In this document: piece by piece, positions 1 to 64,000 of the stretch
Numbering within the stretch: position 1 is the first letter of the stretch
Layout of the letters: each line of letters begins with the position of its first letter
Origin: an uncultured Tateyamaria sp.
Lineage (GTDB): Bacteria > Pseudomonadota > Alphaproteobacteria > Rhodobacterales > Rhodobacteraceae
DNA: 64,000 bases
NCBI RefSeq assembly: GCF_947504105.1
Contig: NZ_CANNGP010000006.1
Coordinates: 30,399 to 94,398 of the forward strand
Direction of reading: 5' to 3'
Notes under the pieces: model-generated
What the model was told of the DNA's origin: nothing
Databases searched by the model: none
Seen by the model: the letters and a program-made list of their open reading frames with translations, nothing else
Program-made: the position numbers and the translations under genes

Positions 1-2066
1 ACCCGGTGCCGTCCGCGAACGCGGGCAATGGGCGCAGGCGCAGGGCCAAAGACCTGCGCGCCCACCCGGGTCAGCGCGCCCGCATTCCTCGCCAGCGCGT
101 TCGCGGCGTCAAACACCTGCGCGACGTCCGGGCCGCTGAGGATGATCCCCGCCATCCGGCCATAAGGCGGCACGCCTGCCGCCTCGCGTTGCGCGGCCTC
201 AGCCCGCCAGAACCCTTCCTCGTCCCCCGCCAGAATGGCGCGGATCACCGGGTGTTCCGGTTGATAGGTCTGCAACAGTGCCGTGCCCGGCTTTTCTGCA
301 CGGCCCGCCCGGCCAGCCACTTGCCGCATCAGTTGGAATGTCCGTTCAGCGGCCCGCAAGTCGGAGCCTTGCAGGCCAAGGTCTGCGTCGATCACCCCCA
401 CCAGTGTCAGGTTCGGAAAGTTGTGCCCCTTTGCCACCAGCTGCGTGCCGATGATCACATCAGCAGCGCCTTCGGCGATCCCTTCGATCTCGGCCTTGAG
501 CGCGCGGGCCGAGCCGTACATGTCTGAACTCAGCACCGCCACGCGGGCATCCGGGAACAGTTCGACCGCTTCCTCACCCAGTCTTTCGACACCCGGGCCG
601 ACGGGCGCCATCCGATCTTCGGCCCAGCAGGAGGGGCAGATGGTTGGCATCGGTTTCGTCTCGCCGCATTGGTGGCACATCAGACGCTTCAAAAAACGGT
701 GTTCGACCATGCGCGCATCGCATTGATCACAGCCCACCTGGTGCCCGCAGGCACGGCACAGCGTAATGGGGGCATAGCCGCGCCGGTTCAGAAACAGCAT
801 AGCCTGTTCGCCTGCCGCCAGCCGCGCCTCGACCGCGCGTTTCAATTCTTCGGAGACCCAGCGGTTCGAAGGTAGTTTTTCAGCACGCATATCGATGGTT
901 TGCATCGTGGGCATGAGCGCAGGGCCAAAGCGCGCTTCGAGGTCCAGCCGCGTGTACTTGCCGCTTTCGGCGTTCGCCCAGCTTTCGAGCGACGGCGTGG
1001 CCGAGGCCAGCACCACCTGCGCCCCGAGCAGCGAGGCCCGCAGCACGGCCATGTCGCGGGCGTTGTAGAGCACCCCGTCTTCCTGCTTGTAGGACGTGTC
1101 GTGTTCCTCATCCACGACGATCAGGCCGAGGTTCTGATAGGGCAGGAACAGGGCCGAGCGCGCGCCGATTACCAGTTGCGCGTTGCCTTGCCCCACCATG
1201 CGCCAGATGCGACGGCGTTCCGTCATGGTGGCCCCGGAGTGCCATTCGGCAGGGCGCGCACCGAACCGTTCCTCGACCCGTTTGAGGAATTCAGCTGTCA
1301 GGGCGATTTCCGGTAATAGAACAAGGGCTTGCCGTCCTGCGCTGAGGCAGGCAGCGACAGCTTCGAGGTAGACTTCGGTTTTGCCGGATCCGGTGACACC
1401 TCTCAGGAGCGTTGTTCCGTAAGCACCGGATTGCACGGCCTTGGCGATGTGCCCTGCGGCCCGCGCCTGATCTTCGGTCAGTGCCTTACCCGGGCGGGAC
1501 GGGTCCATAGGTGGGAATGGCAAATCGCGGGGGCTGTCCTCTTCCGCGACGGTGCCTTGCTTCACCAGCCCCTTGATGACGGAGGATGTGACGCCCGACA
1601 GCTCTGCGAGCTCTTTAAGTGTAAAGGCCAAATCACCGTATTCGCTAAGGAATTCTAGCACGCGGCGGCGGGCATCCGTCATCCGATCGGGTTCGGATGG
1701 ACCGCGGCGGTAGACCTTGCGCATCGACGGCGGATCGCCCAGTCCCGGCGCGCGGGTGGCGAGCCGCAGCATGGCGGGCATGGGTGTGAGCGTGTACGCT
1801 GCGGCCTTTTCCAAGAAGGCGCGCATCTCGTCCCGCATGGGGGCGGCGTCCAGCACCCGCAGGACTGACCGCACCTTGTTGTAGTCATAGTCGCCCTTGC
1901 CGGGTCCCCAGACAACACCCAGCACCTTGCGCGGGCCAAGTGGCACCTCGACGAACACGCCCAGATGGCAGCCACCCTCGGGCGCCTTGTAGTCCAGCGC
2001 CCGGTCCAGCGGTTGCGTGGTCATCACGGCCACCAACGCGCCTTCGTCGTAAAACGAGGGCGTCAT
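1..2066 (-). CDS. priA: primosomal replication protein N' (PriA helicase), N-terminal part; gene runs off the left edge
   Basis: Absent from the ORF track because it has no in-window stop. Hand translation of the minus strand from ATG 2066-2064 gives MTPSFYDEGALVAVMTTQPLDRALDYKAPEGG..., then Walker A GVTGSGKTEVY and helicase box IVVDEEHD. The frame stays open to position 1. Confidence 0.85.
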   Translation of the reverse strand, partial: MTPSFYDEGALVAVMTTQPLDRALDYKAPEGGCHLGVFVEVPLGPRKVLGVVWGPGKGDYDYNKVRSVLRVLDAAPMRDEMRAFLEKAAAYTLTPMPAMLRLATRAPGLGDPPSMRKVYRRGPSEPDRMTDARRRVLEFLSEYGDLAFTLKELAELSGVTSSVIKGLVKQGTVAEEDSPRDLPFPPMDPSRPGKALTEDQARAAGHIAKAVQSGAYGTTLLRGVTGSGKTEVYLEAVAACLSAGRQALVLLPEIALTAEFLKRVEERFGARPAEWHSGATMTERRRIWRMVGQGNAQLVIGARSALFLPYQNLGLIVVDEEHDTSYKQEDGVLYNARDMAVLRASLLGAQVVLASATPSLESWANAESGKYTRLDLEARFGPALMPTMQTIDMRAEKLPSNRWVSEELKRAVEARLAAGEQAMLFLNRRGYAPITLCRACGHQVGCDQCDARMVEHRFLKRLMCHQCGETKPMPTICPSCWAEDRMAPVGPGVERLGEEAVELFPDARVAVLSSDMYGSARALKAEIEGIAEGAADVIIGTQLVAKGHNFPNLTLVGVIDADLGLQGSDLRAAERTFQLMRQVAGRAGRAEKPGTALLQTYQPEHPVIRAILAGDEEGFWRAEAAQREAAGVPPYGRMAGIILSGPDVAQVFDAANALARNAGALTRVGAQVFGPAPAPIARVRGRHR

Positions 2067-2155
2067 GTTAGCGCCAACATATGAGGGGTTCAGTCTTCAC
2101 CCGCCATGAGGTAAAGCCATCACAAGCAAACGCCAAGCCATCAAGGGGACCGCAC

Positions 2156-2809
2156 ATGAAATTCTTTGTAGATACTGCCGAGATTGACGCCATCGCCGAA
2201 CTCAACGACCTGGGTATGGTCGACGGTGTCACCACAAACCCGTCGCTGATCCTGAAATCGGGACGCGACATTCTGGAAGTGACCAAGGAAATCTGTGATC
2301 TGGTCGATGGCCCTGTCAGCGCGGAAGTGGTCGCGCTGGAAGCCGACGCGATGATCGCCGAGGGGCGCAAGCTGGCCGAGATCGCGGAAAACATCACCGT
2401 CAAGCTGCCGCTGACATGGGACGGGCTGAAAGCCTGCAAGGTGCTGTCGGGCGAAGGCAAGATGGTCAATGTCACGCTTTGTTTCTCGGCCAACCAGGCG
2501 CTGCTTGCGGCCAAGGCCGGGGCCAGCTTCATCTCACCTTTCATCGGGCGGTTGGATGACATCCACCTGGATGGGCTGGAGCTGATCGAAGACATCCGCA
2601 CCATCTACGACAATTATGGGTTCGAGACAGAAATTCTGGCCGCGTCGATCCGGTCCGTGAACCACGTTCAAGATTGCGCCAAAATCGGTGCCGACGTCAT
2701 CACCTCGCCCCCAGATGTCATCAAGAAGCTGGCGAACCACGTTTTGACGGACAAGGGCCTTGATGCGTTCATGAAGGATTGGGCCAAGACGGGTCAGAAA
2801 ATCCTGTAA
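2156..2809 (+). CDS. tal: short-type transaldolase / fructose-6-phosphate aldolase family protein
   Basis: 217 aa from ATG 2156 inside ORF 2081..2809. [13 protein letters not shown]...[11 protein letters not shown] is the characteristic N-terminus of the roughly 217-aa Tal/FSA family. A purine-rich RBS lies at 2143-2149. Confidence 0.85.
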
Positions 2810-3091
2810 CTCAGGCGTTTCCCGCCCGTCTCAGCAATACCCGAAGCGCGACCGGTCCTAAGGGAAAAATCCCCGGGCCGGATCCGTGAGTGGTGGCTTC
2901 GTGTATTTGTTGCATGCGATGGATGTGACAGCATGAGTATTCCCGTTCACGGGGAGAAACTCACGTCATTTCCCCGGTCGTGGCGTCACTTGGCAACTTT
3001 ACGCTGTCATCTGAACAATTATTCCAAGTTCAGGGCAGATTTCACGATTCCGCTGTGATATGGAGCGGACAAGACCAAAAACAGGTACGGT

Positions 3092-3799
3092 ATGAGCAGC
3101 CAGCCCAAGATTAACGACGCCCTGCGTGAGGCGATTATTTCGCGTCCTGATGTTATTCTGGATGACAAGGACCTGATGCATGCCCTGATCGCCGCGAATG
3201 AGCGTGCGATGGGTGGCAACATCGTTGATCTGCGCGGGCTGGCAATGGAACGGCTGGAAGCGCGGCTGGACCGGCTTGAGGACACGCACCGTTCAGTCAT
3301 CGCGGCGGCGTATGAAAACCTGGCTGGCACCAATCAGATTCACCGCGCCATCCTGCGCATGCTGGACCCGATGGAGTTCGAACCCTTCCTGCGTGATCTG
3401 GGTGGCGAAGTGGCCGAAATCCTGCGCGTAGACGCCGTCAAACTGGTGCTTGAGTCCGTACAAAACGACAATGATCCGGCCGTTCAGCGGTTGGGCGAAG
3501 TGCTGAGCGTGGCCGAACCCGGTTTCATCGACGATTACCTGACCGATGGCCGTGGCGGCAATGTGCGGCAAGTCACCCTGCGACAGGTTCAGGATGCCGA
3601 CCCCGAGATTTATGGCGACGATGCCAACTGGATCCGATCCGAAGCCTGTCTGAAGCTGGACTTTGGTGACGGTCGTCTGCCCGGCCTTCTGGTTATGGGC
3701 GCGGAAGACCCACATATGTTTGGACCGCAGCAAGGCACGGACCTGCTGGCCTTTTTCACCGGCGTGTTCGAACAGGCCATGCGCCGCTGGCTGGGATGA
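3092..3799 (+). CDS. DUF484 family protein
   Basis: 235-aa ORF whose stop overlaps the xerC start (ATGA at 3796-3799). The DUF484-xerC pairing is a conserved proteobacterial arrangement. Sequence is helical N-terminus plus GAF-like C-terminus. Confidence 0.65.
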   Translation: MSSQPKINDALREAIISRPDVILDDKDLMHALIAANERAMGGNIVDLRGLAMERLEARLDRLEDTHRSVIAAAYENLAGTNQIHRAILRMLDPMEFEPFLRDLGGEVAEILRVDAVKLVLESVQNDNDPAVQRLGEVLSVAEPGFIDDYLTDGRGGNVRQVTLRQVQDADPEIYGDDANWIRSEACLKLDFGDGRLPGLLVMGAEDPHMFGPQQGTDLLAFFTGVFEQAMRRWLG

Positions 3800-4716
3800 G
3801 CCTGATTTCCCCCGCCGCCCGCGATGCGCTTGAAAATTTTCTGGCGTATGAACGTGCGATCAAGGGGGCGGCAGAGAATACAGTCACGGCCTATGGCACG
3901 GACATAACCGAATTTCTTGCCTTCATGACGGAGCACTCGGGCCAGACACAGGGCCTTGGTGCTTTGGCGCGGATTGATACACGGGATATGCGTGCGTGGA
4001 TGGCGCGTACGCGGTCGGGTGGTGTCGGGGCGCGGTCATTGGCCCGCAAACTGTCGGCCGTCAAAGCGTTCTACAAGTGGTTGGCGGCGCGCGAAGGGTT
4101 TGAGCCAACCGCCGTGCTGAGCACCCGGGCCCCAAAATTCACCAAGAAGCTGCCACGCCCGTTGGATGAAACGGCGGCACGCGAGCTTTTGGACATCACG
4201 CCTCTGCAATCTGACAAGCCATGGATCGGCGCGCGGGACACTGCCGTGTTGACCTTGCTGTGGGGCTGCGGTTTGCGCATATCCGAGGCATTGTCCCTGA
4301 CCGCGGGTCAGACGCCTTTGCCACAGGTTCTGAGGATCGTAGGCAAGGGTGGCAAGGAACGGATCGTGCCGGTGGTCGATGCCGCCCGTAACGCAGTTGA
4401 TGCCTACATAGCCGCCTGTCCGTATGAACTGCCCGCCGACGGACCGCTTTTTCGCGCTATCCGTGGTGGGGCGCTTGCCCCACGCGCCATTCAGAAGGTG
4501 ATGTCGAACGCCCGCATGCAACTGGGCCTGCCCGCCAGTGCCACGCCACACGCCATGCGCCACAGTTTTGCAACGCACCTGTTGAATGCGGGTGGCGATC
4601 TGCGCGCGATCCAGGAGCTTCTTGGCCACGCGTCTTTGTCCACGACGCAAGCCTACACGGCCGTTGATACAGTCCGTTTGATGGAAGTCTATTCCAAGGC
4701 GCATCCGAAGGCGTAG
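3796..4716 (+). CDS. xerC: site-specific tyrosine recombinase XerC
   Basis: 306 aa. Has catalytic signature ...ATPHAMRHSFATHLL...LLGHASLSTTQAYT, and an N-terminal SAM-like core-binding domain (LAYERAIKGAAENTVTAY). Confidence 0.85.
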   Translation: MSLISPAARDALENFLAYERAIKGAAENTVTAYGTDITEFLAFMTEHSGQTQGLGALARIDTRDMRAWMARTRSGGVGARSLARKLSAVKAFYKWLAAREGFEPTAVLSTRAPKFTKKLPRPLDETAARELLDITPLQSDKPWIGARDTAVLTLLWGCGLRISEALSLTAGQTPLPQVLRIVGKGGKERIVPVVDAARNAVDAYIAACPYELPADGPLFRAIRGGALAPRAIQKVMSNARMQLGLPASATPHAMRHSFATHLLNAGGDLRAIQELLGHASLSTTQAYTAVDTVRLMEVYSKAHPKA

Positions 4717-4832
4717 GCCCCTCATCCTTCACGTAATTGTGCATGAAAGGTGATCCCGCACGGCTATGCGCGGGGTGCTCATTCCGTCAGCATGCCGTTG
4801 CGTACAAAACCAACACGGAGGGGACGCCGAAC

Positions 4833-5414
4833 ATGCTACGCGAGCTTACATACGCAGCCGTTTTGACCATCGCCGCAGGCGCGGCCAGTGCAGAGGAATG
4901 CACCGCCATTGCAGTCGAAGACGCTTTCGACCTGACCGAGGATCAGATTGGCGTACTTTACGACTGTCTTCAGGAAAAGATGGCGACGGGTTACGCCAAA
5001 GAAGGCGACGAGATTGGGTCAAATTATCGCAATTGGGCCGCTACGGCGTCGCGTCCAGCCGTTGCCGGACCACACGGCAATCGCCTTTTGAACACATATG
5101 CCAATGACGTGGCCGCCGAACAGTACCTGAAGTTCGAGGAAGAAGGCTTTGAAATGCCTGTAGGGTCGATCCTGGCCAAGGAATCGATCACCATTTCGAT
5201 CAAGAAGAAGGCGGCGCGCCCGGGTCCGCTGTTCATCATGACCAAGGTCGGTACCGATGAGGCGCCAGACACCGCCGGATGGCTTTACGCTGGCCTGCAG
5301 CCGAACGGCAAGGTGATGAAGGTCAAGCAAAGCTTTTGCCATGACTGTCACGCAGGTTGGGAAGCACAGGATTATCTGGGTTACCCGCTGGAAGAAGTGC
5401 GCTTGGGCCAGTAG
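4833..5414 (+). CDS. secreted cytochrome P460-family haem protein (putative)
   Basis: Start re-picked at ATG 4833 (GGAGGGGA RBS at 4817-4824), giving signal peptide MLRELTYAAVLTIAAGAASA. A C-terminal CHDCH (CxxCH) haem-binding motif sits in the position typical of the P460 fold. Confidence 0.55.
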   Translation: MLRELTYAAVLTIAAGAASAEECTAIAVEDAFDLTEDQIGVLYDCLQEKMATGYAKEGDEIGSNYRNWAATASRPAVAGPHGNRLLNTYANDVAAEQYLKFEEEGFEMPVGSILAKESITISIKKKAARPGPLFIMTKVGTDEAPDTAGWLYAGLQPNGKVMKVKQSFCHDCHAGWEAQDYLGYPLEEVRLGQ

Positions 5415-5496
5415 CCAGCACACGGGCTACGTCTCGGCCTGCACCTGACCGCGCCGACCCCTTCGGCGCGGTTTTGCATTTGCAACCCCGCGCGTC

Positions 5497-6204
5497 ATGC
5501 CGCATGACAGGCATATGACACTGCAAATGCGCGCGTTGAGCGTTCACCTTCTGACGGCCACCGGCGCCGTGTTCGCAATGCTGGCCATGCTGGCCGCCGT
5601 GGAGGCGGAATGGGACCTTATGTTCCTCTGGCTTGTCGTGGCTTTTTTTGTCGACGGCATCGATGGCCCGCTCGCACGCAAATACAACGTCAAGACCAAT
5701 GCGCCCGAGTTCGACGGCGTGCTGCTTGATCTGATCATCGACTACCTGACCTATGTGTTCATCCCGGCTTTCGCGCTTTTTGCGTCGGGCCTCATGGCGG
5801 GGTGGACAGGCTGGGTGGCCATCATCCTGATCACCTTTGCAAGTGCCATGTATTTCGCCGATACGCGCATGAAGACGAGGGACAATTCATTCTCGGGCTT
5901 TCCGGGCTGCTGGAACATGGTGGTGTTGGTCATCTTCGCGCTTGAGCCCAATTTCTGGGTGTCCTTGGCACTGGTCAGTGTGCTGGCTGTGGGCATGTTC
6001 CTACCAATAAAGTTCATCCATCCCGTGCGTACAGAACGCTGGCGTTGGCTGAGCCTGCCCACGGCGCTGGCGTGGACATTCTTTGCCGGTTGGGCAGCCT
6101 GGGTCGACTTCCACCCTGAAAGCTGGGCGCATTGGGGACTGGTGGTCACGTCGCTGTACCTGGTGTTCGCAGGCATCGCCCAGCAACTGATCCCACAGCG
6201 TTAG
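5497..6204 (+). CDS. pcs: phosphatidylcholine synthase (CDP-alcohol phosphatidyltransferase family)
   Basis: 235-aa polytopic membrane protein with DGIDGPLARK...DLIIDYL (DGx2ARx..Dx3D motif). Length and hydrophobic profile match Pcs. The start could be one of several ATGs between 5497 and 5515. Confidence 0.8.
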   Translation: MPHDRHMTLQMRALSVHLLTATGAVFAMLAMLAAVEAEWDLMFLWLVVAFFVDGIDGPLARKYNVKTNAPEFDGVLLDLIIDYLTYVFIPAFALFASGLMAGWTGWVAIILITFASAMYFADTRMKTRDNSFSGFPGCWNMVVLVIFALEPNFWVSLALVSVLAVGMFLPIKFIHPVRTERWRWLSLPTALAWTFFAGWAAWVDFHPESWAHWGLVVTSLYLVFAGIAQQLIPQR

Positions 6205-6650
6205 ATCAGAAATCCGCCTTCGTGCCGGAGGAGAGCCACCTTGGTCTCGACCCCGCCTGCCCCCGAAAATCCGGTCAGGCCCTTGGCGCCCATGACACGG
6301 TGGCACGGAATTATGATCGGAATGGGGTTGCCACCACAGGCCTGGCCGATGGCCTGCGCCGGCACCCCGAGCGCCTTTGCGATATCGCCATAGGTTACGG
6401 TTTGGCCGTATGGGATGTCTGACATCGCGGCGCAGACATCGCGCTGCAATTGCGAACCGCGCACCTCCAGCGGAAGATCAAACTCCTCCAATGTGCCGGC
6501 ATCGTAGGCGCGCAGTTGCGCCACTGCAGTGTCCAGGACATCTGATCGATCCGCGCATTCTGACCGGCCCCAAGACAGCCGAATGACGGCTCCGCCATCC
6601 TCGGTTACGGTCAGGTCGCCAAACTTTGTATGCACATCCACCTGTTTCAT
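6201..6650 (-). CDS. ogt: methylated-DNA--protein-cysteine methyltransferase
   Basis: Active-site PCHRV motif (IIIPCHRVMGAKG). Start chosen at MKQVDVHTKF (ATG 6650); the alternative is ATG 6701. The stop overlaps the convergent pcs stop (TTAG at 6201-6204). Confidence 0.85.
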   Translation of the reverse strand: MKQVDVHTKFGDLTVTEDGGAVIRLSWGRSECADRSDVLDTAVAQLRAYDAGTLEEFDLPLEVRGSQLQRDVCAAMSDIPYGQTVTYGDIAKALGVPAQAIGQACGGNPIPIIIPCHRVMGAKGLTGFSGAGGVETKVALLRHEGGFLI

Positions 6651-6808
6651 GGCTCTAATGTGACAAGGCTGGGTCTGCTGCACAATCCGAAAGCGGCGCA
6701 TTTACAAACCGACCGATCCCATGGTTCCTGCGCGTACAGAAAATCAGCGATCGGCGTGCCATCCGTGGACGCAAGATCGGACGCGACACGGTGCTCCAGA
6801 TCATGAAC

Positions 6809-7879
6809 TCAGGGCGCTGCAGTCGCGCCGCTCCCCCATGGACGGCTCTTGCCGGAAAACAGATCAGCACATTCGCTCGCCAAACCATCAATGGCTTGGT
6901 CGATCTGGGCGAGCAGACCGTGAACTACCTCCATTGCTGCCTTGGCCGGGTCAAGATTTGGAAGCTGATTGACCTGTTTTTGGATTTCATCGCGCACTGA
7001 TTTCATCGCGTTGCGGACAGGTTTGAAAGCCCAATCGATGAACTTCTTTTTGATCTTCTGAATTTCGCCATCAAACTTGTCCAGAAGCCCTTTGATGGTC
7101 CGATACGTCTTGCCGCCCAACCGCGCACCCAGCTTAAGAACGGCCTTAATCTGGGTTTCACCGTAGTGGGCCGCGCGTCCCACGGCATCGGTCAGTGTGT
7201 GGATCGCGTTTCGGATGGGTTCCAGTTTGGTATAAATACCTTCAATGAAATCCGAAAAACTGACGGCGGGTTTCAGCGCAGACACAACGCCTTCAACGGC
7301 CCGTTCAGCCGTATTCAACTTTTGCTGGGCTTCATCCTTGGCGTCATTGAGTGTTTTGACGATCTTTTCAAGCGGGTCACCCAACCGCTCTGAACACGCA
7401 TTGACCGATGCCGGGATATCATGGCCGCTATAGTGCGCCAGCAAGTCCGAGGTGACCGTTTCAGTTCGTTCGAGAAACCCTTCGACCTGGGCAATACCTG
7501 CCCACGACTTGTCGATGGGATCCTTGATATCAAGAAATGTTTTAGCGCCGTCATCTGCAGCCAGTTGAATCTCGCCCAGAAAGGTTTCGATCTCTCCAAG
7601 GAACGTATTGATGCCATTCAGTGTTTCGGCGGTCGTTTTTGCCGCCGTCCCGACCTCGGGCAGCCAACTGCCCGCCTTGCAGGCCCTTTCCAGATTTTTC
7701 AGAACGTTGTGGATTTCGCCAACCTTGTCCTTGATCCGTTTAGGTGTTTTTTCGATCCGCTCAAGCTCGTTCAACGCGTCATGCACGTCACTGAGTGGCG
7801 TCGCGAAATAGGCAATATCCTGGTAAAGATCGTGAACGTTGGAATTCAGGCGGCTAAGGGGTGCTGATGCATCGGCCAT
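6809..7879 (-). CDS. hypothetical all-helical protein, low-GC ORFan
   Basis: 356-aa ORF with AGGAGA RBS 7 nt upstream of ATG 7879. Balanced, charged amino-acid composition. No signal peptide or TM segment. Local GC is clearly below the flanks. Confidence 0.7.
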   Translation of the reverse strand: MADASAPLSRLNSNVHDLYQDIAYFATPLSDVHDALNELERIEKTPKRIKDKVGEIHNVLKNLERACKAGSWLPEVGTAAKTTAETLNGINTFLGEIETFLGEIQLAADDGAKTFLDIKDPIDKSWAGIAQVEGFLERTETVTSDLLAHYSGHDIPASVNACSERLGDPLEKIVKTLNDAKDEAQQKLNTAERAVEGVVSALKPAVSFSDFIEGIYTKLEPIRNAIHTLTDAVGRAAHYGETQIKAVLKLGARLGGKTYRTIKGLLDKFDGEIQKIKKKFIDWAFKPVRNAMKSVRDEIQKQVNQLPNLDPAKAAMEVVHGLLAQIDQAIDGLASECADLFSGKSRPWGSGATAAP

Positions 7880-8108
7880 TGGAAATTCTCCTAAAGAAAA
7901 ACTTAAAAAATGGGCGCAAGCACTGCTTGTCTGGCGTAACTAGTGCAGTACCTTGTCAAACAGCACTTGCGTATGGCCCTGTATAGCAGATGATCGCGCC
8001 GGAAGCAGCCGGTGGCGGCGCACGGCACAAAATACGCATCGTCTCTGCACAGTCTGATGTGCACAGGCTGCTCTCGCAAATACGATGCAAAACACGTAAT
8101 GGCATCGC

Positions 8109-9341
8109 ATGGCGCAAAACATCACCCTCGAAGACGCGCGCGCATTGCCCGCATGGCGCCGCCCCACGGCGCTCTTGTTCCTGATGGCATTTGCCATGCC
8201 GATTGGGTTCTCGGTATGGCTGGCGCTTTTGAACAACTTCGTTGTGGACGCCGCCAACTTCGATGGGGCCGATATCGGATTGCTTCACGCCATCCGCGAG
8301 ATCCCCGGCTTCCTGGCGGTGGGCGTCATCGTCGTCATCATCTTCATGCGCGAGCAGGTGCTTGGGCTGATCTCGCTCACAATGCTGGGGTTGGCCACGG
8401 CCCTGACGGCCCAGTTTCCGTCGATGGGCGGTATTCTGGCCCTGACTTTCATCAGTTCGATCGGCTTTCACTACTATGAAACGGTCAACCAGTCGCTGCA
8501 GTTGCAATGGCTGCCCAAGGATCGGGCCCCGCAGATGCTGGGCTGGCTTCTGGCTGCTGGATCGACAGCCACTTTCCTTGTCTATTTCGTAATCAAGGTC
8601 CTGTGGGAGCCGCTGGGCCTGACGTACAATATTGTCTACATGGTCGGTGGCGGGATCACGGCAGCGATCGCGGTCTTTGCCATGCTGGCATACCCCCAGT
8701 TCGAAGCGCCAACCCCGCAACTCAAGACCTTTGTGCTGCGCAAGCGCTATTGGCTGTACTACGCGCTGCAATTCATGTCGGGTGCCCGGCGGCAGATTTT
8801 CATGGTCTTTGCGGGCTTCATGATGGTCGAGAAATTCGGATTCGAAGTGCACGAGTTGACCGCGCTCTACCTCATCAACCTGATGGTCAACATTCTGGTT
8901 GCCCCTGTTCTGGGTCGCATCGTGGCCCGCTTTGGCGAACAAAGGGCGCTGGTGTTCGAGTACACCGGTCTGGTCTGCGTGTTCCTGGCCTATGGCGGCG
9001 TCTATTTCATGGGCTGGGGGCTGATGATCGCCGCAACGCTTTATGTGCTCGACCATATCTTTTTCGGGCTGGCACTGGCGCTGAAGACCTACTTCCAGAA
9101 GATCGCCGATCCAGCGGACATAGCGCCAACGGCTGCGGTCGCGTTTACCATCAATCACATCGCTGCAGTTGGCCTGCCCGTTCCGCTGGGCCTTTTGTGG
9201 CTGTTATCGCCGGGCGCAGTGTTCCTGCTGGCCTCGGGCATGGCAGCAACGTCGCTTTGCCTTGCGCTTTTGATCCCGCGTCACCCGGTCCCCGGCCACG
9301 AAACCCGGCTTGCCCCGCCGCTGCCCGCCCCGGCGGAATAG
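8109..9341 (+). CDS. MFS-type polytopic membrane transporter (putative)
   Basis: 410 aa with about 12 hydrophobic segments in a 6+6 arrangement and a central loop (RKRYWLYY...). No substrate assignment is possible. Confidence 0.55.
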   Translation: MAQNITLEDARALPAWRRPTALLFLMAFAMPIGFSVWLALLNNFVVDAANFDGADIGLLHAIREIPGFLAVGVIVVIIFMREQVLGLISLTMLGLATALTAQFPSMGGILALTFISSIGFHYYETVNQSLQLQWLPKDRAPQMLGWLLAAGSTATFLVYFVIKVLWEPLGLTYNIVYMVGGGITAAIAVFAMLAYPQFEAPTPQLKTFVLRKRYWLYYALQFMSGARRQIFMVFAGFMMVEKFGFEVHELTALYLINLMVNILVAPVLGRIVARFGEQRALVFEYTGLVCVFLAYGGVYFMGWGLMIAATLYVLDHIFFGLALALKTYFQKIADPADIAPTAAVAFTINHIAAVGLPVPLGLLWLLSPGAVFLLASGMAATSLCLALLIPRHPVPGHETRLAPPLPAPAE

Positions 9342-9401
9342 CGGGCCACTTGCTGCTGGTCCCCCTGGACGCTAAGGCTCCGGCAACAGACGGAGACCGA
9401 C

Positions 9402-10268
9402 ATGACCACATGGACCGCCCTCACCACGCTGCATGGCAAGGCGCAGGCCGATGCCCTTGGCGCTGCTCTTGAAAACATGACGCCCGAGCCAACGGGCATC
9501 GGGGTGTTCGAGGTCGAGGATGACAGCGGTCTGTGGGAGGTTGGGGGCTATTTCACTGACCAGCCCGACGATACAGCCCTTTTGCTGCTGACGACGGCGC
9601 TTGGCGCAAAACCGTTCACGGTGTCGGAGTTGCCCGAAACCGATTGGGTCGCCCATGTGAAGCGCGAGTTGGCGCCGGTCGAGGCCGGCCGTTTCTTTGT
9701 CTATGGCTCTCATGACGCGGACAAGGTGCCAGAAGGCAAGCACCCATTGTTGATCGAGGCGGCGATGGCTTTTGGCACCGGGCATCACGGCACGACACTG
9801 GGTTGCCTCAAGGCGCTTGATCGGTTGGCGAACAGTGGTGTTCAGGCCGACCGCGTGGCCGATATTGGCTGCGGTACAGCAGTGCTGGCCATGGGTGCCG
9901 CAGCAATCTGGGACGCTGACATCATTGCCAGTGATATAGATGCGCAGGCCGTGGATGTTGCCCGGGCCAACCTGCAGGCCAACGGGATGGAGACAAAGGT
10001 CAAGTTGGCGGAAGCCGCAGGCTTCGACCACCCCGACCTGTCAGTCCAATTTGATTTGATCTTTGCCAACATCCTCAAAGGACCGTTGATCGCGCTGGCG
10101 CCCGATCTGAGCGTCCGCCTCGCCCCGGATGGGCACGCGATTCTGTCCGGAATCCTTAACGAACAGGCCGACGAGGTGGCAGCGCATTATATCGACCACG
10201 GAAACAGTCTGGCGCATAGGGAAGAGATTGGCGAATGGACCACCCTCACTCTGCGCAAAAAGCCATAA
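9402..10268 (+). CDS. prmA: ribosomal protein L11 methyltransferase
   Basis: 288 aa. Motifs FGTGHHGTTLGCL and DIGCGTAVLAM (SAM-binding) are typical of PrmA. GGAGA RBS lies upstream of ATG 9402. Confidence 0.85.
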   Translation: MTTWTALTTLHGKAQADALGAALENMTPEPTGIGVFEVEDDSGLWEVGGYFTDQPDDTALLLLTTALGAKPFTVSELPETDWVAHVKRELAPVEAGRFFVYGSHDADKVPEGKHPLLIEAAMAFGTGHHGTTLGCLKALDRLANSGVQADRVADIGCGTAVLAMGAAAIWDADIIASDIDAQAVDVARANLQANGMETKVKLAEAAGFDHPDLSVQFDLIFANILKGPLIALAPDLSVRLAPDGHAILSGILNEQADEVAAHYIDHGNSLAHREEIGEWTTLTLRKKP

Positions 10269-10380
10269 TTCGTCAGGTTTTTTAGCGGCTTTTGACGCAT
10301 TTGCCCAGATTTTGCCATAATTGGGGCGCACCTTCTTCATCGAAACAGGTGGGGGCCATTTCGACGTTAACGAGGCTGCC

Positions 10381-10728
10381 ATGGTTGAAACTCGTCAGAA
10401 TTTTGAAGTGCGATTGACCACACTTGGCCGCAAACATGCGGCAATGGGAAATGGTTACACCACGAAAATGCGGGATGACGGGCTGATCGTCATCAAGCCC
10501 AAGCGGCGAGTCGGGCGCGGCTTCCCTCTCAGGGGTCTGCTTGGGCTTGTGGCCGGGTTCTTCGTGTTCAAGGCACTCATGCTCGCCTCGTTGGGTGACA
10601 TCACCTACAATGAGCGCGTCGCAAAATTGCAGCAGGGCGGTCAGATACAACAGGCTGGCGCTTACTTGATGCAGATCGACCCAACGACACGGTTCATCTC
10701 TGGCTTCCTTGATCCCCTCGTAGACTGA
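10381..10728 (+). CDS. hypothetical small membrane protein
   Basis: The ORF track starts at TTG 10321, but a TTGACG-N18-CATAAT promoter-like element at 10293-10322 argues for ATG 10381. One TM segment (LLGLVAGFFVFKALMLASL). Confidence 0.5.
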   Translation: MVETRQNFEVRLTTLGRKHAAMGNGYTTKMRDDGLIVIKPKRRVGRGFPLRGLLGLVAGFFVFKALMLASLGDITYNERVAKLQQGGQIQQAGAYLMQIDPTTRFISGFLDPLVD

Positions 10729-10740
10729 TCAAACGCCGCT

Positions 10741-10825
10741 CCAAAGAAAAGCCGCGGCGCCTTATCTCAGGCCCGCGGCTTTCGCTCATGTCAGAGCGCG
10801 CCCAAAGGGGAGGTTTTGGAACGTC
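10741..10825 (-). ncRNA. candidate 3'-UTR-derived sRNA, CcsR/cuckoo-like (single CCUCCCC loop hairpin plus terminator)
   Basis: Directly downstream of the DUF1127 stop. The minus strand reads CCAAA-ACCUCCCC-UUUGG (10802-10819), followed by the terminator hairpin at 10748-10782. Confidence 0.3.
10748..10782. terminator. bidirectional rho-independent terminator between convergent genes
   Basis: Stem AAAGCCGCGG (10748-10757) pairs with CCGCGGCTTT (10773-10782), with a 15-nt loop. A U-run (TTTTCTTTGG) follows on the minus strand and TTTCGC on the plus strand. Confidence 0.55.
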
Positions 10826-11035
10826 TTAGTGGCTGTTTGCCACGTCATCGATGTCGCCGCGGACCAGGCCGATGTCTTCGAGCTCACGGTCAGTCAGGGC
10901 GTTCAGGGCGTTGCGGGTCACACGGGCATGGTTCCAGGCCGCCACTTGGGCAACCAGTTTGGAAAACAAGCCGTTGAATTGGCCTGCAACAGGTGCAGCG
11001 CCATATGCGGGACGGGTGGTGTCGAAAGCAGCCAT
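10826..11035 (-). CDS. DUF1127 domain small protein
   Basis: C-terminal ...LNALTDRELEDIGLVRGDI... is the DUF1127 signature. Start re-picked at ATG 11035 (AAGGA RBS 8 nt upstream), because the putative promoter -10 overlaps the track start at 11092. Confidence 0.75.
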   Translation of the reverse strand: MAAFDTTRPAYGAAPVAGQFNGLFSKLVAQVAAWNHARVTRNALNALTDRELEDIGLVRGDIDDVANSH

Positions 11036-11090
11036 TGCAGCAGTCCTTTTTTCGATAGTTTGTGCTGATCCTGTCAGCGTTGTGCTGCTC

Positions 11091-11119
11091 ATTTAGGCGC
11101 GAAAAAAACACCCTTCAAG
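11091..11119 (-). promoter_or_regulatory. RpoH(sigma-32)-like promoter candidate for the DUF1127 gene
   Basis: The minus strand reads CTTGAA (11119-11114), N17, CTAAAT (11096-11091). This resembles alphaproteobacterial heat-shock sigma promoters. Confidence 0.3.
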
Positions 11120-11533
11120 CGGTTAAACATCATACGTGCCTTGCGTTTCTTGCATATCAACGGCGCCAAGCTAAGCCCTTGATAAAGCGAAAAACAGCAG
11201 CGCCTCGCAACGAAACGTCGGCACCTGACAATGACATTCGGACACCGCTTAGGGTCAGCCCTGTACTTAGACCCTGTCCCCCAACGCGCATCAACGATGC
11301 CAACCGCCTTCTTCCATGCAAACAGTTGCAAAGCCCAAGATACCCCCTTAGATCGAAGGCATCGAAATGGAGATTTCATGTCCCGGTAAGGTGGGGAGGC
11401 AACAGTCCTCCCGATGCAAAATCAGCCACTGATTTCCTTCGTCATTCCTTGGCGAGGCTGATATGTGCGTACCCTTTTTCCTTACCGTTTGAATTCATGC
11501 CCCAGCATGACCGAGACATGAAAGTCCTCCGTA

Positions 11534-12616
11534 ATGACACGTGACTATTCACATTTTCTTTCGCAGCCATCAGGCTTGGACGCCCCGAAACAGCGTCTCT
11601 CCCCTCTTAACGCGCTGGGCTGGCAGTCGTTCTTTGCCCAGCAAACCGATGTAGACGAATTGGCGCAGAGGCCGCCGGTGCGGGTCGTTGAAGTCCACCG
11701 GAACGCCTTGCACGTTCTTGGTGACGGTATTGATGAGATGATACCACCACCAGAGGACATCACCGTTGGCGACTGGTTGATGTTTGATCGCGAGCACCCG
11801 AAATGCAGTCGCATGCTGCAGCGTAAGAGCTTGATCAAGCGGCGCGCGCCCGGGACCGATCGGCGAGAGCAGTTGATTGCTGCAAATGTTGATACAGTGT
11901 TTGTCGTTACGTCTTGCAACCAGGATTTCAACATCGCGCGGCTTGAACGATACATCGCCCTCGCCTTCGAGGCGCAGATCACGCCTGTTATCGTCCTGAC
12001 AAAGACCGATCTCACATCGGATCATCAACACTACATTGACACGGCCGGGACTATTTCCACGGATGTGACGGTGGTCGCGCTGGACGCCAGGGGCGAGGCG
12101 CCGCGATCAGGGCTGGCGCCATGGTGCAAACCAGGCGCGACAATTGCATTCTTGGGGTCGTCCGGCGTTGGCAAATCAACCTTGACCAATGCGCTGTTGC
12201 AGACAGGGTTGATCAGGACCCAATCCATTCGTGAAGATGATGCCAAGGGCAGGCATACCACAACGCAACGACAGCTCTTTGCAACACCGGACGGATGTCT
12301 GGTTTTGGACACCCCCGGAATGCGCGAGCTGCAACTTACGGACGCGGCATCCGGCATCCAGGACGTTTTCTCTGATATCAGCGATCTGTCGGCGCAATGC
12401 CGATTCAACGATTGCAAACATGAAACGGAACCCGGGTGCGCTGTTTTGCAAGCGATAGAAAACAACGAGATCGACGTAGCGCGACTTGGACGTTGGCGCA
12501 AGCTCATGGCAGAAGACGCATTCAACTCCGCCAGCCTTTCCGAACGCCGGGCAAAGGATAAGGCATTCGGGAAAATGGTGCGTGAGATTACAAAACAGAA
12601 AAGCAAGAGGAGGTAG
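11534..12616 (+). CDS. rsgA: ribosome small-subunit-dependent GTPase A
   Basis: 360 aa. Circularly permuted GTPase motifs VLTKTDL ... GSSGVGKSTLTNAL, and C-terminal zinc knuckle CRFNDCKHETEPGCAV. Confidence 0.85.
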   Translation: MTRDYSHFLSQPSGLDAPKQRLSPLNALGWQSFFAQQTDVDELAQRPPVRVVEVHRNALHVLGDGIDEMIPPPEDITVGDWLMFDREHPKCSRMLQRKSLIKRRAPGTDRREQLIAANVDTVFVVTSCNQDFNIARLERYIALAFEAQITPVIVLTKTDLTSDHQHYIDTAGTISTDVTVVALDARGEAPRSGLAPWCKPGATIAFLGSSGVGKSTLTNALLQTGLIRTQSIREDDAKGRHTTTQRQLFATPDGCLVLDTPGMRELQLTDAASGIQDVFSDISDLSAQCRFNDCKHETEPGCAVLQAIENNEIDVARLGRWRKLMAEDAFNSASLSERRAKDKAFGKMVREITKQKSKRR

Positions 12617-12620
12617 TCAA

Positions 12621-13385
12621 ATGCCTCATGACACGTCAGGCCAGATCGTGTGGCACGATCTCTTTTCGGCGGACCCACAACGTTCAATGGCTTTTTTCCA
12701 ACATGTCGCCGGGTGGTCCTTTGCGATCGAACATGCCGCCGATTTTGCATGGGGTGGCGGTCAGACAGACTTCGTCCTGGCCATGTTGGCGAATGAAGCC
12801 GGGGCCGGTTTCATCGAAACACCCAACGGAATGTCAGATGGCTGGATCGCCTATGTCGAGGTTCCTAAGATGGACTCTGCAGCCGAAGCCGTGGAACCGC
12901 TTGGAGGTGAAATTGTTCGCCCGCCGTTTGACGTGCCCGGTGTTGGGCGAAATGCGCTGATACGTGATCCTTTGGGCGCTCTGATCGGCATCTCACAGTC
13001 TCAGCACGGTTTCCCGGTACCTCACCAGCAATTCGGTCTCGAGATTTATCTGTCCGGTGCGGCGGCATTTCCAGCGCACTTCTACTCACAGATCTTCAAC
13101 TGGGCACTGAGCCCGCAGCACCACGAGACGGAACGGATTGGCGGCGTGATATCCGGACCGTCCGGCACGGCAGTGGCCCGTCATCTGCCGGGCATATCCC
13201 CAGCAAATGATCGCGCTTTGTGGGTGCCGTGCATCAAAGTCGTTGATACAGCCGACGCACGGCAGGCGGCCAAGGCGGCGGGTGCCTGCACACGCTCAAA
13301 ATCAACCAGTAGCAACGCAGAGGAATGCTACAATCTGATACATGACGTCAGCGGCGCATATTTCTGCCTATCAGGCGATGAATGA
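12621..13385 (+). CDS. VOC (glyoxalase/bleomycin-resistance fold) family protein
   Basis: Start re-picked at ATG 12621 (GAGGAGG RBS at 12607-12613). Two repeated beta-alpha-beta-beta-beta-like halves; IVWHDLFSADPQRSMAFFQHVAGW is typical of VOC N-termini. Confidence 0.55.
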   Translation: MPHDTSGQIVWHDLFSADPQRSMAFFQHVAGWSFAIEHAADFAWGGGQTDFVLAMLANEAGAGFIETPNGMSDGWIAYVEVPKMDSAAEAVEPLGGEIVRPPFDVPGVGRNALIRDPLGALIGISQSQHGFPVPHQQFGLEIYLSGAAAFPAHFYSQIFNWALSPQHHETERIGGVISGPSGTAVARHLPGISPANDRALWVPCIKVVDTADARQAAKAAGACTRSKSTSSNAEECYNLIHDVSGAYFCLSGDE

Positions 13386-13529
13386 GAACACTCCAGAGGT
13401 CTTGGCAAAGTACAGTGGCTCCTGCGCCAAGTCCCGCTTGGTTTGGGACGGGCGCAGGGAGTTCGCATTCCATGTCCAAGCAGGTCTATCAGCTCTTCGG
13501 ACCGAAGCTTCGAATGGCACAGCATATAA

Positions 13530-13548
13530 GGCGGAGGTGTCCTCCGCC
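13530..13548. terminator. GC-rich hairpin terminator downstream of prpE (and of the convergent VOC gene)
   Basis: GGCGGAGG-TGT-CCTCCGCC. Flanked by TTATAT on the minus-strand 3' side and TCGGTTT on the plus-strand 3' side. Confidence 0.5.
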
Positions 13549-13553
13549 TCGGT

Positions 13554-15443
13554 TTAACCTTTGGCGTAACCGATGGTTTGCAGTGCATCCTTGATCTCGT
13601 CCAGAATGGCGGGATCGTCGATGGTCGCAGGCATCTTGTAGTCCTGATTGTCCGCGATCTTGACCACCGTGCCCCGCAGGATCTTGCCCGACCGTGTCTT
13701 GGGCAGGCGATCCACCACGATGGCCTGCTTGAAGGCGGCAACAGGGCCGATCTGGTCGCGGACGCGTTTGACGCATTCGCCCACGATCTCGGTATGTGGC
13801 CGGTTCACACCATTGGTCAGGCAGAGAAGGCCCACGGGGGATTGCCCCTTGAGCTGGTCCGTCACGCCAATCACGGCACACTCGGCCACGTCGGGGTGAC
13901 CGGCGAGAACCTCCTCCATGGCCCCCGTGGACAGGCGGTGGCCTGCCACGTTGATCACGTCATCGGTGCGCGCCATGATGTAGAGGTAACCGTCATCGTC
14001 CATCATGCCCGCATCCCCCGTTTCGTAGTAGCCGGGGAAGGCGTGCAAATAGCTTTTCACAAAGCGCTCTTCGGCATTCCAGAGCGTGGGCAGCGTGCCG
14101 GGTGGCAAAGGCAGCTTGATGGCAATGGCGCCGAGGTCTCCGGCAGCAACGGGGTGGCCCGCATCGTCGAGGATTTGCACGTCGTAGCCGGGCATGGCGA
14201 CGGTCGGCGAGCCGATCTTGACCGGCAGTGCTTCGAGCCCGGCGGGGTTGCCCGCGATGGTGTAGCCTGTTTCGGTTTGCCACCAGTGGTCGTACACAGG
14301 CACGTCCAGCAGGTCCTGCGCCCATTCGATGGTGTCGGGATCCGCCCGTTCTCCGGCAAGGTAGAGCGCACGCAACCCGCTGAGGTCGTATTTCGCGCGA
14401 TATTCGCCCTTGGGGTCTTCGCGTTTGACGGCGCGAATGGCCGTGGGGGCGGTGAAGAAGGATTTGACATCATATTCGGCGATCACGCGCCAGAACGTGC
14501 CCGCGTCGGGGGTGCCGATGGGTTTGCCTTCGAACACGACGGTGGTGTTGCCATGAATGAGCGGCGCGTAACAGATATAGGAATGCCCCACGACCCAGCC
14601 CACGTCGGATGCGGCCCAGAACACCTCGCCCGGGTTCATCTGGTAGATGTTCTTCATCGTCCAGTTCAGCGCCACAAGATGACCGGCGGTCGGACGCACA
14701 ACGCCCTTGGGTGCGCCAGTGGTCCCGGAGGTGTAGAGGATATAGGCTGGGTGGTCGCCCGCGACCGGGACGCAGTCGGCCGGAGGCACGCCCTGTTGCG
14801 CATCATGCCAATCTAAATCCCGGGGCCCGAGAGCACAGGGCGATTGTTCGCGTTGCAGGATCAGACAGAAGTCCGGGGTATGATCGGCGAGGTCGATCGC
14901 ACCGTCGAGAAGTGGTTTGTATTCCACGATCCGCCCGGGTTCGAGCCCGCAGGATGCAGCAATGATGGCCTTGGGTGCGCAATCGTCGATACGCACCGCC
15001 AGTTCGTTGGCCGCAAAGCCGCCGAACACAACCGAATGGACCGCCCCAAGCCGCGCGCAGGCCAGCATGGCCACCAGCGCTTCGGGCACCATGGGCATAT
15101 AGATAATGACGCGATCACCTGCCGTGATCCCCTTGTGCGCCAATGCACCGGCGACGGAGGCCACTTGCGCTAGCAACTGGGCATAGGTGGTTTTTGATTT
15201 GGTTCCGGTGATGGGGCTGTCATAGATGATGGCCGCCTGATCACCTCGCCCGGCTTCGACATGCCGGTCAACCGCGTTCCAGCAGGTGTTTACCTGCGCG
15301 TCGGCAAACCAGTCATAGAGGTGTTCACCGCGTTGGCTGAGCGCCTTGGTTGGTGCCTTGACCCAGTCGATGGCTTCCGCCGCCTGCATCCACCACCCCT
15401 CGGGGTCCGCTTTCCAACTGTCATATTCCGCCCTGTAACCCAT
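13554..15443 (-). CDS. prpE: propionate--CoA ligase / AMP-forming acyl-CoA synthetase
   Basis: 629 aa from ATG 15443 (GGAGGAG RBS 8 nt upstream). Has AMP-binding motif YTSGTTGAPKGV. The N-terminus YRAEYDSWKADPEGWW and overall length match PrpE-type enzymes. Confidence 0.75.
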   Translation of the reverse strand: MGYRAEYDSWKADPEGWWMQAAEAIDWVKAPTKALSQRGEHLYDWFADAQVNTCWNAVDRHVEAGRGDQAAIIYDSPITGTKSKTTYAQLLAQVASVAGALAHKGITAGDRVIIYMPMVPEALVAMLACARLGAVHSVVFGGFAANELAVRIDDCAPKAIIAASCGLEPGRIVEYKPLLDGAIDLADHTPDFCLILQREQSPCALGPRDLDWHDAQQGVPPADCVPVAGDHPAYILYTSGTTGAPKGVVRPTAGHLVALNWTMKNIYQMNPGEVFWAASDVGWVVGHSYICYAPLIHGNTTVVFEGKPIGTPDAGTFWRVIAEYDVKSFFTAPTAIRAVKREDPKGEYRAKYDLSGLRALYLAGERADPDTIEWAQDLLDVPVYDHWWQTETGYTIAGNPAGLEALPVKIGSPTVAMPGYDVQILDDAGHPVAAGDLGAIAIKLPLPPGTLPTLWNAEERFVKSYLHAFPGYYETGDAGMMDDDGYLYIMARTDDVINVAGHRLSTGAMEEVLAGHPDVAECAVIGVTDQLKGQSPVGLLCLTNGVNRPHTEIVGECVKRVRDQIGPVAAFKQAIVVDRLPKTRSGKILRGTVVKIADNQDYKMPATIDDPAILDEIKDALQTIGYAKG

Positions 15444-15554
15444 GGCCCATACTCCTCCGTCATAGTCCTCCGCAGGGTTACGCGGCGACAAGTGTCGGGG
15501 GCAAGGGCTGAGAGCGCCAACTGTGGCAGAATGGCACGCAGGCAGGCGTAAATA

Positions 15555-15809
15555 TCAGTCGTTGCTGTCCAGACGCTCGTAGGAAATCGCCCCACGGCAA
15601 TCCAGATCATCGGTGGCCGAGCAGCTGACGCTCCGGTTGCCATCATAGATGACGCGCTTGGTGAATGTCCGGCCATTTGCCGAATAGTCGCGGGTCACGG
15701 CGCGGAGTGTATCGCCGCGATATTCAAATGTCCCCTCGCGTTCCGCCGTGATTTCAGTACAGGCGGCAGCTGTGAGCAACGTCAGGACAGAAACGATCGT
15801 TCGCATCAA
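15555..15809 (-). CDS. small lipoprotein, paralog 2
   Basis: 84 aa. Lipobox LLTAAAC. Two further conserved Cys. Aligns with the upstream 89-aa ORF. Confidence 0.6.
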   Translation of the reverse strand: MMRTIVSVLTLLTAAACTEITAEREGTFEYRGDTLRAVTRDYSANGRTFTKRVIYDGNRSVSCSATDDLDCRGAISYERLDSND

Positions 15810-15844
15810 TGTCTCCTTTCGGAAGGGTTGCAGGTTGGGCGGCG

Positions 15845-16114
15845 TCAGGGTTCTCCGTCGCGGTCCCGGTTGACTGTGTCGATCAGTGCCGTGCGGCAGT
15901 CACGCCTGTCACCGGTGATACAGGTCACGCGCTCGGCCCCCGAGATGATCGTGGTCCGTGAATAGGTGCTGCCATCATCATTCTGATACACTCGCGTCAC
16001 CGACGGGTATGTGCGCCCGAATTCGGTGTAGGTCCCGCGGGTTTCGCTGACCACCTCGGCGCAGCCCGCACCTGCCAATAGAGCCAATACAAGAATTGCG
16101 CGCATCGTGATCAC
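15845..16114 (-). CDS. small lipoprotein, paralog 1
   Basis: 89 aa. Lipobox LLAGAGC. Shares the pattern C-E...GT...VTR-Y...C...D-DCR with the downstream ORF. Confidence 0.6.
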   Translation of the reverse strand: MITMRAILVLALLAGAGCAEVVSETRGTYTEFGRTYPSVTRVYQNDDGSTYSRTTIISGAERVTCITGDRRDCRTALIDTVNRDRDGEP

Positions 16115-16205
16115 CCCAGTCTATCCACTCGGATACAGATAGGATGCAAGATGCTGAAATACACCTGCGGGTTGCGCCGTTTTTTCAGGCTGAATTGGTT
16201 AATTT

Positions 16206-18479
16206 TTAGCCGTAATGCGCCACCGGCGTGCCGGCCACGGCTGACATGTTCAGCAATCCGCGTGCCGTGATGGACGGTGGCACGATGTGGGCGCGGTTGC
16301 CCATGCCCATCAGGATCGGACCAACCTCGAGCCCGCCGCCCTTCATCTTGAGAATGTTCCGGACGCCCGAAGCGGCGTCGGCGTGGGCGAAGATCAGCAC
16401 GTTGGCGGCCCCTTCCAACCGGCTGCCCGGGAACAGACGCTGGCGCAGCTCGGGATCAAGCGCCGTGTCGATGTTCATTTCGCCCTCGTAGCAGAAGTCG
16501 TGGTTCTGTGCGTCGAGCATCCGGATCGCTTCGCGCAGGCGCCAGCCGGAGCCGTCGCCCTGGTTGCCGAACTGGCTTTGCGAGCAGAAGGCGATTTTCG
16601 GTTCGATGCCGAAGCGGCGCACGTGGCGCGCGGCACCGATGGCGATTTCTGCGATCTCGTCTGGATTGGGATGCAGATGCACCTGCGTATCCGCCACGAA
16701 AAGCGGCCCGTCTTCGAGGATCATCATGCTGAGCGCACCCACGGGGTGATAGGAGTCGCGGCCAAGCACGTGCTGCACGTAATTGAGATGCCAGCGGAAT
16801 TCGCCGAACGTGCCGCAGATCATGCTATCGGCTTCCTCACGGTGGACCATGACCGCACCGATGGCAGTGGAATTGGTGCGCATGATGGCGCGGGCAAGAT
16901 CGGGTGTGACGCCGCGACGGCACATCAGCTCGTGATAGGTGCCCCAGTAGTCGCGGTAGCGCGGGTCATTCTCGGGGTTCACGAGGTCGACCGTATCGCC
17001 AATCTTGATCGTGAGGCCTGCGCGGGCAATCCGTGCCTCTATCACTTCGGGACGTCCAATCAGGATGGGCCGTTCGGTGGTTTCCTCGACCATCGCCTGG
17101 GCAGCCCGCAGCACGCGTTCTTCTTCGCCTTCTGCGAACACGATGCGGCGCGAGGTAACGCGGGCCGCTTCGAACACGGGGCGCATGAGAAGGGCGGATT
17201 TAAAAACAGACCCGTCAAGCGAGGTTTTGTAGGCATCGAGGTCCTCGATGGGTCGGGTGGCAACGCCCGTCTCCATTGCCGCTTTGGCAACCGCGGAACT
17301 GACGATACCGACAAGGCGCGGATCGAAGGGTTTGGGGATCAGGTAGTCTACGCCAAAGTTGAGCTGTTCACCTTGGTAGGCTGCTGCCGCCTCGGCACTC
17401 GTGGTGGCGCGGGCGAGTGCGGCGATACCGTCGATGCAGGCCAGTTGCATCTCGTCGTTGATCGTAGTGGCGCCCACGTCGAGCGCGCCACGGAAGATGA
17501 AGGGGAAGCAGAGGACGTTGTTGACCTGATTGGGAAAGTCGCTGCGGCCCGTGGCGATGATCGCATCTGGGGCAACGCTGCGCGCATCGTCGGGCAGGAT
17601 TTCGGGGGTTGGGTTGGCCAGCGCGAAAATGATGGGCTGCTTTGCCATTTTCTGAACGTGTTCGGGTTTCAAGACGCCGGGGCCGGAAAGGCCAAGGAAC
17701 AGGTCCGCGTCATCGATCACTTCATTGAGCGTGCGCTTGTCGGTCTTTTGGGCAAAGGCGGCTTTGGCCGGGTTCATATCTTCGGTCCGACCCTCGTAGA
17801 CGAGGCCGTGGATGTCGCAAAGCCAGATGTTTTCGCGCTTCACACCCATTTTCAGCAGCATGTTGAGGCAGGCAATACCTGCTGCCCCACCGCCGGTGCT
17901 GACGATCTTGATGTCTTCGAAGTTTTTACCCGCCACGTGCAGTGCGTTCTTGGCCGCTGCGCCCACCACGATGGCGGTGCCGTGCTGGTCATCGTGAAAG
18001 ACAGGGATGTTCATGCGTTCGCGACAAAGCCTTTCAACCACGAAACACTCGGGCGCCTTGATGTCCTCGAGATTGATGGCGCCGAAAGTGGGTTCAAGCG
18101 CGCAGACGATGTCAGCGAGTTTCTCCGGATCGCTTTCATTCACCTCGATATCGAAGCAGTCGATGGAGGCGAATTTCTTGAAGAGCACCGCTTTGCCCTC
18201 CATCACCGGTTTGGAGGCCAGCGCGCCGATATTGCCCAGCCCCAGAACAGCTGAGCCGTTGGAGACAACCGCCACAAGGTTGCCGCGTGCCGTGAAGCGG
18301 GCGGCGTTGGCGGCGTCTTCCTTGATCTCGAGGCAGGCTTCGGCCACGCCGGGGGAATAGGCGCGCGCGAGGTCTCGGCCGTTCGCCATCGGCTTTGTCG
18401 CGCGGATTTCAAGTTTTCCGGGTTTGGGGAATTCGTGGTAGGCAAGTGCCGCGTCGCGCAGGTTCGGTGTATCAGACAT
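16206..18479 (-). CDS. maeB: NADP-dependent malic enzyme (malic enzyme domain fused to phosphate acetyltransferase-like domain)
   Basis: 757 aa. N-terminus ...[21 protein letters not shown]...[11 protein letters not shown] and Rossmann motif [11 protein letters not shown]. The C-terminal roughly 330 aa is PTA-like. This is the typical MaeB architecture. Confidence 0.9.
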
Positions 18480-18604
18480 GGAATCCCCTTCTGGGCCTTC
18501 GAATTTGGTTTAGCGTTAAACTATTTTTGCTGAGCCGCCAATTGACGTTTGATCACATGGAAAAAACGTGATCCAGCGGAGCCCTGCGCGCAAGTCATTT
18601 TTAA

Positions 18605-18669
18605 GGGGGCTCTGCCCCCATTGCATTCGCAATTCCCCCGGAGTTTATTTGGCAAAGTGAAGGGGATTG
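18605..18669 (+). repeat. dispersed intergenic repeat, copy A (GC hairpin plus 35-nt conserved module)
   Basis: GGGGGC-TCT-GCCCCC hairpin (18605-18619), then CCCCCGGAGTTTATTTGGCAAAGTGAAGGGGATTG (18635-18669). The module matches 22808-22842 at 30 of 35 positions. Confidence 0.6.
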
Positions 18670-18671
18670 AG

Positions 18672-19757
18672 ATGGCAGAGGTACGCGCCGAGATACGGTT
18701 GCCGACGCAGAACTTGCGGGACGATATCCCGTTTTTTACCAAGATGTTGGGCATGCGGATGGACATGATCTATCCTGCGGATGATCCGTCGGTGGCAGTC
18801 TTTTCCGGACATGGGCTGCGGGTGCGGATCGAGGCCGAGGCCAGTGAGCAGCCCGGAACGCTGCGCATTCTGACCGATGACCCGGATGGATTTGCGGACG
18901 GTCAGCGTGTTCTGACAGCTCCGAATGGCACCCGTGTCGAGATTGACGATCTGAACCCACCCCTCGTGATGCCGGAGACAGTGCATGGGTTTGTCGTGCG
19001 GCGTCTGGCCGATCAAGCCCCGTGGATCATCGGGCGGGCGGGCATGCACTACCGTGATTTGATACCGGATCGGCTGGGTGGGTCGATCATCGCAAGCCAC
19101 ATCCGCATTCCTGATGGCGGGCCGGTGCCGGACATGGTGCATTATCACACCGTCGGGTTTCAGCTGATCTATTGTTATCGGGGCTGGGTGGACCTTGTGT
19201 ACGAGGATCAGGGGGAGCCGTTTCGATTGGTGGAGGGATGCTGCGTGATCCAACCACCCGAGATTCGGCATCGTGTGCTTTATGCAAGCAACAATATCGA
19301 GGTGATCGAGATCGGCGTGCCTGCTGAACATGTCACCACCATTGATCATGACATGGAACTACCCAATGGCCCTGCGAACCCGGATCGGCGATTCCAGGGT
19401 CAATCCTTTGTGCATCACAAGGTAAGGGATGCGGTGTGGGGGCCGTTCCGTATGCCGGGGCTGGACGTCCGCGATACCGGGATCGCGGCGGGCACGGCGG
19501 ACGTTGCGGGCGTTCAGGTGGCGCGCAAGGGGCGCGGCGACACAGTTTGGACCAGACATGACAGTGACATCCTGTTCACCTTTGTGCTGGAAGGGACGAT
19601 GGTGCTGGAGGGCGAAGGACGTGATCAACATGCGTTGGAGGCAGGGGATGCCTTTGTTATCCCACCTGATATGGCCACACGCTACAGCAACCTGTCCGAT
19701 GATATCGAGTTGCTAGAGGTGTCTTTGCCCGGGGCGTCCCGTACGCGCATGGAGTAG
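18672..19757 (+). CDS. bicupin domain protein
   Basis: Start re-picked at ATG 18672 (GAAGGGGA RBS). Two cupin-like segments (…HYHTVGFQLIYCYRGWVDLVYEDQG… and …DILFTFVLEGTMVLEGEG…AGDAFVIPP…). Confidence 0.6.
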   Translation: MAEVRAEIRLPTQNLRDDIPFFTKMLGMRMDMIYPADDPSVAVFSGHGLRVRIEAEASEQPGTLRILTDDPDGFADGQRVLTAPNGTRVEIDDLNPPLVMPETVHGFVVRRLADQAPWIIGRAGMHYRDLIPDRLGGSIIASHIRIPDGGPVPDMVHYHTVGFQLIYCYRGWVDLVYEDQGEPFRLVEGCCVIQPPEIRHRVLYASNNIEVIEIGVPAEHVTTIDHDMELPNGPANPDRRFQGQSFVHHKVRDAVWGPFRMPGLDVRDTGIAAGTADVAGVQVARKGRGDTVWTRHDSDILFTFVLEGTMVLEGEGRDQHALEAGDAFVIPPDMATRYSNLSDDIELLEVSLPGASRTRME

Positions 19758-19879
19758 CGGAGGCTCGCGTGATCATGGTACTGGACGCTGGCGGAGGCCC
19801 GTGGTTTTTTGTTCTTCTTTAATCGGTAGCCAACTTTGGAACGCTTGTTTAGTGTCAGGGCTCCGAAACGAGGAAGCTT

Positions 19880-20278
19880 ATGGACGAGTTGAAGCAGGCG
19901 GCGCTGGCAGTGCGGGAAAACGCGCATGCGCCCTATTCGAATTTCAAGGTAGGGGCCGCGGTGCGCGCGGCGGATGGTACCGTTTTTATCGGCTGCAATG
20001 TGGAGAATGTCGCCTATCCCGAGGGCACATGTGCCGAAGCCGGGGCCATTGCGGCCATGGTGGCGGCGGGCCAGGGCGCTATCGCCGAAGCCTATGTCGT
20101 AGCGGGTAGCCCCATGCCGGTCACGCCCTGCGGGGGGTGCCGTCAGAAGTTGGCAGAGTTTGGCGCAGGCGATGTCCGTGTCACCATGGCGACCACAGGC
20201 GGCGTCGAACACGTGATGACCCTGGCCGAGCTGCTGCCTGGCGCTTTTGTTGCCGCCCACATGGATGGCGATGCATGA
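19880..20278 (+). CDS. cdd: cytidine deaminase
   Basis: 132 aa. Zinc-binding motifs CAEAGAI and PCGGCRQ. Confidence 0.85.
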   Translation: MDELKQAALAVRENAHAPYSNFKVGAAVRAADGTVFIGCNVENVAYPEGTCAEAGAIAAMVAAGQGAIAEAYVVAGSPMPVTPCGGCRQKLAEFGAGDVRVTMATTGGVEHVMTLAELLPGAFVAAHMDGDA

Positions 20279-21582
20279 CTGACGCACGATCCATCATTGC
20301 CAAACTTCGCCAACGTCAAACCCCATCGCGTGAGGAACTGAGCTGGTTTGCCGAAGGGCTGGCCGATGGCACCGTTACCGATGCGCAGGCCGGGGCCTTT
20401 GCCATGGCTGTTTGTCTGAATGGCCTGGGCGATGTGGGCAGGGTCGCATTAACTATGGCGATGCGCGACAGTGGGCAGGTACTGGACTGGGATCTGGATG
20501 GTCCGGTCCTCGACAAGCATTCGACCGGTGGGGTGGGCGATTGCGTGAGCCTTGTGCTGGCCCCTGCCCTTGCGGCCTGTGGGGCCTACGTTCCGATGAT
20601 CTCGGGGCGCGGGTTGGGTCACACAGGCGGTACTTTGGACAAATTGGACGCCATCCCGGGCGTATCCACCGAGCTGAGCGAGCAGCGGTTGCGGGACGTG
20701 TTGACCAAGGCAGGTTGCGCCATCGTTGGTGCAACGGCCAAGGTCGCCCCTGCAGACAAACGTCTGTACGCGGTGCGCGATGTGACCGCCACGGTCGAAA
20801 GCATGGACCTGATCACCGCGTCCATTCTGTCGAAAAAGCTCGCCGCTGGCCTTGATGGGCTTGTACTGGACGTCAAGGTGGGGTCCGGCGCCTTCATGAA
20901 AGATGCGGAAGCCGCGCGCGCCCTTGCCGATGCGCTGGTGAAGACGGCCAATGCCGCCGGGTGTAAGACCACGGCGCTGATCACGGACATGTCGCAGCCC
21001 CTTGCCCCGGCTCTTGGCAACGCCCTTGAGGTGGCAGAGGCCATGCGCACCCTGACCGGCCCGGCACAGGGGCCGCTGGTCGAGATTTCAGCCGCGTTAG
21101 GTGGTGTACTTCTGACCAATGGCGGCTTGGTCGACGACGTGCAGGCGGGCGCAGATGCCATTGTCGCCGCTATTTCAGATGGGCGTGCGGCGGAACGGTT
21201 TGGGACCATGATCGCCGCAATGGGCGGACCGCTACAGTTTGTCGAGAACTGGTCCAGGTTCCTGCCGGAAGCGACCGTCATTCGTGAAATCAACGCGCGG
21301 GCCCCGGGACATGTCTGCGCCATTGATGGCGAGGCGCTGGGTTTGGCCGTTGTCGATCTAGGCGGTGGGCGCAAGGCCGAAGGGGACGTGATCAACCCGG
21401 CCGTTGGCCTGTCTGACGTGGCCCGGTTGGGCAGCAAACTGTCCAAGGGGCAGCCTCTGTGCGTCATCCACGCGGCGCGTCCGGCGGATGCGGATCGTGC
21501 CGAGGCCGCGGTGCGCAGGGCCATCACTATCGGCAGGCAAGCGCGGGATGTGCCGGACCTGATCGCAGAGCGGATCGGCTGA
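20275..21582 (+). CDS. deoA: thymidine phosphorylase
   Basis: Start at ATG 20275 overlaps the cdd stop (ATGA). DKHSTGGVGD and SGRGLGHTGGTLDKL motifs. 435 aa. Confidence 0.9.
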   Translation: MTDARSIIAKLRQRQTPSREELSWFAEGLADGTVTDAQAGAFAMAVCLNGLGDVGRVALTMAMRDSGQVLDWDLDGPVLDKHSTGGVGDCVSLVLAPALAACGAYVPMISGRGLGHTGGTLDKLDAIPGVSTELSEQRLRDVLTKAGCAIVGATAKVAPADKRLYAVRDVTATVESMDLITASILSKKLAAGLDGLVLDVKVGSGAFMKDAEAARALADALVKTANAAGCKTTALITDMSQPLAPALGNALEVAEAMRTLTGPAQGPLVEISAALGGVLLTNGGLVDDVQAGADAIVAAISDGRAAERFGTMIAAMGGPLQFVENWSRFLPEATVIREINARAPGHVCAIDGEALGLAVVDLGGGRKAEGDVINPAVGLSDVARLGSKLSKGQPLCVIHAARPADADRAEAAVRRAITIGRQARDVPDLIAERIG

Positions 21583-22751
21583 TGCCGCGCGCGTTCCTCA
21601 TCGTCATGGACTCCGTCGGGATTGGCGGGGCACCTGACGCGGCTGCATATTTCAATGGGGATGTGCCGGACACGGGCGCCAATACGGTTGGTCATATTGC
21701 CGAAGCCTGTGCCGCAGGGCGTGCGGAAGATGGCCGCAGCGGAGCGTTGGATGTGCCGCATCTGCAGGCGCTTGGGTTGTTTGAGGCCATGGCCCTTGCC
21801 AATGGGCAGGACGCGCGGTCGGGCGCGTGGGGTGCTGCGACGGAGGTGTCGCAGGGCAAAGATACACCTTCGGGTCATTGGGAATTGGCGGGTGTGCCGG
21901 TGCCTTGGGACTGGCACTACTTTCCTGACACACGCCCGGCCTTTCCGGACGAGGTGGTTGAGGCCGTTTGTGCTGCTGCCGGTGTTGACGGGATACTGGG
22001 CAATTGCCACGCGTCGGGCACTGCCATCATTGCCGAGCATGGTGCCGAGCATATCCGATCTGGCCAACCCATCTGCTACACATCTGCAGACAGCGTGTTC
22101 CAGATTGCCGCGCATGAAGAGCATTTCGGGTTGGACCGGCTTTTAGACCTGTGCCAAGCCGTGGCGCCCGTACTGCATAAGATGCGCGTTGGCCGCGTGA
22201 TTGCCCGCCCCTTTGTCGGTGTGGAGGGCGCATTTGAGCGAACGGTCAATCGTCGTGATTATGCCATCACGCCGCCCGCCCCCATTCTGACGAATTGGGT
22301 GCAGGATGCCGGGCACCGGGTCTATGGTGTGGGGAAGGTCGGCGATATTTTTTCGATGCAGGGCTTTGACGAGGTGCACAAGGGCGCGGATGCCGACCTG
22401 ATGGACCATTTGGCTGATCTGGTTGCCTCGGCCGAGGATGGAAGCCTGATATTTGCAAACTTTGTCGAGTTCGACAGCCTGTATGGGCATCGCCGGGATG
22501 TTTCCGGGTATGCCCGTCATCTGGAGTGGTTTGATGCCGAGATTGGTCGTCTTCTGCCGCAATTGCGCGCCGATGACCTGATGGTTCTGACCGCCGATCA
22601 TGGGAATGACCCCACTTGGGTGGGCACCGACCACACGCGCGAGCGGGTGCCTGTTCTGGTTCATGGTGAGGATGGCGCGCCGCTGGGGTTGATTGGCTTT
22701 CAGGATGTTGCGCATTTGGTGGCACGGCACTTGGGCATTTCACCAAAATGA
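21582..22751 (+). CDS. deoB: phosphopentomutase
   Basis: ATG 21582 overlaps the deoA TGA by 1 nt. MPRAFLIVMDSVGIGGAPDA N-terminus and TADHGNDPT motif. Confidence 0.9.
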   Translation: MPRAFLIVMDSVGIGGAPDAAAYFNGDVPDTGANTVGHIAEACAAGRAEDGRSGALDVPHLQALGLFEAMALANGQDARSGAWGAATEVSQGKDTPSGHWELAGVPVPWDWHYFPDTRPAFPDEVVEAVCAAAGVDGILGNCHASGTAIIAEHGAEHIRSGQPICYTSADSVFQIAAHEEHFGLDRLLDLCQAVAPVLHKMRVGRVIARPFVGVEGAFERTVNRRDYAITPPAPILTNWVQDAGHRVYGVGKVGDIFSMQGFDEVHKGADADLMDHLADLVASAEDGSLIFANFVEFDSLYGHRRDVSGYARHLEWFDAEIGRLLPQLRADDLMVLTADHGNDPTWVGTDHTRERVPVLVHGEDGAPLGLIGFQDVAHLVARHLGISPK

Positions 22752-22791
22752 GCGCCTGACGGCGCGCGATTTTCATGGCGCTGACGCGCGT

Positions 22792-22842
22792 TGGGGCGCT
22801 GCCCCAAACCCCGAAGTTTACTTGGCAAGATGAAGGGGATTG
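22792..22842 (+). repeat. dispersed intergenic repeat, copy B
   Basis: TGGGGC-GCT-GCCCCA hairpin (22792-22806), then ACCCCGAAGTTTACTTGGCAAGATGAAGGGGATTG (22808-22842). Lies about 50 nt upstream of upp. Confidence 0.6.
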
Positions 22843-22893
22843 TCCCCATGTCTACGTCGGGGCAGAAGAAGGTATCATCAAGGAGCTGCCGCA

Positions 22894-23526
22894 ATGTCCG
22901 AACATCTGACCGTCGTCGATCACCCGCTTGTCCAACACAAGCTGACCATTATGCGTGACAAGGGCACACCGACAGCCGTGTTCCGGCAGCTTTTACGCGA
23001 AATTTCGCAACTTCTTGCCTATGAGGTGACGCGCGGGTTGCCCATGACCACCAAGCGTATTGAGACACCGATGCAGGCGATGGACGCGCCGACACTGGAT
23101 GGCAAGAAGCTGGCCCTGATTTCAATCCTGCGGGCCGGCAATGGTTTGCTGGATGGGGTGCTGGAACTGATCCCGTCGGCCCGAGTAGGTTTTGTGGGTC
23201 TTTATCGGGACGAAGAGACGCTGAAACCCGTCGAATACTACTTCAAGGTACCGGAATCGCTGGAAGATCGCCTGGTCATCGCGGTCGATCCGATGCTGGC
23301 CACCGGCAACTCGTCTGCCGCGGCCATAGACAAGCTGAAAGAGGCCGGAGCAACCAACATCCGCTTTCTATGCTTGCTGGCTGCACCAGAGGGAATCGCT
23401 CGCATGAAAGACGCGCACCCGGATGTTCCGATCGTGACGGCGGCCGTCGATGACCAGCTCAACGACGTTGGATACATTGTTCCGGGTCTTGGCGACGCTG
23501 GCGACCGGATGTTTGGCACCAAATAG
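22894..23526 (+). CDS. upp: uracil phosphoribosyltransferase
   Basis: 210 aa from ATG 22894 (AAGGAG RBS). [19 protein letters not shown]-terminus, PRPP-binding loop [10 protein letters not shown], and C-terminal [17 protein letters not shown]. Confidence 0.9.
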
Positions 23527-23594
23527 CGGGCATCGCCGCTTTACTCAGACCCGGTGTTAGGGCATCGTATTCCCCATATCTTGTGGGGGATATA

Positions 23595-25043
23595 ATGAGT
23601 ATTACTAGAATTGCAGCCTGGGCTGTTATCGCTGCGTCGTTGTCCATCGGTTTTGGTCATGCCCAATCATTGCGAAATGCACAGACGCCAGCCGAGTTTC
23701 CGCCAGCGTCGTTCAAGGGCACGCAATATGTCGACAGTCAGGGGTGCGTGTTTGTACGGGCAGGCATTGATGGCAACGTGACCTGGGTGCCCCGTGTCAA
23801 TCGGCAGCGTCGATTGATTTGCGGACAGACCCCAAGTTTGTCAGCGGAAGCTGTCGCAGCGGCGCGTGTCACGCCCAACCAATCCGCGCGGGCAACACCC
23901 GAACAGATTACAATTGCACTCGCGCCCGCCGAGACGGCAACCGCAGCACAACCAACACCCGCGCCGCGCCCCACTGTGCGTACAACGCAGGCGGCCCCGA
24001 CCCCACCCGCCCAGCCAACGCGGCGGGTGATCGTGCGGCGTTCAGTTACAACGACATCGCCGACGCGACCCGTTGCAACAGCGCCTGCCGCCGCTACCCG
24101 GGCCCAGGCACCTGCTGCGCAAACAACCGTACCGGTACAAAGGCCCACCACCACTGCGCAGGCGGCGGCACCGTCCTGTCCCGGCGCATCAAATGTGAGC
24201 GTAAGCTATATCAACTCAGGACAATACGGTCCTGTCCGCTGCGGCGCACAGGCGATTGGTCCCGCAGCCCGCACCGCCACGGTTGCACAACCCGTCGTTC
24301 CATCAACGACTGTCCGTCGCGTACCAGCCAGATCCATCGCGGCAACCGCGCCACAGCCTGCTATTGGACCACAAACACGTGTCGTCCCGCGCCATGTGTA
24401 TGAAAACCGTCTCGCAAAGAGACCTGCGCGGATTCCTGAAGGATACAAACCCGTCTGGGAAGATGACCGTCTGAACCCAAGACGTGCCGAACAATCACTG
24501 AACGGGATTGCGCAAACGCGGCTTGCCTGGACACGCACTGTGCCCCGCCGCCTGATCGATCGCCGCACGGGCCGGGATGTCACGGCAACCGTGCCGCTTG
24601 TGTACCCTTATGTCGATGTCGCGACGCAAGAGCGTGATCTGGGCACCGTGACCCTGATCCGCCGTGATGGGCAGATCATGAAGCGGGTGCAACGCAAGAA
24701 ACGCGCGAAGACACGGCAACCCGTGGTATCAACCCGCTCGGCTGAAAAGCCTGTCGTGAACACGGCCACACGCCCGGCGCCAACGGCGAAAGCCAAGGCA
24801 CCTAAGAAGGTCATCAAGGGCCGCTATGTTCAGGTTGGGACATTTGGCCAGCCCGCCAACGCACAGGCAGCAGCGCAACGGATTGCGCGGGCCGGTCTGC
24901 CCGCCCGCATTGGACAGATCAAACGGGGCGGCAAGTCGTACCAGATTGTGCTCGCCGGGCCATTTGAATCGTCTAAGGACCTGTCGACCGGATTGCAGCG
25001 CAGCCGTTCGATCGGATTTTCAGATGCCTTTGTGCGCAAGTAA
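23595..25043 (+). CDS. SPOR domain-containing secreted/envelope protein with long Ala/Pro/Thr-rich linker
   Basis: Signal peptide MSITRIAAWAVIAASLSIGFGHA. Low-complexity APT-rich centre. C-terminal SPOR-like module (RYVQVGTFGQPANAQAAAQRIARAGLPARI...YQIVLAGPFES). Confidence 0.7.
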   Translation: MSITRIAAWAVIAASLSIGFGHAQSLRNAQTPAEFPPASFKGTQYVDSQGCVFVRAGIDGNVTWVPRVNRQRRLICGQTPSLSAEAVAAARVTPNQSARATPEQITIALAPAETATAAQPTPAPRPTVRTTQAAPTPPAQPTRRVIVRRSVTTTSPTRPVATAPAAATRAQAPAAQTTVPVQRPTTTAQAAAPSCPGASNVSVSYINSGQYGPVRCGAQAIGPAARTATVAQPVVPSTTVRRVPARSIAATAPQPAIGPQTRVVPRHVYENRLAKRPARIPEGYKPVWEDDRLNPRRAEQSLNGIAQTRLAWTRTVPRRLIDRRTGRDVTATVPLVYPYVDVATQERDLGTVTLIRRDGQIMKRVQRKKRAKTRQPVVSTRSAEKPVVNTATRPAPTAKAKAPKKVIKGRYVQVGTFGQPANAQAAAQRIARAGLPARIGQIKRGGKSYQIVLAGPFESSKDLSTGLQRSRSIGFSDAFVRK

Positions 25044-25046
25044 CAC

Positions 25047-26063
25047 TCAGCTTCCGCAGATCGCCTGCAATTGAAGCCAGTCCCGGTCTAGCATGATCGG
25101 AACTGGCGCCTGTCCCGACATTGGGTCCGCTTCGATCAGCTGCAACGTCGCCTCGCCCGAGATGTCGCGCGCGCGCGCATAGGGTGTGCTGCGCACCTCT
25201 GCCGCGGCAAAGGTGGACAAGAGTGCTTCGGCACGTATCTCGGCGATCGGGCTGGCCAATTGATCCTCGGCAAACGCTTCGAGCGCGCTTGGCGGGAGTG
25301 ACCCGGTTGTCAGCAAGGTGCCCGTGGCGCGGGGGCCCGCGTGTTCCAGCAGCGCGCGCAAAGGGGGTTTTTCAGCGCTGCGAACCTGCTCGACAAGGAT
25401 GTAGCCTGCCGCGACATCCGGTTCCTCGTAATCCTCGACCAACGTCCGGTTCACAAGCACGGTGCCACCCGGCAGTGCCAACGCCTCGCGGACACCTGCA
25501 GGCAGGACGACAACGCGTGCCACCCCGGTGCGCCCGGCCAGCGCCACCAGGCCGGGGCGCGCCTCGATACTGTTGCAGGGTTGACCGGACACGCGCTCGA
25601 TCCGGGCCAGAAGGGCCGCGCCGATCTCGGCCTCCTTCACGGGGGGCACGACGCGCATGGCATGATCCACAAGTGCACCGGGCAACCAGAAAATCGCGAG
25701 CGCAGCAACCGCTGACGCAGATACCGCAGCACCCACCCAACGTAGTCGCCCCTGCCGGGGCCGGGCGCGCGCAACCGCGCGGCGCAATGTGTCGATGGCG
25801 TCGATCATCGCCGTCTCGTCCGACCCAAGCTCCAGTACCTCTTCGGGATCGCCATCAGGATGAAAAGCTGCACCCCCCTTCTCAGGCGCCGTCGCCTTTT
25901 CGACAGCCGCAAGCGACCAATGGGTAATGGCACGGTCGTTCAAGTCCGAGATGATCAGAGTCGCGTCACCGATCGACACGATAACCTCGCGCCGTTGCGC
26001 ATCAGCCGAGCCGCGCCACAGGCCCGTCGCTTCGAGCCGATCATATTTTCTGAGTGCTGTCAT
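25047..26063 (-). CDS. hypothetical single-pass membrane protein
   Basis: 338 aa with one central TM segment (WVGAAVSASAVAALAIFWLPGAL). No motif recognised. Confidence 0.55.
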   Translation of the reverse strand: MTALRKYDRLEATGLWRGSADAQRREVIVSIGDATLIISDLNDRAITHWSLAAVEKATAPEKGGAAFHPDGDPEEVLELGSDETAMIDAIDTLRRAVARARPRQGRLRWVGAAVSASAVAALAIFWLPGALVDHAMRVVPPVKEAEIGAALLARIERVSGQPCNSIEARPGLVALAGRTGVARVVVLPAGVREALALPGGTVLVNRTLVEDYEEPDVAAGYILVEQVRSAEKPPLRALLEHAGPRATGTLLTTGSLPPSALEAFAEDQLASPIAEIRAEALLSTFAAAEVRSTPYARARDISGEATLQLIEADPMSGQAPVPIMLDRDWLQLQAICGS

Positions 26064-26231
26064 ACCTGTACTTCGGCGGGCGGGTTGGTGCCTCTATGTT
26101 TAGCCCTTAGGATAACAGAGGCTTGGTCTACCGCCAAGCGATCACAAAACGGTTAAGGCAAAAAGCGTGATTTGACCGGGATAGCCACTAGTGTCAACCT
26201 GACGTTACAGTTGAATAGGAAAGGCCGTATC

Positions 26232-26684
26232 ATGCGATCACTCATTCTGAGCGCGCTTGCTGCGATGGGCTTACCGTTGGCAGGACAGGCCGCGGAAGGC
26301 ACGCGCATTCAAGTGACAGGAGAGATTATCGACACCTGGTGTTATTACTCAGGCGTCATGGGCAGTCCGGATGCGGTGGTTGGTTCAGCACACCACACCT
26401 GCGCGCTGTGGTGCAGCGCGGGGGGTATCCCCGTTGGGCTGCTGGCCGAAGATGGCACTGTCTACATGGTTCTCAAGGTCGGAGAGGATGATCAGACCGC
26501 CGGCGGTGACACAACGCTGAAGCTGGCGGCGCATACGGTCGAGGCCGACGGCATGCTCTATGAACGTGACGGCCTGAACTACCTTGTTGTGTCCGACGTG
26601 GTGTCCGACCTCGATATCACCAACCAGAACCACGACGATTACGGCAACGTACCCCCCTTTTCGATCCCGGATCCGAACAAATGA
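26232..26684 (+). CDS. secreted CxxxC protein, paralog 1
   Basis: Start re-picked at ATG 26232, giving signal peptide MRSLILSALAAMGLPLAGQA. Contains HHTCALWC. Confidence 0.6.
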   Translation: MRSLILSALAAMGLPLAGQAAEGTRIQVTGEIIDTWCYYSGVMGSPDAVVGSAHHTCALWCSAGGIPVGLLAEDGTVYMVLKVGEDDQTAGGDTTLKLAAHTVEADGMLYERDGLNYLVVSDVVSDLDITNQNHDDYGNVPPFSIPDPNK

Positions 26685-27244
26685 AGAAATTGATTGCCCT
26701 TCTGGCCATGATGGCCAGCCCGCTCGCCGCGCAGGATTTCTCGGAAGGATCCGAGGCGCGCAGTTGGAACCTGTATGCTGAGGTACCAGCCAAGTTCGAG
26801 GCAACGGTCGTTGACCTTCTGTGCACTTTCACAGGCGATTGCCCTGCCGACTGTGGTGCAGGCAAGCGCCAGCTCGGTCTGTTGCGCACCGCCGATGACA
26901 CGCTGATCCTGCCAATGAAGAACAGCCAACCGGCCTTTACCGGCGCGGCGGTCGAATTGCAGCCCTTCTGCAACCAGACCATCACCGTCGACGGGCTGAT
27001 GATTGATGACCCCGAGCTTGGGGCCAACAATGTCTACCTGGTGCAAACCATTGTGCCGCCGGGTGGTGACGACAAGATCAAGGCGAACAAGTGGACCAAG
27101 AACTGGGCCGCCGAGCATCCCGAAGCGAAAGGTAAGGGACCGTGGTTCCGGCGGGATCCGCGCATCAAATCCATCATCGCTGAAGAAGGATATCTTGGTT
27201 TGGGGGTTGATGTGGATGAGGCTTGGATTGCAGAGAATTTCTGA
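26681..27244 (+). CDS. secreted CxxxC protein, paralog 2
   Basis: ATGA overlap with the upstream ORF. Signal peptide MKKLIALLAMMASPLAA. Contains CPADC. Alignable with paralog 1 (…D..C…CxxxC.AG…GLL…TV.xDG…YLV). Confidence 0.6.
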   Translation: MKKLIALLAMMASPLAAQDFSEGSEARSWNLYAEVPAKFEATVVDLLCTFTGDCPADCGAGKRQLGLLRTADDTLILPMKNSQPAFTGAAVELQPFCNQTITVDGLMIDDPELGANNVYLVQTIVPPGGDDKIKANKWTKNWAAEHPEAKGKGPWFRRDPRIKSIIAEEGYLGLGVDVDEAWIAENF

Positions 27245-27245
27245 G

Positions 27246-27809
27246 ATGATCCGCGCAGCACTAACCGCGCTTGCGCTTGTGGCGGGGATGCCTGCCGCAA
27301 GTCAAAGCCCTTTCCCGGTTGATATCGGCGGGCCCTATACCCTTCTGGATCAACACGGGCAGGTACGTACGCAAGCTGATCCCGAGGGCAAGCACCAGCT
27401 GTTGTTCTTTGGCTATGCCAATTGCCTGAACATCTGTTCTGCGGCCCTGCCCCTGATGGCGCAGGTGGTGGACGAATTGGCCGCTGACGGAATCGACGTA
27501 ACCCCGGTGATGATCACGGTGGCCCCCGATCAGGATCAGGTCGACACAATGGGCGCACCGCTGGCTGAAATTCATCCGGATTTCATTGGGTTGACTGGCA
27601 AGGAGGATACACTTCAAGCGGCCTATGATGCCTTCAACGTCGAGGTTGAGGCTTTGTTTGAAGATCCTGAATACGGATGGATTTATTCGCACGGTAGTTT
27701 CGTGCACCTGCTTGATGGCGAGGGGGAATTGCTGACCCTGCTGCCGCCCATTCTGGATGTGACGCAGGCCACGAAGATCGCCAAGGGCTACATCACGCCG
27801 CAGGGTTAG
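27246..27809 (+). CDS. SCO1/SenC family copper chaperone / thiol-disulfide oxidoreductase
   Basis: Start at ATG 27246, 1 nt after the upstream stop. Signal peptide present. Thioredoxin-like fold motif LLFFGYANCLNIC (CxxxC) and a downstream His (YSHGSF). Confidence 0.8.
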   Translation: MIRAALTALALVAGMPAASQSPFPVDIGGPYTLLDQHGQVRTQADPEGKHQLLFFGYANCLNICSAALPLMAQVVDELAADGIDVTPVMITVAPDQDQVDTMGAPLAEIHPDFIGLTGKEDTLQAAYDAFNVEVEALFEDPEYGWIYSHGSFVHLLDGEGELLTLLPPILDVTQATKIAKGYITPQG

Positions 27810-27810
27810 G

Positions 27811-28572
27811 TCAGTTGAACTGTTCGGAAATGAGCCGCTCTTCCAGCCCGTGACCGGGGTCGAAGAGGATGCGATGTACGACGGACGGTTCGGACTGAAT
27901 TTCGACTGCAGCAATATCGCGGAAAGAACGCGAGTCCGCCTCAGCCATCACCGGGCGTTTGTCGCCCTCGAGCACGTCAATTCTGACACGTGCAGTTTTT
28001 GGCAGCAACGCACCACGCCAGCGTCGCGGTCGGAATGCAGCAACTGCGGTCAGGGCCAGTACGTCTGACCCGATCGGCAGGACGGGCCCGTGCGCGGAGT
28101 AGTTATAGGCCGTTGACCCTGCAGGCGTGGAGACGAGCGCCCCATCGCAGACCAGCTCATCCATGCGCAGGCGACCATCGACTGTGATCCGCAACTTGGC
28201 CGCTTGTGGCCCTGCGCGCAGCAGCGACACCTCGTTGATGGCAAGTGCCTTGTGACTTTTCCCACCCGTGTCGAGAGCGGTCATGGACAGCGGGTTCAGC
28301 TCCGCTTCCTCTGCTGCTTTAAGGCGCGCTTCCAGGTCGGACTCGCCGTATTCGTTCATCAGAAAGCCAATGGTGCCCCGGTTCATCCCGTAAACTGGCA
28401 CGTTCAAATGCTGCGAGGCATGCAGGGTCTGCAACATGAACCCATCCCCGCCCAGCGCGACAATCACATCCGCGCTTCCCGGGCCCACATCGCCATAACG
28501 CCCAATCAACGTCGCCCGCGCGGTCTGCGCGACGGCTGCGCGGCTGGCCGCAAAAGCGATCTTGAGAGGCAT
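27811..28572 (-). CDS. nadK: NAD kinase
   Basis: 253 aa. GGDGFML motif and NEVSL/…[10 protein letters not shown] motifs. Confidence 0.85.
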
Positions 28573-28754
28573 TCATGTTTCCTATGGCAAACGTATTGTG
28601 CCGAAAGAACCATATCTTTTCGCCCCTTACCAGCGCTGACCGCGCTTTGTCGCTGGTAGTGCGCAAATGGTCGGGATACATCCTTTGCTCAAAGGGCCGG
28701 TTTCCGATAGGAAACGGCAAATCAAATCGACTCAGTCCACGCAGGAGAGTTCCC

Positions 28755-30050
28755 ATGAATGCGCCCCACCGCACAGATGGTTTTTTCACCCAGAGCCTTG
28801 CCGATCGTGATCCCGAGCTGTTTGGCTCGATCCGTGACGAGCTGGGCCGCCAGCGGAACGAGATCGAGCTGATCGCATCGGAAAACATCGTGTCCGCCGC
28901 AGTGCTCGAGGCACAGGGTTCGGTGATGACCAACAAATATGCCGAAGGCTATCCGGGCCGTCGGTATTATGGCGGGTGCCAATTTGTCGATGTGGCCGAG
29001 AACCTCGCCATTGAGCGGGCCAAGCAGCTGTTCGACTGCGGCTTTGCCAATGTGCAGCCAAATTCGGGTTCGCAAGCCAACCAGGGTGTATTTCAGGCAC
29101 TCCTGCAACCAGGTGACACGATCCTTGGCATGAGCCTGGATGCCGGTGGTCACCTGACCCATGGTGCGCGCCCCAACCAGTCGGGCAAGTGGTTCAACGC
29201 CGTTCAATACGGTGTGCGTCGCGACACGCTGGACATCGATTATAACCAGATCGAAGCATTGGCTCTTGAGCACAAACCGCAGATGATCATCGCCGGTGGA
29301 TCGGCCATCCCGCGCGTCATTGATTTTGCCCGCATCCGCGAGATTGCCAACAAGGTTGGTGCCTATGTGTTGGCTGATGTTGCGCACTTTGCCGGTTTGA
29401 TCGCAGCAGGCGAGTACCCGTCGCCGTTCCCGCATGTGCATGTGGCGACGACCACCACGCACAAGACCCTACGCGGCCCGCGCGGTGGTATGATCCTGAC
29501 AAATGATGAAACGCTGGCCAAGAAGTTCAATTCGGCCATCTTCCCCGGCATTCAGGGTGGCCCGCTGATGCACGTGATCGCCGCCAAGGCCGTTGCCTTT
29601 GGCGAGGCGCTGGACCCGTCCTTCAAGACCTACCAGCAGCAAGTGATCAAGAACGCACAAGCCTTGGCTGATCAGCTGCACAAGGGTGGATTGGACACCG
29701 TGACCCACGGCACCGATACGCATGTGATGCTGGTTGACCTGCGCCCCAAGGGTGTCAAAGGCAACGCGACCGAGAACGCTTTGGGCCGGGCACATATCAC
29801 CTGCAACAAGAACGGCGTGCCCTTTGACGACGAAAAGCCGACAATCACATCGGGCATTCGCCTGGGGTCCCCTGCCGGGACAACCCGCGGTTTTGGCGAA
29901 GGCGAGTTCCGTCAGATCGGTGACTGGATCATCGAAGTGGTCGATGGGTTGGCTGCAAACGGCGAGGACGGCAACGACGCGGTCGAAGCCAAGGTGAAAG
30001 CCGAAGTGGCCGATCTGTGCGCCCGCTTCCCGCTTTATCCGAACCTGTAA
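28755..30050 (+). CDS. glyA: serine hydroxymethyltransferase
   Basis: Start at ATG 28755 (AGGAGAG RBS). [23 protein letters not shown] and the PLP-lysine motif [14 protein letters not shown]. Confidence 0.95.
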
Positions 30051-30056
30051 TTTCCG

Positions 30057-30084
30057 AAGCCCCCTGCACCACGCGGGGGGCTTT
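30057..30084. terminator. bidirectional hairpin terminator between glyA and the convergent NAD(P)-binding gene
   Basis: AAGCCCCC (30057-30064) pairs with GGGGGCTT (30076-30083), with an 11-nt loop. Followed by TTTC on the plus strand. Overlaps the stop codon of the minus-strand gene. Confidence 0.5.
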
Positions 30085-31124
30085 CAAAACACGCTGTGAT
30101 CTCCACGTTCGACCGTGGCCTCGCCGTTGATGACGGCAGAATAGTAGTCAAACAGCGTATCCTGCCCCGTGGAAGGCGTCGCATCCCGGTCATAGCGGCC
30201 GGTGTCAGGGTCGATGGCCAGCATCGACTCCGTTGCGTAATAGAGGCCTATCCTTGCAAATTCGGCCTTTGCCGACAACGATGGTGCCACGCGGCTGGCA
30301 GCATTCAACATCCCTGCAATGCCACGCATCATGCCAACAGGGACATGCTTGAACTTTGCCGGGCACCCCAACAGAGAAAACAGATGCTCCCCCTGTGTGC
30401 GCGGTGTCAGTGCTGGCCCGGGTCCACCAATGGGCAGGATGCGGTTCTTGAGCGCAGGGTTTGACAGGCACGAGGCCAAATACTCCCCCAGATCTCGGTC
30501 ACTGATCGGTGTGCACGCCGTCAACACCCCGTCCCCGAACAACAGATAGGGCTTGCCCTGCTGTACACGCGAGATCTGACCGGCGAGGGATTTGAAGTAC
30601 GCCGTGGGGCGCACGATCGAATAGGTCAGACCAGACGCAACAAGTGCCTGTTCTGCAGCCAGTTTGGCGTGTTGAAAGGCAAGGCGCGGCTTCTGGACGC
30701 AGATCGCAGACAGCAGGACGAAGTGCTTTACCCCCGCGGCTTTGGCAACTTTGATGGCTTGAACTGTCGCTTGATGGTCGATGGCCCAGGCATCCTGAGG
30801 CGCACCGTTTCGCGACGCCAGGCATGAGACGAGAGCGTCGAATGGGCTGGCCGCAAGTACGGCGTTACGTAAAGACGCGGGGTCAGTAACATCGGCATGC
30901 ATGATCGCAGCCCCGGTCAGATCGGTGCACGCATCTTTGGGATCAAAGCTTGGACGCACGACGCAGGTCACGTCATACCCTCTGCGCACCAAGGCCGCTG
31001 TGGTCGCGCGACCAATGGTGCCCGTTGCGCCCAAAACGAGTATCCGATCGGGCAGATGGGTCGATGTTTGATCACTTTTTGTCGTCACAGCACTCAAAGC
31101 GTTGCCACAGAGCGCCGCAAACAT
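30084..31124 (-). CDS. NAD(P)H-binding (NmrA/atypical SDR-like) protein
   Basis: 346 aa. Rossmann motif ILVLGATGTIGRATTAALVRRGYDVTCVVR. Confidence 0.65.
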   Translation of the reverse strand: MFAALCGNALSAVTTKSDQTSTHLPDRILVLGATGTIGRATTAALVRRGYDVTCVVRPSFDPKDACTDLTGAAIMHADVTDPASLRNAVLAASPFDALVSCLASRNGAPQDAWAIDHQATVQAIKVAKAAGVKHFVLLSAICVQKPRLAFQHAKLAAEQALVASGLTYSIVRPTAYFKSLAGQISRVQQGKPYLLFGDGVLTACTPISDRDLGEYLASCLSNPALKNRILPIGGPGPALTPRTQGEHLFSLLGCPAKFKHVPVGMMRGIAGMLNAASRVAPSLSAKAEFARIGLYYATESMLAIDPDTGRYDRDATPSTGQDTLFDYYSAVINGEATVERGDHSVF

Positions 31125-31134
31125 CCAGCGCGGA

Positions 31135-31509
31135 CTAGATGTACCCGGCCCACCACATCCAGGTGATCACTACCGCAGCCACCAGCAGGATATTGAACGC
31201 GACGGCCCCCACAATACCAAGCCAAACACCTTTCCGGCGGTCCGCCCGGTCTATCCCCTGCAGAAACCTCACAATCCGCTCTTCTGCCGAGGACAGCGCC
31301 GTACCATCCACCTGCCGCATCAACTTTGGATGTCCGCCAACGGATTGAGCTGCAACGATCTTTTGCGCCTCTGCCCGCAAGCGCCGGGGCAGACGGCGCC
31401 CCGTGCGACGCAGCGCCGTCTCAAGCGATTTACCGCGGACACCGAAAGCTGCGGCCAGCGCATCTTGTACGCGTTTGGCACGGGCCTGAATGCTGTCTTG
31501 CGTTTCCAT
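31135..31509 (-). CDS. hypothetical C-terminally membrane-anchored protein
   Basis: 124 aa. Basic helical N-terminus and a single C-terminal TM segment (VWLGIVGAVAFNILLVAAVVITWMWW). Confidence 0.5.
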   Translation of the reverse strand: METQDSIQARAKRVQDALAAAFGVRGKSLETALRRTGRRLPRRLRAEAQKIVAAQSVGGHPKLMRQVDGTALSSAEERIVRFLQGIDRADRRKGVWLGIVGAVAFNILLVAAVVITWMWWAGYI

Positions 31510-31579
31510 GCCGTTTTCTATCGCTGTGTTCCTGCGTGCTCAATCCCTCTGGTGACGCGCGTCCAATACGACTAAGCCT

Positions 31580-32341
31580 GTGCGCATGCTCAGCTATTCC
31601 GAACACGGCGACACCAGCGATATTCCTGTTTTGATTGCGCACGGTCTGTATGGATCGGGCCGAAACTGGGGCGTGATTGCGAAACGACTGTCGGACACGC
31701 GACGTGTCATCACGGTCGATATGCGTAACCATGGGAACAGTTTCTGGTCCGATGCCCATGGCTATGCGGATCTGGCGGCCGATCTGGCGGAGGTGATCGA
31801 TACCTTGGGCGGACCAATGGATGTTGTCGGCCACTCCATGGGCGGCAAGGCCGCCATGATGCTGGCTCTAACGCGTCCCGATGCTGTACGCAGGCTTGTG
31901 GTCGGCGATATTGCGCCGGTGGGGTATGGGCACAGCCAGATGCAATACATCGACGCGATGCGCGCCGTTGATCTGACGAATGTTGCACGGCGATCAGAAG
32001 CAAATGATCAACTTGCGGCTCAGGGGGTGGAGCCGGCTTTGTGCAGTTTTCTGACTCAATCGCTGGACGTGGCACAGAAAAGGTGGCGCCTGAACCTGGA
32101 TGCATTGGCTGCAAACATGCCTGCAATTCTTGATTTTCCTACAATGACCGCGTCGTTCGATGGACCCACTCTCTTCCTTTCGGGTGGGTCAAGCGACTAC
32201 GTCACCCGCGATTACCGCCCAATCATCCGCACCCTGTTTCCAAGTGCACGATTTGTGAAAATCCCAAATGCCGGACATTGGCTTCATGCGGATGACCCAC
32301 GAGCATTTGAAGGGACCGTGCGCGCATATCTTGATGCTTAG
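31580..32341 (+). CDS. alpha/beta hydrolase
   Basis: Nucleophile elbow GHSMGG. HGLYGSGRNW oxyanion region. C-terminal His (NAGHWLHADDP). Start is GTG 31580 or ATG 31586. Confidence 0.75.
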   Translation: MRMLSYSEHGDTSDIPVLIAHGLYGSGRNWGVIAKRLSDTRRVITVDMRNHGNSFWSDAHGYADLAADLAEVIDTLGGPMDVVGHSMGGKAAMMLALTRPDAVRRLVVGDIAPVGYGHSQMQYIDAMRAVDLTNVARRSEANDQLAAQGVEPALCSFLTQSLDVAQKRWRLNLDALAANMPAILDFPTMTASFDGPTLFLSGGSSDYVTRDYRPIIRTLFPSARFVKIPNAGHWLHADDPRAFEGTVRAYLDA

Positions 32342-32415
32342 GCGCTCTTGTTACTTGACGTAACCCTAGCCGCCGCCGCAATTTTAGCGTCGGAGAGTTT
32401 GATAGGGGTGCGATC

Positions 32416-33660
32416 ATGTGGGGCAAGCTGCTTGACCGTTTTCTGACAGGCATGATGGTCGAGGACCGTCTCAGCCTGACTTATCCTGATGGAACAACAC
32501 AGGACTATGGGCCGGATACGGGGGCGTCGGCTCATCTTGAGATTACCGATACCGCCACCGTGCGCGCGCTGATCCTGAACCCGGATCTTGGCTTGGGCGA
32601 AGGGTACATGGACGGCAAGATAGTACCGAGAAATTGTACGTTGGATGATGTTCTGACCGTCATCGTACGCAATCGGTTCAAAGGCACCATTCCGCCCTGG
32701 ATGCTTCTGGCCAACCGTGCTCGGTTTCACATGCGTCGTTTCATCCAGAACAATACGCCCAACGCGTCGCGCAAGAACGTCGCCCACCACTATGACATCT
32801 CGGACGACCTCTACCGGCTCTTTCTGGACAAGGATATGCAGTACTCCTGCGCCTATTTCCGCGATGACACCATGACACTCGAGCAGGCGCAGATTGCCAA
32901 GAAAGCGCATATCGCAGGCAAGCTGTGTCTGGAGCCGGGAATGCACATACTGGACATCGGCTGTGGCTGGGGTGGCATGGCGCTGACATTGGCACGGGAC
33001 TATGGATGCCGGGTCACCGGCATAACGCTCAGCGAGAACCAGTTGGCGACGGCCCAGCGGCGTGCGGATGCAGCGGGGTTGTCAAACCAGATCGAATTCC
33101 GTTTGCAGGACTACCGGCATACATCGGGAACCTTTGACCGGATTGTGTCCGTTGGGATGCTTGAGCACGTAGGCGTGCCGAACTTCGACACGTATTTCGG
33201 TCGGGTGGCAGGGCTGTTGGACCCGGATGGGGTGGCCTTGATCCATACTATTGGCCGCTCAGCCCCGCCGATTGCGCATTCATCTTGGATCAACAAGTAC
33301 ATCTTTCCGGGCGGCTACGTTCCATCGTTGTCCGAGTTGGCCCCCGCAATGGAACGGTCTGGCCTGTGGCAAACCGATATCGAAGTCTGGCGTCTGCACT
33401 ATGCCAAGACCATCCGGCATTGGCGCGATCGCTTCGACGCCCATCTGGACGAGGTCAGAAGTACATATGATGAACGCTTTGTCCGCATGTTCCGTTACTA
33501 TCTGACGGTTTGCATATTGGCCTTTGAACATCAGATGCAAGGCGTCTACCACTTGCAGTTGGCGCACAAACGCGACGCGGTGCCGTTGACGCGGGACTAT
33601 CTGTATGAGGCCGCAACACCTGTATCGGACGGCGGCAGCCCGGAAAGAGTCTCTGCCTGA
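32416..33660 (+). CDS. cyclopropane-fatty-acyl-phospholipid synthase family SAM-dependent methyltransferase
   Basis: 414 aa. HYDISDDLYRLFLDKDMQYSCAYF and SAM motif ILDIGCGWGGMAL are typical of the CFA synthase/mycolic acid methyltransferase family. Confidence 0.8.
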   Translation: MWGKLLDRFLTGMMVEDRLSLTYPDGTTQDYGPDTGASAHLEITDTATVRALILNPDLGLGEGYMDGKIVPRNCTLDDVLTVIVRNRFKGTIPPWMLLANRARFHMRRFIQNNTPNASRKNVAHHYDISDDLYRLFLDKDMQYSCAYFRDDTMTLEQAQIAKKAHIAGKLCLEPGMHILDIGCGWGGMALTLARDYGCRVTGITLSENQLATAQRRADAAGLSNQIEFRLQDYRHTSGTFDRIVSVGMLEHVGVPNFDTYFGRVAGLLDPDGVALIHTIGRSAPPIAHSSWINKYIFPGGYVPSLSELAPAMERSGLWQTDIEVWRLHYAKTIRHWRDRFDAHLDEVRSTYDERFVRMFRYYLTVCILAFEHQMQGVYHLQLAHKRDAVPLTRDYLYEAATPVSDGGSPERVSA

Positions 33661-33694
33661 CTGCAGATTCCGCGATCTGCATGCTTTGCCCCTC

Positions 33695-33722
33695 TTGCAC
33701 CTTCTTGCGCCATCCCTATAAC
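33695..33722 (+). promoter_or_regulatory. sigma-70-like promoter candidate upstream of carB
   Basis: TTGCAC (33695-33700), N16, TATAAC (33717-33722), about 60 nt upstream of the carB ATG. Confidence 0.3.
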
Positions 33723-33780
33723 GCAGGACAATTTGCTCGCGCCCTGACGGCGCGGACTGAATCACATCCGGGGGGCCAAG

Positions 33781-36700
33781 ATGCCAAAGCGTACCGACAT
33801 CAAGTCGATCATGATTATCGGCGCGGGTCCCATTGTGATTGGCCAAGCCTGCGAGTTTGACTACTCGGGCGCGCAGGCCTGCAAGGCGCTGCGGGAAGAA
33901 GGGTACCGGGTCGTGCTGGTCAACTCGAACCCCGCCACCATCATGACTGATCCCGGATTGGCCGATGCGACCTATATCGAACCGATTACCCCAGAGGTCG
34001 TCGCCAAGATCATCGAGAAAGAGCGTCCCGACGCGCTGCTGCCGACGATGGGCGGCCAGACCGGTTTGAACACATCGCTGGCGCTTGAAGAGATGGGTGT
34101 ACTTGAGAAATACGGCGTCGAAATGATTGGCGCCAAGCGCGACGCCATCGAGATGGCCGAAGACCGCAAATTGTTCCGCGAGGCGATGGACCGGCTGGGA
34201 ATCGAGAACCCGCGCGCAACCATCGTGACGGCCCCCAAGGACGAGAATGGCAACAAGGACCTTGCTGCCGGTGTTGCCATTGCACTTGAGACACTGGAAG
34301 ACATTGGTCTGCCTGCCATCATCCGCCCAGCCTTCACCCTTGGCGGCACGGGCGGCGGCGTCGCCTACAACCGCGACGACTATATGGCGATCTGTCACTC
34401 TGGCATGGACGCGTCGCCCGTAGGCCAGATCCTTGTGGACGAAAGCCTGCTGGGGTGGAAGGAATACGAGATGGAGGTGGTGCGCGACACCGCCGACAAC
34501 GCCATTATCGTTTGTTCGATCGAAAACGTGGACCCCATGGGCGTGCACACAGGCGACAGCATCACCGTCGCCCCTGCCCTGACGCTGACGGACAAAGAAT
34601 ACCAGATCATGCGCAACCACTCGATCGCCGTACTGCGCGAAATCGGGGTGGAAACCGGCGGATCCAACGTGCAGTGGGCGATCAACCCGGATGACGGACG
34701 CATGGTGGTGATCGAGATGAACCCGCGTGTGTCGCGGTCGTCCGCACTGGCATCCAAGGCGACAGGCTTCCCTATTGCCAAGATCGCAACCAAGCTGGCA
34801 GTCGGCTACACGCTGGACGAGCTGGACAATGACATCACCAAGGTCACACCGGCCTCGTTCGAACCGACCATCGACTATGTCGTTACAAAGATCCCAAAAT
34901 TCGCGTTCGAAAAATTCCCAGGCTCCGAGGCATCCCTGACCACGGCCATGAAATCCGTGGGCGAAGTGATGGCCATCGGCCGCACGTTTCATGAAAGCCT
35001 GCAAAAGGCGATGGCATCCATGGAATCGGGCCTGACCGGGCTTGACGACATCAACATCCCCGGCGCACCCGACAAGGCAGCTGTGGTCAAGGCCATCTCG
35101 GCCCAAACCCCGGACCGACTGCGCCTGATCGCTCAAGCCATGCGGCACGGTCTAAGCGATGATGACATCTTTGGCGCAACCAAGTTTGATCCGTGGTTCC
35201 TGGCTCGCATCCGCGAGATCGTCAATACTGAAGAACACGTGCGCAATGACGGCCTGCCTGCCACCGAGGAAGGCCTGCGTGCGCTCAAGATGATGGGCTT
35301 TACTGACGCCAGGCTTGGTCAGTTGACCGGCAGCGACGAGGATCAGGTGAGGCGCGCGCGCGAAAACCTTGGGGTTCGCGCCGTGTTCAAACGGATCGAT
35401 ACCTGCGCTGCCGAATTCGAAGCCCAGACACCCTATATGTACTCGACCTACGAAACGCCTGTTTTCGGCGAAGTCGAATGCGAAGCCCGGCCGTCTGACC
35501 GCAAGAAGGTTGTCATTCTTGGGGGCGGACCGAACCGCATCGGCCAAGGAATCGAGTTTGACTATTGCTGCTGTCATGCCTGTTTTGCTCTGACAGCGGC
35601 GGGGTACGAAACGATCATGATCAACTGCAACCCCGAGACGGTCAGCACCGACTACGACACGTCGGATCGCCTATATTTCGAACCGCTGACTTTCGAACAT
35701 GTGATGGAGATCCTGCGTGTTGAGCAAGACAACGGCCTACTGCACGGGGTGATCGTGCAGTTCGGCGGACAGACCCCGCTGAAGCTGGCAAATGCGCTGG
35801 AAGAGGCGGGAATTCCAATCCTTGGCACAACACCCGATGCCATCGACTTGGCCGAAGACCGCGAGCGGTTTCAGGCGCTGGTGAACGATCTGGGGCTCAA
35901 GCAACCCAAGAACGGCATTGCTCATTCTGACGCGGAAGCAATTGAAATTGCAGGTGATATCGGGTTCCCGCTAGTGATCCGCCCGTCGTACGTCTTGGGC
36001 GGTCGCGCGATGGAGATTGTGCGCGATCAGGCGAACCTTGAGCGTTACATCTCGGAAGCTGTTGTGGTGTCGGGCGACAGCCCCGTTCTGTTGGACAGTT
36101 ACTTGGCTGGTGCGGTCGAACTGGATGTCGACGCACTGTGCGACGGTACCGACGTGCATGTCGCAGGCATCATGCAGCACATCGAGGAAGCAGGCGTGCA
36201 TTCGGGCGACAGCGCGTGTTCCTTGCCCCCATACTCGCTGAGCCCGGACCTGATTTCCGAGATTGAGGCGCAGACCCATGCGCTGGCGAAAGCACTGAAT
36301 GTCGTGGGGCTGATGAATGTCCAATTCGCCATTCAGGGCGACGATATTTTCCTGATCGAGGTAAACCCCCGCGCGTCACGGACCGTGCCCTTCGTTGCCA
36401 AGTCCACCGACAGTGCCATTGCGTCCATCGCGGCGCGCATTATGGCGGGTGAACCGCTGTCGAACTTCCCGCAGCGTCCCGCATATGACGCCGACGCCAG
36501 CTACGACAGTGTGCTACCATTGGCTGACCCGATGACCTTGGCCGATCCAAACATGCCATGGTTCTCGGTCAAGGAAGCCGTCTTGCCCTTTGCCCGCTTC
36601 CCGGGTGTGGACACCATCCTTGGCCCAGAAATGCGCTCGACCGGTGAGGTGATGGGCTGGGACCGCACCTTTGCCCGGGCGTTCCTCAAGGCACAGATGG

Positions 36701-37113
36701 GTGCTGGTATGGTTCTGCCGAATGCGGGATGCACGTTCATCTCGATCAAGGACATGGACAAGACGCCCCAAATGCTTGAGGCGGCTCAGATCCTGCGCAA
36801 ACTGGGCTTCAGCGCCGTTGCGACACGTGGGACAGCCAGCTGGCTTGAAGCAAATGGTGTGCCTTGCGGGACTGTGAACAAGGTCTACGAAGGGCGGCCC
36901 GACGTCACCGACATGATGAAGGACAACGGCATCCAATTGGTCTTCAACACAACTGAAGGCGCGCAGGCGGTCGAGGACAGCAAGTCGATCCGCTCGATCG
37001 CATTGTATGACAAGATTCCATATTTTACGACCGCAGCGGGTGCCTATGCAGCCGCGTTGGCCATCCAGGAACAAGCCCAAGGAGATGTAGGCGTCAAAGC
37101 CTTGCAGGCCTGA
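33781..37113 (+). CDS. carB: carbamoyl-phosphate synthase large subunit
   Basis: 1110 aa. [31 protein letters not shown]-terminus. Duplicated ATP-grasp halves and a C-terminal MGS-like domain. Confidence 0.95.
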
Positions 37114-37117
37114 CCCC

Positions 37118-37897
37118 CTACAAAGCAAGGAACCGGTCAGAAATCTGATCGAGGTTTTCCAAGATCGCATCCCCGAGGACCGAGGCCAGTTGCACATCGC
37201 GCGGGTCTATCATGTCGCCCGAAGCGGCGGCCGATAGAATGGCTTCCAAGGTATTCCACTTGCTGGCGACCTTGCCCAAAATAACCTTGATATGAATATT
37301 GGGTGCAGCGACCAAGCCGGTCACTGCATTGCCAACGATCAAGGCATCCAATGACGCTTTGAAATAGGAAATACGCTCAATCATCGCACGCTCTGCACCC
37401 GTCGGTGCAAGCTCCGTAAGAAAGAGACACAGATCGCGCTGAAATGCCTGCGAAACGACACGCAGTTCATGCAACACTGCGTATGAAGCACGATATTTGT
37501 GCGGCACCTGCGACAGAGCCTGATACCGCATCTGGCTGTAGTGGAACGCAAGCGTCGGGTTGGTCTTCAACAACAAGGTGACGGGAACGGTGTGCCGATC
37601 CCCCGCAACGATCTGTTGCGCCGACTTGGTGAGCGTCGCCACCTCTTGCGAAAGGTGAGCATTTGCCTGCGATTGCATGGAAACACTGGCAGACAACAGG
37701 GAGAGTTCCTTGACCGATGCGGCCACATCCTCGGCATGTACGGGCGTTTGCGCCCCGACAAAAAGCAGACACACGGATTTGGTTATGCGATGTACCAATA
37801 CCGCCTGGTCGGCCAACCCACGGACGGTTGCTGGTTCGCCAGCCGTCGCATGCATAGCGACACCCAATGCAAGGATTGTTTTCAGAAGCAGTTTCAT
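37118..37897 (-). CDS. hypothetical secreted helical protein (weak resemblance to PilJ/NarX-type periplasmic four-helix sensor modules)
   Basis: Start chosen at ATG 37897, giving signal peptide MKLLLKTILALGVAMHATA. All-helical. Two segments loosely recall the RxxxSQ repeats of PilJ/NarX P-box domains (LHELRVVSQAFQRD). No transmitter domain. Confidence 0.55.
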   Translation of the reverse strand: MKLLLKTILALGVAMHATAGEPATVRGLADQAVLVHRITKSVCLLFVGAQTPVHAEDVAASVKELSLLSASVSMQSQANAHLSQEVATLTKSAQQIVAGDRHTVPVTLLLKTNPTLAFHYSQMRYQALSQVPHKYRASYAVLHELRVVSQAFQRDLCLFLTELAPTGAERAMIERISYFKASLDALIVGNAVTGLVAAPNIHIKVILGKVASKWNTLEAILSAAASGDMIDPRDVQLASVLGDAILENLDQISDRFLAL

Positions 37898-37993
37898 CAA
37901 GACACTCACATCGTATCCAAACCGTATCATTGAGACATCTAGATGATCGAGCTTAAGGTGGGCTTAACTGCAACAGGGAGTGCTCACGTCCCC

Positions 37994-38021
37994 TTGCCCG
38001 GACCCGCACATTCAGTATAAC
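37994..38021 (+). promoter_or_regulatory. sigma-70-like promoter candidate for tRNA-Thr
   Basis: TTGCCC (37994-37999), N16, TATAAC (38016-38021), 12 nt upstream of the mature tRNA 5' end. Confidence 0.4.
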
Positions 38022-38033
38022 GCGCTCCATCAA

Positions 38034-38109
38034 GCCGCTGTAGCTCAGCTGGTAGAGCACGTCATTCGTAATGATGGGGTCGGGGGTTCGAGTCCCTTCA
38101 GCGGCACCA
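38034..38109 (+). tRNA. tRNA-Thr (anticodon CGU), CCA encoded
   Basis: GCCGCTG acceptor pairs with CAGCGGC. D arm GCTC-AGCTGGTA-GAGC. Anticodon stem CGTCA/TGATG with loop TT-CGT-AA. T arm GGGGG-TTCGAGT-CCCTT. Discriminator A plus CCA. 76 nt in total. Confidence 0.92.
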
Positions 38110-38153
38110 GGCACTTCAAAAAGCGTCCGGCAATCACGCGTTCACTGTTTTAT

Positions 38154-41100
38154 TCAGCTCAGTAGTGCCGCAAGGAAGAGCGTCAGATTTGCACCATCAC
38201 TGCCATCCGGATCTGCGACATCCGCAGTCTGAGGAATGACAGTCGCATCACTTGGACCATCCCAATTCGGTTCCAATCGCCCCAGACCGCCCTGTTCGAC
38301 AAGGTCGCGCACAAGCGAAAAGGCGGCCGCCGGGCGCTGGAGGCGGATAAAGTCGGACGTTGGCAAACCCATACCGTCGCGCTGGGCAATTCCCATGCGC
38401 GCTGCCATGGACAAGACACGCTGCGTACGCACCTTTGCACTGTAGCCTTGGGCAATGGCCTGATCGACAGAGGCAACGGCAGCACTTCCATCAAAGCTGA
38501 TCCCCCGACGCCGCATATGTGTGGCCCCCGTCAGCGAATACACGTCGTCCACCACAACCGCCGTTCCAGGCAAGCTGGCCGCTCGTCCCGGAAATGCATT
38601 CGGATGAAAGGCCGCAACGCGGTCCGGTGCGATGCCGGTCAATGCCTGGAGCGCTTCTGTCCGCAACTGGATTGACGCCCGCACATAGGGGGCTGGTTCG
38701 AAATCAGTTTCGCGCGGCGTACACACCACCACCTTCAGTCGTGGCTGCGCGGCCAGCCGATCGGCCAGTAGTTGTATCAGGTCGATCGCAACCGCATCCG
38801 AATTACCCCCCGCGTGCACCGTGCGAGCCAGCCCTGCGGTTTCGATGTAAACCAGTTCTTCAGCCTGATGGAACGCCCGGGCGAGTGACCACAGCGCGTC
38901 ACGCGCACCATGCACTGAAAGCTCGTACTCGCGGCGCAATTCGTTCAACAGACGGTTGCCATTGGTGACGTTCAATGTTGGTGCGGGCAGGCCAAGAGCG
39001 CTCGCAATGTCATTGATGACGGTCTGCAGGTCAATCGGTGTGTCTGAATCGAGCGGATTGCCCGGCGGCAGTAGCGAGAGCTCGGGCGTTTCCGCGACAG
39101 CTGCGATGGACTGTAGAAGTACGCCAGACGAGGTCGCGTCCGCAGGCGGATCCCCTGCCCGTTCCGGTAGGTCCATGTTGTCCCCGCCCGACATTGCAAG
39201 CCATCCGGGCGCTTGCGCGGGCGGCGGGCCACCCGGAAGAGGAATGAAGGGCTGTACTCTGCGCACGGCGTGACGGGCCAGATCGTAGGCAAGTGACCCC
39301 TCCACACGAACACCGGACGAATGCGTATCTGGACCGGGCGGGTTACCGGGATTTCCCTGACCGTGACTTGCTGACAGGGCGTCGCGCGACCACGAGGTTC
39401 CGCTCAGCACCCCGCTCCAATCCAGCCCCTCGCTGATTGCGGCCGAACCGATGCCGCTGACCACGACCGCTTCCAGCCGCCCCATGGTCGGGAGGCGCGG
39501 CCCGGTGCGTGGCACTGTTTCGGACGCAAGCGCGCGCGCTGCATCCACAGGTGTTCCGGCAGCGCCGTCATCCGGACCATCATCAGTGCCGAACAGCGGA
39601 ACAGGAGCGATGGATTTCACAGTGTCCGGTACCGCCGCCATTCGATCGGGCGCAGGCACAAAAAGGTCCACTGGCACAGTGGCAGGACCGGTAGCAATGG
39701 ACAGGGTGCGCGCGGCAAACAGCCTGCGGTTCTGAGTTCGGGGTGCAACGACCATGTCAAAGACCAGCGTAGCGGGATCGGGCTTGGGGTCACCAGGTTC
39801 GAGGCCCAACGGGTTGTGCACTAATATCTGTGTAGGTTGGGCCGCAACTGCGATCGCGGCCCCCCCATCTCCACGCTTGAACGAAGGGGTTTCGCCGATC
39901 GCGGGGATTGAGATGAAACGCTGATTGTAAAGTCGCACAGCGCTCCCGTCCGGGACAGCATCAGCTGCAAGCACGACCACCACATCTTCACCTGCTGTCC
40001 AAGTCGCCGTGGCACCAGCAAGAGGCGCTGGGTTTGCTCCGAATACGCCTGCACCTGCGCCAGTCGGGAAAGCAGGCCATCGGGCGGGGGCACCGGGTGC
40101 AGGTGGGACCGGCACACCGTCATCAAGCTCTGGTGCCGCCGCAAAAACCAGAGGGTTCCCCGCCGCACCGTCCATGCGTGTCAGCACCGCGTTGGACAGG
40201 GCCATCAGGTCAGGACCATCAGCCGCGTAATCAACAACAACCTCCGTCCGCACTTGCGGCTTCAGATCATCCGGCATGTCGCCGTCGTCGGCAGGGACCC
40301 CAGCCACGGCACTTGTGGTGCGGTTTCCCCGAAGGTGCCAATCAAGATCCACGGCAAAGGCCCGCAGAAACTGACGGGGCAACGCAATACCACCCGGAAG
40401 GCCCGGCTGTGCAAGTGGTCCCTGCGTCATTGTTCCGCCCGTGGCCCACCCCACCCGAATGCGGCCATCGGCATCGTCACCCGTCGCCGCAAGCACCTCG
40501 CTCGCCGCGAGTGTTACCATCCCGGACCCGTCAAGGTTGCCGGTGGGCGTGTCAGAGCCATCTTGCTTCTCAACGCCGACCCCCCCAAGGGCGGCGACAA
40601 ACGGGTTCCCGTGCAAGTCCACAACCTGCACAATGACGCCCGAGGCAAGCCCGGCAATGGTGGCAACGCCACCTGCTCCACCCGTTCCGCCACCGTCCGA
40701 AAAATCGAGGGCCGGGAAGGCTGTAATGAGGTCATCAAACAAGGCGGCCACCGACACGGGATCAATGATCAAACCGCGATGGTCATGAAAACTCATTGGC
40801 TCTGAACGACCAAGGTTTTCGCCGGGTTCGTATGTCTGTGGCGACCGATCCGGCACAGGTACGGCCCCGGCAAACACCAGTGTTTCAGGCACGGGGCGAT
40901 GATGCGGTGCAGGTGCAACCGCGTATCGCGCCATCAGGCTGGACAGTCGGGCAACAGCCTGCGGGTGGAGACGAAACGCGGCGACTGGGCCGGCGATGCC
41001 TGCCCCACTTACATCGCGAAACTCGTGACCTTGATCAAGATACTCCAACGTGCCACGAAATGGCGCCAAGGCATTGCCTGACGGTGTCAGCTGAAGGGTG

Positions 41101-41249
41101 GCGGCGTTGAACGTAGGGTCTGCGGCACCCCAAGCATTCGACAGGTGCGGCATCGTCAAACCAAGCGCATCCAGACCATTGTCTTGCAGAGCTTGTGCAG
41201 CAGCTTGCGGGGTTAGAGTGAAGACGTTCAACTGTGTCATGGCGGTCAA
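38154..41249 (-). CDS. giant-operon protein C (1031 aa), unknown function; C-terminal degenerate PLD-like layout
   Basis: Uninterrupted 3.1 kb ORF. Start is TTG 41249 (TTGA overlap with the upstream stop) or ATG 41240 (5 nt after it). Gly/Ala/Pro/Asp-rich but with normal hydrophobic content. No signal peptide, and no P-loop seen by eye. Confidence 0.85.
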   Translation of the reverse strand: MTAMTQLNVFTLTPQAAAQALQDNGLDALGLTMPHLSNAWGAADPTFNAATLQLTPSGNALAPFRGTLEYLDQGHEFRDVSGAGIAGPVAAFRLHPQAVARLSSLMARYAVAPAPHHRPVPETLVFAGAVPVPDRSPQTYEPGENLGRSEPMSFHDHRGLIIDPVSVAALFDDLITAFPALDFSDGGGTGGAGGVATIAGLASGVIVQVVDLHGNPFVAALGGVGVEKQDGSDTPTGNLDGSGMVTLAASEVLAATGDDADGRIRVGWATGGTMTQGPLAQPGLPGGIALPRQFLRAFAVDLDWHLRGNRTTSAVAGVPADDGDMPDDLKPQVRTEVVVDYAADGPDLMALSNAVLTRMDGAAGNPLVFAAAPELDDGVPVPPAPGAPARWPAFPTGAGAGVFGANPAPLAGATATWTAGEDVVVVLAADAVPDGSAVRLYNQRFISIPAIGETPSFKRGDGGAAIAVAAQPTQILVHNPLGLEPGDPKPDPATLVFDMVVAPRTQNRRLFAARTLSIATGPATVPVDLFVPAPDRMAAVPDTVKSIAPVPLFGTDDGPDDGAAGTPVDAARALASETVPRTGPRLPTMGRLEAVVVSGIGSAAISEGLDWSGVLSGTSWSRDALSASHGQGNPGNPPGPDTHSSGVRVEGSLAYDLARHAVRRVQPFIPLPGGPPPAQAPGWLAMSGGDNMDLPERAGDPPADATSSGVLLQSIAAVAETPELSLLPPGNPLDSDTPIDLQTVINDIASALGLPAPTLNVTNGNRLLNELRREYELSVHGARDALWSLARAFHQAEELVYIETAGLARTVHAGGNSDAVAIDLIQLLADRLAAQPRLKVVVCTPRETDFEPAPYVRASIQLRTEALQALTGIAPDRVAAFHPNAFPGRAASLPGTAVVVDDVYSLTGATHMRRRGISFDGSAAVASVDQAIAQGYSAKVRTQRVLSMAARMGIAQRDGMGLPTSDFIRLQRPAAAFSLVRDLVEQGGLGRLEPNWDGPSDATVIPQTADVADPDGSDGANLTLFLAALLS

Positions 41250-44200
41250 TCCCGGTCAGAACTTGAGACGCGTCGCCCGTCCGGCGCTATGATCTCAAAC
41301 GTGATGCTGCGGATGTCCTTGCGGGCAAACACGGTGATCCCGGTGCGGGCGCCAACCTTCTGACGGTTTGCGACGTAAAGCGGTGCCTGCGCGCCAGACG
41401 TGGACGGCAGACCACCGATGGGCACCTCATCCAGCGGCGCTTCGTATACCAGGTTCCGCCCATCGGTCTTGAACTGAGACGCTGGCCGGTTCGTTCCAAG
41501 ATCCAGAATCGGGCCCGGACGTGGTTCGAACGGTCGTGGAATGCGGAAGCCCGGAGTCGGCTCTGGTGTGTCATCAGGCAGTCTGCCAAAACGGCCCAGT
41601 CCGCCGGGCAACTCGCGCAGATCGCGGAACCGATCCGTTCCAAGGATACCACCGCCACCCGATGTCGGCCGAATAACGATCCGCACGCGGTGCTCCAGCG
41701 GTCCTGCCACCGGCGCATCGGTGGTCACGAAATACACAGTGCCCCGGCCTGATATGCTGAAACTGTCGACTTCGCTAAGATCAGGTAGCGGAACAATCGA
41801 CCCTTCGCCAAAGCTGACGGCACGTTCAGTCACCCGTCCGAGAGGATCAGTCATCCGCAGAAGTATGCTGCCTGCGGGCAGCGTATTCGGTCGCCGTACG
41901 AACAAGCGATAGTTGCGATCAAGCCCGTCCGGCACGCGCCAAAGCGCAGTTTGCGTCATCTCGGGCACTTCGGGAACAAGTTCGAGCGGCGTGGCACCGG
42001 GCTGCTTTTGGCCCGGGTTCAAAGGATCTTCGCCAGCATCCGGCGCGATTGTGTAGTAATGGAGATGCGGTTCGCCCTCCAAACGCACCTCGGCTGACAG
42101 GGTATGCGGGCCAAGCGTGGTGGGTGTGATCGGCGCATTGGAGGCCATCGATACAAGTATGTCACCCAGATTGCCCCCGCCTGGCCATGTCAGGATTGGC
42201 GGTGTGAGCTGTGGCGGATCGTTCGGTGGGATTACAACCGGAACCGCCGGAGATGACCGCCCGCGACCCTTGCGGACGCCGCGTTGTGCGTCGTCCAACC
42301 CCCACGCAATCGCCCGATACCATTGCGGCTTCCATGAGCCGCCCGGAGCGTCCTCACCGGTGATGCCCGTGATCCACGTTTCGGTGCCATTCGTGTCAGT
42401 CCCCACCATCCAATCGGCAGTGCTACCAGTAAGCGACACCATTGGCGGTCCCATGCTGTCAATCTGGCGTGCCGCATCCGCGACCCGCGTGCGATAGAGA
42501 TCGATACCCCCTGGACGCGCACCTGAACTTGCCCGCGTTTCGACCCGAATACGAGCGGCAAAACCTCCGGGTGTTTCGATCCTTTGCGCCTCGATCGTTG
42601 GAGGGGCCGGTGTTGCGATGCGTGGTGCCACAAAGGGAACCATCGCTTTGTCTGCGTCTGAGCCAGCGGGCCACGGACCTTCGACACCGCCAGCGCTGAC
42701 CGGGATCACCACAAAGAGGTGAATAGCCTGCGATCCACGTGGCAAGGCAACATCCAGATTGGTACCGGTCAGCAAAGTCTTGTTCACGCGGTTGAAATCC
42801 CGGCGGTCGGGGGAAGCAGTGAAAGCATTCTTGAGCGTGGTGAGGCGCGTGCTGAGGGTCACACCCGGCAGTGCTTCGGGTATGTCACGGGCCGCCAGCA
42901 TCCGGGTTTCAGTGCTTTGATACAGCACGTAGCCTTCTGCACCGGGCACGGATTGCCATTCAACAATCGCATGGCATTCGCCCTTCGCATCCGGCAGGCT
43001 GGCCAGTCGTACAACATCGATCACCTGCGTTGGTCGCGAGCGTGGATCAGATGCGTAGGTCAGTTTGCTGCGCGGTCCAAAGCTACCGACACGGCCCGGT
43101 GCTAACGCCTCGCGCAGCCGCGCCCGCATCGCCAGTCCGACATGCCGCGTACCATTGTAGTCGAGCGAGAATCCCGGGATCGTCACGCGGTACCTGCGCG
43201 CGTGCCCCTGGCTGGAAAATCCCGGTGCGGCGACCTCTGCATCGCCTTGGGCGTCTAAGCTGATGACGTTGGCGGCCCCGTCAAGACCCGGAACGCTGGG
43301 ATCGTTGAGAGAAGGCACATCACCCGCGAAGGTGATGAACACGTTCTGTGCCGCACCGCCGATGGTTTTTTGCAACCCACCTGGTAAACCACCCGGCTCG
43401 GGATCGTGGCGTGTTGCCGCCGCAAACAAACGCCCGACAAAATCGACCCGGGCGACTGAACGCACACGCCAATCCACGACAAATTCAACAACAAGGTCCG
43501 CCGGGCACACTGTACCGCTGCCAGTATCAATGGGCCGCAGTTCCGCTGATATGATGTTGACGGTGTCAGGTTCAGGTTGCGTGGTCGAAAACGGCTGCGT
43601 GGACCACGGGCTCCAGATCCCAAAAAGGTTCTGGTTGGCCAAACCATATTGTGCGCTAACCGAGCCCGGCGCGTTCGGAATGACAAAGCCAGTATCCGAT
43701 GCCGATTGCCGAGGATACTCCGGATCCTGGCGGTTCTCGTTGTTTCCAATGGGCATAAGACCCTTGCCGGACGGGCGTCGTTCCATCAACGGGGTGGCAG
43801 GGCCGACAACACCCCCCTCGGCACGTCCAAACGCAAAGCTCGAGACAGAGTTGAAGTTGTCGAGAGGCAGGCGTTCCCAACTTGCACGGCTGGTGGCGGT
43901 CCAATCCCCATCTGGCGCGACCGGTCTTTGATGAGCAAGGAAATGCAGGCGCAGATCGGTGGGTGGAATGGGGCGGGTCACACGCCGCGGGCGGGGAATG
44001 ATCGTGGCCAGTTCCAGCGGTTCGCTTTGCCCGTCCAGCCCACGATGCCAAAGGCCGGTCACCATGAAATCATAGTCGGCCATGTCCGGCGAACCGAGCA
44101 AGCTTATTGCGCCAAGGTTGATCGGGTCCAGATCAACGTAAGGATAGCCCGTACCGAACCCCATCAGCACGGATTGCATCGGATCGGTTGCAACAGCCAT

Positions 44201-45223
44201 CTGCATCAACTTGACAGACGATATCCGCGCCTCGCCATCATCCGCGGGCATCGTATCACCATTCGCGTTTTGCGGTGGGTTGATGGCGTGGCGGTCCAGA
44301 ACGTCGGCCTGCTGGTTTGGCGGCGCCTGCATGGCCGTGTGCAACATATCGAGCAGCGTCTTGTTGGCATCGTCGATCATACCATCAAGGTCCGGCACCT
44401 CCCATGCCGGGGCAGTGTCGCCCGTGGGAAAGGTTGGATACCAACCAAACGGGTTAATTCCGCGCGAAAATCGCTGTTTTGCAGCCTCTTGCGCCGGTAA
44501 TTCCGCCCCGACAAGACCCTGATCCTTGCCATGCACTTGACCGTCGAGATCGCTGAACTCACTTGGATCAACGGGCAATCCAACCGTTTCAATCAGCTCC
44601 CATCCGTCGACCTTTTCCGCCTGCGACAAGCCTTCGCCAAATGCAGACACCTCCTGACCGTCCGCGCCGCCGATCAGAACGGCCGTAATGAATGGCGCAT
44701 AAAAGCGATACGTGCGCTCACCATTTGCTGGAATGTTCAGGCTTTCGAACCCGAGCATGTTTTCGAACCCGACGCCGTTCGCCAAGGGCACGATTGTAAC
44801 GCCCAATGCGGGGCCCGTGCTTTTGACCCGGACGGTAATCGACATGACCGGTTCGGTGAATTGATGCACCGTGCCCAATGGAGGAAGTGTGATCCTGTTT
44901 GTCAGCACTGGTTCAGGGCTCTGCAACAATGGGAAAGCGACCCGACGCCAGACCTTGAACGGTTCAGAAGGTAAACCGACACCGGGGTTGACCTGCCAAC
45001 GCAGAAACACCGCCAGAACACGATTGCCAAAGTCCTTGAGGTCAAGGCCCTGCGGCGCGGAGCGCGTGGGCCGGAATGTCTCGTGCGTGGCGAAGGAGTT
45101 AACAGATGGCCCAGAAGTGCCTGTTACCACCTCATTTTCATCCGCAAAGGGACGCAGCAAAGAATCCGCAGTGATCATCGCACCCTGACCACGGAACAAA
45201 TAGGGGCTGAATGTGCGGTTCAT
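41246..45223 (-). CDS. giant-operon protein B (1325 aa), unknown function; contains Fn3-like segment
   Basis: Uninterrupted 4.0 kb ORF. The AGGAGG RBS overlaps the TAG stop of the upstream ORF (GATTAGGAGGGACCGATG, 45223-45240). Fn3-type signature ECHAIVEWQSVPGAEGYVLYQS at aa 749-770. Confidence 0.85.
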   Translation of the reverse strand: MNRTFSPYLFRGQGAMITADSLLRPFADENEVVTGTSGPSVNSFATHETFRPTRSAPQGLDLKDFGNRVLAVFLRWQVNPGVGLPSEPFKVWRRVAFPLLQSPEPVLTNRITLPPLGTVHQFTEPVMSITVRVKSTGPALGVTIVPLANGVGFENMLGFESLNIPANGERTYRFYAPFITAVLIGGADGQEVSAFGEGLSQAEKVDGWELIETVGLPVDPSEFSDLDGQVHGKDQGLVGAELPAQEAAKQRFSRGINPFGWYPTFPTGDTAPAWEVPDLDGMIDDANKTLLDMLHTAMQAPPNQQADVLDRHAINPPQNANGDTMPADDGEARISSVKLMQMAVATDPMQSVLMGFGTGYPYVDLDPINLGAISLLGSPDMADYDFMVTGLWHRGLDGQSEPLELATIIPRPRRVTRPIPPTDLRLHFLAHQRPVAPDGDWTATSRASWERLPLDNFNSVSSFAFGRAEGGVVGPATPLMERRPSGKGLMPIGNNENRQDPEYPRQSASDTGFVIPNAPGSVSAQYGLANQNLFGIWSPWSTQPFSTTQPEPDTVNIISAELRPIDTGSGTVCPADLVVEFVVDWRVRSVARVDFVGRLFAAATRHDPEPGGLPGGLQKTIGGAAQNVFITFAGDVPSLNDPSVPGLDGAANVISLDAQGDAEVAAPGFSSQGHARRYRVTIPGFSLDYNGTRHVGLAMRARLREALAPGRVGSFGPRSKLTYASDPRSRPTQVIDVVRLASLPDAKGECHAIVEWQSVPGAEGYVLYQSTETRMLAARDIPEALPGVTLSTRLTTLKNAFTASPDRRDFNRVNKTLLTGTNLDVALPRGSQAIHLFVVIPVSAGGVEGPWPAGSDADKAMVPFVAPRIATPAPPTIEAQRIETPGGFAARIRVETRASSGARPGGIDLYRTRVADAARQIDSMGPPMVSLTGSTADWMVGTDTNGTETWITGITGEDAPGGSWKPQWYRAIAWGLDDAQRGVRKGRGRSSPAVPVVIPPNDPPQLTPPILTWPGGGNLGDILVSMASNAPITPTTLGPHTLSAEVRLEGEPHLHYYTIAPDAGEDPLNPGQKQPGATPLELVPEVPEMTQTALWRVPDGLDRNYRLFVRRPNTLPAGSILLRMTDPLGRVTERAVSFGEGSIVPLPDLSEVDSFSISGRGTVYFVTTDAPVAGPLEHRVRIVIRPTSGGGGILGTDRFRDLRELPGGLGRFGRLPDDTPEPTPGFRIPRPFEPRPGPILDLGTNRPASQFKTDGRNLVYEAPLDEVPIGGLPSTSGAQAPLYVANRQKVGARTGITVFARKDIRSITFEIIAPDGRRVSSSDRD

Positions 45224-45232
45224 CGGTCCCTC

Positions 45233-48200
45233 CTAATCCTCTTCCCAAGGTGCGCGGGTCAGATCGGTAGCAACGATCTCGATCTCAACATCGCTGGCGA
45301 ACCCTTCGTCGAGATACGGCTCGGCAAAGGCCTTGCGCACCATGTTCAGCCGCAAGCTCTGGCCCCGCGCACCCGGTTTGAGAGTGATCAAGGCGCGCTG
45401 CGTGCCGGGTGAAAACAGAATCTTGTCCACGAGATCATCCGAAGAGGCGCTTTCCGCGATGGACAGCCACGGCGTCGCTTCCAGCTTCCAACGGGTTGTT
45501 GCAATGCCATCGGGATCTTCTTCTGTTACTTCCTGAGGCAGCGGACGTGTCCGGTGCATCGGCTCGCTCGCGTCCAGAATGATTGCTGCCGGTTGCGGAT
45601 CGGCCGCCGGGTTCGCTTGTTCCCAGAAGACAATCACGCGAGCCGCTCCGGGTACATCCATCGGTTCCAGCCCCGCGCCGATCAGTTCTTCGTCCAGTTC
45701 TGGCCCCATGGTCGTGAGCAGGGTTTGCCCCGGCACGATTCCATCAAGCGCACGACCCGCAAAACGTGGATTGTTGCCAATTGCCTGCAACATGCCCGCT
45801 TCGACAAATCTGTGCTCTGTCACCGTTGCCTGAACATCGCGGGCAAAATCCTCGGTCAGACCGAATTGCCCGGTCGAGAAGTTCAGCCGGTACACCCGAT
45901 CGCCGACTGTGCCCGCATCCGCACCGATATCGACGGACTCAATGTTCATGACATAGTCGGTGTAGGGATCAAGCGGGATGGGCAGCTTGACCATCGAATG
46001 GCGCACCCTTTCCCCATCCACCGGAACGCAGGGGCCGGTTTCCGTGATCACATCCTGTAGCACGGCTTCGAACGGCGACAGGACGTGAGCCTGAACGTTT
46101 TCAAGCGTTCCAGCGTCAATCGGCACAGGGTGTGGCAGACCGGGTTCGTCCACTTGCTTGAACGATGCCGCCTTGAGCCGCACCCGCAATTCCTTGCCAT
46201 AGGCTGCGAACAGTTGATCCACGGCGTTCGTTGCAAAGACGACGCGGGGTGCATCAAGGCCGAACACATGTGCTTCTCCCTCGGCAGGCAAGGTGCAAAG
46301 AATCCATGGATCAAGCCGCTTGGGCGCCTCTGCATCTGTGCGGAACCAGAACTCCGCCGTCTGCTCGGCCGCGTCGCTTTCCGCACCTTCATCGTCACGG
46401 ATGCGCACATCACTTCGGCACGTTACGCGGTAGACGGAGTCGGGGAACAACAGCGCGACATCGGCGCTTTGTGGCCCTAGGAATTCTTCGATTGCATCGC
46501 GATCTTTTTGAATTTCCGTCGTGTCATATTCTTCGCGCTCAGCCTCACTTAGGCGGGTCAACTCGATCGCGCCGACATAAAACGGACGACCTTGCTGTTC
46601 GAAGCGGCTGGCTTGCTTCTCATCCAGATACAAAACACCAATCCGGAACCGATCCGTTCCTTCTGGCGGTTCCAGCTTAACACAGACCGGTTGGCGTGGT
46701 GACAGGCGCGATTGGCCGTAAAGAACGGTGTGGTACACATCCTCGAACCATGGGCCATTCACATCTGCCCAGCGCGGCGGGACGCTGGTTACGGACAGCA
46801 GATCAGACACCCGTACAGGACGTACGTCCAGGACGTTGCCGCCGTCATCAAGGAAGTGGATCATCAGGCCGCGGCCTGTTCCCTGATCATCGTTCAAAAG
46901 ACCGCGGTTGACCCACATCAGCACATGGCCCGCGAGGATGGCACCGCTGTCGACCTCAATGACGTCCGACAATGGCCCGTGTTTGACGCCCATTTCGGAC
47001 AGTCTGTCGGCGACCTCACCCGCGCGGCTGACATCGCCAAAGATCACCGGTTCTCCGGTATCCCAAAACGGTGACGCCAGCACGCGCCCCGGGCATTGCG
47101 GCTCATCTACCTGAGGCCCGCCGGGCACATGGGTAGCATGTGTTGCGGGGCCGTTCGTAACACTCAGCAACGTGCTGCGGGTGATCGATATCCCTTGTGC
47201 CACACGTCGTGCAGCTTCGCCCAAGTCAAGACGTTCGGCAGTCAGGGTGTCTACTGTGGCTGCAGAGCCAAAGGACCCGATCACCGCACGGTCCACCAAG
47301 GCGCGCTCGGCCAGACGACGCGTCCGCCCGGTCAAGGTCGCGGTCGCAACATCGCCATCGCTTGTCGCCCCACGGTTCAATGTACCGGCGCCCAGCGACA
47401 AAGCGGGGTTCAGGCGGCGCGTTGTTATGCCTGTATTCAGGTCCAATTCCGCCGGATCGAGCGCGTCAGACAAATTACGCAGACGACCCGTGTCTATGGT
47501 CAAATCCAGCGGACGTCCGGTGATATCACGGCCGACAAAACCGCGCGTTGGTGGGACGTCATCCTGAAACTCAGGTGCGCAATCCACAAGCCCGCCCTCG
47601 ACGACCGCCGGAACGATGCCGCGCAACTGGTCCAAACTCGGGTCCCCGGACCGCCACGTTTCATGCACATGCAGCGCCCGGTCTGCATCCGCTGACCGGG
47701 TTGCATCTTCTGGATCAGGCCACGCAATACCGGTCAGGTCCCATCCGCTCGGTGATGGCCCAAGCCGTTCATTGGAAAATGTCCAGAGCACAGGCGCTGC
47801 CGGCGCGGCAGGGTTACAGACCCGCCCCCAACGCTCACGAATGGTTTCTTCCAGGATCTCAGACCGTTCCAGCGCCTTGGGCGCCGGGTTCGGTGTCCAG
47901 TTGAGCAGTGACAGATGTGTTGTCAAGTTTTCACCATCCGGCGGCTCAAGCGTCCACCAGGTTGATGGCGTGTTGCCCGGCATCACGGCGTCAGCTGATC
48001 CGACACGTTCAAGCGTGACATCGGTCATCGTGTAGCAATAGGCAAAGTCACCCCGCCCGATGAACCCACCCGCTGGCGCGCCCGTGCTTCCACCCGGTGC
48101 GTCGCCCAGCGGCATGATTCCACCGTCCAGCGCAGGCATCGCAAGGCTCAGCACCGGGATTGCATCGATTGGGACGACAGGCATTTCGCTGTCGGCGGGT

Positions 48201-51200
48201 TGGCTGTCACCACGCGGCATATCACCGATCTTGCTGTCGATGCCGCGATCCACGCCCGTCCCCTCGGCCAACGCCGGCGTACGGCTGACCAGTACTGCGC
48301 CAGCAAACAAGTCGGGCGGTGGCGGCAGGATTTTCGAATCCTCGCCAATATGGAAATCGACACAGCCCTTGATCGAGAAGAAGAACAGGTCAAGCTCGCC
48401 ACAGACCTCACCATCAATGCGGCTGACCTGCGTACCGTCAGCACGTTCGCCAACCTGCGCTGACAGGGCAGCGGATGCCGACAAGCTGATGATGAACAGC
48501 TTTAGCTCGCCCCGCAGATACAACAATCCGCCAACATAGAAAGGTTGGAACCCGATGATGGCGTTAAAGCCCGCAGTCACCTTCAGATACAAGTTGATCG
48601 AGGTGTTGCCCCAGATGATCGACACCTCAAGGCCTGCAGCGATGCCAAACCCGTTGACCTGGCTGAGAGCAGGGAGGTTATTGCCGGGCGGCTGGTAGCT
48701 GGGAATGCCATGTCCAGAGAACATGACATATCCGGACCCATCAAAGGCCCCGAGGATCGACGCACGAATGGGACCCGGCAGCGGATTGCCTTGCAGGTCA
48801 CTGCCCTCGAAACTGCCCAGATAGATATGCCAGAACTTACCGTCCTTGAGGTTGAAGAATGCCTCGATCGGGATCTTGATCTCGACCAGCGGGTCGATGG
48901 TGAAATCAATGGAAATCCCGATGGTCAGCGTGCCGCGGCCAAAGTCGAGATCGATGACACAAAGGAACGTGCCTTCTGCATTCTTGTCCTTGAGTGCAGG
49001 CAGCACAGCCAAGAGGTTCGCCTTAACCACCAGCAGAACGCGCGGGCCGGGCAGCTCCAGCATGAACATGCCCTTGACGTTGAAAATGATCGGGCTGCCC
49101 ATTGTGCCCAGCGTAATGCCGACACCGAAGGCCCAGCTATCTACGTTGGTTTTCCAAGCTTGCAGGTTCGTGGGGTCCCCGTTGGCGCGGTTCTTGAGCC
49201 ATTCCAGTGCAGGGGTGAGAGATGTGATGCCGTCTTCGTCGCGCGCGTAGTGCATGGCGAACAGGCCGACAAAGCCATAAATGCCGAACCCTGACTGGGC
49301 GAGTGGGATGGCGACAGGCAACTCGACTTCCAATGCAACGGCGACGCCTGTTGCCGGGCCACCGGACGCTTCGGATATTTGCGCAACAGCAATCTGCGCG
49401 GCGATGCGCATCTTGACCGGGATCAGCCTAACGTCGATCCCGCCCTTGATCTCGGTCCCCTCAGCCCCGTCGTTGAACTCCATGTAGCCGGAGCCTTCCA
49501 GTACACCCGGTACTTTCAGGCCCGCGCCGAACGCCGTTAGTTCTGGCGCGCCCAGCGGATCTATCGGCATGCGCACGCGGGCGCGGTCCACTGAGACAAC
49601 CCCAAGATCGATGGCAAAACCAAGATCGATCTCGAAACTCAGCGGGTTGGTGCGCGCGATGCGAGCGCCAAGCACCTGAAGGATCTGACCCAGCGGATCG
49701 GCTACACGGATTGCTCCGGGGCCGGACACATCGATGGAATATCCCTTGGAGCTGTCAAAGACAGGCCGAAACTCGAACTTTCCGCCGCCGCCCGGTGGTT
49801 CACCAAAGCTCAGGCCGATGGCCTTGTACCGCACGGCCAAGGGCGTATCGCGCGGGATTTCCAACAGCGGATCACCGCCGCCGAAGGCAATGTTGACCGA
49901 AACCGCAGTCTCAACATCAAACAGGAAGCTCATCTGCCATCTGTCGCCTTGTCGGCGGAACGCCCCTTCGCCACCAAACAGAATGACACGTTCGATGTTG
50001 AAAAAACCCGCTGATGCGAGGCCAGTGGCCACTCCGATGACCGCCGCCGACGCCACAATCGGTGCCACACCGCCATCAGCCGGGTTGGCAGGCGCAATCT
50101 CGGACAACAGCGGGGTGAAGATGGTCGTCATCCCCAATAGGTCACGCCCGAAGTTCTTAGGTTCCAGCGCCTGCCCGGGCAGTTGCCCAGTCATCACAAG
50201 CCCATCTTTGTCCGCCGGATCCGCCCCAATATACAGCTTCACCTCGTCAGTCTGGCTGGCTGGGTCAGTCTGGTAGAGGAACAGGAAGTCGGTGATGCCA
50301 TCGGCCGGGTTATTGCCAACGCCGCGTATATCGTCGGGCGTTTCCCCTGCCCCGCCACGCTGCAGCGCGCCCTCGATACCGGTTTGGAAATCGATCTGGC
50401 CTGACAGCTCCAAGGCCACGAACTGGTTTCGAATGATCCGAACCTTCAATCGGGCCGAACGGAACCAGTCCGGCGTCGCCGGCTCACTGGGTGGGGTGTC
50501 TGTGACCTCGGGCGGGGGCGGTGGCTCTGGTACATCGGGGCGGCGGACATCTCCGGTGATCACTTCGCCCGGAAGATTAACAAGGAACCCGGTGATTTCG
50601 GCGTTCCACCACTGTGAGCGGTTTGGCTCACCTTGGGTCTTCCAGACATTCTCTCGCCAACTGATTGGGAAGCTGGCACCGCTGGGTTCATCCACACCAG
50701 TGAAATCAGGGTTAAAGCGGTCATTCAAAAGCGCACGCAACCCCTCGGCCCGACGCTGGCTTAGCAGCCAGTTATACTGCGCCTTTCCGTCATCTCCGTC
50801 ATAGCTGGCTGTGCCTGTAATCGTGATGTCGCGGGGATTGATGCGTGACAGAATGTCGGCATAAGCCGTGTCAAAGGGATCGGCGGTCGTGCGCCAATCC
50901 GAATCCTCGTCCGCAATAAGGGCCTGATCATCCCGGATGTTCCCGGCAACCTTCGAATAGCTGAGCGGGTCATTCTTGGGCGGCGTGTCGTAACGGAAGT
51001 ACGCCGTCAAAGACGAGATGTTGTCATCTGGTGTGCGTGCCTCGATCGTGCGGCTTTGGCCACCGGAAACATCCACATCGACAGAGCTGCCAACACTGGC
51101 TGGTCCTCCGTCAATGACCCATTCGGTATTTGGCGGAACAGTCGCGCCGGCCAGACTGACGCGCACTGTTCCCGCCTGCCGGTTGTCATTCAGCAGCACC

Positions 51201-52588
51201 AGCGGTGGTGCTGGCAGGGATTGCGCTTCTCGGGTGATCGACGTCGTTGTCAAGATCGCCGCCAGCGGCTCACCCGGGGGCGGGGCCACCGCAGGAGGCG
51301 CACGCCGCGCTGCTGTGATGGTCAGCGTCGCCTGCTTCGACGGTGCACTGGCATCGGTCGCAGTGATCGTGATGGTGCGTGTGCCGGTGGCGGGTGTTGT
51401 AACGTCATGTACGACGCCGGCTTGCGCGCCGCTGCCTTGGTCGACCGTTACGCTGTAGGGCGCGCGACCACCGCGCACATCAACCGCAAGTCGCGTGGCT
51501 TCAGGCAAGGCAGCTGTTGCAGCCCCCGGGCTTGTTCTTGTGATGCCGATGCCCTGCCGATCACTGGTGAAGAAATTCGCGCCTATGACAAGGTCACCGC
51601 TGCCCTGGTTGATCACCGCAACATCGAAGTCGCCCGTGACCCCATTCGAACCGCCAAGCCCGATCAACAGGTTTTCGACGCCGGCATTGACTGCAAAATC
51701 TTCGGCGCCGTTCGGGGCAAAGAAGATACGGATTTCGGGCAGGTAAAGTCCGGTCCACGCCTCATCAAACCCAAATTGCGACAGGATTTCGGGTGGCGTA
51801 TAGCCGTCTGACAGATCAAGGTACGCCGAGCGGAACCCGAACCCGACCACACGTCCCAGCCCGATAAAGGCATGGCTGGGCTCCATCGTGACAAGCTCTG
51901 CTGCCGCCAATGCGCCGGGGTCATCGAGGCCTGACGCACCAAGAGACACCAGGCAAACCTGCACCTGCGCGTTGGCGTCCGAGCCCTGGGTTAAGCGAAG
52001 CTTGATCTTGGGCAGGTGGAACACCACGTCCGTGCGCGTGGTATGTGGAATGAGCAACCCGTCTGGCCGCATCTCTGCCGGTTGCAGGAACGGTGGCCGC
52101 AACTCGATGCCCGCAAGGATCAGATCCAGCGTGAAGCCTGTATTCGGGTAGTCAGATGGCGGTGGGTCAATCGGCGGTGTGTCCAGTGCGTCAAGAATGT
52201 CGCGCAACGGTTGGAAATCTGCATCGCCACCCGGGACGGTCGCAACACCATTTGCAATGATTGTGCCCGCGACGCGCGGCACAGTCATCGAGAATTCAAC
52301 GCGGGTGTCGGTGATGTCGAGCCAGGGTTCGGACCTGTCGGGTTGGTTACGAGGGTGCCCTTCTGCATTGGCGGCACCAGCAGTCAGCGTGCCCGTCGAT
52401 GGATCAAAGCTGGGTAGATCAACATCACCGGAAAACCGCGCTACGCCGCGGACCACCGTCCCGCCGGGTCCTGCCGCGGTTTCATAACCTTCGACATAGA
52501 TGACTGACAGCACTGCGTGCCATGTGGTCGCCTCGCCCCGGAGAATGTAGGGTCTGAACAAATCCACCAAAGAAAGATCGAACGACAT
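45233..52588 (-). CDS. giant-operon protein A (2451 aa), unknown function; OmpA/MotB-like peptidoglycan-binding signature, Ig-like segment, Pro-rich linker, Gly/hydrophobic beta-rich core
   Basis: Uninterrupted 7.36 kb ORF. ATG 52588 with AGGAG 10 nt upstream. ITITGTASYDGDDGKAQYNWLLSQRRAEGLRALL at aa 588-621 matches the GhTD..G...YN..LS.RRA core of OmpA C-terminal-like domains. No signal peptide. Confidence 0.85.
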   Translation of the reverse strand: MSFDLSLVDLFRPYILRGEATTWHAVLSVIYVEGYETAAGPGGTVVRGVARFSGDVDLPSFDPSTGTLTAGAANAEGHPRNQPDRSEPWLDITDTRVEFSMTVPRVAGTIIANGVATVPGGDADFQPLRDILDALDTPPIDPPPSDYPNTGFTLDLILAGIELRPPFLQPAEMRPDGLLIPHTTRTDVVFHLPKIKLRLTQGSDANAQVQVCLVSLGASGLDDPGALAAAELVTMEPSHAFIGLGRVVGFGFRSAYLDLSDGYTPPEILSQFGFDEAWTGLYLPEIRIFFAPNGAEDFAVNAGVENLLIGLGGSNGVTGDFDVAVINQGSGDLVIGANFFTSDRQGIGITRTSPGAATAALPEATRLAVDVRGGRAPYSVTVDQGSGAQAGVVHDVTTPATGTRTITITATDASAPSKQATLTITAARRAPPAVAPPPGEPLAAILTTTSITREAQSLPAPPLVLLNDNRQAGTVRVSLAGATVPPNTEWVIDGGPASVGSSVDVDVSGGQSRTIEARTPDDNISSLTAYFRYDTPPKNDPLSYSKVAGNIRDDQALIADEDSDWRTTADPFDTAYADILSRINPRDITITGTASYDGDDGKAQYNWLLSQRRAEGLRALLNDRFNPDFTGVDEPSGASFPISWRENVWKTQGEPNRSQWWNAEITGFLVNLPGEVITGDVRRPDVPEPPPPPEVTDTPPSEPATPDWFRSARLKVRIIRNQFVALELSGQIDFQTGIEGALQRGGAGETPDDIRGVGNNPADGITDFLFLYQTDPASQTDEVKLYIGADPADKDGLVMTGQLPGQALEPKNFGRDLLGMTTIFTPLLSEIAPANPADGGVAPIVASAAVIGVATGLASAGFFNIERVILFGGEGAFRRQGDRWQMSFLFDVETAVSVNIAFGGGDPLLEIPRDTPLAVRYKAIGLSFGEPPGGGGKFEFRPVFDSSKGYSIDVSGPGAIRVADPLGQILQVLGARIARTNPLSFEIDLGFAIDLGVVSVDRARVRMPIDPLGAPELTAFGAGLKVPGVLEGSGYMEFNDGAEGTEIKGGIDVRLIPVKMRIAAQIAVAQISEASGGPATGVAVALEVELPVAIPLAQSGFGIYGFVGLFAMHYARDEDGITSLTPALEWLKNRANGDPTNLQAWKTNVDSWAFGVGITLGTMGSPIIFNVKGMFMLELPGPRVLLVVKANLLAVLPALKDKNAEGTFLCVIDLDFGRGTLTIGISIDFTIDPLVEIKIPIEAFFNLKDGKFWHIYLGSFEGSDLQGNPLPGPIRASILGAFDGSGYVMFSGHGIPSYQPPGNNLPALSQVNGFGIAAGLEVSIIWGNTSINLYLKVTAGFNAIIGFQPFYVGGLLYLRGELKLFIISLSASAALSAQVGERADGTQVSRIDGEVCGELDLFFFSIKGCVDFHIGEDSKILPPPPDLFAGAVLVSRTPALAEGTGVDRGIDSKIGDMPRGDSQPADSEMPVVPIDAIPVLSLAMPALDGGIMPLGDAPGGSTGAPAGGFIGRGDFAYCYTMTDVTLERVGSADAVMPGNTPSTWWTLEPPDGENLTTHLSLLNWTPNPAPKALERSEILEETIRERWGRVCNPAAPAAPVLWTFSNERLGPSPSGWDLTGIAWPDPEDATRSADADRALHVHETWRSGDPSLDQLRGIVPAVVEGGLVDCAPEFQDDVPPTRGFVGRDITGRPLDLTIDTGRLRNLSDALDPAELDLNTGITTRRLNPALSLGAGTLNRGATSDGDVATATLTGRTRRLAERALVDRAVIGSFGSAATVDTLTAERLDLGEAARRVAQGISITRSTLLSVTNGPATHATHVPGGPQVDEPQCPGRVLASPFWDTGEPVIFGDVSRAGEVADRLSEMGVKHGPLSDVIEVDSGAILAGHVLMWVNRGLLNDDQGTGRGLMIHFLDDGGNVLDVRPVRVSDLLSVTSVPPRWADVNGPWFEDVYHTVLYGQSRLSPRQPVCVKLEPPEGTDRFRIGVLYLDEKQASRFEQQGRPFYVGAIELTRLSEAEREEYDTTEIQKDRDAIEEFLGPQSADVALLFPDSVYRVTCRSDVRIRDDEGAESDAAEQTAEFWFRTDAEAPKRLDPWILCTLPAEGEAHVFGLDAPRVVFATNAVDQLFAAYGKELRVRLKAASFKQVDEPGLPHPVPIDAGTLENVQAHVLSPFEAVLQDVITETGPCVPVDGERVRHSMVKLPIPLDPYTDYVMNIESVDIGADAGTVGDRVYRLNFSTGQFGLTEDFARDVQATVTEHRFVEAGMLQAIGNNPRFAGRALDGIVPGQTLLTTMGPELDEELIGAGLEPMDVPGAARVIVFWEQANPAADPQPAAIILDASEPMHRTRPLPQEVTEEDPDGIATTRWKLEATPWLSIAESASSDDLVDKILFSPGTQRALITLKPGARGQSLRLNMVRKAFAEPYLDEGFASDVEIEIVATDLTRAPWEED

Positions 52589-52653
52589 GAGTCAAAGACT
52601 CCTGCAAAATATATTTGCGAAAAAGCGGCGACAAAAGAAATAAAACTAGAAAA

Positions 52654-52682
52654 ATTCAACCATTGATGGGAATTTCTGTCAA
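52654..52682 (-). promoter_or_regulatory. sigma-70-like promoter candidate for the giant operon
   Basis: The minus strand reads TTGACA (52682-52677), N17, TTGAAT (52659-52654). It sits inside a 35%-GC segment about 65 nt upstream of the ORF A ATG. Confidence 0.3.
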
Positions 52683-53109
52683 ACACGATAAGCGTAATTC
52701 CGCCTGCATCAATAGCTCCGTTGACTTGTTCACCGGTGACCACGCACGGAAATTGGTTCCTTTAGAAACGGTTTCAGCACGGCTGCCGCCATCTCAGGTT
52801 TCTTGAGAGCGTTATTAGATGAAAGTGGCTATTTTATAATGACTTAGTCATAGCCCGCCGGTGCGTCGTCAGATGGTATAAAGTGCCACAAAGCCCATGA
52901 TTGCGAGCTGCATCTTTGTAAAGATCGTAACCCATAGCAGCAGGCTTGTTCGCCTCTACATACCGCCGGGATGCTCTGTGTAAACTTCTACAAAGTGTCT
53001 CTTCAGTATTTCCGCCCGCACATCCCAGCTCACGATTTACGTGTGAAGCGATCATATGAAGCATGTCGTTGCGTATGCTCCGTCTTGCAGCAGTGCAACA
53101 GCTCTTGCG

Positions 53110-53841
53110 CTAACTCTTCAGCATTGCAATTGCCGCCCGAATGGAGTCAGCCAAAGCGGGTTTGACCCGGTCATACCGTGAGCTTGGAACCGGAACAGAC
53201 ACAGCAAAGATATCGCCGACCTGATCCGCCACTGCAAACCCCATCGCGCAAATTCCATCGGTGTGTTCGTTCTCGTCACAGGCCAGATCACCCGCCCGGA
53301 TTGCGTCAATCCCATCCACAATGTCGGACAAGGGTGGCGCGTAAGGACCACGTGAACGATGTTCAGCCCGGATCAGAGAGAGTGCCCGCTCAGGTCGCAT
53401 GCAAGCCAAAGCGGCCCGCCCGTTTGCCGTCGTGGTTAGGGGAAAGTGTTCTCCGATCCGCGACACCGTGCGCAGGCGATGGCTGCCTTCTATCTGATCA
53501 ACAAACAACATCTGAGCCCCCTCCAGAGTGGCCAGATCAACAGTCTCACCCGTTTCATCCGACAGCCGCTCCATTATAGGACGCAAACGGGCACGCATGT
53601 CCGATGATACTGCGTGGGCGAGGCTTTGAATCTCGCGCCCGAGCCTGATTCCTCCATCCCCCCGTTCGGTGGAAACAAACCCTTCGGCCACAAGCGCTGC
53701 AACGATGCGCTGTACCGTAGAGCGGGGCAGTTGGGCCCCTTTCGCAATCTGGCCGAGGCTTAACCCGTCTGTCTCACGACCTAACAAACGCAGGATTTCG
53801 GCAGCCCGGGAAATTACCTGAATACCTTGATTTTTTGACAT
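53110..53841 (-). CDS. IclR family transcriptional regulator
   Basis: 243 aa. N-terminal wHTH (VISRAAEILRLLGRETDGLSLGQIAKGAQLPRSTVQRIVAALVAEGFV) plus a C-terminal IclR effector domain. Divergent from the catabolic operon. Confidence 0.8.
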   Translation of the reverse strand: MSKNQGIQVISRAAEILRLLGRETDGLSLGQIAKGAQLPRSTVQRIVAALVAEGFVSTERGDGGIRLGREIQSLAHAVSSDMRARLRPIMERLSDETGETVDLATLEGAQMLFVDQIEGSHRLRTVSRIGEHFPLTTTANGRAALACMRPERALSLIRAEHRSRGPYAPPLSDIVDGIDAIRAGDLACDENEHTDGICAMGFAVADQVGDIFAVSVPVPSSRYDRVKPALADSIRAAIAMLKS

Positions 53842-53997
53842 TTTTTAGTGCCCCAACGCTAAAATATGCGCTGCATTTACCGGCTCAGAAGTACCGAAAT
53901 ATTTGCAGCTCGTGAGTACGCCAATCAAACATTGACCGGTATACGGTACATACGCACCATAATACGGGACAGCAACACAAAGCTTTGGGAGGAGCCG

Positions 53998-54837
53998 ATG
54001 GTCGTAAATATTCGCGGGATCGATTTCCAGGAAAACGAAAATAACGACATGGGGCTCGATTTCGTGAACCTCAGCCACCGCTACGGCTTTCAGTGCCCGA
54101 ACTGGCCCTATTTCAAAGACGTTCAGATCGATCGCAAGCATTACATGGCGAAGTCCGGTGTATTGAGCCAGACGATCACAACAACAATGCACGTCACCAC
54201 TCACATCGACGCGCCCGCCCACGTGGTTCAGGGGACGCCCTTCATCGACGAAGTGCCATTGCCACACTTCTTTGGGTCCGGCCTGGTTGTCAGTATTCCG
54301 AAGAAAAAGTGGGAACAGATCACCGGTGATGATCTGGAAAAAGCTTGTGGGCATGCGATCCGTAAAAACGATGTCCTCATCATCAATACCGGCTGGCACA
54401 AGCAGTATGAAGACGGTGACTACTTTGCCTATTGTCCCGGGCTGGTTCCGTCGGCCGCCGACTGGATGGTCGAAAAAGGGGTCAAGGTTGTGGGTCACGA
54501 CACGCAAGCCAACGACCACCCGCTGGCGACCGCGATCGGACCGCAGCGCAATGGGCCTATCCTGCCGCATCTTGAGCAGGAATATCTCGAATGGTCTGGC
54601 GGTACACCATGGGAGGTCGACTTCCCTGAATGGGAACCCGTGCACCAAAAGCTGTTTACCAACGGGATTCTTGGAATTGAGAATGTCGGCGGTGATCTGG
54701 ACCGCGTAACTGGCAAGCGGGTCACCTTTGCGTTCTTCCCCTGGAATTGGGACCGCGGCGACGGTTGCATCATCCGGCTCGTGGCCATGATGGACAAATC
54801 CCAAGGCTACCGGATCGAAGCAGGCGAGGACTTTTGA
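53998..54837 (+). CDS. cyclase family protein (kynurenine formamidase-like metal hydrolase)
   Basis: Start re-picked at ATG 53998 (GGGAGGAG RBS). MHVTTHIDAPAHV matches the HxGTHxDxPxH cyclase-family motif. Confidence 0.7.
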   Translation: MVVNIRGIDFQENENNDMGLDFVNLSHRYGFQCPNWPYFKDVQIDRKHYMAKSGVLSQTITTTMHVTTHIDAPAHVVQGTPFIDEVPLPHFFGSGLVVSIPKKKWEQITGDDLEKACGHAIRKNDVLIINTGWHKQYEDGDYFAYCPGLVPSAADWMVEKGVKVVGHDTQANDHPLATAIGPQRNGPILPHLEQEYLEWSGGTPWEVDFPEWEPVHQKLFTNGILGIENVGGDLDRVTGKRVTFAFFPWNWDRGDGCIIRLVAMMDKSQGYRIEAGEDF

Positions 54838-55187
54838 TGTTGCTCAAGCGTTTCGCTGATGCCCAGCCTTATGACGCCCCGAACCATTGGGGTGTCGCGG
54901 GCCTGCGCCTGCAAGGGTTTGAAGACAACGGGCCGGAAAATCAATGGATCGGGTTCTCACAGTTCCTGCCAGGCGGTGGTGCGGGTCCGGATGCAACGCC
55001 TTTTGAGAAGGTTTACGTTGTGCTTGAAGGCGAAATGACCGTGACCATCGATGGCACAGACACGGTTCTGCGCGCGATGGACAGTTGCACCATTCCACCA
55101 GGCGAAGTTCGCAAGATCGCGAACCACAGTAATCATGTCTGCAAGATGCTTGTCGTGATCCCATACCCCGATGGAGTTCGGCCATGA
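54837..55187 (+). CDS. cupin domain protein
   Basis: 116 aa. ATG 54837 overlaps the upstream TGA by 1 nt. Single cupin barrel (KVYVVLEGEMTVTIDG...). Confidence 0.6.
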   Translation: MLLKRFADAQPYDAPNHWGVAGLRLQGFEDNGPENQWIGFSQFLPGGGAGPDATPFEKVYVVLEGEMTVTIDGTDTVLRAMDSCTIPPGEVRKIANHSNHVCKMLVVIPYPDGVRP

Positions 55188-55969
55188 GCCTCGACAACCC
55201 GCTGTCCTTTTTTGATGTTTCCGGCAAGGTCGCCCTGATTACCGGTGCTTCAGGTGCGTTTGGTGCGGTTGCTGCGCGCTGTCTTTCGGGCGCAGGCGCA
55301 AAGGTTGTCCTCGCCGCTGGAAATGCCGACGCCATGGCTGAGGTCGCAGCCACCTGCAAGGGCAAGACGCACCAGATCAACGCACGGCCCGACGGCGAAG
55401 AAGCCAGCGCCGCGCTTGTCGCGGAAACCGTAGAAACGTACGGACGCCTCGACATCCTCGTCGTTGCATCAGGCATGAACAAGGTTGCCAAGATCGGTGA
55501 CATGGAACCCGCAACATTCGAGGGGGTTATGGATGCCAACGTCACCCAAAGCTGGTTGATGGCCCGCACGGCAAGTGCCCAGATGCAGGCCCAGGGTGAT
55601 GGCGGAAAGATTGTCCTCATGTCCTCGGCCCGTGGCCTTTTGGGTCACCCTGCAGGCTACACCGCGTACTGCGCATCAAAGGCAGCAGTCGACGGGATCA
55701 CCAAGGCGCTTGGCTGCGAATTGGGTCCAACAGGCATCACGGTAAACGCCATCGCGCCAACCGTCTTCCGATCCCCGCTGACCGCCTGGATGTTCGAGGA
55801 TACGGACGAGGCCAAAACCGTGCGCGACGGTTTTCTAACCCGTGTGCCCAAGGGCCGACTGGGCGAGCCCGAGGATCTCGCGGGCCCTCTCTTGTTCCTG
55901 TCTTCGCCCGCGTCGGACTTCTACACCGGGCATATTCTGTATGCCGACGGCGGCTATACGGCGGGCTGA
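55184..55969 (+). CDS. SDR family oxidoreductase
   Basis: 261 aa. TGASGAFG cofactor motif, catalytic YCASK, and ATGA overlap with the upstream gene. Confidence 0.85.
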   Translation: MSLDNPLSFFDVSGKVALITGASGAFGAVAARCLSGAGAKVVLAAGNADAMAEVAATCKGKTHQINARPDGEEASAALVAETVETYGRLDILVVASGMNKVAKIGDMEPATFEGVMDANVTQSWLMARTASAQMQAQGDGGKIVLMSSARGLLGHPAGYTAYCASKAAVDGITKALGCELGPTGITVNAIAPTVFRSPLTAWMFEDTDEAKTVRDGFLTRVPKGRLGEPEDLAGPLLFLSSPASDFYTGHILYADGGYTAG

Positions 55970-55972
55970 TAC

Positions 55973-56911
55973 ATGGACAAGAACCAGCAAATCGCAGTAA
56001 TTGGGGGAGGGCTGATGGGCCATGGTATTGCCCTGACCTTTGCCCGTGCTGGTCATTACGTGGCAGTGTCCGATCCGGTCCCCGAGGTATTGCAAAGCTT
56101 GCCTCACCGGGTGTCCGACAGCCTGCGCCTCCTGGACGCCTCCGAACAAGATATTGCACACACGTTGAAACGGATCGAGCTGTGCGACGGGATCAAGGCG
56201 GCCGTGAGCGATGCGGATGTCGTCTTCGAAGCCGCACCAGAAAAGCTGGAGTTGAAACGGTCGATCTTTGCAGACGTTGAAACACACGCCCCAGACCACG
56301 CCATTCTCGCCTCGAACACGTCTGTCATCCAGATCACCAAGATCATGGGAGGGCTCACGCTGCGCCAACGCGCGCTCGGAACCCATTGGTGGAACCCTCC
56401 CCACATGATCCCGCTGGTCGAGGTGATAAAAACGGAATGGACTGCTCCGGACACTGCCAACAAGATGGTTGATCTACTGGCCGACGCAGGCAAAACCCCT
56501 GCCCTTGTGGAAAAAGACGTTCCCGGCTTTATCGGCAACCGCCTTCAACACGCGCTGTGGCGTGAAGCAATCAGTCTGGTCGAAAATGGTATCTGTTCGG
56601 CCAAGGCCGTGGATGACGTGGTGAAGGCCAGCTTTGGCCGCCGTCTGGCTGTTCTTGGGCCGATGGAAAACGCCGATCTCGTCGGGTTAGCTCTAACCCG
56701 AGACATACACAGTCAAGTTCTGTTCGACCTCGATGCTCGTCCGGCTCCGTCCCCGCTGCTGCAATCGCTGCTGGATGACGGGCGAACGGGCATGGCAGCG
56801 GGCCACGGCCTTCGTGAATGGGCCGAGGGCGATCTTGAACGAACAAAAGCGCGCATCGCACATCATCTGGGCGCGCTTGAAGGGATACTGGAGAACGAGG
56901 CCAAAACATAA
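55973..56911 (+). CDS. 3-hydroxyacyl-CoA dehydrogenase family NAD-binding protein
   Basis: 312 aa. Rossmann IAVIGGGLMGHGIA, and the HWWNPPHMIPLVEV segment typical of HCDH/carnitine-dehydrogenase-like enzymes. Confidence 0.75.
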   Translation: MDKNQQIAVIGGGLMGHGIALTFARAGHYVAVSDPVPEVLQSLPHRVSDSLRLLDASEQDIAHTLKRIELCDGIKAAVSDADVVFEAAPEKLELKRSIFADVETHAPDHAILASNTSVIQITKIMGGLTLRQRALGTHWWNPPHMIPLVEVIKTEWTAPDTANKMVDLLADAGKTPALVEKDVPGFIGNRLQHALWREAISLVENGICSAKAVDDVVKASFGRRLAVLGPMENADLVGLALTRDIHSQVLFDLDARPAPSPLLQSLLDDGRTGMAAGHGLREWAEGDLERTKARIAHHLGALEGILENEAKT

Positions 56912-57060
56912 CACGATGTTATAAGTAGCCATTCAAATCGGATCAGGATCATCTTTTGCATGTGATAGGTCTGAAGAACAAGACCGCGCCAAGCCATTTC
57001 AAAAATGGCCCGCGTGACCGGATCGGCCAAGAACCGAACCACATCTTTGGGAGGAGAAAC

Positions 57061-58332
57061 ATGAAAACCGATATCACACGCCGCCGTATACTGGCAGGGC
57101 TGGGCGCAACCGTCGCCGCCCCCGCGATCCTGCGCGCCACACGCGCTTATGCCGCCAATCCCACGATCAAGGTGGGTTTCGTCACCCCGTCGACCGGCCC
57201 CCTCGCGGGCTTTGCCGAAGCTGATGACTACATCCTAGAAGGCCTGCGCGCTCATTTCGCGGGCGGCATCACCAACAATGGCAAGACTTACAATATCGAG
57301 ATCATCAAGAAAGATAGCCAATCAAACCCCAACCGTGCTGCCGAAGTGGCCGCTGAGCTGATCCTGTCGGACGAAGTTGACATTATCACGGCCGCCGCCA
57401 CGCCCGATACCACGAACCCCGTCGCCGATCAGGCGGAAATCAACGAAGTACCCTGCATCACCACCGACGCACCGTGGCAGCCTTATTTTTTTGGCCGTGG
57501 CGGCAACCCGGCCGAAGGCTTCCAATACACCTATCACTTCTTTTGGGGGCTCGAGGATATCATTGCAAACTTTACCAGCCTCTGGGAAGGAAGCGGGGTC
57601 GCCAAGAAGGTTGGCGGACTTTTCCCGAACGACGCGGATGGCAACGCTTGGGGTGACGCCGATCTTGGTTTGCCCAAGCCGCTGGCGGCTCAAGGATTTG
57701 AGCTGATCGATCCGGGCCGGTTCCAACCGTTGACCGACGATTTTTCGAACTACATCTCGGCCTTCAAAGATGCGGGCTGCGAGATCATTACGGGCGTCAT
57801 GATCCCACCGGATTTTGGCACTTTCTGGTCACAAGCCGCACAACAGGGTTTCAACCCCAAGGTCGCAACCATCGGAAAGGCCTTGCTCTTCCCGTCCGCC
57901 ATTGAAGCGCTTGGCGACCGCGGTGCGGGCCTGACAACCGAGATATGGTGGTCCCCGAACCACCCATTCAAGTCCTCGCTGACAGGCACATCTGCAGGTG
58001 ACCTTGCCAACGGCTTCACTGCTGCCACCGGTCGCCCGTGGACCCAACCGATCGGGTTCAAGCATGCGCTCTTCGAAGTGGTGGCGGACGTCATTTCCCG
58101 ATCCGACGATCTGGACGATTTCGAGGCAAACGCCACGGCAATCCAGAGCACCAACATCTCGACCATCGTAGGCGATGTGAACTGGGCCAATGGTCCAGTA
58201 CCCAACGTGTCCAAGACACCGCTTGTGTCCGGACAGTGGCAAAAGGACGGAGATGGCGTCGAACTGGTCATCACGAACAACAGCCATGCGCCGCAGATCC
58301 CGGTGGGTGGCGACCTGCAACTGTTGAGTTAG
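57061..58332 (+). CDS. ABC transporter substrate-binding protein (Leu/Ile/Val-binding-protein-like), Tat signal
   Basis: Start re-picked at ATG 57061 (GGGAGGAG RBS). Twin-arginine signal MKTDITRRRILAGLGATVAAPAILRA. Confidence 0.8.
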   Translation: MKTDITRRRILAGLGATVAAPAILRATRAYAANPTIKVGFVTPSTGPLAGFAEADDYILEGLRAHFAGGITNNGKTYNIEIIKKDSQSNPNRAAEVAAELILSDEVDIITAAATPDTTNPVADQAEINEVPCITTDAPWQPYFFGRGGNPAEGFQYTYHFFWGLEDIIANFTSLWEGSGVAKKVGGLFPNDADGNAWGDADLGLPKPLAAQGFELIDPGRFQPLTDDFSNYISAFKDAGCEIITGVMIPPDFGTFWSQAAQQGFNPKVATIGKALLFPSAIEALGDRGAGLTTEIWWSPNHPFKSSLTGTSAGDLANGFTAATGRPWTQPIGFKHALFEVVADVISRSDDLDDFEANATAIQSTNISTIVGDVNWANGPVPNVSKTPLVSGQWQKDGDGVELVITNNSHAPQIPVGGDLQLLS

Positions 58333-58340
58333 GGCGCAGC

Positions 58341-59069
58341 GTGTCTGCCCTTTTGTCCGTCGATGGGCTAAGCAAGTCATTCGGGGCCGTCACGGTTGCG
58401 GATGACACCGCGTTCGAGATAGCCCAAGGCGATGCCGTAGGCATTCTCGGGCCCAATGGCGCGGGCAAGACATCGCTTTTTAATTTGATCACTGGCGCGC
58501 TCAGCCCCGACGCGGGCCGGATCACGTTCCAGGGGTCGGACATAACGACCGCTTCGGCCGCAAAGCGGTGCAAGATAGGCATCGCGCGGTCGTTCCAGGT
58601 GCCACAACCTTTTGGCGGCATGACGGTTTATGAAAATGCGCTTGTAGGCGCAATGCAGGGCGCGGGCCTTTCAGGCCACGCCGCCAAAGATCACGCGCTT
58701 CAGGTACTGACTGACACTGGCCTGTTGGCCAAGGCGAACCAGCGCGCCGGTTCACTGACGCTGCTTGACCGCAAGCGGCTTGAGATGGCGCGGGCACTAT
58801 CGGCTCGCCCCAGGCTCCTCCTTCTTGACGAAATCGCGGGGGGGCTGACCGAAGCCGAATGCACAGACCTGATCGACACGATCAAGGCAGTGCATGCGCA
58901 CGGTACGACGATCATCTGGATCGAACATGTCGTGCATGCGCTACTGGCCGTAGTGGACCGACTGATCGTGATCGACTTCGGCAAGAAGATCGCCGAAGGC
59001 GCCCCGAAAGAGATCATGGATAGTGCAGAAGTGAAGGAAATCTATTTGGGAGTGGACCCAGATGTCTGA
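58341..59069 (+). CDS. ABC transporter ATP-binding protein (LivG-like)
   Basis: GTG 58341 is the probable start. Walker A GPNGAGKTS, signature and Walker B LLLLDE. Confidence 0.8.
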   Translation: MSALLSVDGLSKSFGAVTVADDTAFEIAQGDAVGILGPNGAGKTSLFNLITGALSPDAGRITFQGSDITTASAAKRCKIGIARSFQVPQPFGGMTVYENALVGAMQGAGLSGHAAKDHALQVLTDTGLLAKANQRAGSLTLLDRKRLEMARALSARPRLLLLDEIAGGLTEAECTDLIDTIKAVHAHGTTIIWIEHVVHALLAVVDRLIVIDFGKKIAEGAPKEIMDSAEVKEIYLGVDPDV

Positions 59070-59772
59070 CCCGATCCTGTCGCTCACGAAACTCGACGCG
59101 CACTATGGCGACTTCCAGGCGCTTTATGGCATCGACATGGACATCCATACAGGTGAAGTGGTGGCGATCATTGGCGCCAATGGCGCGGGCAAAAGCACAC
59201 TTATGCGCTCCATCTCTGGCCTAATACGCAACACGCCCGACCAAGTGCATCTTAATGGTGAAGCAATCGGCACCCTGCGCGCGGATCAGGTCGCCTATCG
59301 CGGCGTCGCCTTGGTGCCAGAGGGACGACAGCTGTTCCCGTCACTGTCGGTCGAAGAGAACCTATTGCTCGGTGGCAAAGTCGGGCGTCCCGGTCCATGG
59401 TCGCTGGATGCCGTATACGACCTCTTCCCCGTACTGAAAGAACGGCGTAGCCAAGCCTCGACTTCCTTGTCGGGCGGGCAACAACAAATGGTTGCCATCG
59501 GCAGGGCCTTAATGGCGAACCCCGAAGTGATCCTGTTTGACGAGATCAGCCTTGGCCTCGCTCCTGTCATCATAAAGACGATCTACGACGCTTTGCCGGG
59601 GATCATTGGCGGCGGCATGACCGCGCTCGTTGTGGAACAGGATATCAGCAAAGCGCTCGAAGTCTCATCCCGCGTGTTCTGCCTACAAGAGGGGCGCGTG
59701 TCACTCAGCGGCAAGACAGACCATGTCACGCGCGACCAAATCACAGTCGCCTATTTCGGAGTTGCCGCATGA
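59062..59772 (+). CDS. ABC transporter ATP-binding protein (LivF-like)
   Basis: Walker A GANGAGKST, signature LSGGQQQ, Walker B ILFDE. 8-nt overlap with the upstream gene. Confidence 0.85.
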   Translation: MSDPILSLTKLDAHYGDFQALYGIDMDIHTGEVVAIIGANGAGKSTLMRSISGLIRNTPDQVHLNGEAIGTLRADQVAYRGVALVPEGRQLFPSLSVEENLLLGGKVGRPGPWSLDAVYDLFPVLKERRSQASTSLSGGQQQMVAIGRALMANPEVILFDEISLGLAPVIIKTIYDALPGIIGGGMTALVVEQDISKALEVSSRVFCLQEGRVSLSGKTDHVTRDQITVAYFGVAA

Positions 59773-60635
59773 TCGAATGGACAGGTGTGATTTTGCAGGG
59801 CGTCCTGCTGGGTGGCCTATATGCACTGTTCGCCGCGGGGTTGTCGCTGATCTTTGGCGTGATGCGGTTGGTAAACATCGCCCATGGCGATCTGATCATC
59901 CTCGCCGCCTATCTTGGCTTGAGCACCACCATGATGTTCGGCGTGCACCCATTTGCAGCTGCTCTGCTGGTGCTGCCGGTGATGGCCGGGATCGGGTATG
60001 TCCTGCAACGCGGTATCCTGAACCAGACGCTGGGTCCGGATATCCTACCGCCGCTCCTGGTGACGTTCGGTTTATCAGTGATCATCCAAAACGCATTGCT
60101 CGAAGGATACTCCGCCGACCCACAGAAACTGTCAGCAGGAGCGATCGAGACGGCCAGCGTGTCAGTGGGCAGCTTGACCGTCGGCCTCCTGCCGCTCTTG
60201 ACCTTTGGTGTTGCCGTCGCGGTGATCGCGAGTTTGCAATGGATGTTCTACAGCACAGCGCTTGGGCGCGGCTTCCGCGCCGTATCGGACAATCAGGACA
60301 TCGCGCAGTTGATGGGACTGAACAAAGCGCATGTCTTTGGTCTTGCAATGGCACTGGCGCTTGCTGTCACGGGCATCGCAGGCATCCTTCTCGGTATCCG
60401 CACCAGTTTTGACCCGTCTATCGGCGGGGGGCGCCTAATCTTCGGTTTCGAAGCTGTCATCATCGGTGGGCTTGGGAACCTGTGGGGCACGCTCGCCGGT
60501 GGCGTGATCTTGGGAGTGGCTCAAACCATAGGGGCCAAGATAGATCCCGGCTGGCAAGTGCTGGCCGGCCACATTGCCTTTCTCGTCGTCCTTGCTGTAC
60601 GCCCCAACGGCCTTTTCCCAAGGGTGCAGCACTGA
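59769..60635 (+). CDS. branched-chain-amino-acid-type ABC permease (LivH-like)
   Basis: 288-aa polytopic protein. ATGA overlap with the upstream gene. The LVNIAHGD motif is typical of LivH. Confidence 0.8.
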   Translation: MIEWTGVILQGVLLGGLYALFAAGLSLIFGVMRLVNIAHGDLIILAAYLGLSTTMMFGVHPFAAALLVLPVMAGIGYVLQRGILNQTLGPDILPPLLVTFGLSVIIQNALLEGYSADPQKLSAGAIETASVSVGSLTVGLLPLLTFGVAVAVIASLQWMFYSTALGRGFRAVSDNQDIAQLMGLNKAHVFGLAMALALAVTGIAGILLGIRTSFDPSIGGGRLIFGFEAVIIGGLGNLWGTLAGGVILGVAQTIGAKIDPGWQVLAGHIAFLVVLAVRPNGLFPRVQH

Positions 60636-61654
60636 TGAGCACGCCCACCGTATACCGCGCCACCCGCGCCAGCCGCATCGCCATGATCGTCGCAGCGTTT
60701 GCCCTAATTGTGCTAGCTGCAGCACCTTGGTGGGCGGGCCGCGCCGACCTGCGCCTGATGGGCGAGATCTTCCTCTACCTCTCCCTCGCATGTTTGTGGA
60801 ACCTGATGGCGGGCTACGCGGGCCTCGTGTCCGTCGGCCAACAGGCCTTCGTCGGCTTCGGCGGCTACATGCTCTTTGCCCTCACCATCTTCGGCGGCCT
60901 ACATCCGATCACGGCGATCCTCCTCGCCGGGTTGCTGGCGGCTGTACTTTCCGTCCCCATCGCCTCGCTCATCTTCAGGCTCAAGGGCGCATACTTCGCA
61001 ATCGGCACATGGGTGATGGCCGAAGTGTTCCGCCTAACCTTTGCACAGATTTCAGCGCTCGGCGGCGGCTCGGGAACTTCATTACCTGTGGGCATCGTAA
61101 GGTCACTCGCGTCCTCACGCTCGGGTCGCGAAGCACTCAGCTACTGGTTGGCCCTTGGCTCTGCAGTCCTAGTCATCGCGGCAGTGTACTTGTTCTTGCG
61201 CTCCCGCCGCGGCCTTGCACTCACCGCCATCCGCGACAGCGAAGTGGCGGCAAGCGGCCTTGGCATCGACATCTGGCGCACCAAGCTTGAGGTCTATGTC
61301 GTCACCTCTGCCTTCACCGCGATCATCGGCGGCCTGATCTTCCTGCAAAAACTCCGCATCTCGCCCGACGCCGCCTTTTCGGTCAACGACTGGACCGCCT
61401 TCGTCATCTTTATTGTCGTGATCGGCGGCATCGGCACATTGGAAGGGCCAATCATTGGCACGCTCCTCTTCTTCCTCCTGCGCGAAACACTGGCAGATTT
61501 CGGCACGATCTATTTGATGGTGCTGGGCGCGGTGGCCATCGTGGTCATGCTGAAGGCGCCAAAGGGAGTCTGGGGCCTGATCCGCGACCGTTACGACCTT
61601 GAGCTGTTCCCGCTCAGCTACCGCATCAAATTGAACGATCCAAAGGATATCTGA
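60635..61654 (+). CDS. branched-chain-amino-acid-type ABC permease (LivM-like)
   Basis: Start re-picked at ATG 60635, overlapping the upstream TGA by 1 nt. Polytopic. GLVSVGQQAF motif. Confidence 0.8.
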   Translation: MSTPTVYRATRASRIAMIVAAFALIVLAAAPWWAGRADLRLMGEIFLYLSLACLWNLMAGYAGLVSVGQQAFVGFGGYMLFALTIFGGLHPITAILLAGLLAAVLSVPIASLIFRLKGAYFAIGTWVMAEVFRLTFAQISALGGGSGTSLPVGIVRSLASSRSGREALSYWLALGSAVLVIAAVYLFLRSRRGLALTAIRDSEVAASGLGIDIWRTKLEVYVVTSAFTAIIGGLIFLQKLRISPDAAFSVNDWTAFVIFIVVIGGIGTLEGPIIGTLLFFLLRETLADFGTIYLMVLGAVAIVVMLKAPKGVWGLIRDRYDLELFPLSYRIKLNDPKDI

Positions 61655-61656
61655 TC

Positions 61657-62586
61657 ATGGCCAAGCAAAAGACAATCATTACCTGCGCGGTCACAGGGGC
61701 CATCCACACACCAACGATGTCCGACCACCTGCCCGTCACACACAACGACATTGCCGAACAGGCGATTGCCGCTGCAGAAGCAGGCGCATCTATCCTTCAC
61801 CTGCACACACGTGACCCCAAAGATGGACGCCCATCGGTGGATCCAGATCACTACACGGGCATCCTGAGCCGCGTAAAGCAATCAACCGACGCCGTGCTCA
61901 ACATCACAACGGGTGGTGCGCCCACCATGCTGATCGAGGACCGGATCAAGGCTGCCGTCCACTACAGCCCCGAGATGTGCTCCCTCAACATGGGGTCAAT
62001 GAACTTCGCCTTTCACCCGCTGGTCGACCGCTATGACACGTGGAAACACGACTGGGAAAAGGAGTATATCGCAGGGTCCGAAGCGAATATCTTCCGCAAC
62101 ACGTTTGCCGACATCACGCAGGCGGCCAAGGCCTTGGCCCCACATGACATAAAGTTCGAGCATGAATGCTACGATGTCGGCCACCTCTATAACCTGAAGT
62201 TCTGCATGGACATCGGCCTGTTCAAGGCACCCGTGTTCCTGCAATTCGTGTTCGGCGTTCTGGGCGGGATCGGGGCCGAAGTCGACAACCTGATCTTCAT
62301 GAAACGCACGGCCGACCGCCTCTTTGGCGATGACTATCGCTGGTCCGTTCTTGGCGCAGGCGGCGCACAGATGCCACTTGCCACGACCGCCAGCCAGATG
62401 GGTGGCAATGTGCGCGTCGGGTTGGAAGACAGCCTGTTCATCACACGCGGAAAGCTTGCCGAGTCAAATGCCCAGCAAGTCACCAAAATCCGCCGCATTG
62501 TCGAAGACTTGGGCTGCGAGGTTGCCAGCCCTGATGAGGCGCGCGAAATTCTTGATCTCAAAGGCGGCGACCGCGTCGCCTTCTAG
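61657..62586 (+). CDS. BKACE family enzyme (3-keto-5-aminohexanoate cleavage enzyme-like, DUF849)
   Basis: 309 aa. IITCAVTGAIHTPTMS...ASILHLHTRDPKDGRPS matches the BKACE TIM-barrel N-terminus with zinc-binding His residues. Confidence 0.75.
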   Translation: MAKQKTIITCAVTGAIHTPTMSDHLPVTHNDIAEQAIAAAEAGASILHLHTRDPKDGRPSVDPDHYTGILSRVKQSTDAVLNITTGGAPTMLIEDRIKAAVHYSPEMCSLNMGSMNFAFHPLVDRYDTWKHDWEKEYIAGSEANIFRNTFADITQAAKALAPHDIKFEHECYDVGHLYNLKFCMDIGLFKAPVFLQFVFGVLGGIGAEVDNLIFMKRTADRLFGDDYRWSVLGAGGAQMPLATTASQMGGNVRVGLEDSLFITRGKLAESNAQQVTKIRRIVEDLGCEVASPDEAREILDLKGGDRVAF

Positions 62587-62732
62587 GTCGGCTCGTCATC
62601 CTCAAGTAGGATGCGCCGGGCGTCACCTTCCGGGTCCGAATACTGATCGCTCTTCATCGTCCAGACAAAGGCAACCAGCGCGCCCAATCCAAGGATGAGC
62701 GAACAGGGGACGAGGATCACAAGAACGTTCAT
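62583..62732 (-). CDS. ccoS: cbb3-type cytochrome oxidase maturation protein CcoS/FixS
   Basis: 49 aa from ATG 62732. MNVLVILVPCSLILGLGALVAFVWTMKSDQYSDPEGDARRIL is the CcoS pattern. The start overlaps the ccoI stop (ATGA). Confidence 0.75.
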   Translation of the reverse strand: MNVLVILVPCSLILGLGALVAFVWTMKSDQYSDPEGDARRILLEDDEPT

Positions 62733-64000
62733 GTCTGTGCCTTCGTGCGCAGGGCGTTCAGGGTAACGGTAATCGAACTGGTAGACATCGCGAGTGCGGC
62801 CATCAAAGGTGTGGCAAAGCCAGCCAAGCATAACGGAATGGCCACAGCATTGTAACAAGCAGCCAGTCCGAAATTCTCAAGAATGCGCCGCCTTGCGCTG
62901 CGCGCAATGCCAATTGCTGCGGGGATTCCAGACAGGTGTTGACCCAAAAGCACCACATCGGCCGCGTTCTGGCTTGCTTCAAGCGCGGTGCCCGGCGCAA
63001 TGGACGCCCAAGCGCGGGTCAGGGCCAAAGTGTCGTTCAGACCGTCACCGACCATGACGACCTTGTGCCCCTCGACCTGCAGACGTTCGATCAGGTCCTG
63101 TTTGGCCTCTGGGTCCACCTCGGCGTGTACATTGTCAACGCCCAACTCGTTGGCCGCACGTGCTGCGTTGCGCGCGCTGTCACCGGTCAAAATATGGACG
63201 TCAAACCCCATATCACTCAGGCGCGCGACGGTGTTGACGGCATCAGCAAAAAGCTGTTCGCGTCGCTCAAGCGCATAGACGGTATCGCGGATTTGCAAGA
63301 CAGTGCCTTGGCCTGCCCCTACCCACGTAGCATTGCCAAAACGCACAGATGCGCCATTCCAAGAGGCGGAAACACAGTTACCACGATGCTCCGCTATACC
63401 TTCAAGATCAGCAGGTCTGACATCATTCAACAACAATAGAACCGAACGGCTGAGCGGGTGCGCAGATGCTTGCGCCAATGCCTTGAGAACGGCGCGTGCC
63501 TCGTCCGGCATGTCCTTGTGTGGGACAAGCGCGGCAGCTGACAGAGTACCGGTCTTGTCGAAAACGACCGTGTCTACTTCGGCCAGACGCTCCAATGCCG
63601 TTTTAGATTTGACCAGCAACCCCATGCGGAAAAGTCGCCCGGTCGCTACGGTGGAAACTGCTGGCAGTGCAAGGCCCAAGGCGCAGGGACAGGTGATGAT
63701 CAGCGTCGCAATCGCGATTGTCAGGGCGTGGTACATGTCACCCGTAGCGATCAACCATCCGACAAAGGCGGCAATGGCCAGACCATGCACCAACGGCGCG
63801 TACACGCCAGCAGCACGGTCCGCCAAACTGGTGTACTTGCTGCGCGCACCTTCGGCATGCGCTGCGATTTGGATCAACCTGCGCAGGGTCGAGCCCTTGG
63901 CCGCCACAGTTGTACGCATCGTGACGGGACCGGTCAAAACAACCTCTCCGGCAGTGAGCGAAGCACCCTGCTCGACGGCGATCTCATCACTTTCCCCAGT
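62729..64000 (-). CDS. ccoI: heavy-metal (Cu) translocating P-type ATPase CcoI/FixI, C-terminal part; gene runs off the right edge
   Basis: Hand translation shows the frame is open to position 64000, with the actuator motif TGES at the edge. Downstream motifs are CPCALGLA, FDKTGTLS and VGDGLNDTLAL. Adjacent to ccoS. Confidence 0.85.
   Translation of the reverse strand, partial: TGESDEIAVEQGASLTAGEVVLTGPVTMRTTVAAKGSTLRRLIQIAAHAEGARSKYTSLADRAAGVYAPLVHGLAIAAFVGWLIATGDMYHALTIAIATLIITCPCALGLALPAVSTVATGRLFRMGLLVKSKTALERLAEVDTVVFDKTGTLSAAALVPHKDMPDEARAVLKALAQASAHPLSRSVLLLLNDVRPADLEGIAEHRGNCVSASWNGASVRFGNATWVGAGQGTVLQIRDTVYALERREQLFADAVNTVARLSDMGFDVHILTGDSARNAARAANELGVDNVHAEVDPEAKQDLIERLQVEGHKVVMVGDGLNDTLALTRAWASIAPGTALEASQNAADVVLLGQHLSGIPAAIGIARSARRRILENFGLAACYNAVAIPLCLAGFATPLMAALAMSTSSITVTLNALRTKAQT

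Follow-up and report, generated by a model that had tools for sequence, protein, structure and literature searches.

The window, by which we mean the whole stretch of 64,000 nt of DNA that was analysed, carries three large open reading frames on its minus strand, here termed ORFs A, B and C, which are preceded by a low-GC spacer and separated by two very tight junctions. An earlier note, made from the sequence alone, had described three translationally coupled frames of these lengths on this strand, and the ORF listing confirms them at the following coordinates:

52589..53109, minus strand, low-GC upstream spacer of 521 nt, the presumed promoter or leader of the operon
45233..52588, minus strand, ORF A, 2451 aa, ATG start
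45221..45247, minus strand, A/B coupling junction, TGGGAAGAGGATTAGGAGGGACCGATG, consisting of the tail codons of A, its TAG stop, an overlapping AGGAGG and then the ATG of B
41246..45223, minus strand, ORF B, 1325 aa, ATG start
41238..41249, minus strand, B/C junction, ATTGACCGCCATG, with a TTG overlapping the TGA of B, or an ATG 5 nt later
38154..41249, minus strand, ORF C, 1031 aa from the TTG or 1028 aa from the ATG

By our own arithmetic, taking about 3% stops per codon at the local base composition, a 2451-codon open frame would occur by chance with a p near 1e-35, and the GC content at each codon position resembles that of coding DNA. The junctions are as described earlier. At the A/B junction an AGGAGG overlaps the TAG of A and the ATG of B lies 9 nt further on, a design shared by six phyla or more, in which the WEE codons of A form a GGAGG-type Shine-Dalgarno sequence. 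Across phyla, B starts 0–17 nt past the stop of A, with a TGATG or TAATG overlap in some genomes. For ORF C, a start at the ATG at 41240 is favoured because the homologues are 1028 aa long. The retention of this coupling across lineages suggests that A, B and C are made together.

The surroundings also agree with the earlier description, the ORFs having a host-like GC content (60–62% vs 59.5% for the whole window) and the far spacer a low one (46%, and 35–52% in 100-nt windows). No sigma-70 consensus or Rfam family was found in this spacer. At the other end, a tRNA-Thr(CGT) gene at 38034–38109 on the plus strand lies 44 nt from the stop of ORF C. The significance earlier attached to this adjacency was not borne out: there is neither an att repeat nor an integrase at this flank and the same site is common to congeners, so that the proximity of the tRNA carries no signal.

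The three proteins and their predicted folds

ORFs A, B and C gave no domain matches in Pfam, NCBIfam or PADLOC (PADLOC-DB 2.0, library from 2023, searched at E≤0.1), and PHROGs yielded just one domain-level hit, at E=0.06. Pfam and NCBIfam detected none of the usual sensor and effector domains, such as NTPase, nuclease, protease or TIR. All three proteins are highly acidic, and inspection of the sequences and their conservation revealed conserved, non-signal-like N-termini and no convincing hydrophobic transmembrane segment. The absence of signal peptides, NTPase motifs and RHS or RTX markers, read by eye in the earlier note, is borne out by these searches and N-termini. Of the checks that it had named, Pfam/HMMER gave no domain hits for the window proteins, and AlphaFold with Foldseek, applied to the core of A and to C, led to a PLD fold for C and to no convincing match for the A core. 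The family goes without mention in the literature searched, where a matching described system was likewise not found.

ORF A is the signature gene of the cassette, and its product is 100% identical to that of an uncultured Tateyamaria sp. More than 231 homologues were detected, with a conserved length of 2330–2490 aa, and several carry the NCBI label 'DUF6603 domain-containing protein'. The protein is not the orphan that it had appeared to be and belongs to the catalogued, uncharacterised DUF6603 superfamily (PF20248), for which an exhaustive profile search produced 1367 representative clusters. Its homologues exceed the Pfam gathering score of 27 bits over approximately residues 980–1420 (P0005, 82% identical, 30.4 bits; P0061, 43.6; P0100, 42.6). 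The window protein itself gives no DUF6603 hit at the report threshold of E≤0.01, so that its membership is by homology. This assignment explains nothing because the function of the family is uncharacterised. The protein can be divided into the following regions:

51539..52588, minus strand, residues 1–350, highly conserved N-terminal domain without a signal peptide
50909..51538, minus strand, residues ~351–560, less conserved, probable Ig-like beta modules
50549..50908, minus strand, residues ~561–680, OmpA-type, peptidoglycan-binding-like module
50474..50542, minus strand, residues 683–705, proline-rich linker, read in translation
47579..50473, minus strand, residues 706–1670, conserved all-beta core with DUF6603 at ~980–1420
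47096..47581, minus strand, residues 1669–1831, hypervariable low-complexity loop between two invariant cysteines
45233..47095, minus strand, residues 1832–2451, conserved C-terminal region with the invariant tail APWEE

The N-terminal domain shows 50–78% identity across phyla per 50-aa block, with many invariant residues from residue 6 onwards, and found no match in Pfam or in PDB sequence searches. The following region is probably composed of Ig-like beta modules, as suggested by a weak Ig-like profile match (E=0.2), and PKD domains are carried by one distant member of the family; the Ig/Fn3-like modules proposed earlier thus persist, in A and B, as sub-threshold hints only. The OmpA/MotB-type signature appears genuine though weak. 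A profile of residues ~561–680 matched OmpA-like structure 6u83, Pal and YfiB in the PDB at E=0.022, and at E=0.0065 with a more diverse profile; the Pfam OmpA model scores E=2.3e-6 in distant family members and E=0.017 in a close homologue (15.9 bits vs a cut-off of 27.2), and the window protein falls below the threshold, giving no hit. The motif G-x-[AS]-S-[YF]-E-G...Y-N-x-x-L-[SA]-x-R-R-A is retained in all the bacterial phyla, including monoderms, and N605, L608, R612 and A613 are invariant. The proline-rich linker, one of the features reported earlier, marks the border between these N-terminal modules and the conserved core.

The core was modelled with AlphaFold2 over 971 aa (pLDDT 76, rising to 80–93 over the DUF6603 part; pTM 0.53). 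The model is almost entirely beta, with at least 25 long antiparallel strands, and these are amphipathic, one face being 67% hydrophobic and 5% charged and the opposite face 30% charged. Foldseek returned only low-TM matches (0.09–0.18, rmsd ~20–39 Å) to large outer membrane barrels and to the beta-belt of ApoB100, the last being the best match, followed by LptD and other barrels. Nothing convincing emerged from a viral fold library (TM≤0.13), and TamB, AsmA and Vps13-type structures were not among the matches. On this model, no solved structure appears to be related in fold to the DUF6603 core. The loop that follows, bounded by the invariant C1669 and C1831, ranges from 77 to 233 aa depending on the lineage, and its identity among congeners is 44–68% vs ~95% elsewhere in the protein. 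A homologue from the archaeon Haloferax matches ORF A over window residues ~1070–2350 only (hhalign probability 99.9) and does not share the OmpA-bearing N-terminal half.

ORF B has 56 homologues, always located 3' of an A gene wherever the context could be checked, and counterparts occur in Haloferax (probability 97.9, 665 columns) and in Paracoccus pAMI4 (probability 92). Its FN3 or Ig matches in profile searches are all sub-threshold. From these sequence comparisons, a role for B as the obligatory partner of A is well supported.

ORF C is confidently predicted to adopt a two-lobed PLD-superfamily fold with large insertions. Its AlphaFold2 model (pLDDT 88.3, pTM 0.92) matched plant PLD alpha, human PLD1/2, PldA of P. 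aeruginosa and Streptomyces PLD in Foldseek with probability 1.00 and E down to 9e-11; there were 100 PDB matches at E≤1e-3, of which the 50 listed are all PLD-superfamily members with probability 1.00, and phosphatidylserine synthase and vaccinia F13 are also among the fold matches. At the sequence level, hhalign relates the C-lobe to a PLDc_2 protein of Mycetohabitans (probability 94.5, E=7.8e-8, 166 columns), which in turn matches the ORF C HMM at E=4e-8, while no member of the ORF C family gives a direct hit to Pfam PLDc. Each lobe has one conserved motif:

40758..40793, minus strand, N-lobe motif S-F-H-D-x-R-G-L-I-I-D-P, residues 149–160 in A5 numbering
38484..38579, minus strand, C-lobe motif ...(R/P)-x-T-x-V-I-V-D-D...G-x-x-H-x-R-R-R-G-x-x-F-D-G, residues 887–918 in A5 numbering

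In the N-lobe H151, R154 and G155 are common to all 81 members of the subfamily, and the site of the expected HKD lysine is occupied by A, N, H or G, in a register set manually since hhalign did not align this lobe. When the C-lobe is compared with a true HKD lobe, the histidine site is Arg in 71 of the 81 members, and Pro in the window protein, and the lysine site is Thr in 74 of them; D897, D898, G904, H907, R909–R911, G912, F915 and D916 do not vary within the subfamily. In divergent triads H151 and R154 are lost, and only VI(I/V)DD and RRG(L/M)(T/S)FDG remain of the C-lobe motif. The canonical HxK(x)4D form is therefore absent, by alignment in the C-lobe and by manual register in the N-lobe. 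The earlier statement that the proteins have no recognisable enzymatic core has to be revised for ORF C with respect to its fold, and holds with respect to the missing HxK. The C-terminus is among the most conserved parts of the protein, with 46–55% identity across phyla and invariant residues.

Distribution and genomic context

About 50 loci, drawn from at least 10 bacterial phyla, show the same A-B-C order, gene sizes and tight coupling, and length and 40–60% identity are retained across phyla for each protein. The synteny search thus supports the earlier view of a co-conserved triad, with the qualification that the unit is not obligatory, since C is missing or exchanged in some lineages. 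Natural two-gene A+B forms, lacking C, occur in some Actinobacteria. In a Mycetohabitans variant, flanked by IS elements and toxin-antitoxin modules, the third gene encodes an intact HKD PLD, and in a Haloferax variant the genes for A' and B' are coupled to one for a true Baseplate_J protein (Pfam E=2e-12), for which no relation to A, B or C was found. Sequence comparison of these variants provides good support for A+B as the core of the cassette, with C optional or replaceable.

The cassette has a patchy occurrence, and sequence identity does not track taxonomic distance, a Marinobacter protein being 61% identical to that of the window and those of some Alphaproteobacteria 37–39%. Most hosts are bacteria of soil and water that are not pathogens, chemolithoautotrophs being among them, and the A family extends to Actinobacteria, Paenibacillus and Haloferax, which lack an outer membrane. 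In one congener the cassette is gone, leaving a clean deletion scar; it is therefore accessory rather than essential, and disruption in close relatives, which the earlier note had named as evidence against its view, is seen to this extent. No other gene was found to be co-conserved at the cassette loci, including immunity, lysis and secretion genes. Overall, it is well supported that the cassette is an accessory, horizontally spread and self-contained operon for a three-protein assembly.

Many of the loci are surrounded by genes of ordinary metabolic or envelope function. The 124 ORFs that immediately flank the cassette at 38 loci gave 15 strong matches to members of defence families, not de-duplicated (about one in ten), including LmuA, Avs1a, a DRT reverse transcriptase, MADS, AriA and SAVED-TIR. 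Eleven loci were inspected gene by gene: ten have metabolic or regulatory flanks and at the eleventh (L088) the upstream side contains just short ORFs without annotation; Pfam revealed a recognisable defence system at none of the eleven, and capsid, sheath, tube, terminase and lysis genes were not found near the cassette at the inspected loci.

Comparison with known systems

One formal parallel is to the Tc (ABC) toxins, which share with the cassette three large, co-transcribed genes of similar descending sizes, a lack of signal peptides and a putative effector-like fold in the third protein. The earlier note had considered this size order superficial, and domain searches and folds bear this out. 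A Tc identity is contradicted by the absence of RHS_repeat, Rhs core, SpvB and TcdB matches in A, B and C (Pfam, NCBIfam), and no RHS structures occur among the fold matches of the A core or C. ORF A does not resemble a TcA, having no VRP1/TcA Pfam hit and a modelled 971-aa core that is almost all beta, nor does ORF C resemble a Tc-type polymorphic toxin, its C-terminus being conserved and not hypervariable. Pfam and the core model gave no sign of an RHS/YD cocoon, beta-propeller, aspartyl autoprotease or TcA helical channel in the cassette, its third protein is conserved, and no relationship in sequence or fold was found.

ORF C shares the two-lobed fold of the plant, human and Streptomyces PLD enzymes and PldA/Tle5, with a C-lobe homologous to PLDc_2. 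It differs in lacking HxK, in a subfamily-specific His/Arg cluster and in insertions that double the size of the protein; vaccinia F13 likewise combines a PLD fold with degenerate motifs. ORF A appears to share the signature G-x-x-S...N-x-x-L-S-x-x-R-A with OmpA, Pal, MotB and YfiB, with weak but consistent profile matches. Unlike in OmpA_C-like proteins, the module is embedded in a 2451-aa chain without a signal peptide, lipobox or transmembrane anchor. The long amphipathic antiparallel strands of ORF A recall the ushers FimD/PapC, LptD, SlpA, TonB-dependent receptors and the ApoB100 beta-belt. It is set apart from the outer membrane barrels by its TM-scores, the lack of a signal peptide or BAM-type context and a family reaching beyond diderms into monoderms and an archaeon, and it was rejected as an outer membrane beta-barrel. 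AsmA/TamB identity is contradicted by the lack of AsmA or DUF490 Pfam hits and of an N-terminal hydrophobic segment. A phage or GTA tail or baseplate is not supported by the PHROGs and viral fold results, and tblastn against 50,697 phage records gave no match to the cassette proteins, nor did IMG/VR. None of the three proteins matches a defence system represented in PADLOC-DB 2.0. By analogy, the anti-phage system Zorya, which is linked to the envelope, is also an accessory operon that pairs a wall-binding module with large proteins whose role is not clear, the OmpA-like domain that binds the wall being carried by ZorB; the cassette differs in having no PADLOC match to ZorA-D or any other system, no MotA-like membrane subunit and no nuclease or helicase.

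Possible functions of the cassette

Co-conservation, the OmpA-type signature and the lack of a matching system make an undescribed envelope-related machine the most reasonable reading. Of the multi-component envelope machine suggested earlier, the coupling, the co-conservation, the signature and the lack of a described counterpart stand, while anchoring and delivery are still conjectural. Our tentative proposal, which in its specific form we would call possible but rather unlikely, is that the cassette encodes an accessory, conflict-type envelope complex with peptidoglycan binding and membrane engagement. A, B and C, lacking Sec and Tat signals, would be synthesised in the cytoplasm and would assemble into one large complex acting on a cell envelope. 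A would attach to peptidoglycan through its OmpA-type and Ig-like modules, the DUF6603 core would form a very large amphipathic beta-sheet or barrel with its hydrophobic face engaging a lipid membrane, and B would serve as an FN3-like adaptor. Because the HKD catalytic residues are lost, the PLD-type pocket of C would be more likely to bind a phosphate or lipid head-group than to hydrolyse in the canonical manner, and because there is no NTPase, any action would have to be driven by binding or assembly. A conflict role, as phage exclusion at the envelope or attack on neighbours rather than housekeeping, is suggested by the patchiness, the transfer between phyla with identities at odds with taxonomy, the congener deletion, the hypervariable loop and the occasional defence or mobile neighbours. 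The proposal is favoured further by the retention of the OmpA-type motif in all the bacterial phyla and the restriction of the Haloferax homology to the part beyond it, and by the amphipathic all-beta meander of the core, which among known structures recalls nothing but membrane barrels and the ApoB lipid belt. Against it, no lineage has an export signal despite the OmpA-type module, and to our knowledge OmpA-type domains are otherwise confined to locations outside the cytoplasm. Moreover, the core model is uncertain in its overall topology (pTM 0.53) and has Foldseek TM-scores that are all ≤0.18, a soluble beta-sandwich could have amphipathic strands too, genes for immunity, lysis or secretion are not conserved alongside the cassette, and most of the inspected loci lie among metabolic genes.

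The missing signal peptides are what would be predicted if the complex stayed within the producer as a cytoplasmic abortive-infection system, sensing infection, for instance, with its Ig/FN3 modules or hypervariable loop or by binding muropeptides, and killing or arresting the cell by insertion of the amphipathic sheet into the cytoplasmic membrane or via the PLD-type subunit. A patchy, transferred and dispensable cassette, the roughly one-tenth of nearest-flank ORFs matching defence proteins, the Mycetohabitans variant with its intact HKD PLD amid IS elements and toxin-antitoxin modules, and a host range covering free-living organisms of every lifestyle and an archaeon, which have pressure from phages or viruses in common, all favour such a role. 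We nevertheless consider it doubtful, given the lack of PADLOC hits and of the usual sensor and effector domains, the loss of the catalytic HKD from C and of C itself from some lineages, the metabolic or regulatory flanks, free of recognisable defence genes, at ten of the eleven inspected loci, and OmpA-type and PKD modules that would be unusual in a cytoplasmic system. The same lack of signal peptides is a property of Tc toxins, and it fits a released multi-subunit toxin that is Tc-like in action but unrelated, leaving the cell by lysis or a non-classical route, with A binding or translocating, B and C as cargo or adaptor, and eukaryotic grazers or other bacteria as targets. Sizes of ~2450, 1300 and 1030 aa and a gene order that echo TcA/TcB/TcC, the match of C to phospholipases including the T6SS effector PldA, the hypervariable loop and Ig/PKD-type modules of A and the acidity of all three proteins are in keeping with this. 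It is made unlikely by the absence of RHS/YD, TcA, SpvB and TcdB domains and, in the all-beta core, of a helical channel, by a strongly conserved, non-polymorphic C without catalytic HxK, by the lack of co-conserved immunity or lysis genes and by the mostly non-pathogenic hosts.

The ranking of the ApoB100 beta-belt ahead of LptD and other barrels, together with the one-sided strands, would suit a resident machine for lipid handling or envelope homeostasis, in which a wall-tethered beta-sheet would transport lipid or shield it, much as ApoB, large lipid-transfer or AsmA/TamB proteins do, alongside a PLD-family subunit that binds or modifies lipids. The PLD superfamily includes lipid synthases, C matches phosphatidylserine synthase, and many loci lie amid ordinary metabolic or envelope genes. 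Yet a rare family of patchy occurrence, lost unreplaced in a congener, does not look like a housekeeping system; a transmembrane anchor, signal peptide and AsmA or DUF490 match are lacking, core TM-scores do not exceed 0.18, and the envelopes of the monoderms and the archaeon are very different, so that we judge this improbable. Still less credible, in our estimate, is a leftover viral tail or baseplate module, domesticated as a tailless structural device for adhesion or penetration. The Haloferax variant, in which a genuine Baseplate_J protein is coupled to A' and B', speaks for it, as does the presence in the cassette of traits typical of phage tail modules, which lack signal peptides, are decorated with Ig, FN3 or PKD domains, carry wall-binding modules and encode giant beta-rich proteins in tightly coupled genes. 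Nothing similar was found in the 50,697 phage genomes, IMG/VR, PHROGs or, above a TM of 0.13, the viral fold library; capsid, sheath, tube, terminase and lysis genes are not nearby, and the Baseplate_J protein is unrelated to A, B and C.

Returning to the envelope complex, we think it quite possible, if somewhat short of an even chance, that the DUF6603 giant and its partner represent an unrecognised class of machine in Bacteria and Archaea, free of NTPases and signal peptides, in which a membrane-engaging beta-sheet or barrel would be combined with interchangeable third subunits (an HKD-less PLD fold, a true PLD or Baseplate_J) as a weapon or shield in envelope-level conflict. If it does engage membranes without secretion signals or ATPases, this would constitute a new principle for the attack or protection of microbial envelopes; should it serve in defence, it would rank among the largest such systems known, and its parts would be without precedent. 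The cassette amounts to ~4,800 residues of strongly conserved protein with neither an assigned function nor a mention in the literature searched, and the core superfamily comprises ~1,400 representative clusters. It is experimentally tractable, with three genes, no helpers, and naturally occurring two-gene and deletion variants against which it can be compared, and culturable, genetically tractable hosts include Roseobacter denitrificans OCh 114, R. litoralis Och 149, Chromobacterium, Pseudomonas fluorescens and Paenibacillus.

Layout and conservation of the three-gene cassette

Three large minus-strand ORFs had been read from the sequence in the earlier note, and the ORF listing returned them at the same coordinates. 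ARAGORN detected a single tRNA gene in the window, placed beside ORF C as that note had described. The positions in the window are:

45233–52588, minus strand: ORF A, 2451 aa (ORF listing)
45221–45247, minus strand: A/B junction, APWEE tail and Shine-Dalgarno sequence, TGGGAGGAG-type codons
41246–45223, minus strand: ORF B, 1325 aa (ORF listing)
38154–41249, minus strand: ORF C, 1031 aa counted from TTG (ORF listing)
38034–38109, plus strand: tRNA-Thr(CGT), 44 nt from the ORF C stop (ARAGORN)
37118–37930, minus strand: 270-aa ORF beyond the tRNA, with a PilJ-type match under the cut-off (E=5e-5)

All three ORFs show coding-like GC contents at the three codon positions and, with about 3% of random codons being stops at the base composition of the window, we calculate a probability of p ~1e-35 for a 2451-codon open frame. 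The junctions were also as first described. At the A/B junction AGGAGG contains the TAG of ORF A and the ATG of ORF B follows 9 nt on, and ORF C starts either at a TTG overlapping the TGA of ORF B or at an ATG 5 nt past it, the latter being favoured because most homologues are 1028 aa long. The spacer upstream of ORF A, correctly singled out for its low GC, has 46% GC versus about 60% in the genes and the window; it carries no sigma-70-type promoter consensus and no Rfam family, and the number of terminators was not above chance. An uncultured Tateyamaria sp. encodes a protein with 100% identity to ORF A and the window therefore derives from a Roseobacter-group alphaproteobacterium.

Homologues of ORF A fall into more than 231 clusters (2330–2490 aa), and there are 56 homologues of ORF B and more than 139 of ORF C (about 1030–1120 aa). 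Scanning a single genome of each species, we obtained 80 loci, distributed over Alpha-, Beta- and Gammaproteobacteria, Acidobacteria, Chloroflexi, Nitrospirae, Abditibacteriota, Gemmatimonadetes, Planctomycetes, Actinobacteria and Paenibacillus. The search for a syntenic triad, proposed in the earlier note, revealed clear co-conservation: by tblastn the genes adjoin directly in the order A-B-C at practically all loci for which enough sequence is available. This order is found in an Acidobacteriales genome (2424, 1214 and 1114 aa), in a 33%-identical copy on a Rhizobium tropici megaplasmid (2480, 1225 and 1087 aa) and around the two most distant ORF B homologues. When 2,667 flank ORFs were clustered all against all, no other co-conserved or accessory gene emerged.

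The coupling of A and B is itself conserved. The codons of the invariant ORF A tail, APWEE (TGGGAGGAG), constitute the Shine-Dalgarno sequence for ORF B, which, across six phyla or more, starts 0–17 nt past the ORF A stop, with an overlap in certain genomes. Codons of this type occur at the A/B junctions of the homologous loci L001, L005, L009, L017, L021, L023, L040, L045, L046, L049, L054, L071, L072 and L073, and the conservation of the APWEE residues may partly reflect an RNA-level constraint.

Identity of ORF A to the window does not track taxonomy, reaching 61% in Marinobacter and 37–39% in some Alphaproteobacteria. Moreover, two divergent whole triads (L003 and L030) occur in a single bin, the MAG Pseudomonadota bacterium P01_B01_bin.64, with ORF A proteins 70% and 39% identical to that of the window, which suggests independent acquisitions or old paralogy, the bin assignment itself being putative. 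Together, the identities and the two divergent copies point to horizontal transfer.

Structure of the encoded proteins

ORFs A, B and C of the window gave no match in Pfam, NCBIfam, PHROGs or PADLOC scans, and no NTPase, signal peptide or transmembrane helix was found in them. When the three family profiles were compared with all PDB sequences, a weak OmpA-like match in ORF A was the only one; matches to OspA, IL-27 and FN3 were non-significant and were rejected. On the basis of conservation and composition, ORF A was split into seven regions (residues):

1–350: highly conserved N-terminal domain, conservation setting in at residue 6
350–560: less conserved, probably Ig-like
560–680: OmpA-type module
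683–705: Pro-rich linker
706–1670: conserved core
1669–1831 (window 47096–47581, minus strand): hypervariable low-complexity loop
1832–2451: conserved C-terminal region

Conservation from residue 6 argues that the N-terminus is not a signal peptide. The OmpA/MotB-type signature reported earlier is weak by score in the close family. The module gains significance in distant members (Pfam E=2.3e-6), a more diverse profile matched 6u83 (E=0.0065) and also YfiB, and the motif G-x-[AS]-S-[YF]-E-G...Y-N-x-x-L-[SA]-x-R-R-A is present in every bacterial phylum with the family, monoderms included. ORF A carries six invariant cysteines and a net charge of -134. Two of these cysteines, C1669 and C1831, bound the hypervariable loop, which ranges from 77 to 233 aa across lineages. 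Between close relatives no other part evolves nearly as fast (44–68% identity among congeners versus about 95% elsewhere), and the loop might serve in specificity, sensing or processing.

Close homologues of ORF A exceed the threshold of Pfam DUF6603 (PF20248) at residues about 980–1420, several being named 'DUF6603 domain-containing protein' at NCBI, and the Gly/hydrophobic block of the earlier note coincides with this region. An AlphaFold2 model of the core, based on an 80-sequence alignment, gave pLDDT 76 and pTM 0.53, with pLDDT 80–93 in the DUF6603 part. Nearly the whole model is a meander, in which short turns connect at least 25 long antiparallel strands. The strands are strongly amphipathic, one face being 67% hydrophobic and 5% charged, the other 30% charged with 36% small residues. 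Foldseek against the PDB returned only large membrane barrels (FimD/PapC, SlpA, LptD and TonB-dependent receptors) and the ApoB100 lipid belt, at TM 0.09–0.18, and a viral fold library contained nothing better; homology to any of these was rejected, the matches being low-TM and of a generic beta-meander kind. The core is thus predicted to be a very large amphipathic sheet or barrel, a fold without a solved relative.

ORF B evolves faster than A and C and had no significant match anywhere searched. For the Ig/Fn3-like modules of the earlier note there are only hints: ORF B shows FN3/Ig-type signals, sub-threshold, at its N-terminus (LRW...G-PSEPF-VWRR) and near residue 750, and ORF A has the probably Ig-like region at residues 350–560.

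For ORF C, a Pfam scan of 26 relatives gave no match. The AlphaFold2 model, from 81 sequences, is of high quality (pLDDT 88.3, pTM 0.92), and Foldseek matched it to two-lobed phospholipase D (PLD) enzymes with probability 1.00 and E down to 9e-11, including plant PLD alpha, human PLD1/2, Pseudomonas aeruginosa PldA and Streptomyces PLD. The C-lobe could be aligned with the second HKD lobe of a Mycetohabitans PLD (hhalign probability 94.5), and at the position of the catalytic His there is Arg in 71 of the 81 members and Pro in the window, with Thr at the Lys position in 74 of 81. In the N-lobe, placed by eye outside the hhalign alignment, H151 is invariant and the expected Lys position variable. 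The subfamily carries an invariant cluster consisting of H151, R154 and G155 in the N-lobe and D897, D898, G904, H907, R909–R911, G912, F915 and D916 in the C-lobe (numbering of the ORF C alignment). Divergent triads (R. tropici, L087 and L088) encode full-length ORF C homologues (E=1e-169 to 1e-229) that have lost H151, R154 and H907, retaining only VI(I/V)DD and RRG(L/M)(T/S)FDG. ORF C is therefore a member of the PLD superfamily by fold and homology that lacks the defining catalytic motif, and binding of phosphate or lipid head groups appears more likely than classical HKD hydrolysis.

Variant forms, deletion and genomic setting

A and B form the core of the cassette; the third gene can be absent or exchanged for another. 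A+B without C occurs in an actinobacterial clade (Cellulomonas, Kribbella, Jiangella and Actinotalea) and in an Arthrobacter, and these two-gene actinobacterial forms carry no recognisable stand-in for ORF C. Plasmid pAMI4 of Paracoccus aminophilus encodes a divergent A together with a protein resembling B (hhalign probability 92). With the ORF A core as profile, an exhaustive search recovered 1,367 representative clusters (E<=1e-3), of which 485 reached E<=1e-30; most of the proteins are 1,700–2,600 aa long. Two plasmid variants carry other third genes:

L085:9805–24494: Haloferax mediterranei pHME322, DUF6603-type giant (1858 aa), B homologue (1370 aa) and Baseplate_J protein (1142 aa)
L083:8201–21222: Mycetohabitans endofungorum plasmid, B-like protein (1322 aa), PLD (463 aa) and DUF6603 protein (2496 aa)

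The Haloferax B homologue is clear (hhalign probability 97.9 over 665 columns), and the third gene encodes a genuine Baseplate_J protein (Pfam E=2e-12) with no similarity to ORF A or ORF C; these genes are followed by a small ORF and a MoxR ATPase. The archaeal DUF6603-type protein has only about residues 1070–2350 of the window ORF A in common and does not share the N-terminal half, the pattern that would be seen if the N-terminal modules fitted ORF A to a particular envelope, though it falls short of proof. This variant is the only link that we observed to virus-like parts and to an ATPase. In the rearranged variant of Mycetohabitans, a fungal endosymbiont, the similarity to B is weak (probability 56) and the phospholipase D is bona fide with intact HKD motifs; IS elements and RelE/ParE and ChpB toxin-antitoxin modules surround this variant.

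The cassette of the window is flanked by housekeeping genes, encoding an IclR regulator, an SDR, 3-hydroxyacyl-CoA dehydrogenase, carB and cyclopropane-fatty-acid synthase. A tRNA-linked island was rejected, since neither an integrase nor an att-like direct repeat is present and congeners have the same site. A different Tateyamaria (uncultured isolate 4-55, L060) is syntenic on both flanks at about 82% nucleotide identity, with the following in place of the cassette:

L060:9935–11455 (versus window 38470–53120): fusion ORF of 506 aa, replacing the 14.4-kb cassette

Residues 1–384 of A are joined in frame to residues 927–end of C, the junction falling on a 'VDQ' microhomology common to both. 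The fusion has the look of a clean and recent loss of about 13 kb, and it follows that the cassette is dispensable. The same genome has a syntenic 263-aa ORF at the place of the 270-aa ORF of the window, so that the latter counts as part of the flank, outside the cassette.

Eleven loci were inspected gene by gene. In ten of them the flanking genes are metabolic or regulatory, and upstream of the cassette in L088 there are unannotated short ORFs alone; marks of mobile elements were confined to Thauera (a transposase fragment) and Edaphobacter (an integrase fragment and ArdC), the latter suggesting that in this genome the cassette is carried on an integrative or conjugative element:

L095:9191–9682 and 24428–25225: Edaphobacter modestus flanks, phage-integrase fragment, SSB and ArdC-N/MPTase-PolyVal gene

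A phage or viral origin was rejected after searches of a phage genome collection and IMG/VR gave no match.

Possible roles of the cassette

The cassette is a compact, widely transferred and dispensable operon with an A+B core and a variable third subunit. Its products combine a PLD fold without HKD, an OmpA-type module kept across phyla and an extremely large, amphipathic all-beta core without a solved relative. The earlier note had proposed an undescribed envelope-anchored or delivery machine, and the analysis supports this in part: the new multi-component system stands, and the mechanism rests on inference. We tentatively favour an envelope-acting complex involved in conflict: the A, B and C products would assemble together, the complex would bind peptidoglycan, the hydrophobic sheet face would engage a membrane, and its role would lie in conflict between organisms.

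Other readings have to be weighed against this. Action in the cytoplasm, as an abortive-infection defence system, is a doubtful prospect. Among the 124 nearest-flank ORFs of 38 diverse loci there were 15 strong matches to PADLOC defence models, family-member matches not being de-duplicated, including LmuA, Avs1a, a DRT reverse transcriptase, MADS, AriA, SAVED-TIR and CARF. The defence matches are well above the genome-wide background, which we ourselves estimate at about 1%. A few further ORFs encode transposases or integrases. None of the 11 inspected loci contained a recognisable defence system. A released toxin that resembles Tc toxins and lies outside the Tc family seems unlikely. It is improbable that the cassette encodes a resident lipid or envelope machine, and very improbable that it is a domesticated viral baseplate module.

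Large conserved hypothetical operons are not rare in themselves, and these gene families were already catalogued as hypothetical or DUF6603 proteins. A full-text literature search under family names, accessions and locus tags returned no relevant paper. On every testable defining feature the cassette is unlike any described system; it is new as a system and could still prove to follow a known logic in variant form.

The main puzzle concerns the envelope-acting complex that we favour, namely how a protein with a wall-binding module and no export signal would reach the wall in monoderms, diderms and possibly archaea. As to host range, a full triad is also present on a 17.8-kb contig (L081) assigned to a Candidatus Paceibacteria MAG; its occurrence in a CPR bacterium would be surprising for so small a genome and may reflect a binning error.

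Follow-up and report, generated by a model that had tools for sequence, protein, structure and literature searches.

The Tc (ABC) toxins consist of three co-transcribed giant proteins without signal peptides, TcA (∼2500 aa), TcB (∼1470 aa) and TcC (∼970 aa), of which the largest combines Ig-like binding domains with a membrane-interacting element. In the tethers OmpA, OprF and Deinococcus SlpA, a wall-binding module is joined by a flexible linker to a large antiparallel beta structure. In Zorya, a conceptually akin accessory multi-gene system, the OmpA-like peptidoglycan-binding domain of ZorB is combined with nuclease effectors. Here we analysed a 64,000-nucleotide stretch of DNA from an uncultured Tateyamaria sp. 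(contig NZ_CANNGP010000006.1, positions 30,399 to 94,398; hereafter the window), the minus strand of which carries three consecutive genes, A, B and C, that can be compared with each of these systems. Coordinates are those of the window and refer to the minus strand unless noted.

The sizes of the three products (2451/1325/1031 aa) are strikingly similar to those of the Tc subunits, and the largest again has Ig-like domains and a candidate membrane-interacting element, so that the Tc toxins offer an analogy. Homology to the Tc toxins, which this size pattern had suggested, was rejected, as neither Pfam nor Foldseek supported it: none of the VRP1, TcA, TcA_TcB_BD, TcB, SpvB, TcdB mid or RHS Pfam domains was found in A, B or C, and no Tc structure was among the top 50 Foldseek matches for A residues 340–1480 or for C. 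In addition, the membrane element of A would be a beta structure whereas that of Tc is an alpha-helical channel, and C has a predicted phospholipase D (PLD) fold where TcC has an RHS cocoon with a variable toxin tip. The order of wall-binding-type module, flexible linker and large beta structure in A is that of the OmpA, OprF and SlpA tethers, and SlpA was among the top Foldseek matches of A, with TM-scores of just 0.14–0.18. Unlike these tethers, however, A is signal-less and its family also occurs in organisms that have no outer membrane. The pairing of an OmpA-like, putatively wall-binding domain with a partner from a nuclease/phosphodiesterase family recalls Zorya, but A-B-C has no PADLOC match, no MotAB-like membrane motor and no TM helices, and its protein sizes and folds are unrelated.

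Gene A (45233..52588) is a single intact frame of 2451 codons that begins at the earliest possible start codon. Its product matches a hypothetical protein from an uncultured Tateyamaria sp. with 100% identity, and full-length orthologues are 2330–2490 aa long with 41–88% identity. A sequence-only reading of this DNA had proposed an order of domains along A that proved correct; the peptide strings it quoted were all found at the residues given for them, and its nucleotide coordinates convert correctly (aa 586–622 being nt 50723–50833, and aa 800–1400 being nt 48389–50191). It had also remarked on the lack of an export signal, which was borne out by inspection and hydropathy. The acidic, conserved N-terminus, MSFDLSLVDLFRPYILRGE, showed no hydrophobic h-region and no twin-arginine motif, and by hydropathy aa 1–800 were free of hydrophobic segments, the sole TM-like 19-mer within the first 1400 residues lying at aa ∼840–858. 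By the same means, A was found to lack the Sec signal peptide that is expected of Bam-assembled outer-membrane beta-barrel proteins.

The most conserved region of A is aa 1–345 (51554..52588), with dense invariant columns in a 30-sequence alignment; Pfam and PDB searches gave zero matches to it. In actinobacterial loci that have no gene C, the first ∼100–150 aa are divergent. The idea that the first 150 aa are missing from these proteins was rejected, as the N-terminus is shorter and divergent but still there. At the other end of the protein, aa 1421–2451 (45233..48328) include a variable stretch at aa ∼1680–1830 and, in the alignment, an invariant C-terminal APWEE motif. Pfam and PDB searches matched nothing in these ∼1000 residues.

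AlphaFold2 (AF2) modelling and Foldseek searching of A covered aa 340–1480. The single Ig-like region claimed in the sequence-only reading is present, and in the model it forms two beta-sandwiches, at aa ∼350–428 and aa ∼445–530 (together aa ∼350–530, 50984..51541), whose strands have pLDDT values of 83–94. Foldseek matches in the viral library were to Hoc and to decoration proteins with Ig-like domains (probability 0.99–1.0); the Pfam He_PIG model matched the region at E 0.95 only.

The next domain, at aa ∼540–685 (50534..50971), has a variant of the OmpA_C-like motif, ITITGTASYDG...YNWLLSQRRA, and the earlier assignment to this family came out divided. PF00691 matched A at aa 576–622 with an E-value of 0.014 and a score of 16.2 bits, the cut-off being 27.2 bits. 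The Pfam match is therefore not significant by itself, and the assignment fails on the PF00691 check that the sequence-only reading had itself proposed; the orthologue P0004 scored 14.3 bits. Family profiles, however, upheld the assignment. With a whole-family profile of A, 13 of the 15 matches in the PDB were OmpA_C-like domains at the same position, and a domain-only profile built from 17 diverse orthologues gave 35 OmpA_C-like matches out of 39, the best being 6u83 (E 3.7e-5), OprF (5.5e-5) and Pal (8.7e-5). The family-profile matches to the solved domains of Pal, OprF and YfiB had E-values of 4e-5 to 1e-3. AF2 predicted an alpha/beta secondary structure for aa 541–682 with pLDDT >90, and the YN..LS.RRA helix together with this alpha/beta arrangement is common to A and the family (Pal, OprF, RmpM, YfiB, MotB/PomB, TssL). 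The motif is kept in all type I orthologues tested, monoderms included. As judged from the profiles, the module is a true remote homologue of the OmpA_C-like family; it differs from described members in sitting inside a signal-less 2451-aa protein and in being kept in monoderm hosts.

In Pal and AbOmpA, the Asp of the (G)HTD motif and the Arg of RRA contact the diaminopimelate of peptidoglycan. The RRA arginine of A, R613, is invariant. At the position of the Asp, A has an invariant Ser (S595, in GxASxE), followed two positions later by a Glu or Asp that is nearly invariant; 6u83, the closest solved OmpA_C-like structure, likewise has GYAS. Given the sub-threshold Pfam score and the replacement of the HTD Asp by Ser, peptidoglycan binding by this domain is no more than plausible. 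The proline-rich linker previously placed at aa 683–706 (50471..50542) was recovered, and it is disordered in the model (pLDDT <50).

Beyond the linker lies a core at aa ∼709–1420 (48329..50461), described earlier as rich in glycine, hydrophobic residues and beta-strands. The AF2 model agrees with that description: aa ∼709–1416 form ∼27 predicted strands of 8–18 residues, mostly 11–18, with pLDDT mostly 80–93. Twenty-three of the 27 strands are amphipathic, with family-averaged Kyte–Doolittle values of +2.2 on one face and −0.8 on the other. The core is not a beta-solenoid of any known family. Foldseek gave generic matches only, to giant beta-barrels and to the ApoB100 beta-belt, with TM-scores of 0.1–0.3; the best were membrane beta-barrels (SlpA, ushers, LptD, porins) and the lipid-wrapping ApoB100 belt, which was the top match by E-value (1e-4). 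AsmA, TamB and LptD-N-terminal structures were not among the Foldseek matches listed for the A model. Insertion of the core into a membrane is a hypothesis. The core is flanked on its two sides by ∼1700 residues of non-barrel domains, and the net charge of A is −134.

Within the core, a hydrophobic Ala/Gly/Val-rich segment at aa ∼842–860 (50009..50065; Kyte–Doolittle 19-mer mean 1.9) is predicted to be helical with pLDDT 56–71 and immediately precedes a long meander of beta-strands beginning at aa ∼863. Its hydrophobicity is at least 1.6 in 27 of 30 orthologues despite varying sequence. A proposal that this helix (aa ∼840–860) is also conserved in the distant type II relatives described below was withdrawn, because their hydrophobic peaks lie inside the DUF6603 match, in another part of the core. 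Close to the end of the core, Cys1396 and Cys1409 (48362..48403), two of six invariant cysteines in A, form a pair in one beta-hairpin that is invariant in alignments of both 30 and 62 sequences. Modelling places them in register with each other across the hairpin (model residues 1057 and 1070, which have the same sum as 1062 and 1065), and a disulfide between them is probable. The pair is retained in a Paracoccus variant but not in type II relatives.

The core appears from profile matches to correspond to DUF6603 (PF20248), a family with no assigned function. Protein A itself had no match to PF20248 at E≤1 (Pfam gathering score 27 bits). An orthologue that is 43% identical to A, P0061, matched it with E 2e-11 and 43.6 bits over profile positions 21–247, type II relatives scored 25.9–35.2 bits, and precomputed PF20248 matches exist for many A orthologues. 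The orthologues from Marinobacter and Thauera are named ‘DUF6603 domain-containing protein’ by NCBI. The Pfam model spans just part of the ∼700-aa core of A. A phmmer search with the core against 1.84 billion representatives returned 892 clusters at E≤1e-3, that is, about 900 clusters at 50% identity. We found no paper mentioning DUF6603, and no paper, function or solved structure for the A-B-C module.

Gene B (41246..45223) begins 9 nt past the stop codon of A and encodes a conserved partner of 1325 aa. No recognised domain was found in it with Pfam, NCBIfam, PHROGs, PADLOC or the PDB; a single weak PHROGs match (E 0.06) was not significant, and the N-terminus gave a weak FN3-like match in the PDB (E 0.11). 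When A, B and C were searched against the PDB with single sequences and whole profiles, the only matches were this one and the OmpA-like region of A.

Gene C (38154..41249) encodes a compact protein of 1031 aa, or 1028 aa from an ATG at 41240. Its AF2 model (pLDDT 87, pTM 0.90) has a two-lobed PLD fold. The top 50 Foldseek matches in the PDB were all members of the PLD superfamily, with E-values from 6e-11 (best 6.3e-11) to 1.5e-5, and included plant PLDalpha, human PLD1/2, PldA/Tle5a and Streptomyces PLD (E 6e-11 to 4e-7; probability 1.0 over 500–740 columns). The Pseudomonas aeruginosa T6SS effector PldA is among the lipid-hydrolysing PLDs that are nearest to the C fold. Unlike these enzymes, C is ∼1030 aa long with large insertions, and the His and Lys of its HKD motif are replaced. 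There was no Pfam PLDc match to C, and the canonical HxKxxxxD (HKD) catalytic motifs are absent from the 64 sequences of the C family. In the equivalent of the PLD C-lobe, aa ∼780–1000 (38250..38912), residues H882, R889, D901, D902, G908, H911 and R913–R915 are invariant. The HKD2 position has Arg in place of His in 57 of 64 sequences (Pro in the window protein) and Thr in place of Lys in 58 of 64; an H.K....[DEN] string occurs in just two of the 64, away from that position. No intact HKD1 was found in C. The string SFHDxRGLIID (C aa 153–163) was dropped as a candidate for it, because the secondary structure of the model there does not fit the strand-turn-strand of an HKD motif. The lack of the canonical HKD His and Lys makes an enzymatic payload doubtful in the A-B-C family.

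The giant protein A is thus confirmed, but it is no lone oddity: it is the first gene of a compact, conserved three-gene operon of giant proteins, and the presence of a PLD-fold member in that operon changes what needs explaining. The order A-B-C was found in 59 of 77 genomic loci; another 15 are cut by contig ends and three are the actinobacterial loci without C. At every locus uncut by a contig end, B follows A. The genes abut or overlap, the module comprises ∼14.4 kb of coding sequence for 4,800 residues in total, and A, B and C are all without a signal peptide. No conserved fourth gene was detected, since no ORF family from the flanks occurred in more than 10 of ∼70 loci after all-against-all clustering.

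The module recurs in more than 10 bacterial phyla of both monoderms and diderms (including Proteobacteria, Acidobacteria, Nitrospirota, Cyanobacteria, Chloroflexi, Planctomycetes, Gemmatimonadetes, Firmicutes and Actinobacteria) with a patchy, cross-phylum distribution that extends to plasmids. One MAG has two divergent copies. In Tateyamaria the module is stably inherited, and its rate of divergence equals that of its flank. Most of the hosts are free-living bacteria of soil and sea for which no toxin phenotype is known. Most neighbouring genes are ordinary metabolic or regulatory ones; some loci adjoin an integrase, SSB and ArdC, or IS elements and toxin–antitoxin genes. No secretion genes, lysis cassette or immunity-like small gene were found with the module. 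Among the 130 ORFs nearest to 34 modules there were ∼12–14 strong PADLOC matches (∼10%, a raw figure uncorrected for background), including LmuA twice (1e-68), Avs1a (2.5e-46), DRT twice (1e-37) and mad3 twice (1e-52). In the window, a tRNA-Thr(CGU) gene (38034..38109, plus strand) lies outside the module, 45 bp past the end of gene C. Integration of an island at this tRNA was considered and rejected: the window contains no second copy of its 3′ end, and the module is not bracketed by att-like direct repeats.

In distant bacterial and haloarchaeal relatives, a DUF6603 giant and a B-like protein are encoded together with a canonical PLD. In these type II modules, found in Mycetohabitans, Desulfosporosinus and one haloarchaeon, the partner is a canonical PLDc_2 enzyme, to which C is related with an hhalign probability of 97.7% (E 2e-12); the B-like proteins that accompany distant A-like proteins were detected with probabilities of 97–99%. 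A sister family of A has ConA-like DUF1080, TSP_C and LamG domains. In a variant on the Haloferax mediterranei plasmid pHME322, an A-like and a B-like gene are followed by a Baseplate_J gene (Pfam E 2e-12), and the C-terminal part of the A-like protein is homologous to that of A (hhalign probability 99.9%).

Our preferred reading, held tentatively, is that A-B-C forms a toxin-like complex that binds the cell wall and engages a membrane or lipid. The gene module, its distribution, the folds of its domains and the amphipathic strands are what the data show, whereas the localisation, the ligand, lipid engagement and any catalytic or toxic activity are what we infer. A would be the large scaffold subunit of a self-contained system that acts at the cell envelope and not in soluble cytoplasmic metabolism. 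Its tandem Ig-like and OmpA_C-like domains would grip a cell-wall polymer, with ConA-like lectin domains taking the place of these wall-holding domains in paralogous families. The hydrophobic helix and the one-sided hydrophobic sheet of ∼27 strands would seat A on or in a lipid bilayer or lipid surface, B would be a structural adaptor, and A would position the PLD-fold subunit C, a canonical HKD enzyme in distant relatives, at phospholipid. The complex would then act as a toxin-like or competition factor. As A, B and C have no signal peptides, its exit from the producer would have to be through lysis or some unknown route, as with Tc toxins and tailocins. In favour of this reading are the OmpA_C-like, Ig-like and sister-family ConA-like modules, which are usually extracytoplasmic, and the invariant cysteines, of which one pair is in hairpin register, which fit disulfides. 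Further points in its favour are the 23 amphipathic strands, the matches to membrane beta-barrels and ApoB100, the conserved hydrophobic helix, the closeness of the C fold to lipid-hydrolysing PLDs and the canonical PLDc_2 partners in type II modules. The constant order and close packing of the three genes, and a patchy cross-phylum distribution that includes plasmids, with stable inheritance in Tateyamaria, also speak for it. The reading is weakened by the PADLOC matches near the modules, which favour a rival; by the lack of a signal peptide, secretion genes, a lysis cassette or an immunity-like gene; by the degenerate HKD motif of C and an OmpA-like domain that has lost the canonical Asp; and by the low TM-scores of the core (0.1–0.3) and hosts without a known toxin phenotype.

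A serious rival, which we consider possible though unlikely, is an intracellular anti-phage or abortive-infection system, with A and B as giant sensors or scaffolds and a PLD-family effector (nuclease or phospholipase) that infection would switch on. PLD-family effectors are common among defence systems, and C would be of this type. The patchy, horizontally transferred distribution including plasmids, the compact operon of signal-less proteins, the two divergent copies in one MAG and the mobile or toxin–antitoxin genes beside some loci all agree with such a system, which is also favoured by the PADLOC matches among nearest-neighbour ORFs (raw, as noted above). A known defence system was rejected, however, as A, B and C had no match in PADLOC-DB v2 at E≤0.1; NTPase, helicase, STAND and nuclease motifs were not detected, neighbours are for the most part ordinary, and the catalytic HKD residues are lost in the C family. 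Moreover, cytoplasmic sensors do not usually contain wall-binding, lectin or Ig-like domains or, as is probable here, a disulfide. The same domains could instead belong to a lipid-handling device of the producer's own envelope, with the A sheet as an ApoB/LLTP- or AsmA/TamB-like lipid groove or belt, the OmpA-like domain as a wall anchor and C as a subunit binding phospholipid head groups or a divergent transferase. This we regard as improbable: the rank of ApoB100 among the Foldseek matches, the single hydrophobic face of each strand, the lipid enzymes nearest to C and the tether-like OmpA domain and proline-rich linker speak for it, but there is neither a membrane anchor nor an export signal, AsmA, TamB and LptD-N-terminal structures are missing from the matches, the distribution is sporadic and accessory, not lineage-wide, and one architecture spans monoderms, diderms and (in relatives) archaea with very different envelopes.

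Still less probable is the narrow form of the sequence-only reading, in which A would be a resident periplasmic or outer-membrane protein that binds its own peptidoglycan and whose beta block is self-translocated into the outer membrane. The mirror of OmpA/SlpA-type tethers in its domain, linker and sheet and a conserved Cys pair suited to an oxidising compartment agree with this, but A has no signal peptide, its charge and bulky non-barrel flanks fit poorly and it is in every case co-encoded with two more signal-less giants. The step from peptidoglycan binding to a periplasmic location is also weak. Orthologues in Paenibacillus, Arthrobacter, Mycobacterium, Micromonospora and Chloroflexi keep the OmpA_C-like domain and the architecture of A, so that this step is not secure; these monoderm Firmicutes, Actinobacteria and Chloroflexi lack both a classical periplasm and the Bam machinery. 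Descent from a phage tail or contractile-injection baseplate, as a remnant or derivative, seems very improbable. The Haloferax Baseplate_J gene in third position points that way, but the C family has no similarity to its product, and no Baseplate_J, gp25, VgrG or tube/sheath homologue, nor a spike gene, was found in the window module or in 34 flank sets. A phage or prophage origin was rejected, as there was no significant PHROGs match and a tblastn search of 50,697 phage records gave no match; the viral structure library returned just Ig-like and generic matches to the A model. A T1SS adhesin, RTX protein or autotransporter was likewise rejected, as neither such domains nor neighbouring transporters were found.

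A bolder reading, which we hold to be speculative and rather unlikely, goes further. The DUF6603 giants would be a new class of signal-less, chaperone-independent beta-sheet machines, with ∼27 amphipathic strands supplied by one chain, that insert into membranes or wrap lipid and, with a B-type adaptor, deliver or position a PLD-family subunit at a target membrane. They would constitute a toxin/translocation architecture or, alternatively, an envelope-sensing immune system found in more than 10 bacterial phyla as well as in haloarchaea, with no kinship to Tc toxins, CDI, T6SS effectors or any defence system so far catalogued. The recognisable parts (the wall-binding-type domain, the lectins of relatives, the hydrophobic sheet and the PLD-fold partner) point to envelope or membrane biology, in proteins that lack a recognisable export route. 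The question is testable in culturable hosts such as Roseobacter denitrificans, Pseudomonas fluorescens, Chromobacterium, Marinobacter and Paenibacillus. As a toxin or translocation device, A-B-C would cross or attack membranes by means of a new architecture; as a defence system, it would be among the largest known, and of a new type.

Gene A (45233–52588, minus strand), the first of a minus-strand operon of three giant genes, is one uninterrupted open reading frame of 2451 codons, and its start is the first possible start codon downstream of the preceding stop. The start cannot be put down to faulty annotation, since the N-terminus, MSFDLSLVDLFRPYILRGE, is conserved in an alignment of homologues. 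With a net charge of −134 the protein is very acidic, and glycine, alanine, leucine and proline are abundant in it. The sequence-only reading had described A as lacking an export signal, and its N-terminus indeed contains neither a hydrophobic segment nor a twin-arginine motif; the peptides quoted in that reading were all found in their places and its nucleotide coordinates converted correctly. The sole 19-residue window resembling a transmembrane segment within residues 1–1400 lies at about 840–858. At the extreme C-terminus (45233–45250), directly before gene B, the residues A-P-W-E-E are invariant in 30/30 aligned orthologues and may serve as a tail for docking or recognition.

An AlphaFold2 model of residues 340–1480, built from a 62-sequence alignment (mean pLDDT 80), contains beta-sandwiches at about 350–428 and 445–530, followed by an alpha/beta domain at about 541–682 (pLDDT >90) in which ITITG forms a strand and YNWLLSQRRAEGLRALL begins a long helix. 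A proline linker, disordered in the model, then leads to a short mixed region, which ends in a helix coinciding with the hydrophobic segment at 842–860.

The alpha/beta domain corresponds to what had been read as a peptidoglycan-binding OmpA-like signature. The Pfam search proposed as a check gave a sub-threshold OmpA match (E 0.014; 16.2 bits versus a cut-off of 27.2). A He_PIG match in the same search was discarded as meaningless, and A matched nothing in NCBIfam, PHROGs or PADLOC. When the PDB was searched with a profile built from the entire A family, 13 of the 15 sequences found were OmpA_C-like domains, all aligned at one stretch. With a profile of the domain only, made from 17 diverse orthologues, OmpA_C-like domains accounted for 35 of 39 matches, the best being 6u83 (3.7e-5), OprF (5.5e-5) and Pal (8.7e-5 to 3.5e-4), and the next RmpM, YfiB, TssL, YiaD, PomB and OmpA itself. 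Given these profile matches, we assign the domain to the OmpA_C-like fold as a genuine, though divergent, member. The family motif is GxASxE...YNxxL[SA]xRR, retained in orthologues from Paenibacillus, Arthrobacter, Mycobacterium, Micromonospora, Streptosporangiales, Chloroflexi and cyanobacteria. The RRA arginine is invariant and the position of the usual HTD aspartate is an invariant serine; peptidoglycan binding is therefore no more than plausible. Thus the fold proposed for this part of A holds at the level of family profiles, whereas its Pfam significance does not.

The beta-rich hydrophobic core that had also been proposed is borne out by the model. From about residue 863 to about 1416 there is a near-continuous meander of long antiparallel strands, each of 8–18 residues (most 11–18), with about 27 long strands when counted from residue 709. 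In 23 of these 27 the residues alternate, with a family-average Kyte-Doolittle mean of +2.2 on the hydrophobic face and −0.8 on the polar face. The A family also has an invariant cysteine pair in exact hairpin register. Sequence comparison relates the core (residues ∼709–1420) to Pfam DUF6603 (PF20248): the window's own A does not reach this model, a 43%-identical orthologue matches it with 43.6 bits (E 2e-11; profile positions 21–247), and several orthologues are labelled 'DUF6603 domain-containing protein' by NCBI. A phmmer search with residues 700–1430 against 1.84 billion representative proteins gave 892 clusters at E≤1e-3, 296 of them at E≤1e-30, mostly of 2200–2500 residues with the core in the same place. 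Foldseek comparison of the A model with the PDB returned the ApoB100 beta-belt, the 30-strand SlpA barrel, the PapC and FimD ushers, LptD and porins at E values of 1e-4 to 1e-2, yet with TM-scores of 0.1–0.3 and rmsd values of 16–39 Å. We take this result to indicate an antiparallel meander sheet of very large size rather than homology to any matched structure. A viral structure library gave nothing beyond Ig-like matches.

Gene B (41246–45223; 1325 residues) begins 9 nt after A, and gene C (38154–41249; 1031 residues, or 1028 from the ATG at 41240) follows B, overlapping or abutting it. Neither B nor C has a match in Pfam, NCBIfam, PHROGs, PADLOC or PDB sequences. A few C homologues carry PLD-like names from their sources. 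The AlphaFold2 model of C is compact and confident (pLDDT 87, pTM 0.90), and its best 50 Foldseek matches are all two-lobed proteins of the PLD superfamily, including plant PLDalpha (6e-11), the Pseudomonas T6SS effector PldA (1e-8), human PLD1 and PLD2, Streptomyces PLD, PLD3, PLD4 and vaccinia F13. On this structural evidence, C is a PLD-fold protein. The second HKD motif is altered, with histidine replaced by arginine in 57/64 C sequences (by proline in the window) and lysine by threonine in 58/64; H882, R889, D901, D902, G908, H911 and R913–915 are invariant. Since the canonical residues of this motif are replaced, C either is a pseudo-enzyme or works with an active site that has been rearranged.

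Scanning a single genome for each species found 77 loci that encode an A homologue. At 59 of these, A, B and C occur in this order, with the genes abutting or overlapping; 15 loci are cut by a contig end, and the other three, all actinobacterial, have A and B with no C within 6.6 kb. In these three C-less loci (two from Arthrobacter, one from an uncultured Actinomycetes), about 100–150 residues at the N-terminus of A are divergent and shorter, from which C may dock on this part of A. The hosts span Alpha-, Beta- and Gammaproteobacteria, Acidobacteria, Nitrospirota, Gemmatimonadetes, Planctomycetes, Cyanobacteria, Abditibacteriota and Myxococcota, together with Chloroflexi, Firmicutes and Actinobacteria. 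One metagenome-assembled genome (P01_B01_bin.64) carries two complete, divergent A-B-C copies, on JBCCHJ010000002 and JBCCHJ010000008, with A proteins 70% and 39% identical to that of the window. Clustering of all flanking ORFs gave no further recurrent family, and by Pfam the 130 ORFs closest to the module at 34 loci are ordinary, unrelated metabolic and regulatory genes.

In the window, the module lies between an IclR-family regulator (53110–53841, minus strand) with metabolic genes on one side and tRNA-Thr(CGU) (38034–38109, plus strand; 45 bp past position 38154, where gene C stops) with carB on the other. Synteny with two other Tateyamaria genomes, at ∼80% nucleotide identity, takes in the upstream flank and all of the module, ending exactly at the end of C. 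As module and upstream flank diverge equally, the comparison points to stable inheritance within the genus rather than recent acquisition. No repeat of the tRNA-Thr 3′ end was found, and hence no clear att site; of 48 loci of the window's type that were scanned, at least 4 have a tRNA gene no more than 1.5 kb from the module. The 520-bp region between gene A and the IclR-family gene (52589–53109) is unusually A+T-rich, and a sigma-70 consensus scan of 37800–53300 gave no promoter-like sites, versus 4.3 expected by chance. Long ORFs of up to 622 residues run antisense to carB and genes A–C (33280–35148 and 36514–37197, minus strand; many on the plus strand within 38154–52588). They have no family matches, and the ∼60% G+C content most likely produces them as artefacts.

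Distant sister modules were found by tblastn against plasmids and by a homologue search seeded with a Mycetohabitans protein. In one group of them the order is a B-like protein (1320–1560 residues), a canonical PLDc_2 enzyme with HSKxxxxD (460–710 residues) and a DUF6603 giant (1880–2950 residues), often with ConA-like DUF1080, TSP_C or LamG domains; hosts are Mycetohabitans, Desulfosporosinus orientis, a 5.8-Mb bacterial genome and the haloarchaeon Salinirubellus. Variants comprise A-like and B-like genes on Paracoccus pAMI4, a metagenomic contig with a 1759-residue A-like protein followed by a 1060-residue protein of B-like size, and Haloferax mediterranei pHME322 (9805–22918), where the A-like (1858 residues) and B-like (1370 residues) proteins are followed, instead of by a PLD-like protein, by one of 1142 residues that carries a Baseplate_J domain (Pfam E 2e-12). 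Directly downstream of the Haloferax variant is a gene for a MoxR ATPase. By hhalign, the A-like relationship has a probability of 99.7–100%, the B-like 97–99% (Mycetohabitans 57%) and that of C to PLD 96–98%. No signal peptide was found in any sister-module or variant protein. Across these modules, then, what stays constant is a DUF6603 giant with a B-type partner, usually accompanied by a PLD-family protein. ARAGORN called a 94-nt 'tRNA-Gly' within the Mycetohabitans DUF6603 coding sequence (13023–13116 of that locus), probably falsely.

We tentatively favour a three-protein complex directed at an envelope or membrane, a reading that has perhaps one chance in three of being right. The Ig-like and OmpA-like modules of A, replaced by lectin modules in relatives, would attach it to a wall polymer, while its conserved hydrophobic helix and its sheet with one hydrophobic side would engage a lipid surface; C would be placed at that surface, with B as adaptor. 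Binding modules of kinds usual outside the cytoplasm and the cysteine pair both fit an extracytoplasmic site of action. Combined with the total absence of export signals, this would mean that the complex leaves the producer by lysis or some unknown route. Tc toxins offer a parallel here: they are similar to the module in the number of genes and the sizes of the proteins, without being homologous to it.

The main competitor, rather unlikely in our estimate, is that the module defends the cell against phage from within, with a PLD-family protein as effector. This reading draws on the patchy, horizontally transferred distribution, on the cytoplasmic appearance of the A, B and C sequences, and on strong PADLOC matches in ∼10% of the nearest-neighbour ORFs of the 34 loci (roughly 12–14 of 130, a raw count), among them Lamassu LmuA (two), Avs1a, DRT (two), mad3 (two), CARF/SAVED and one TnpB/Cas12f-like protein. 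That the module is a lipid-handling device of the producer seems improbable, and the resident outer-membrane-to-peptidoglycan tether of the sequence-only reading still more so, being weakened by the monoderm orthologues of A; a baseplate derivative is very improbable. No known system fits A-B-C. A full-text literature search on DUF6603, PF20248 and related locus tags and accessions found no paper, and the A family is present in databases solely as a DUF. With its function inferred, we rate A-B-C as a system outside every known kind.
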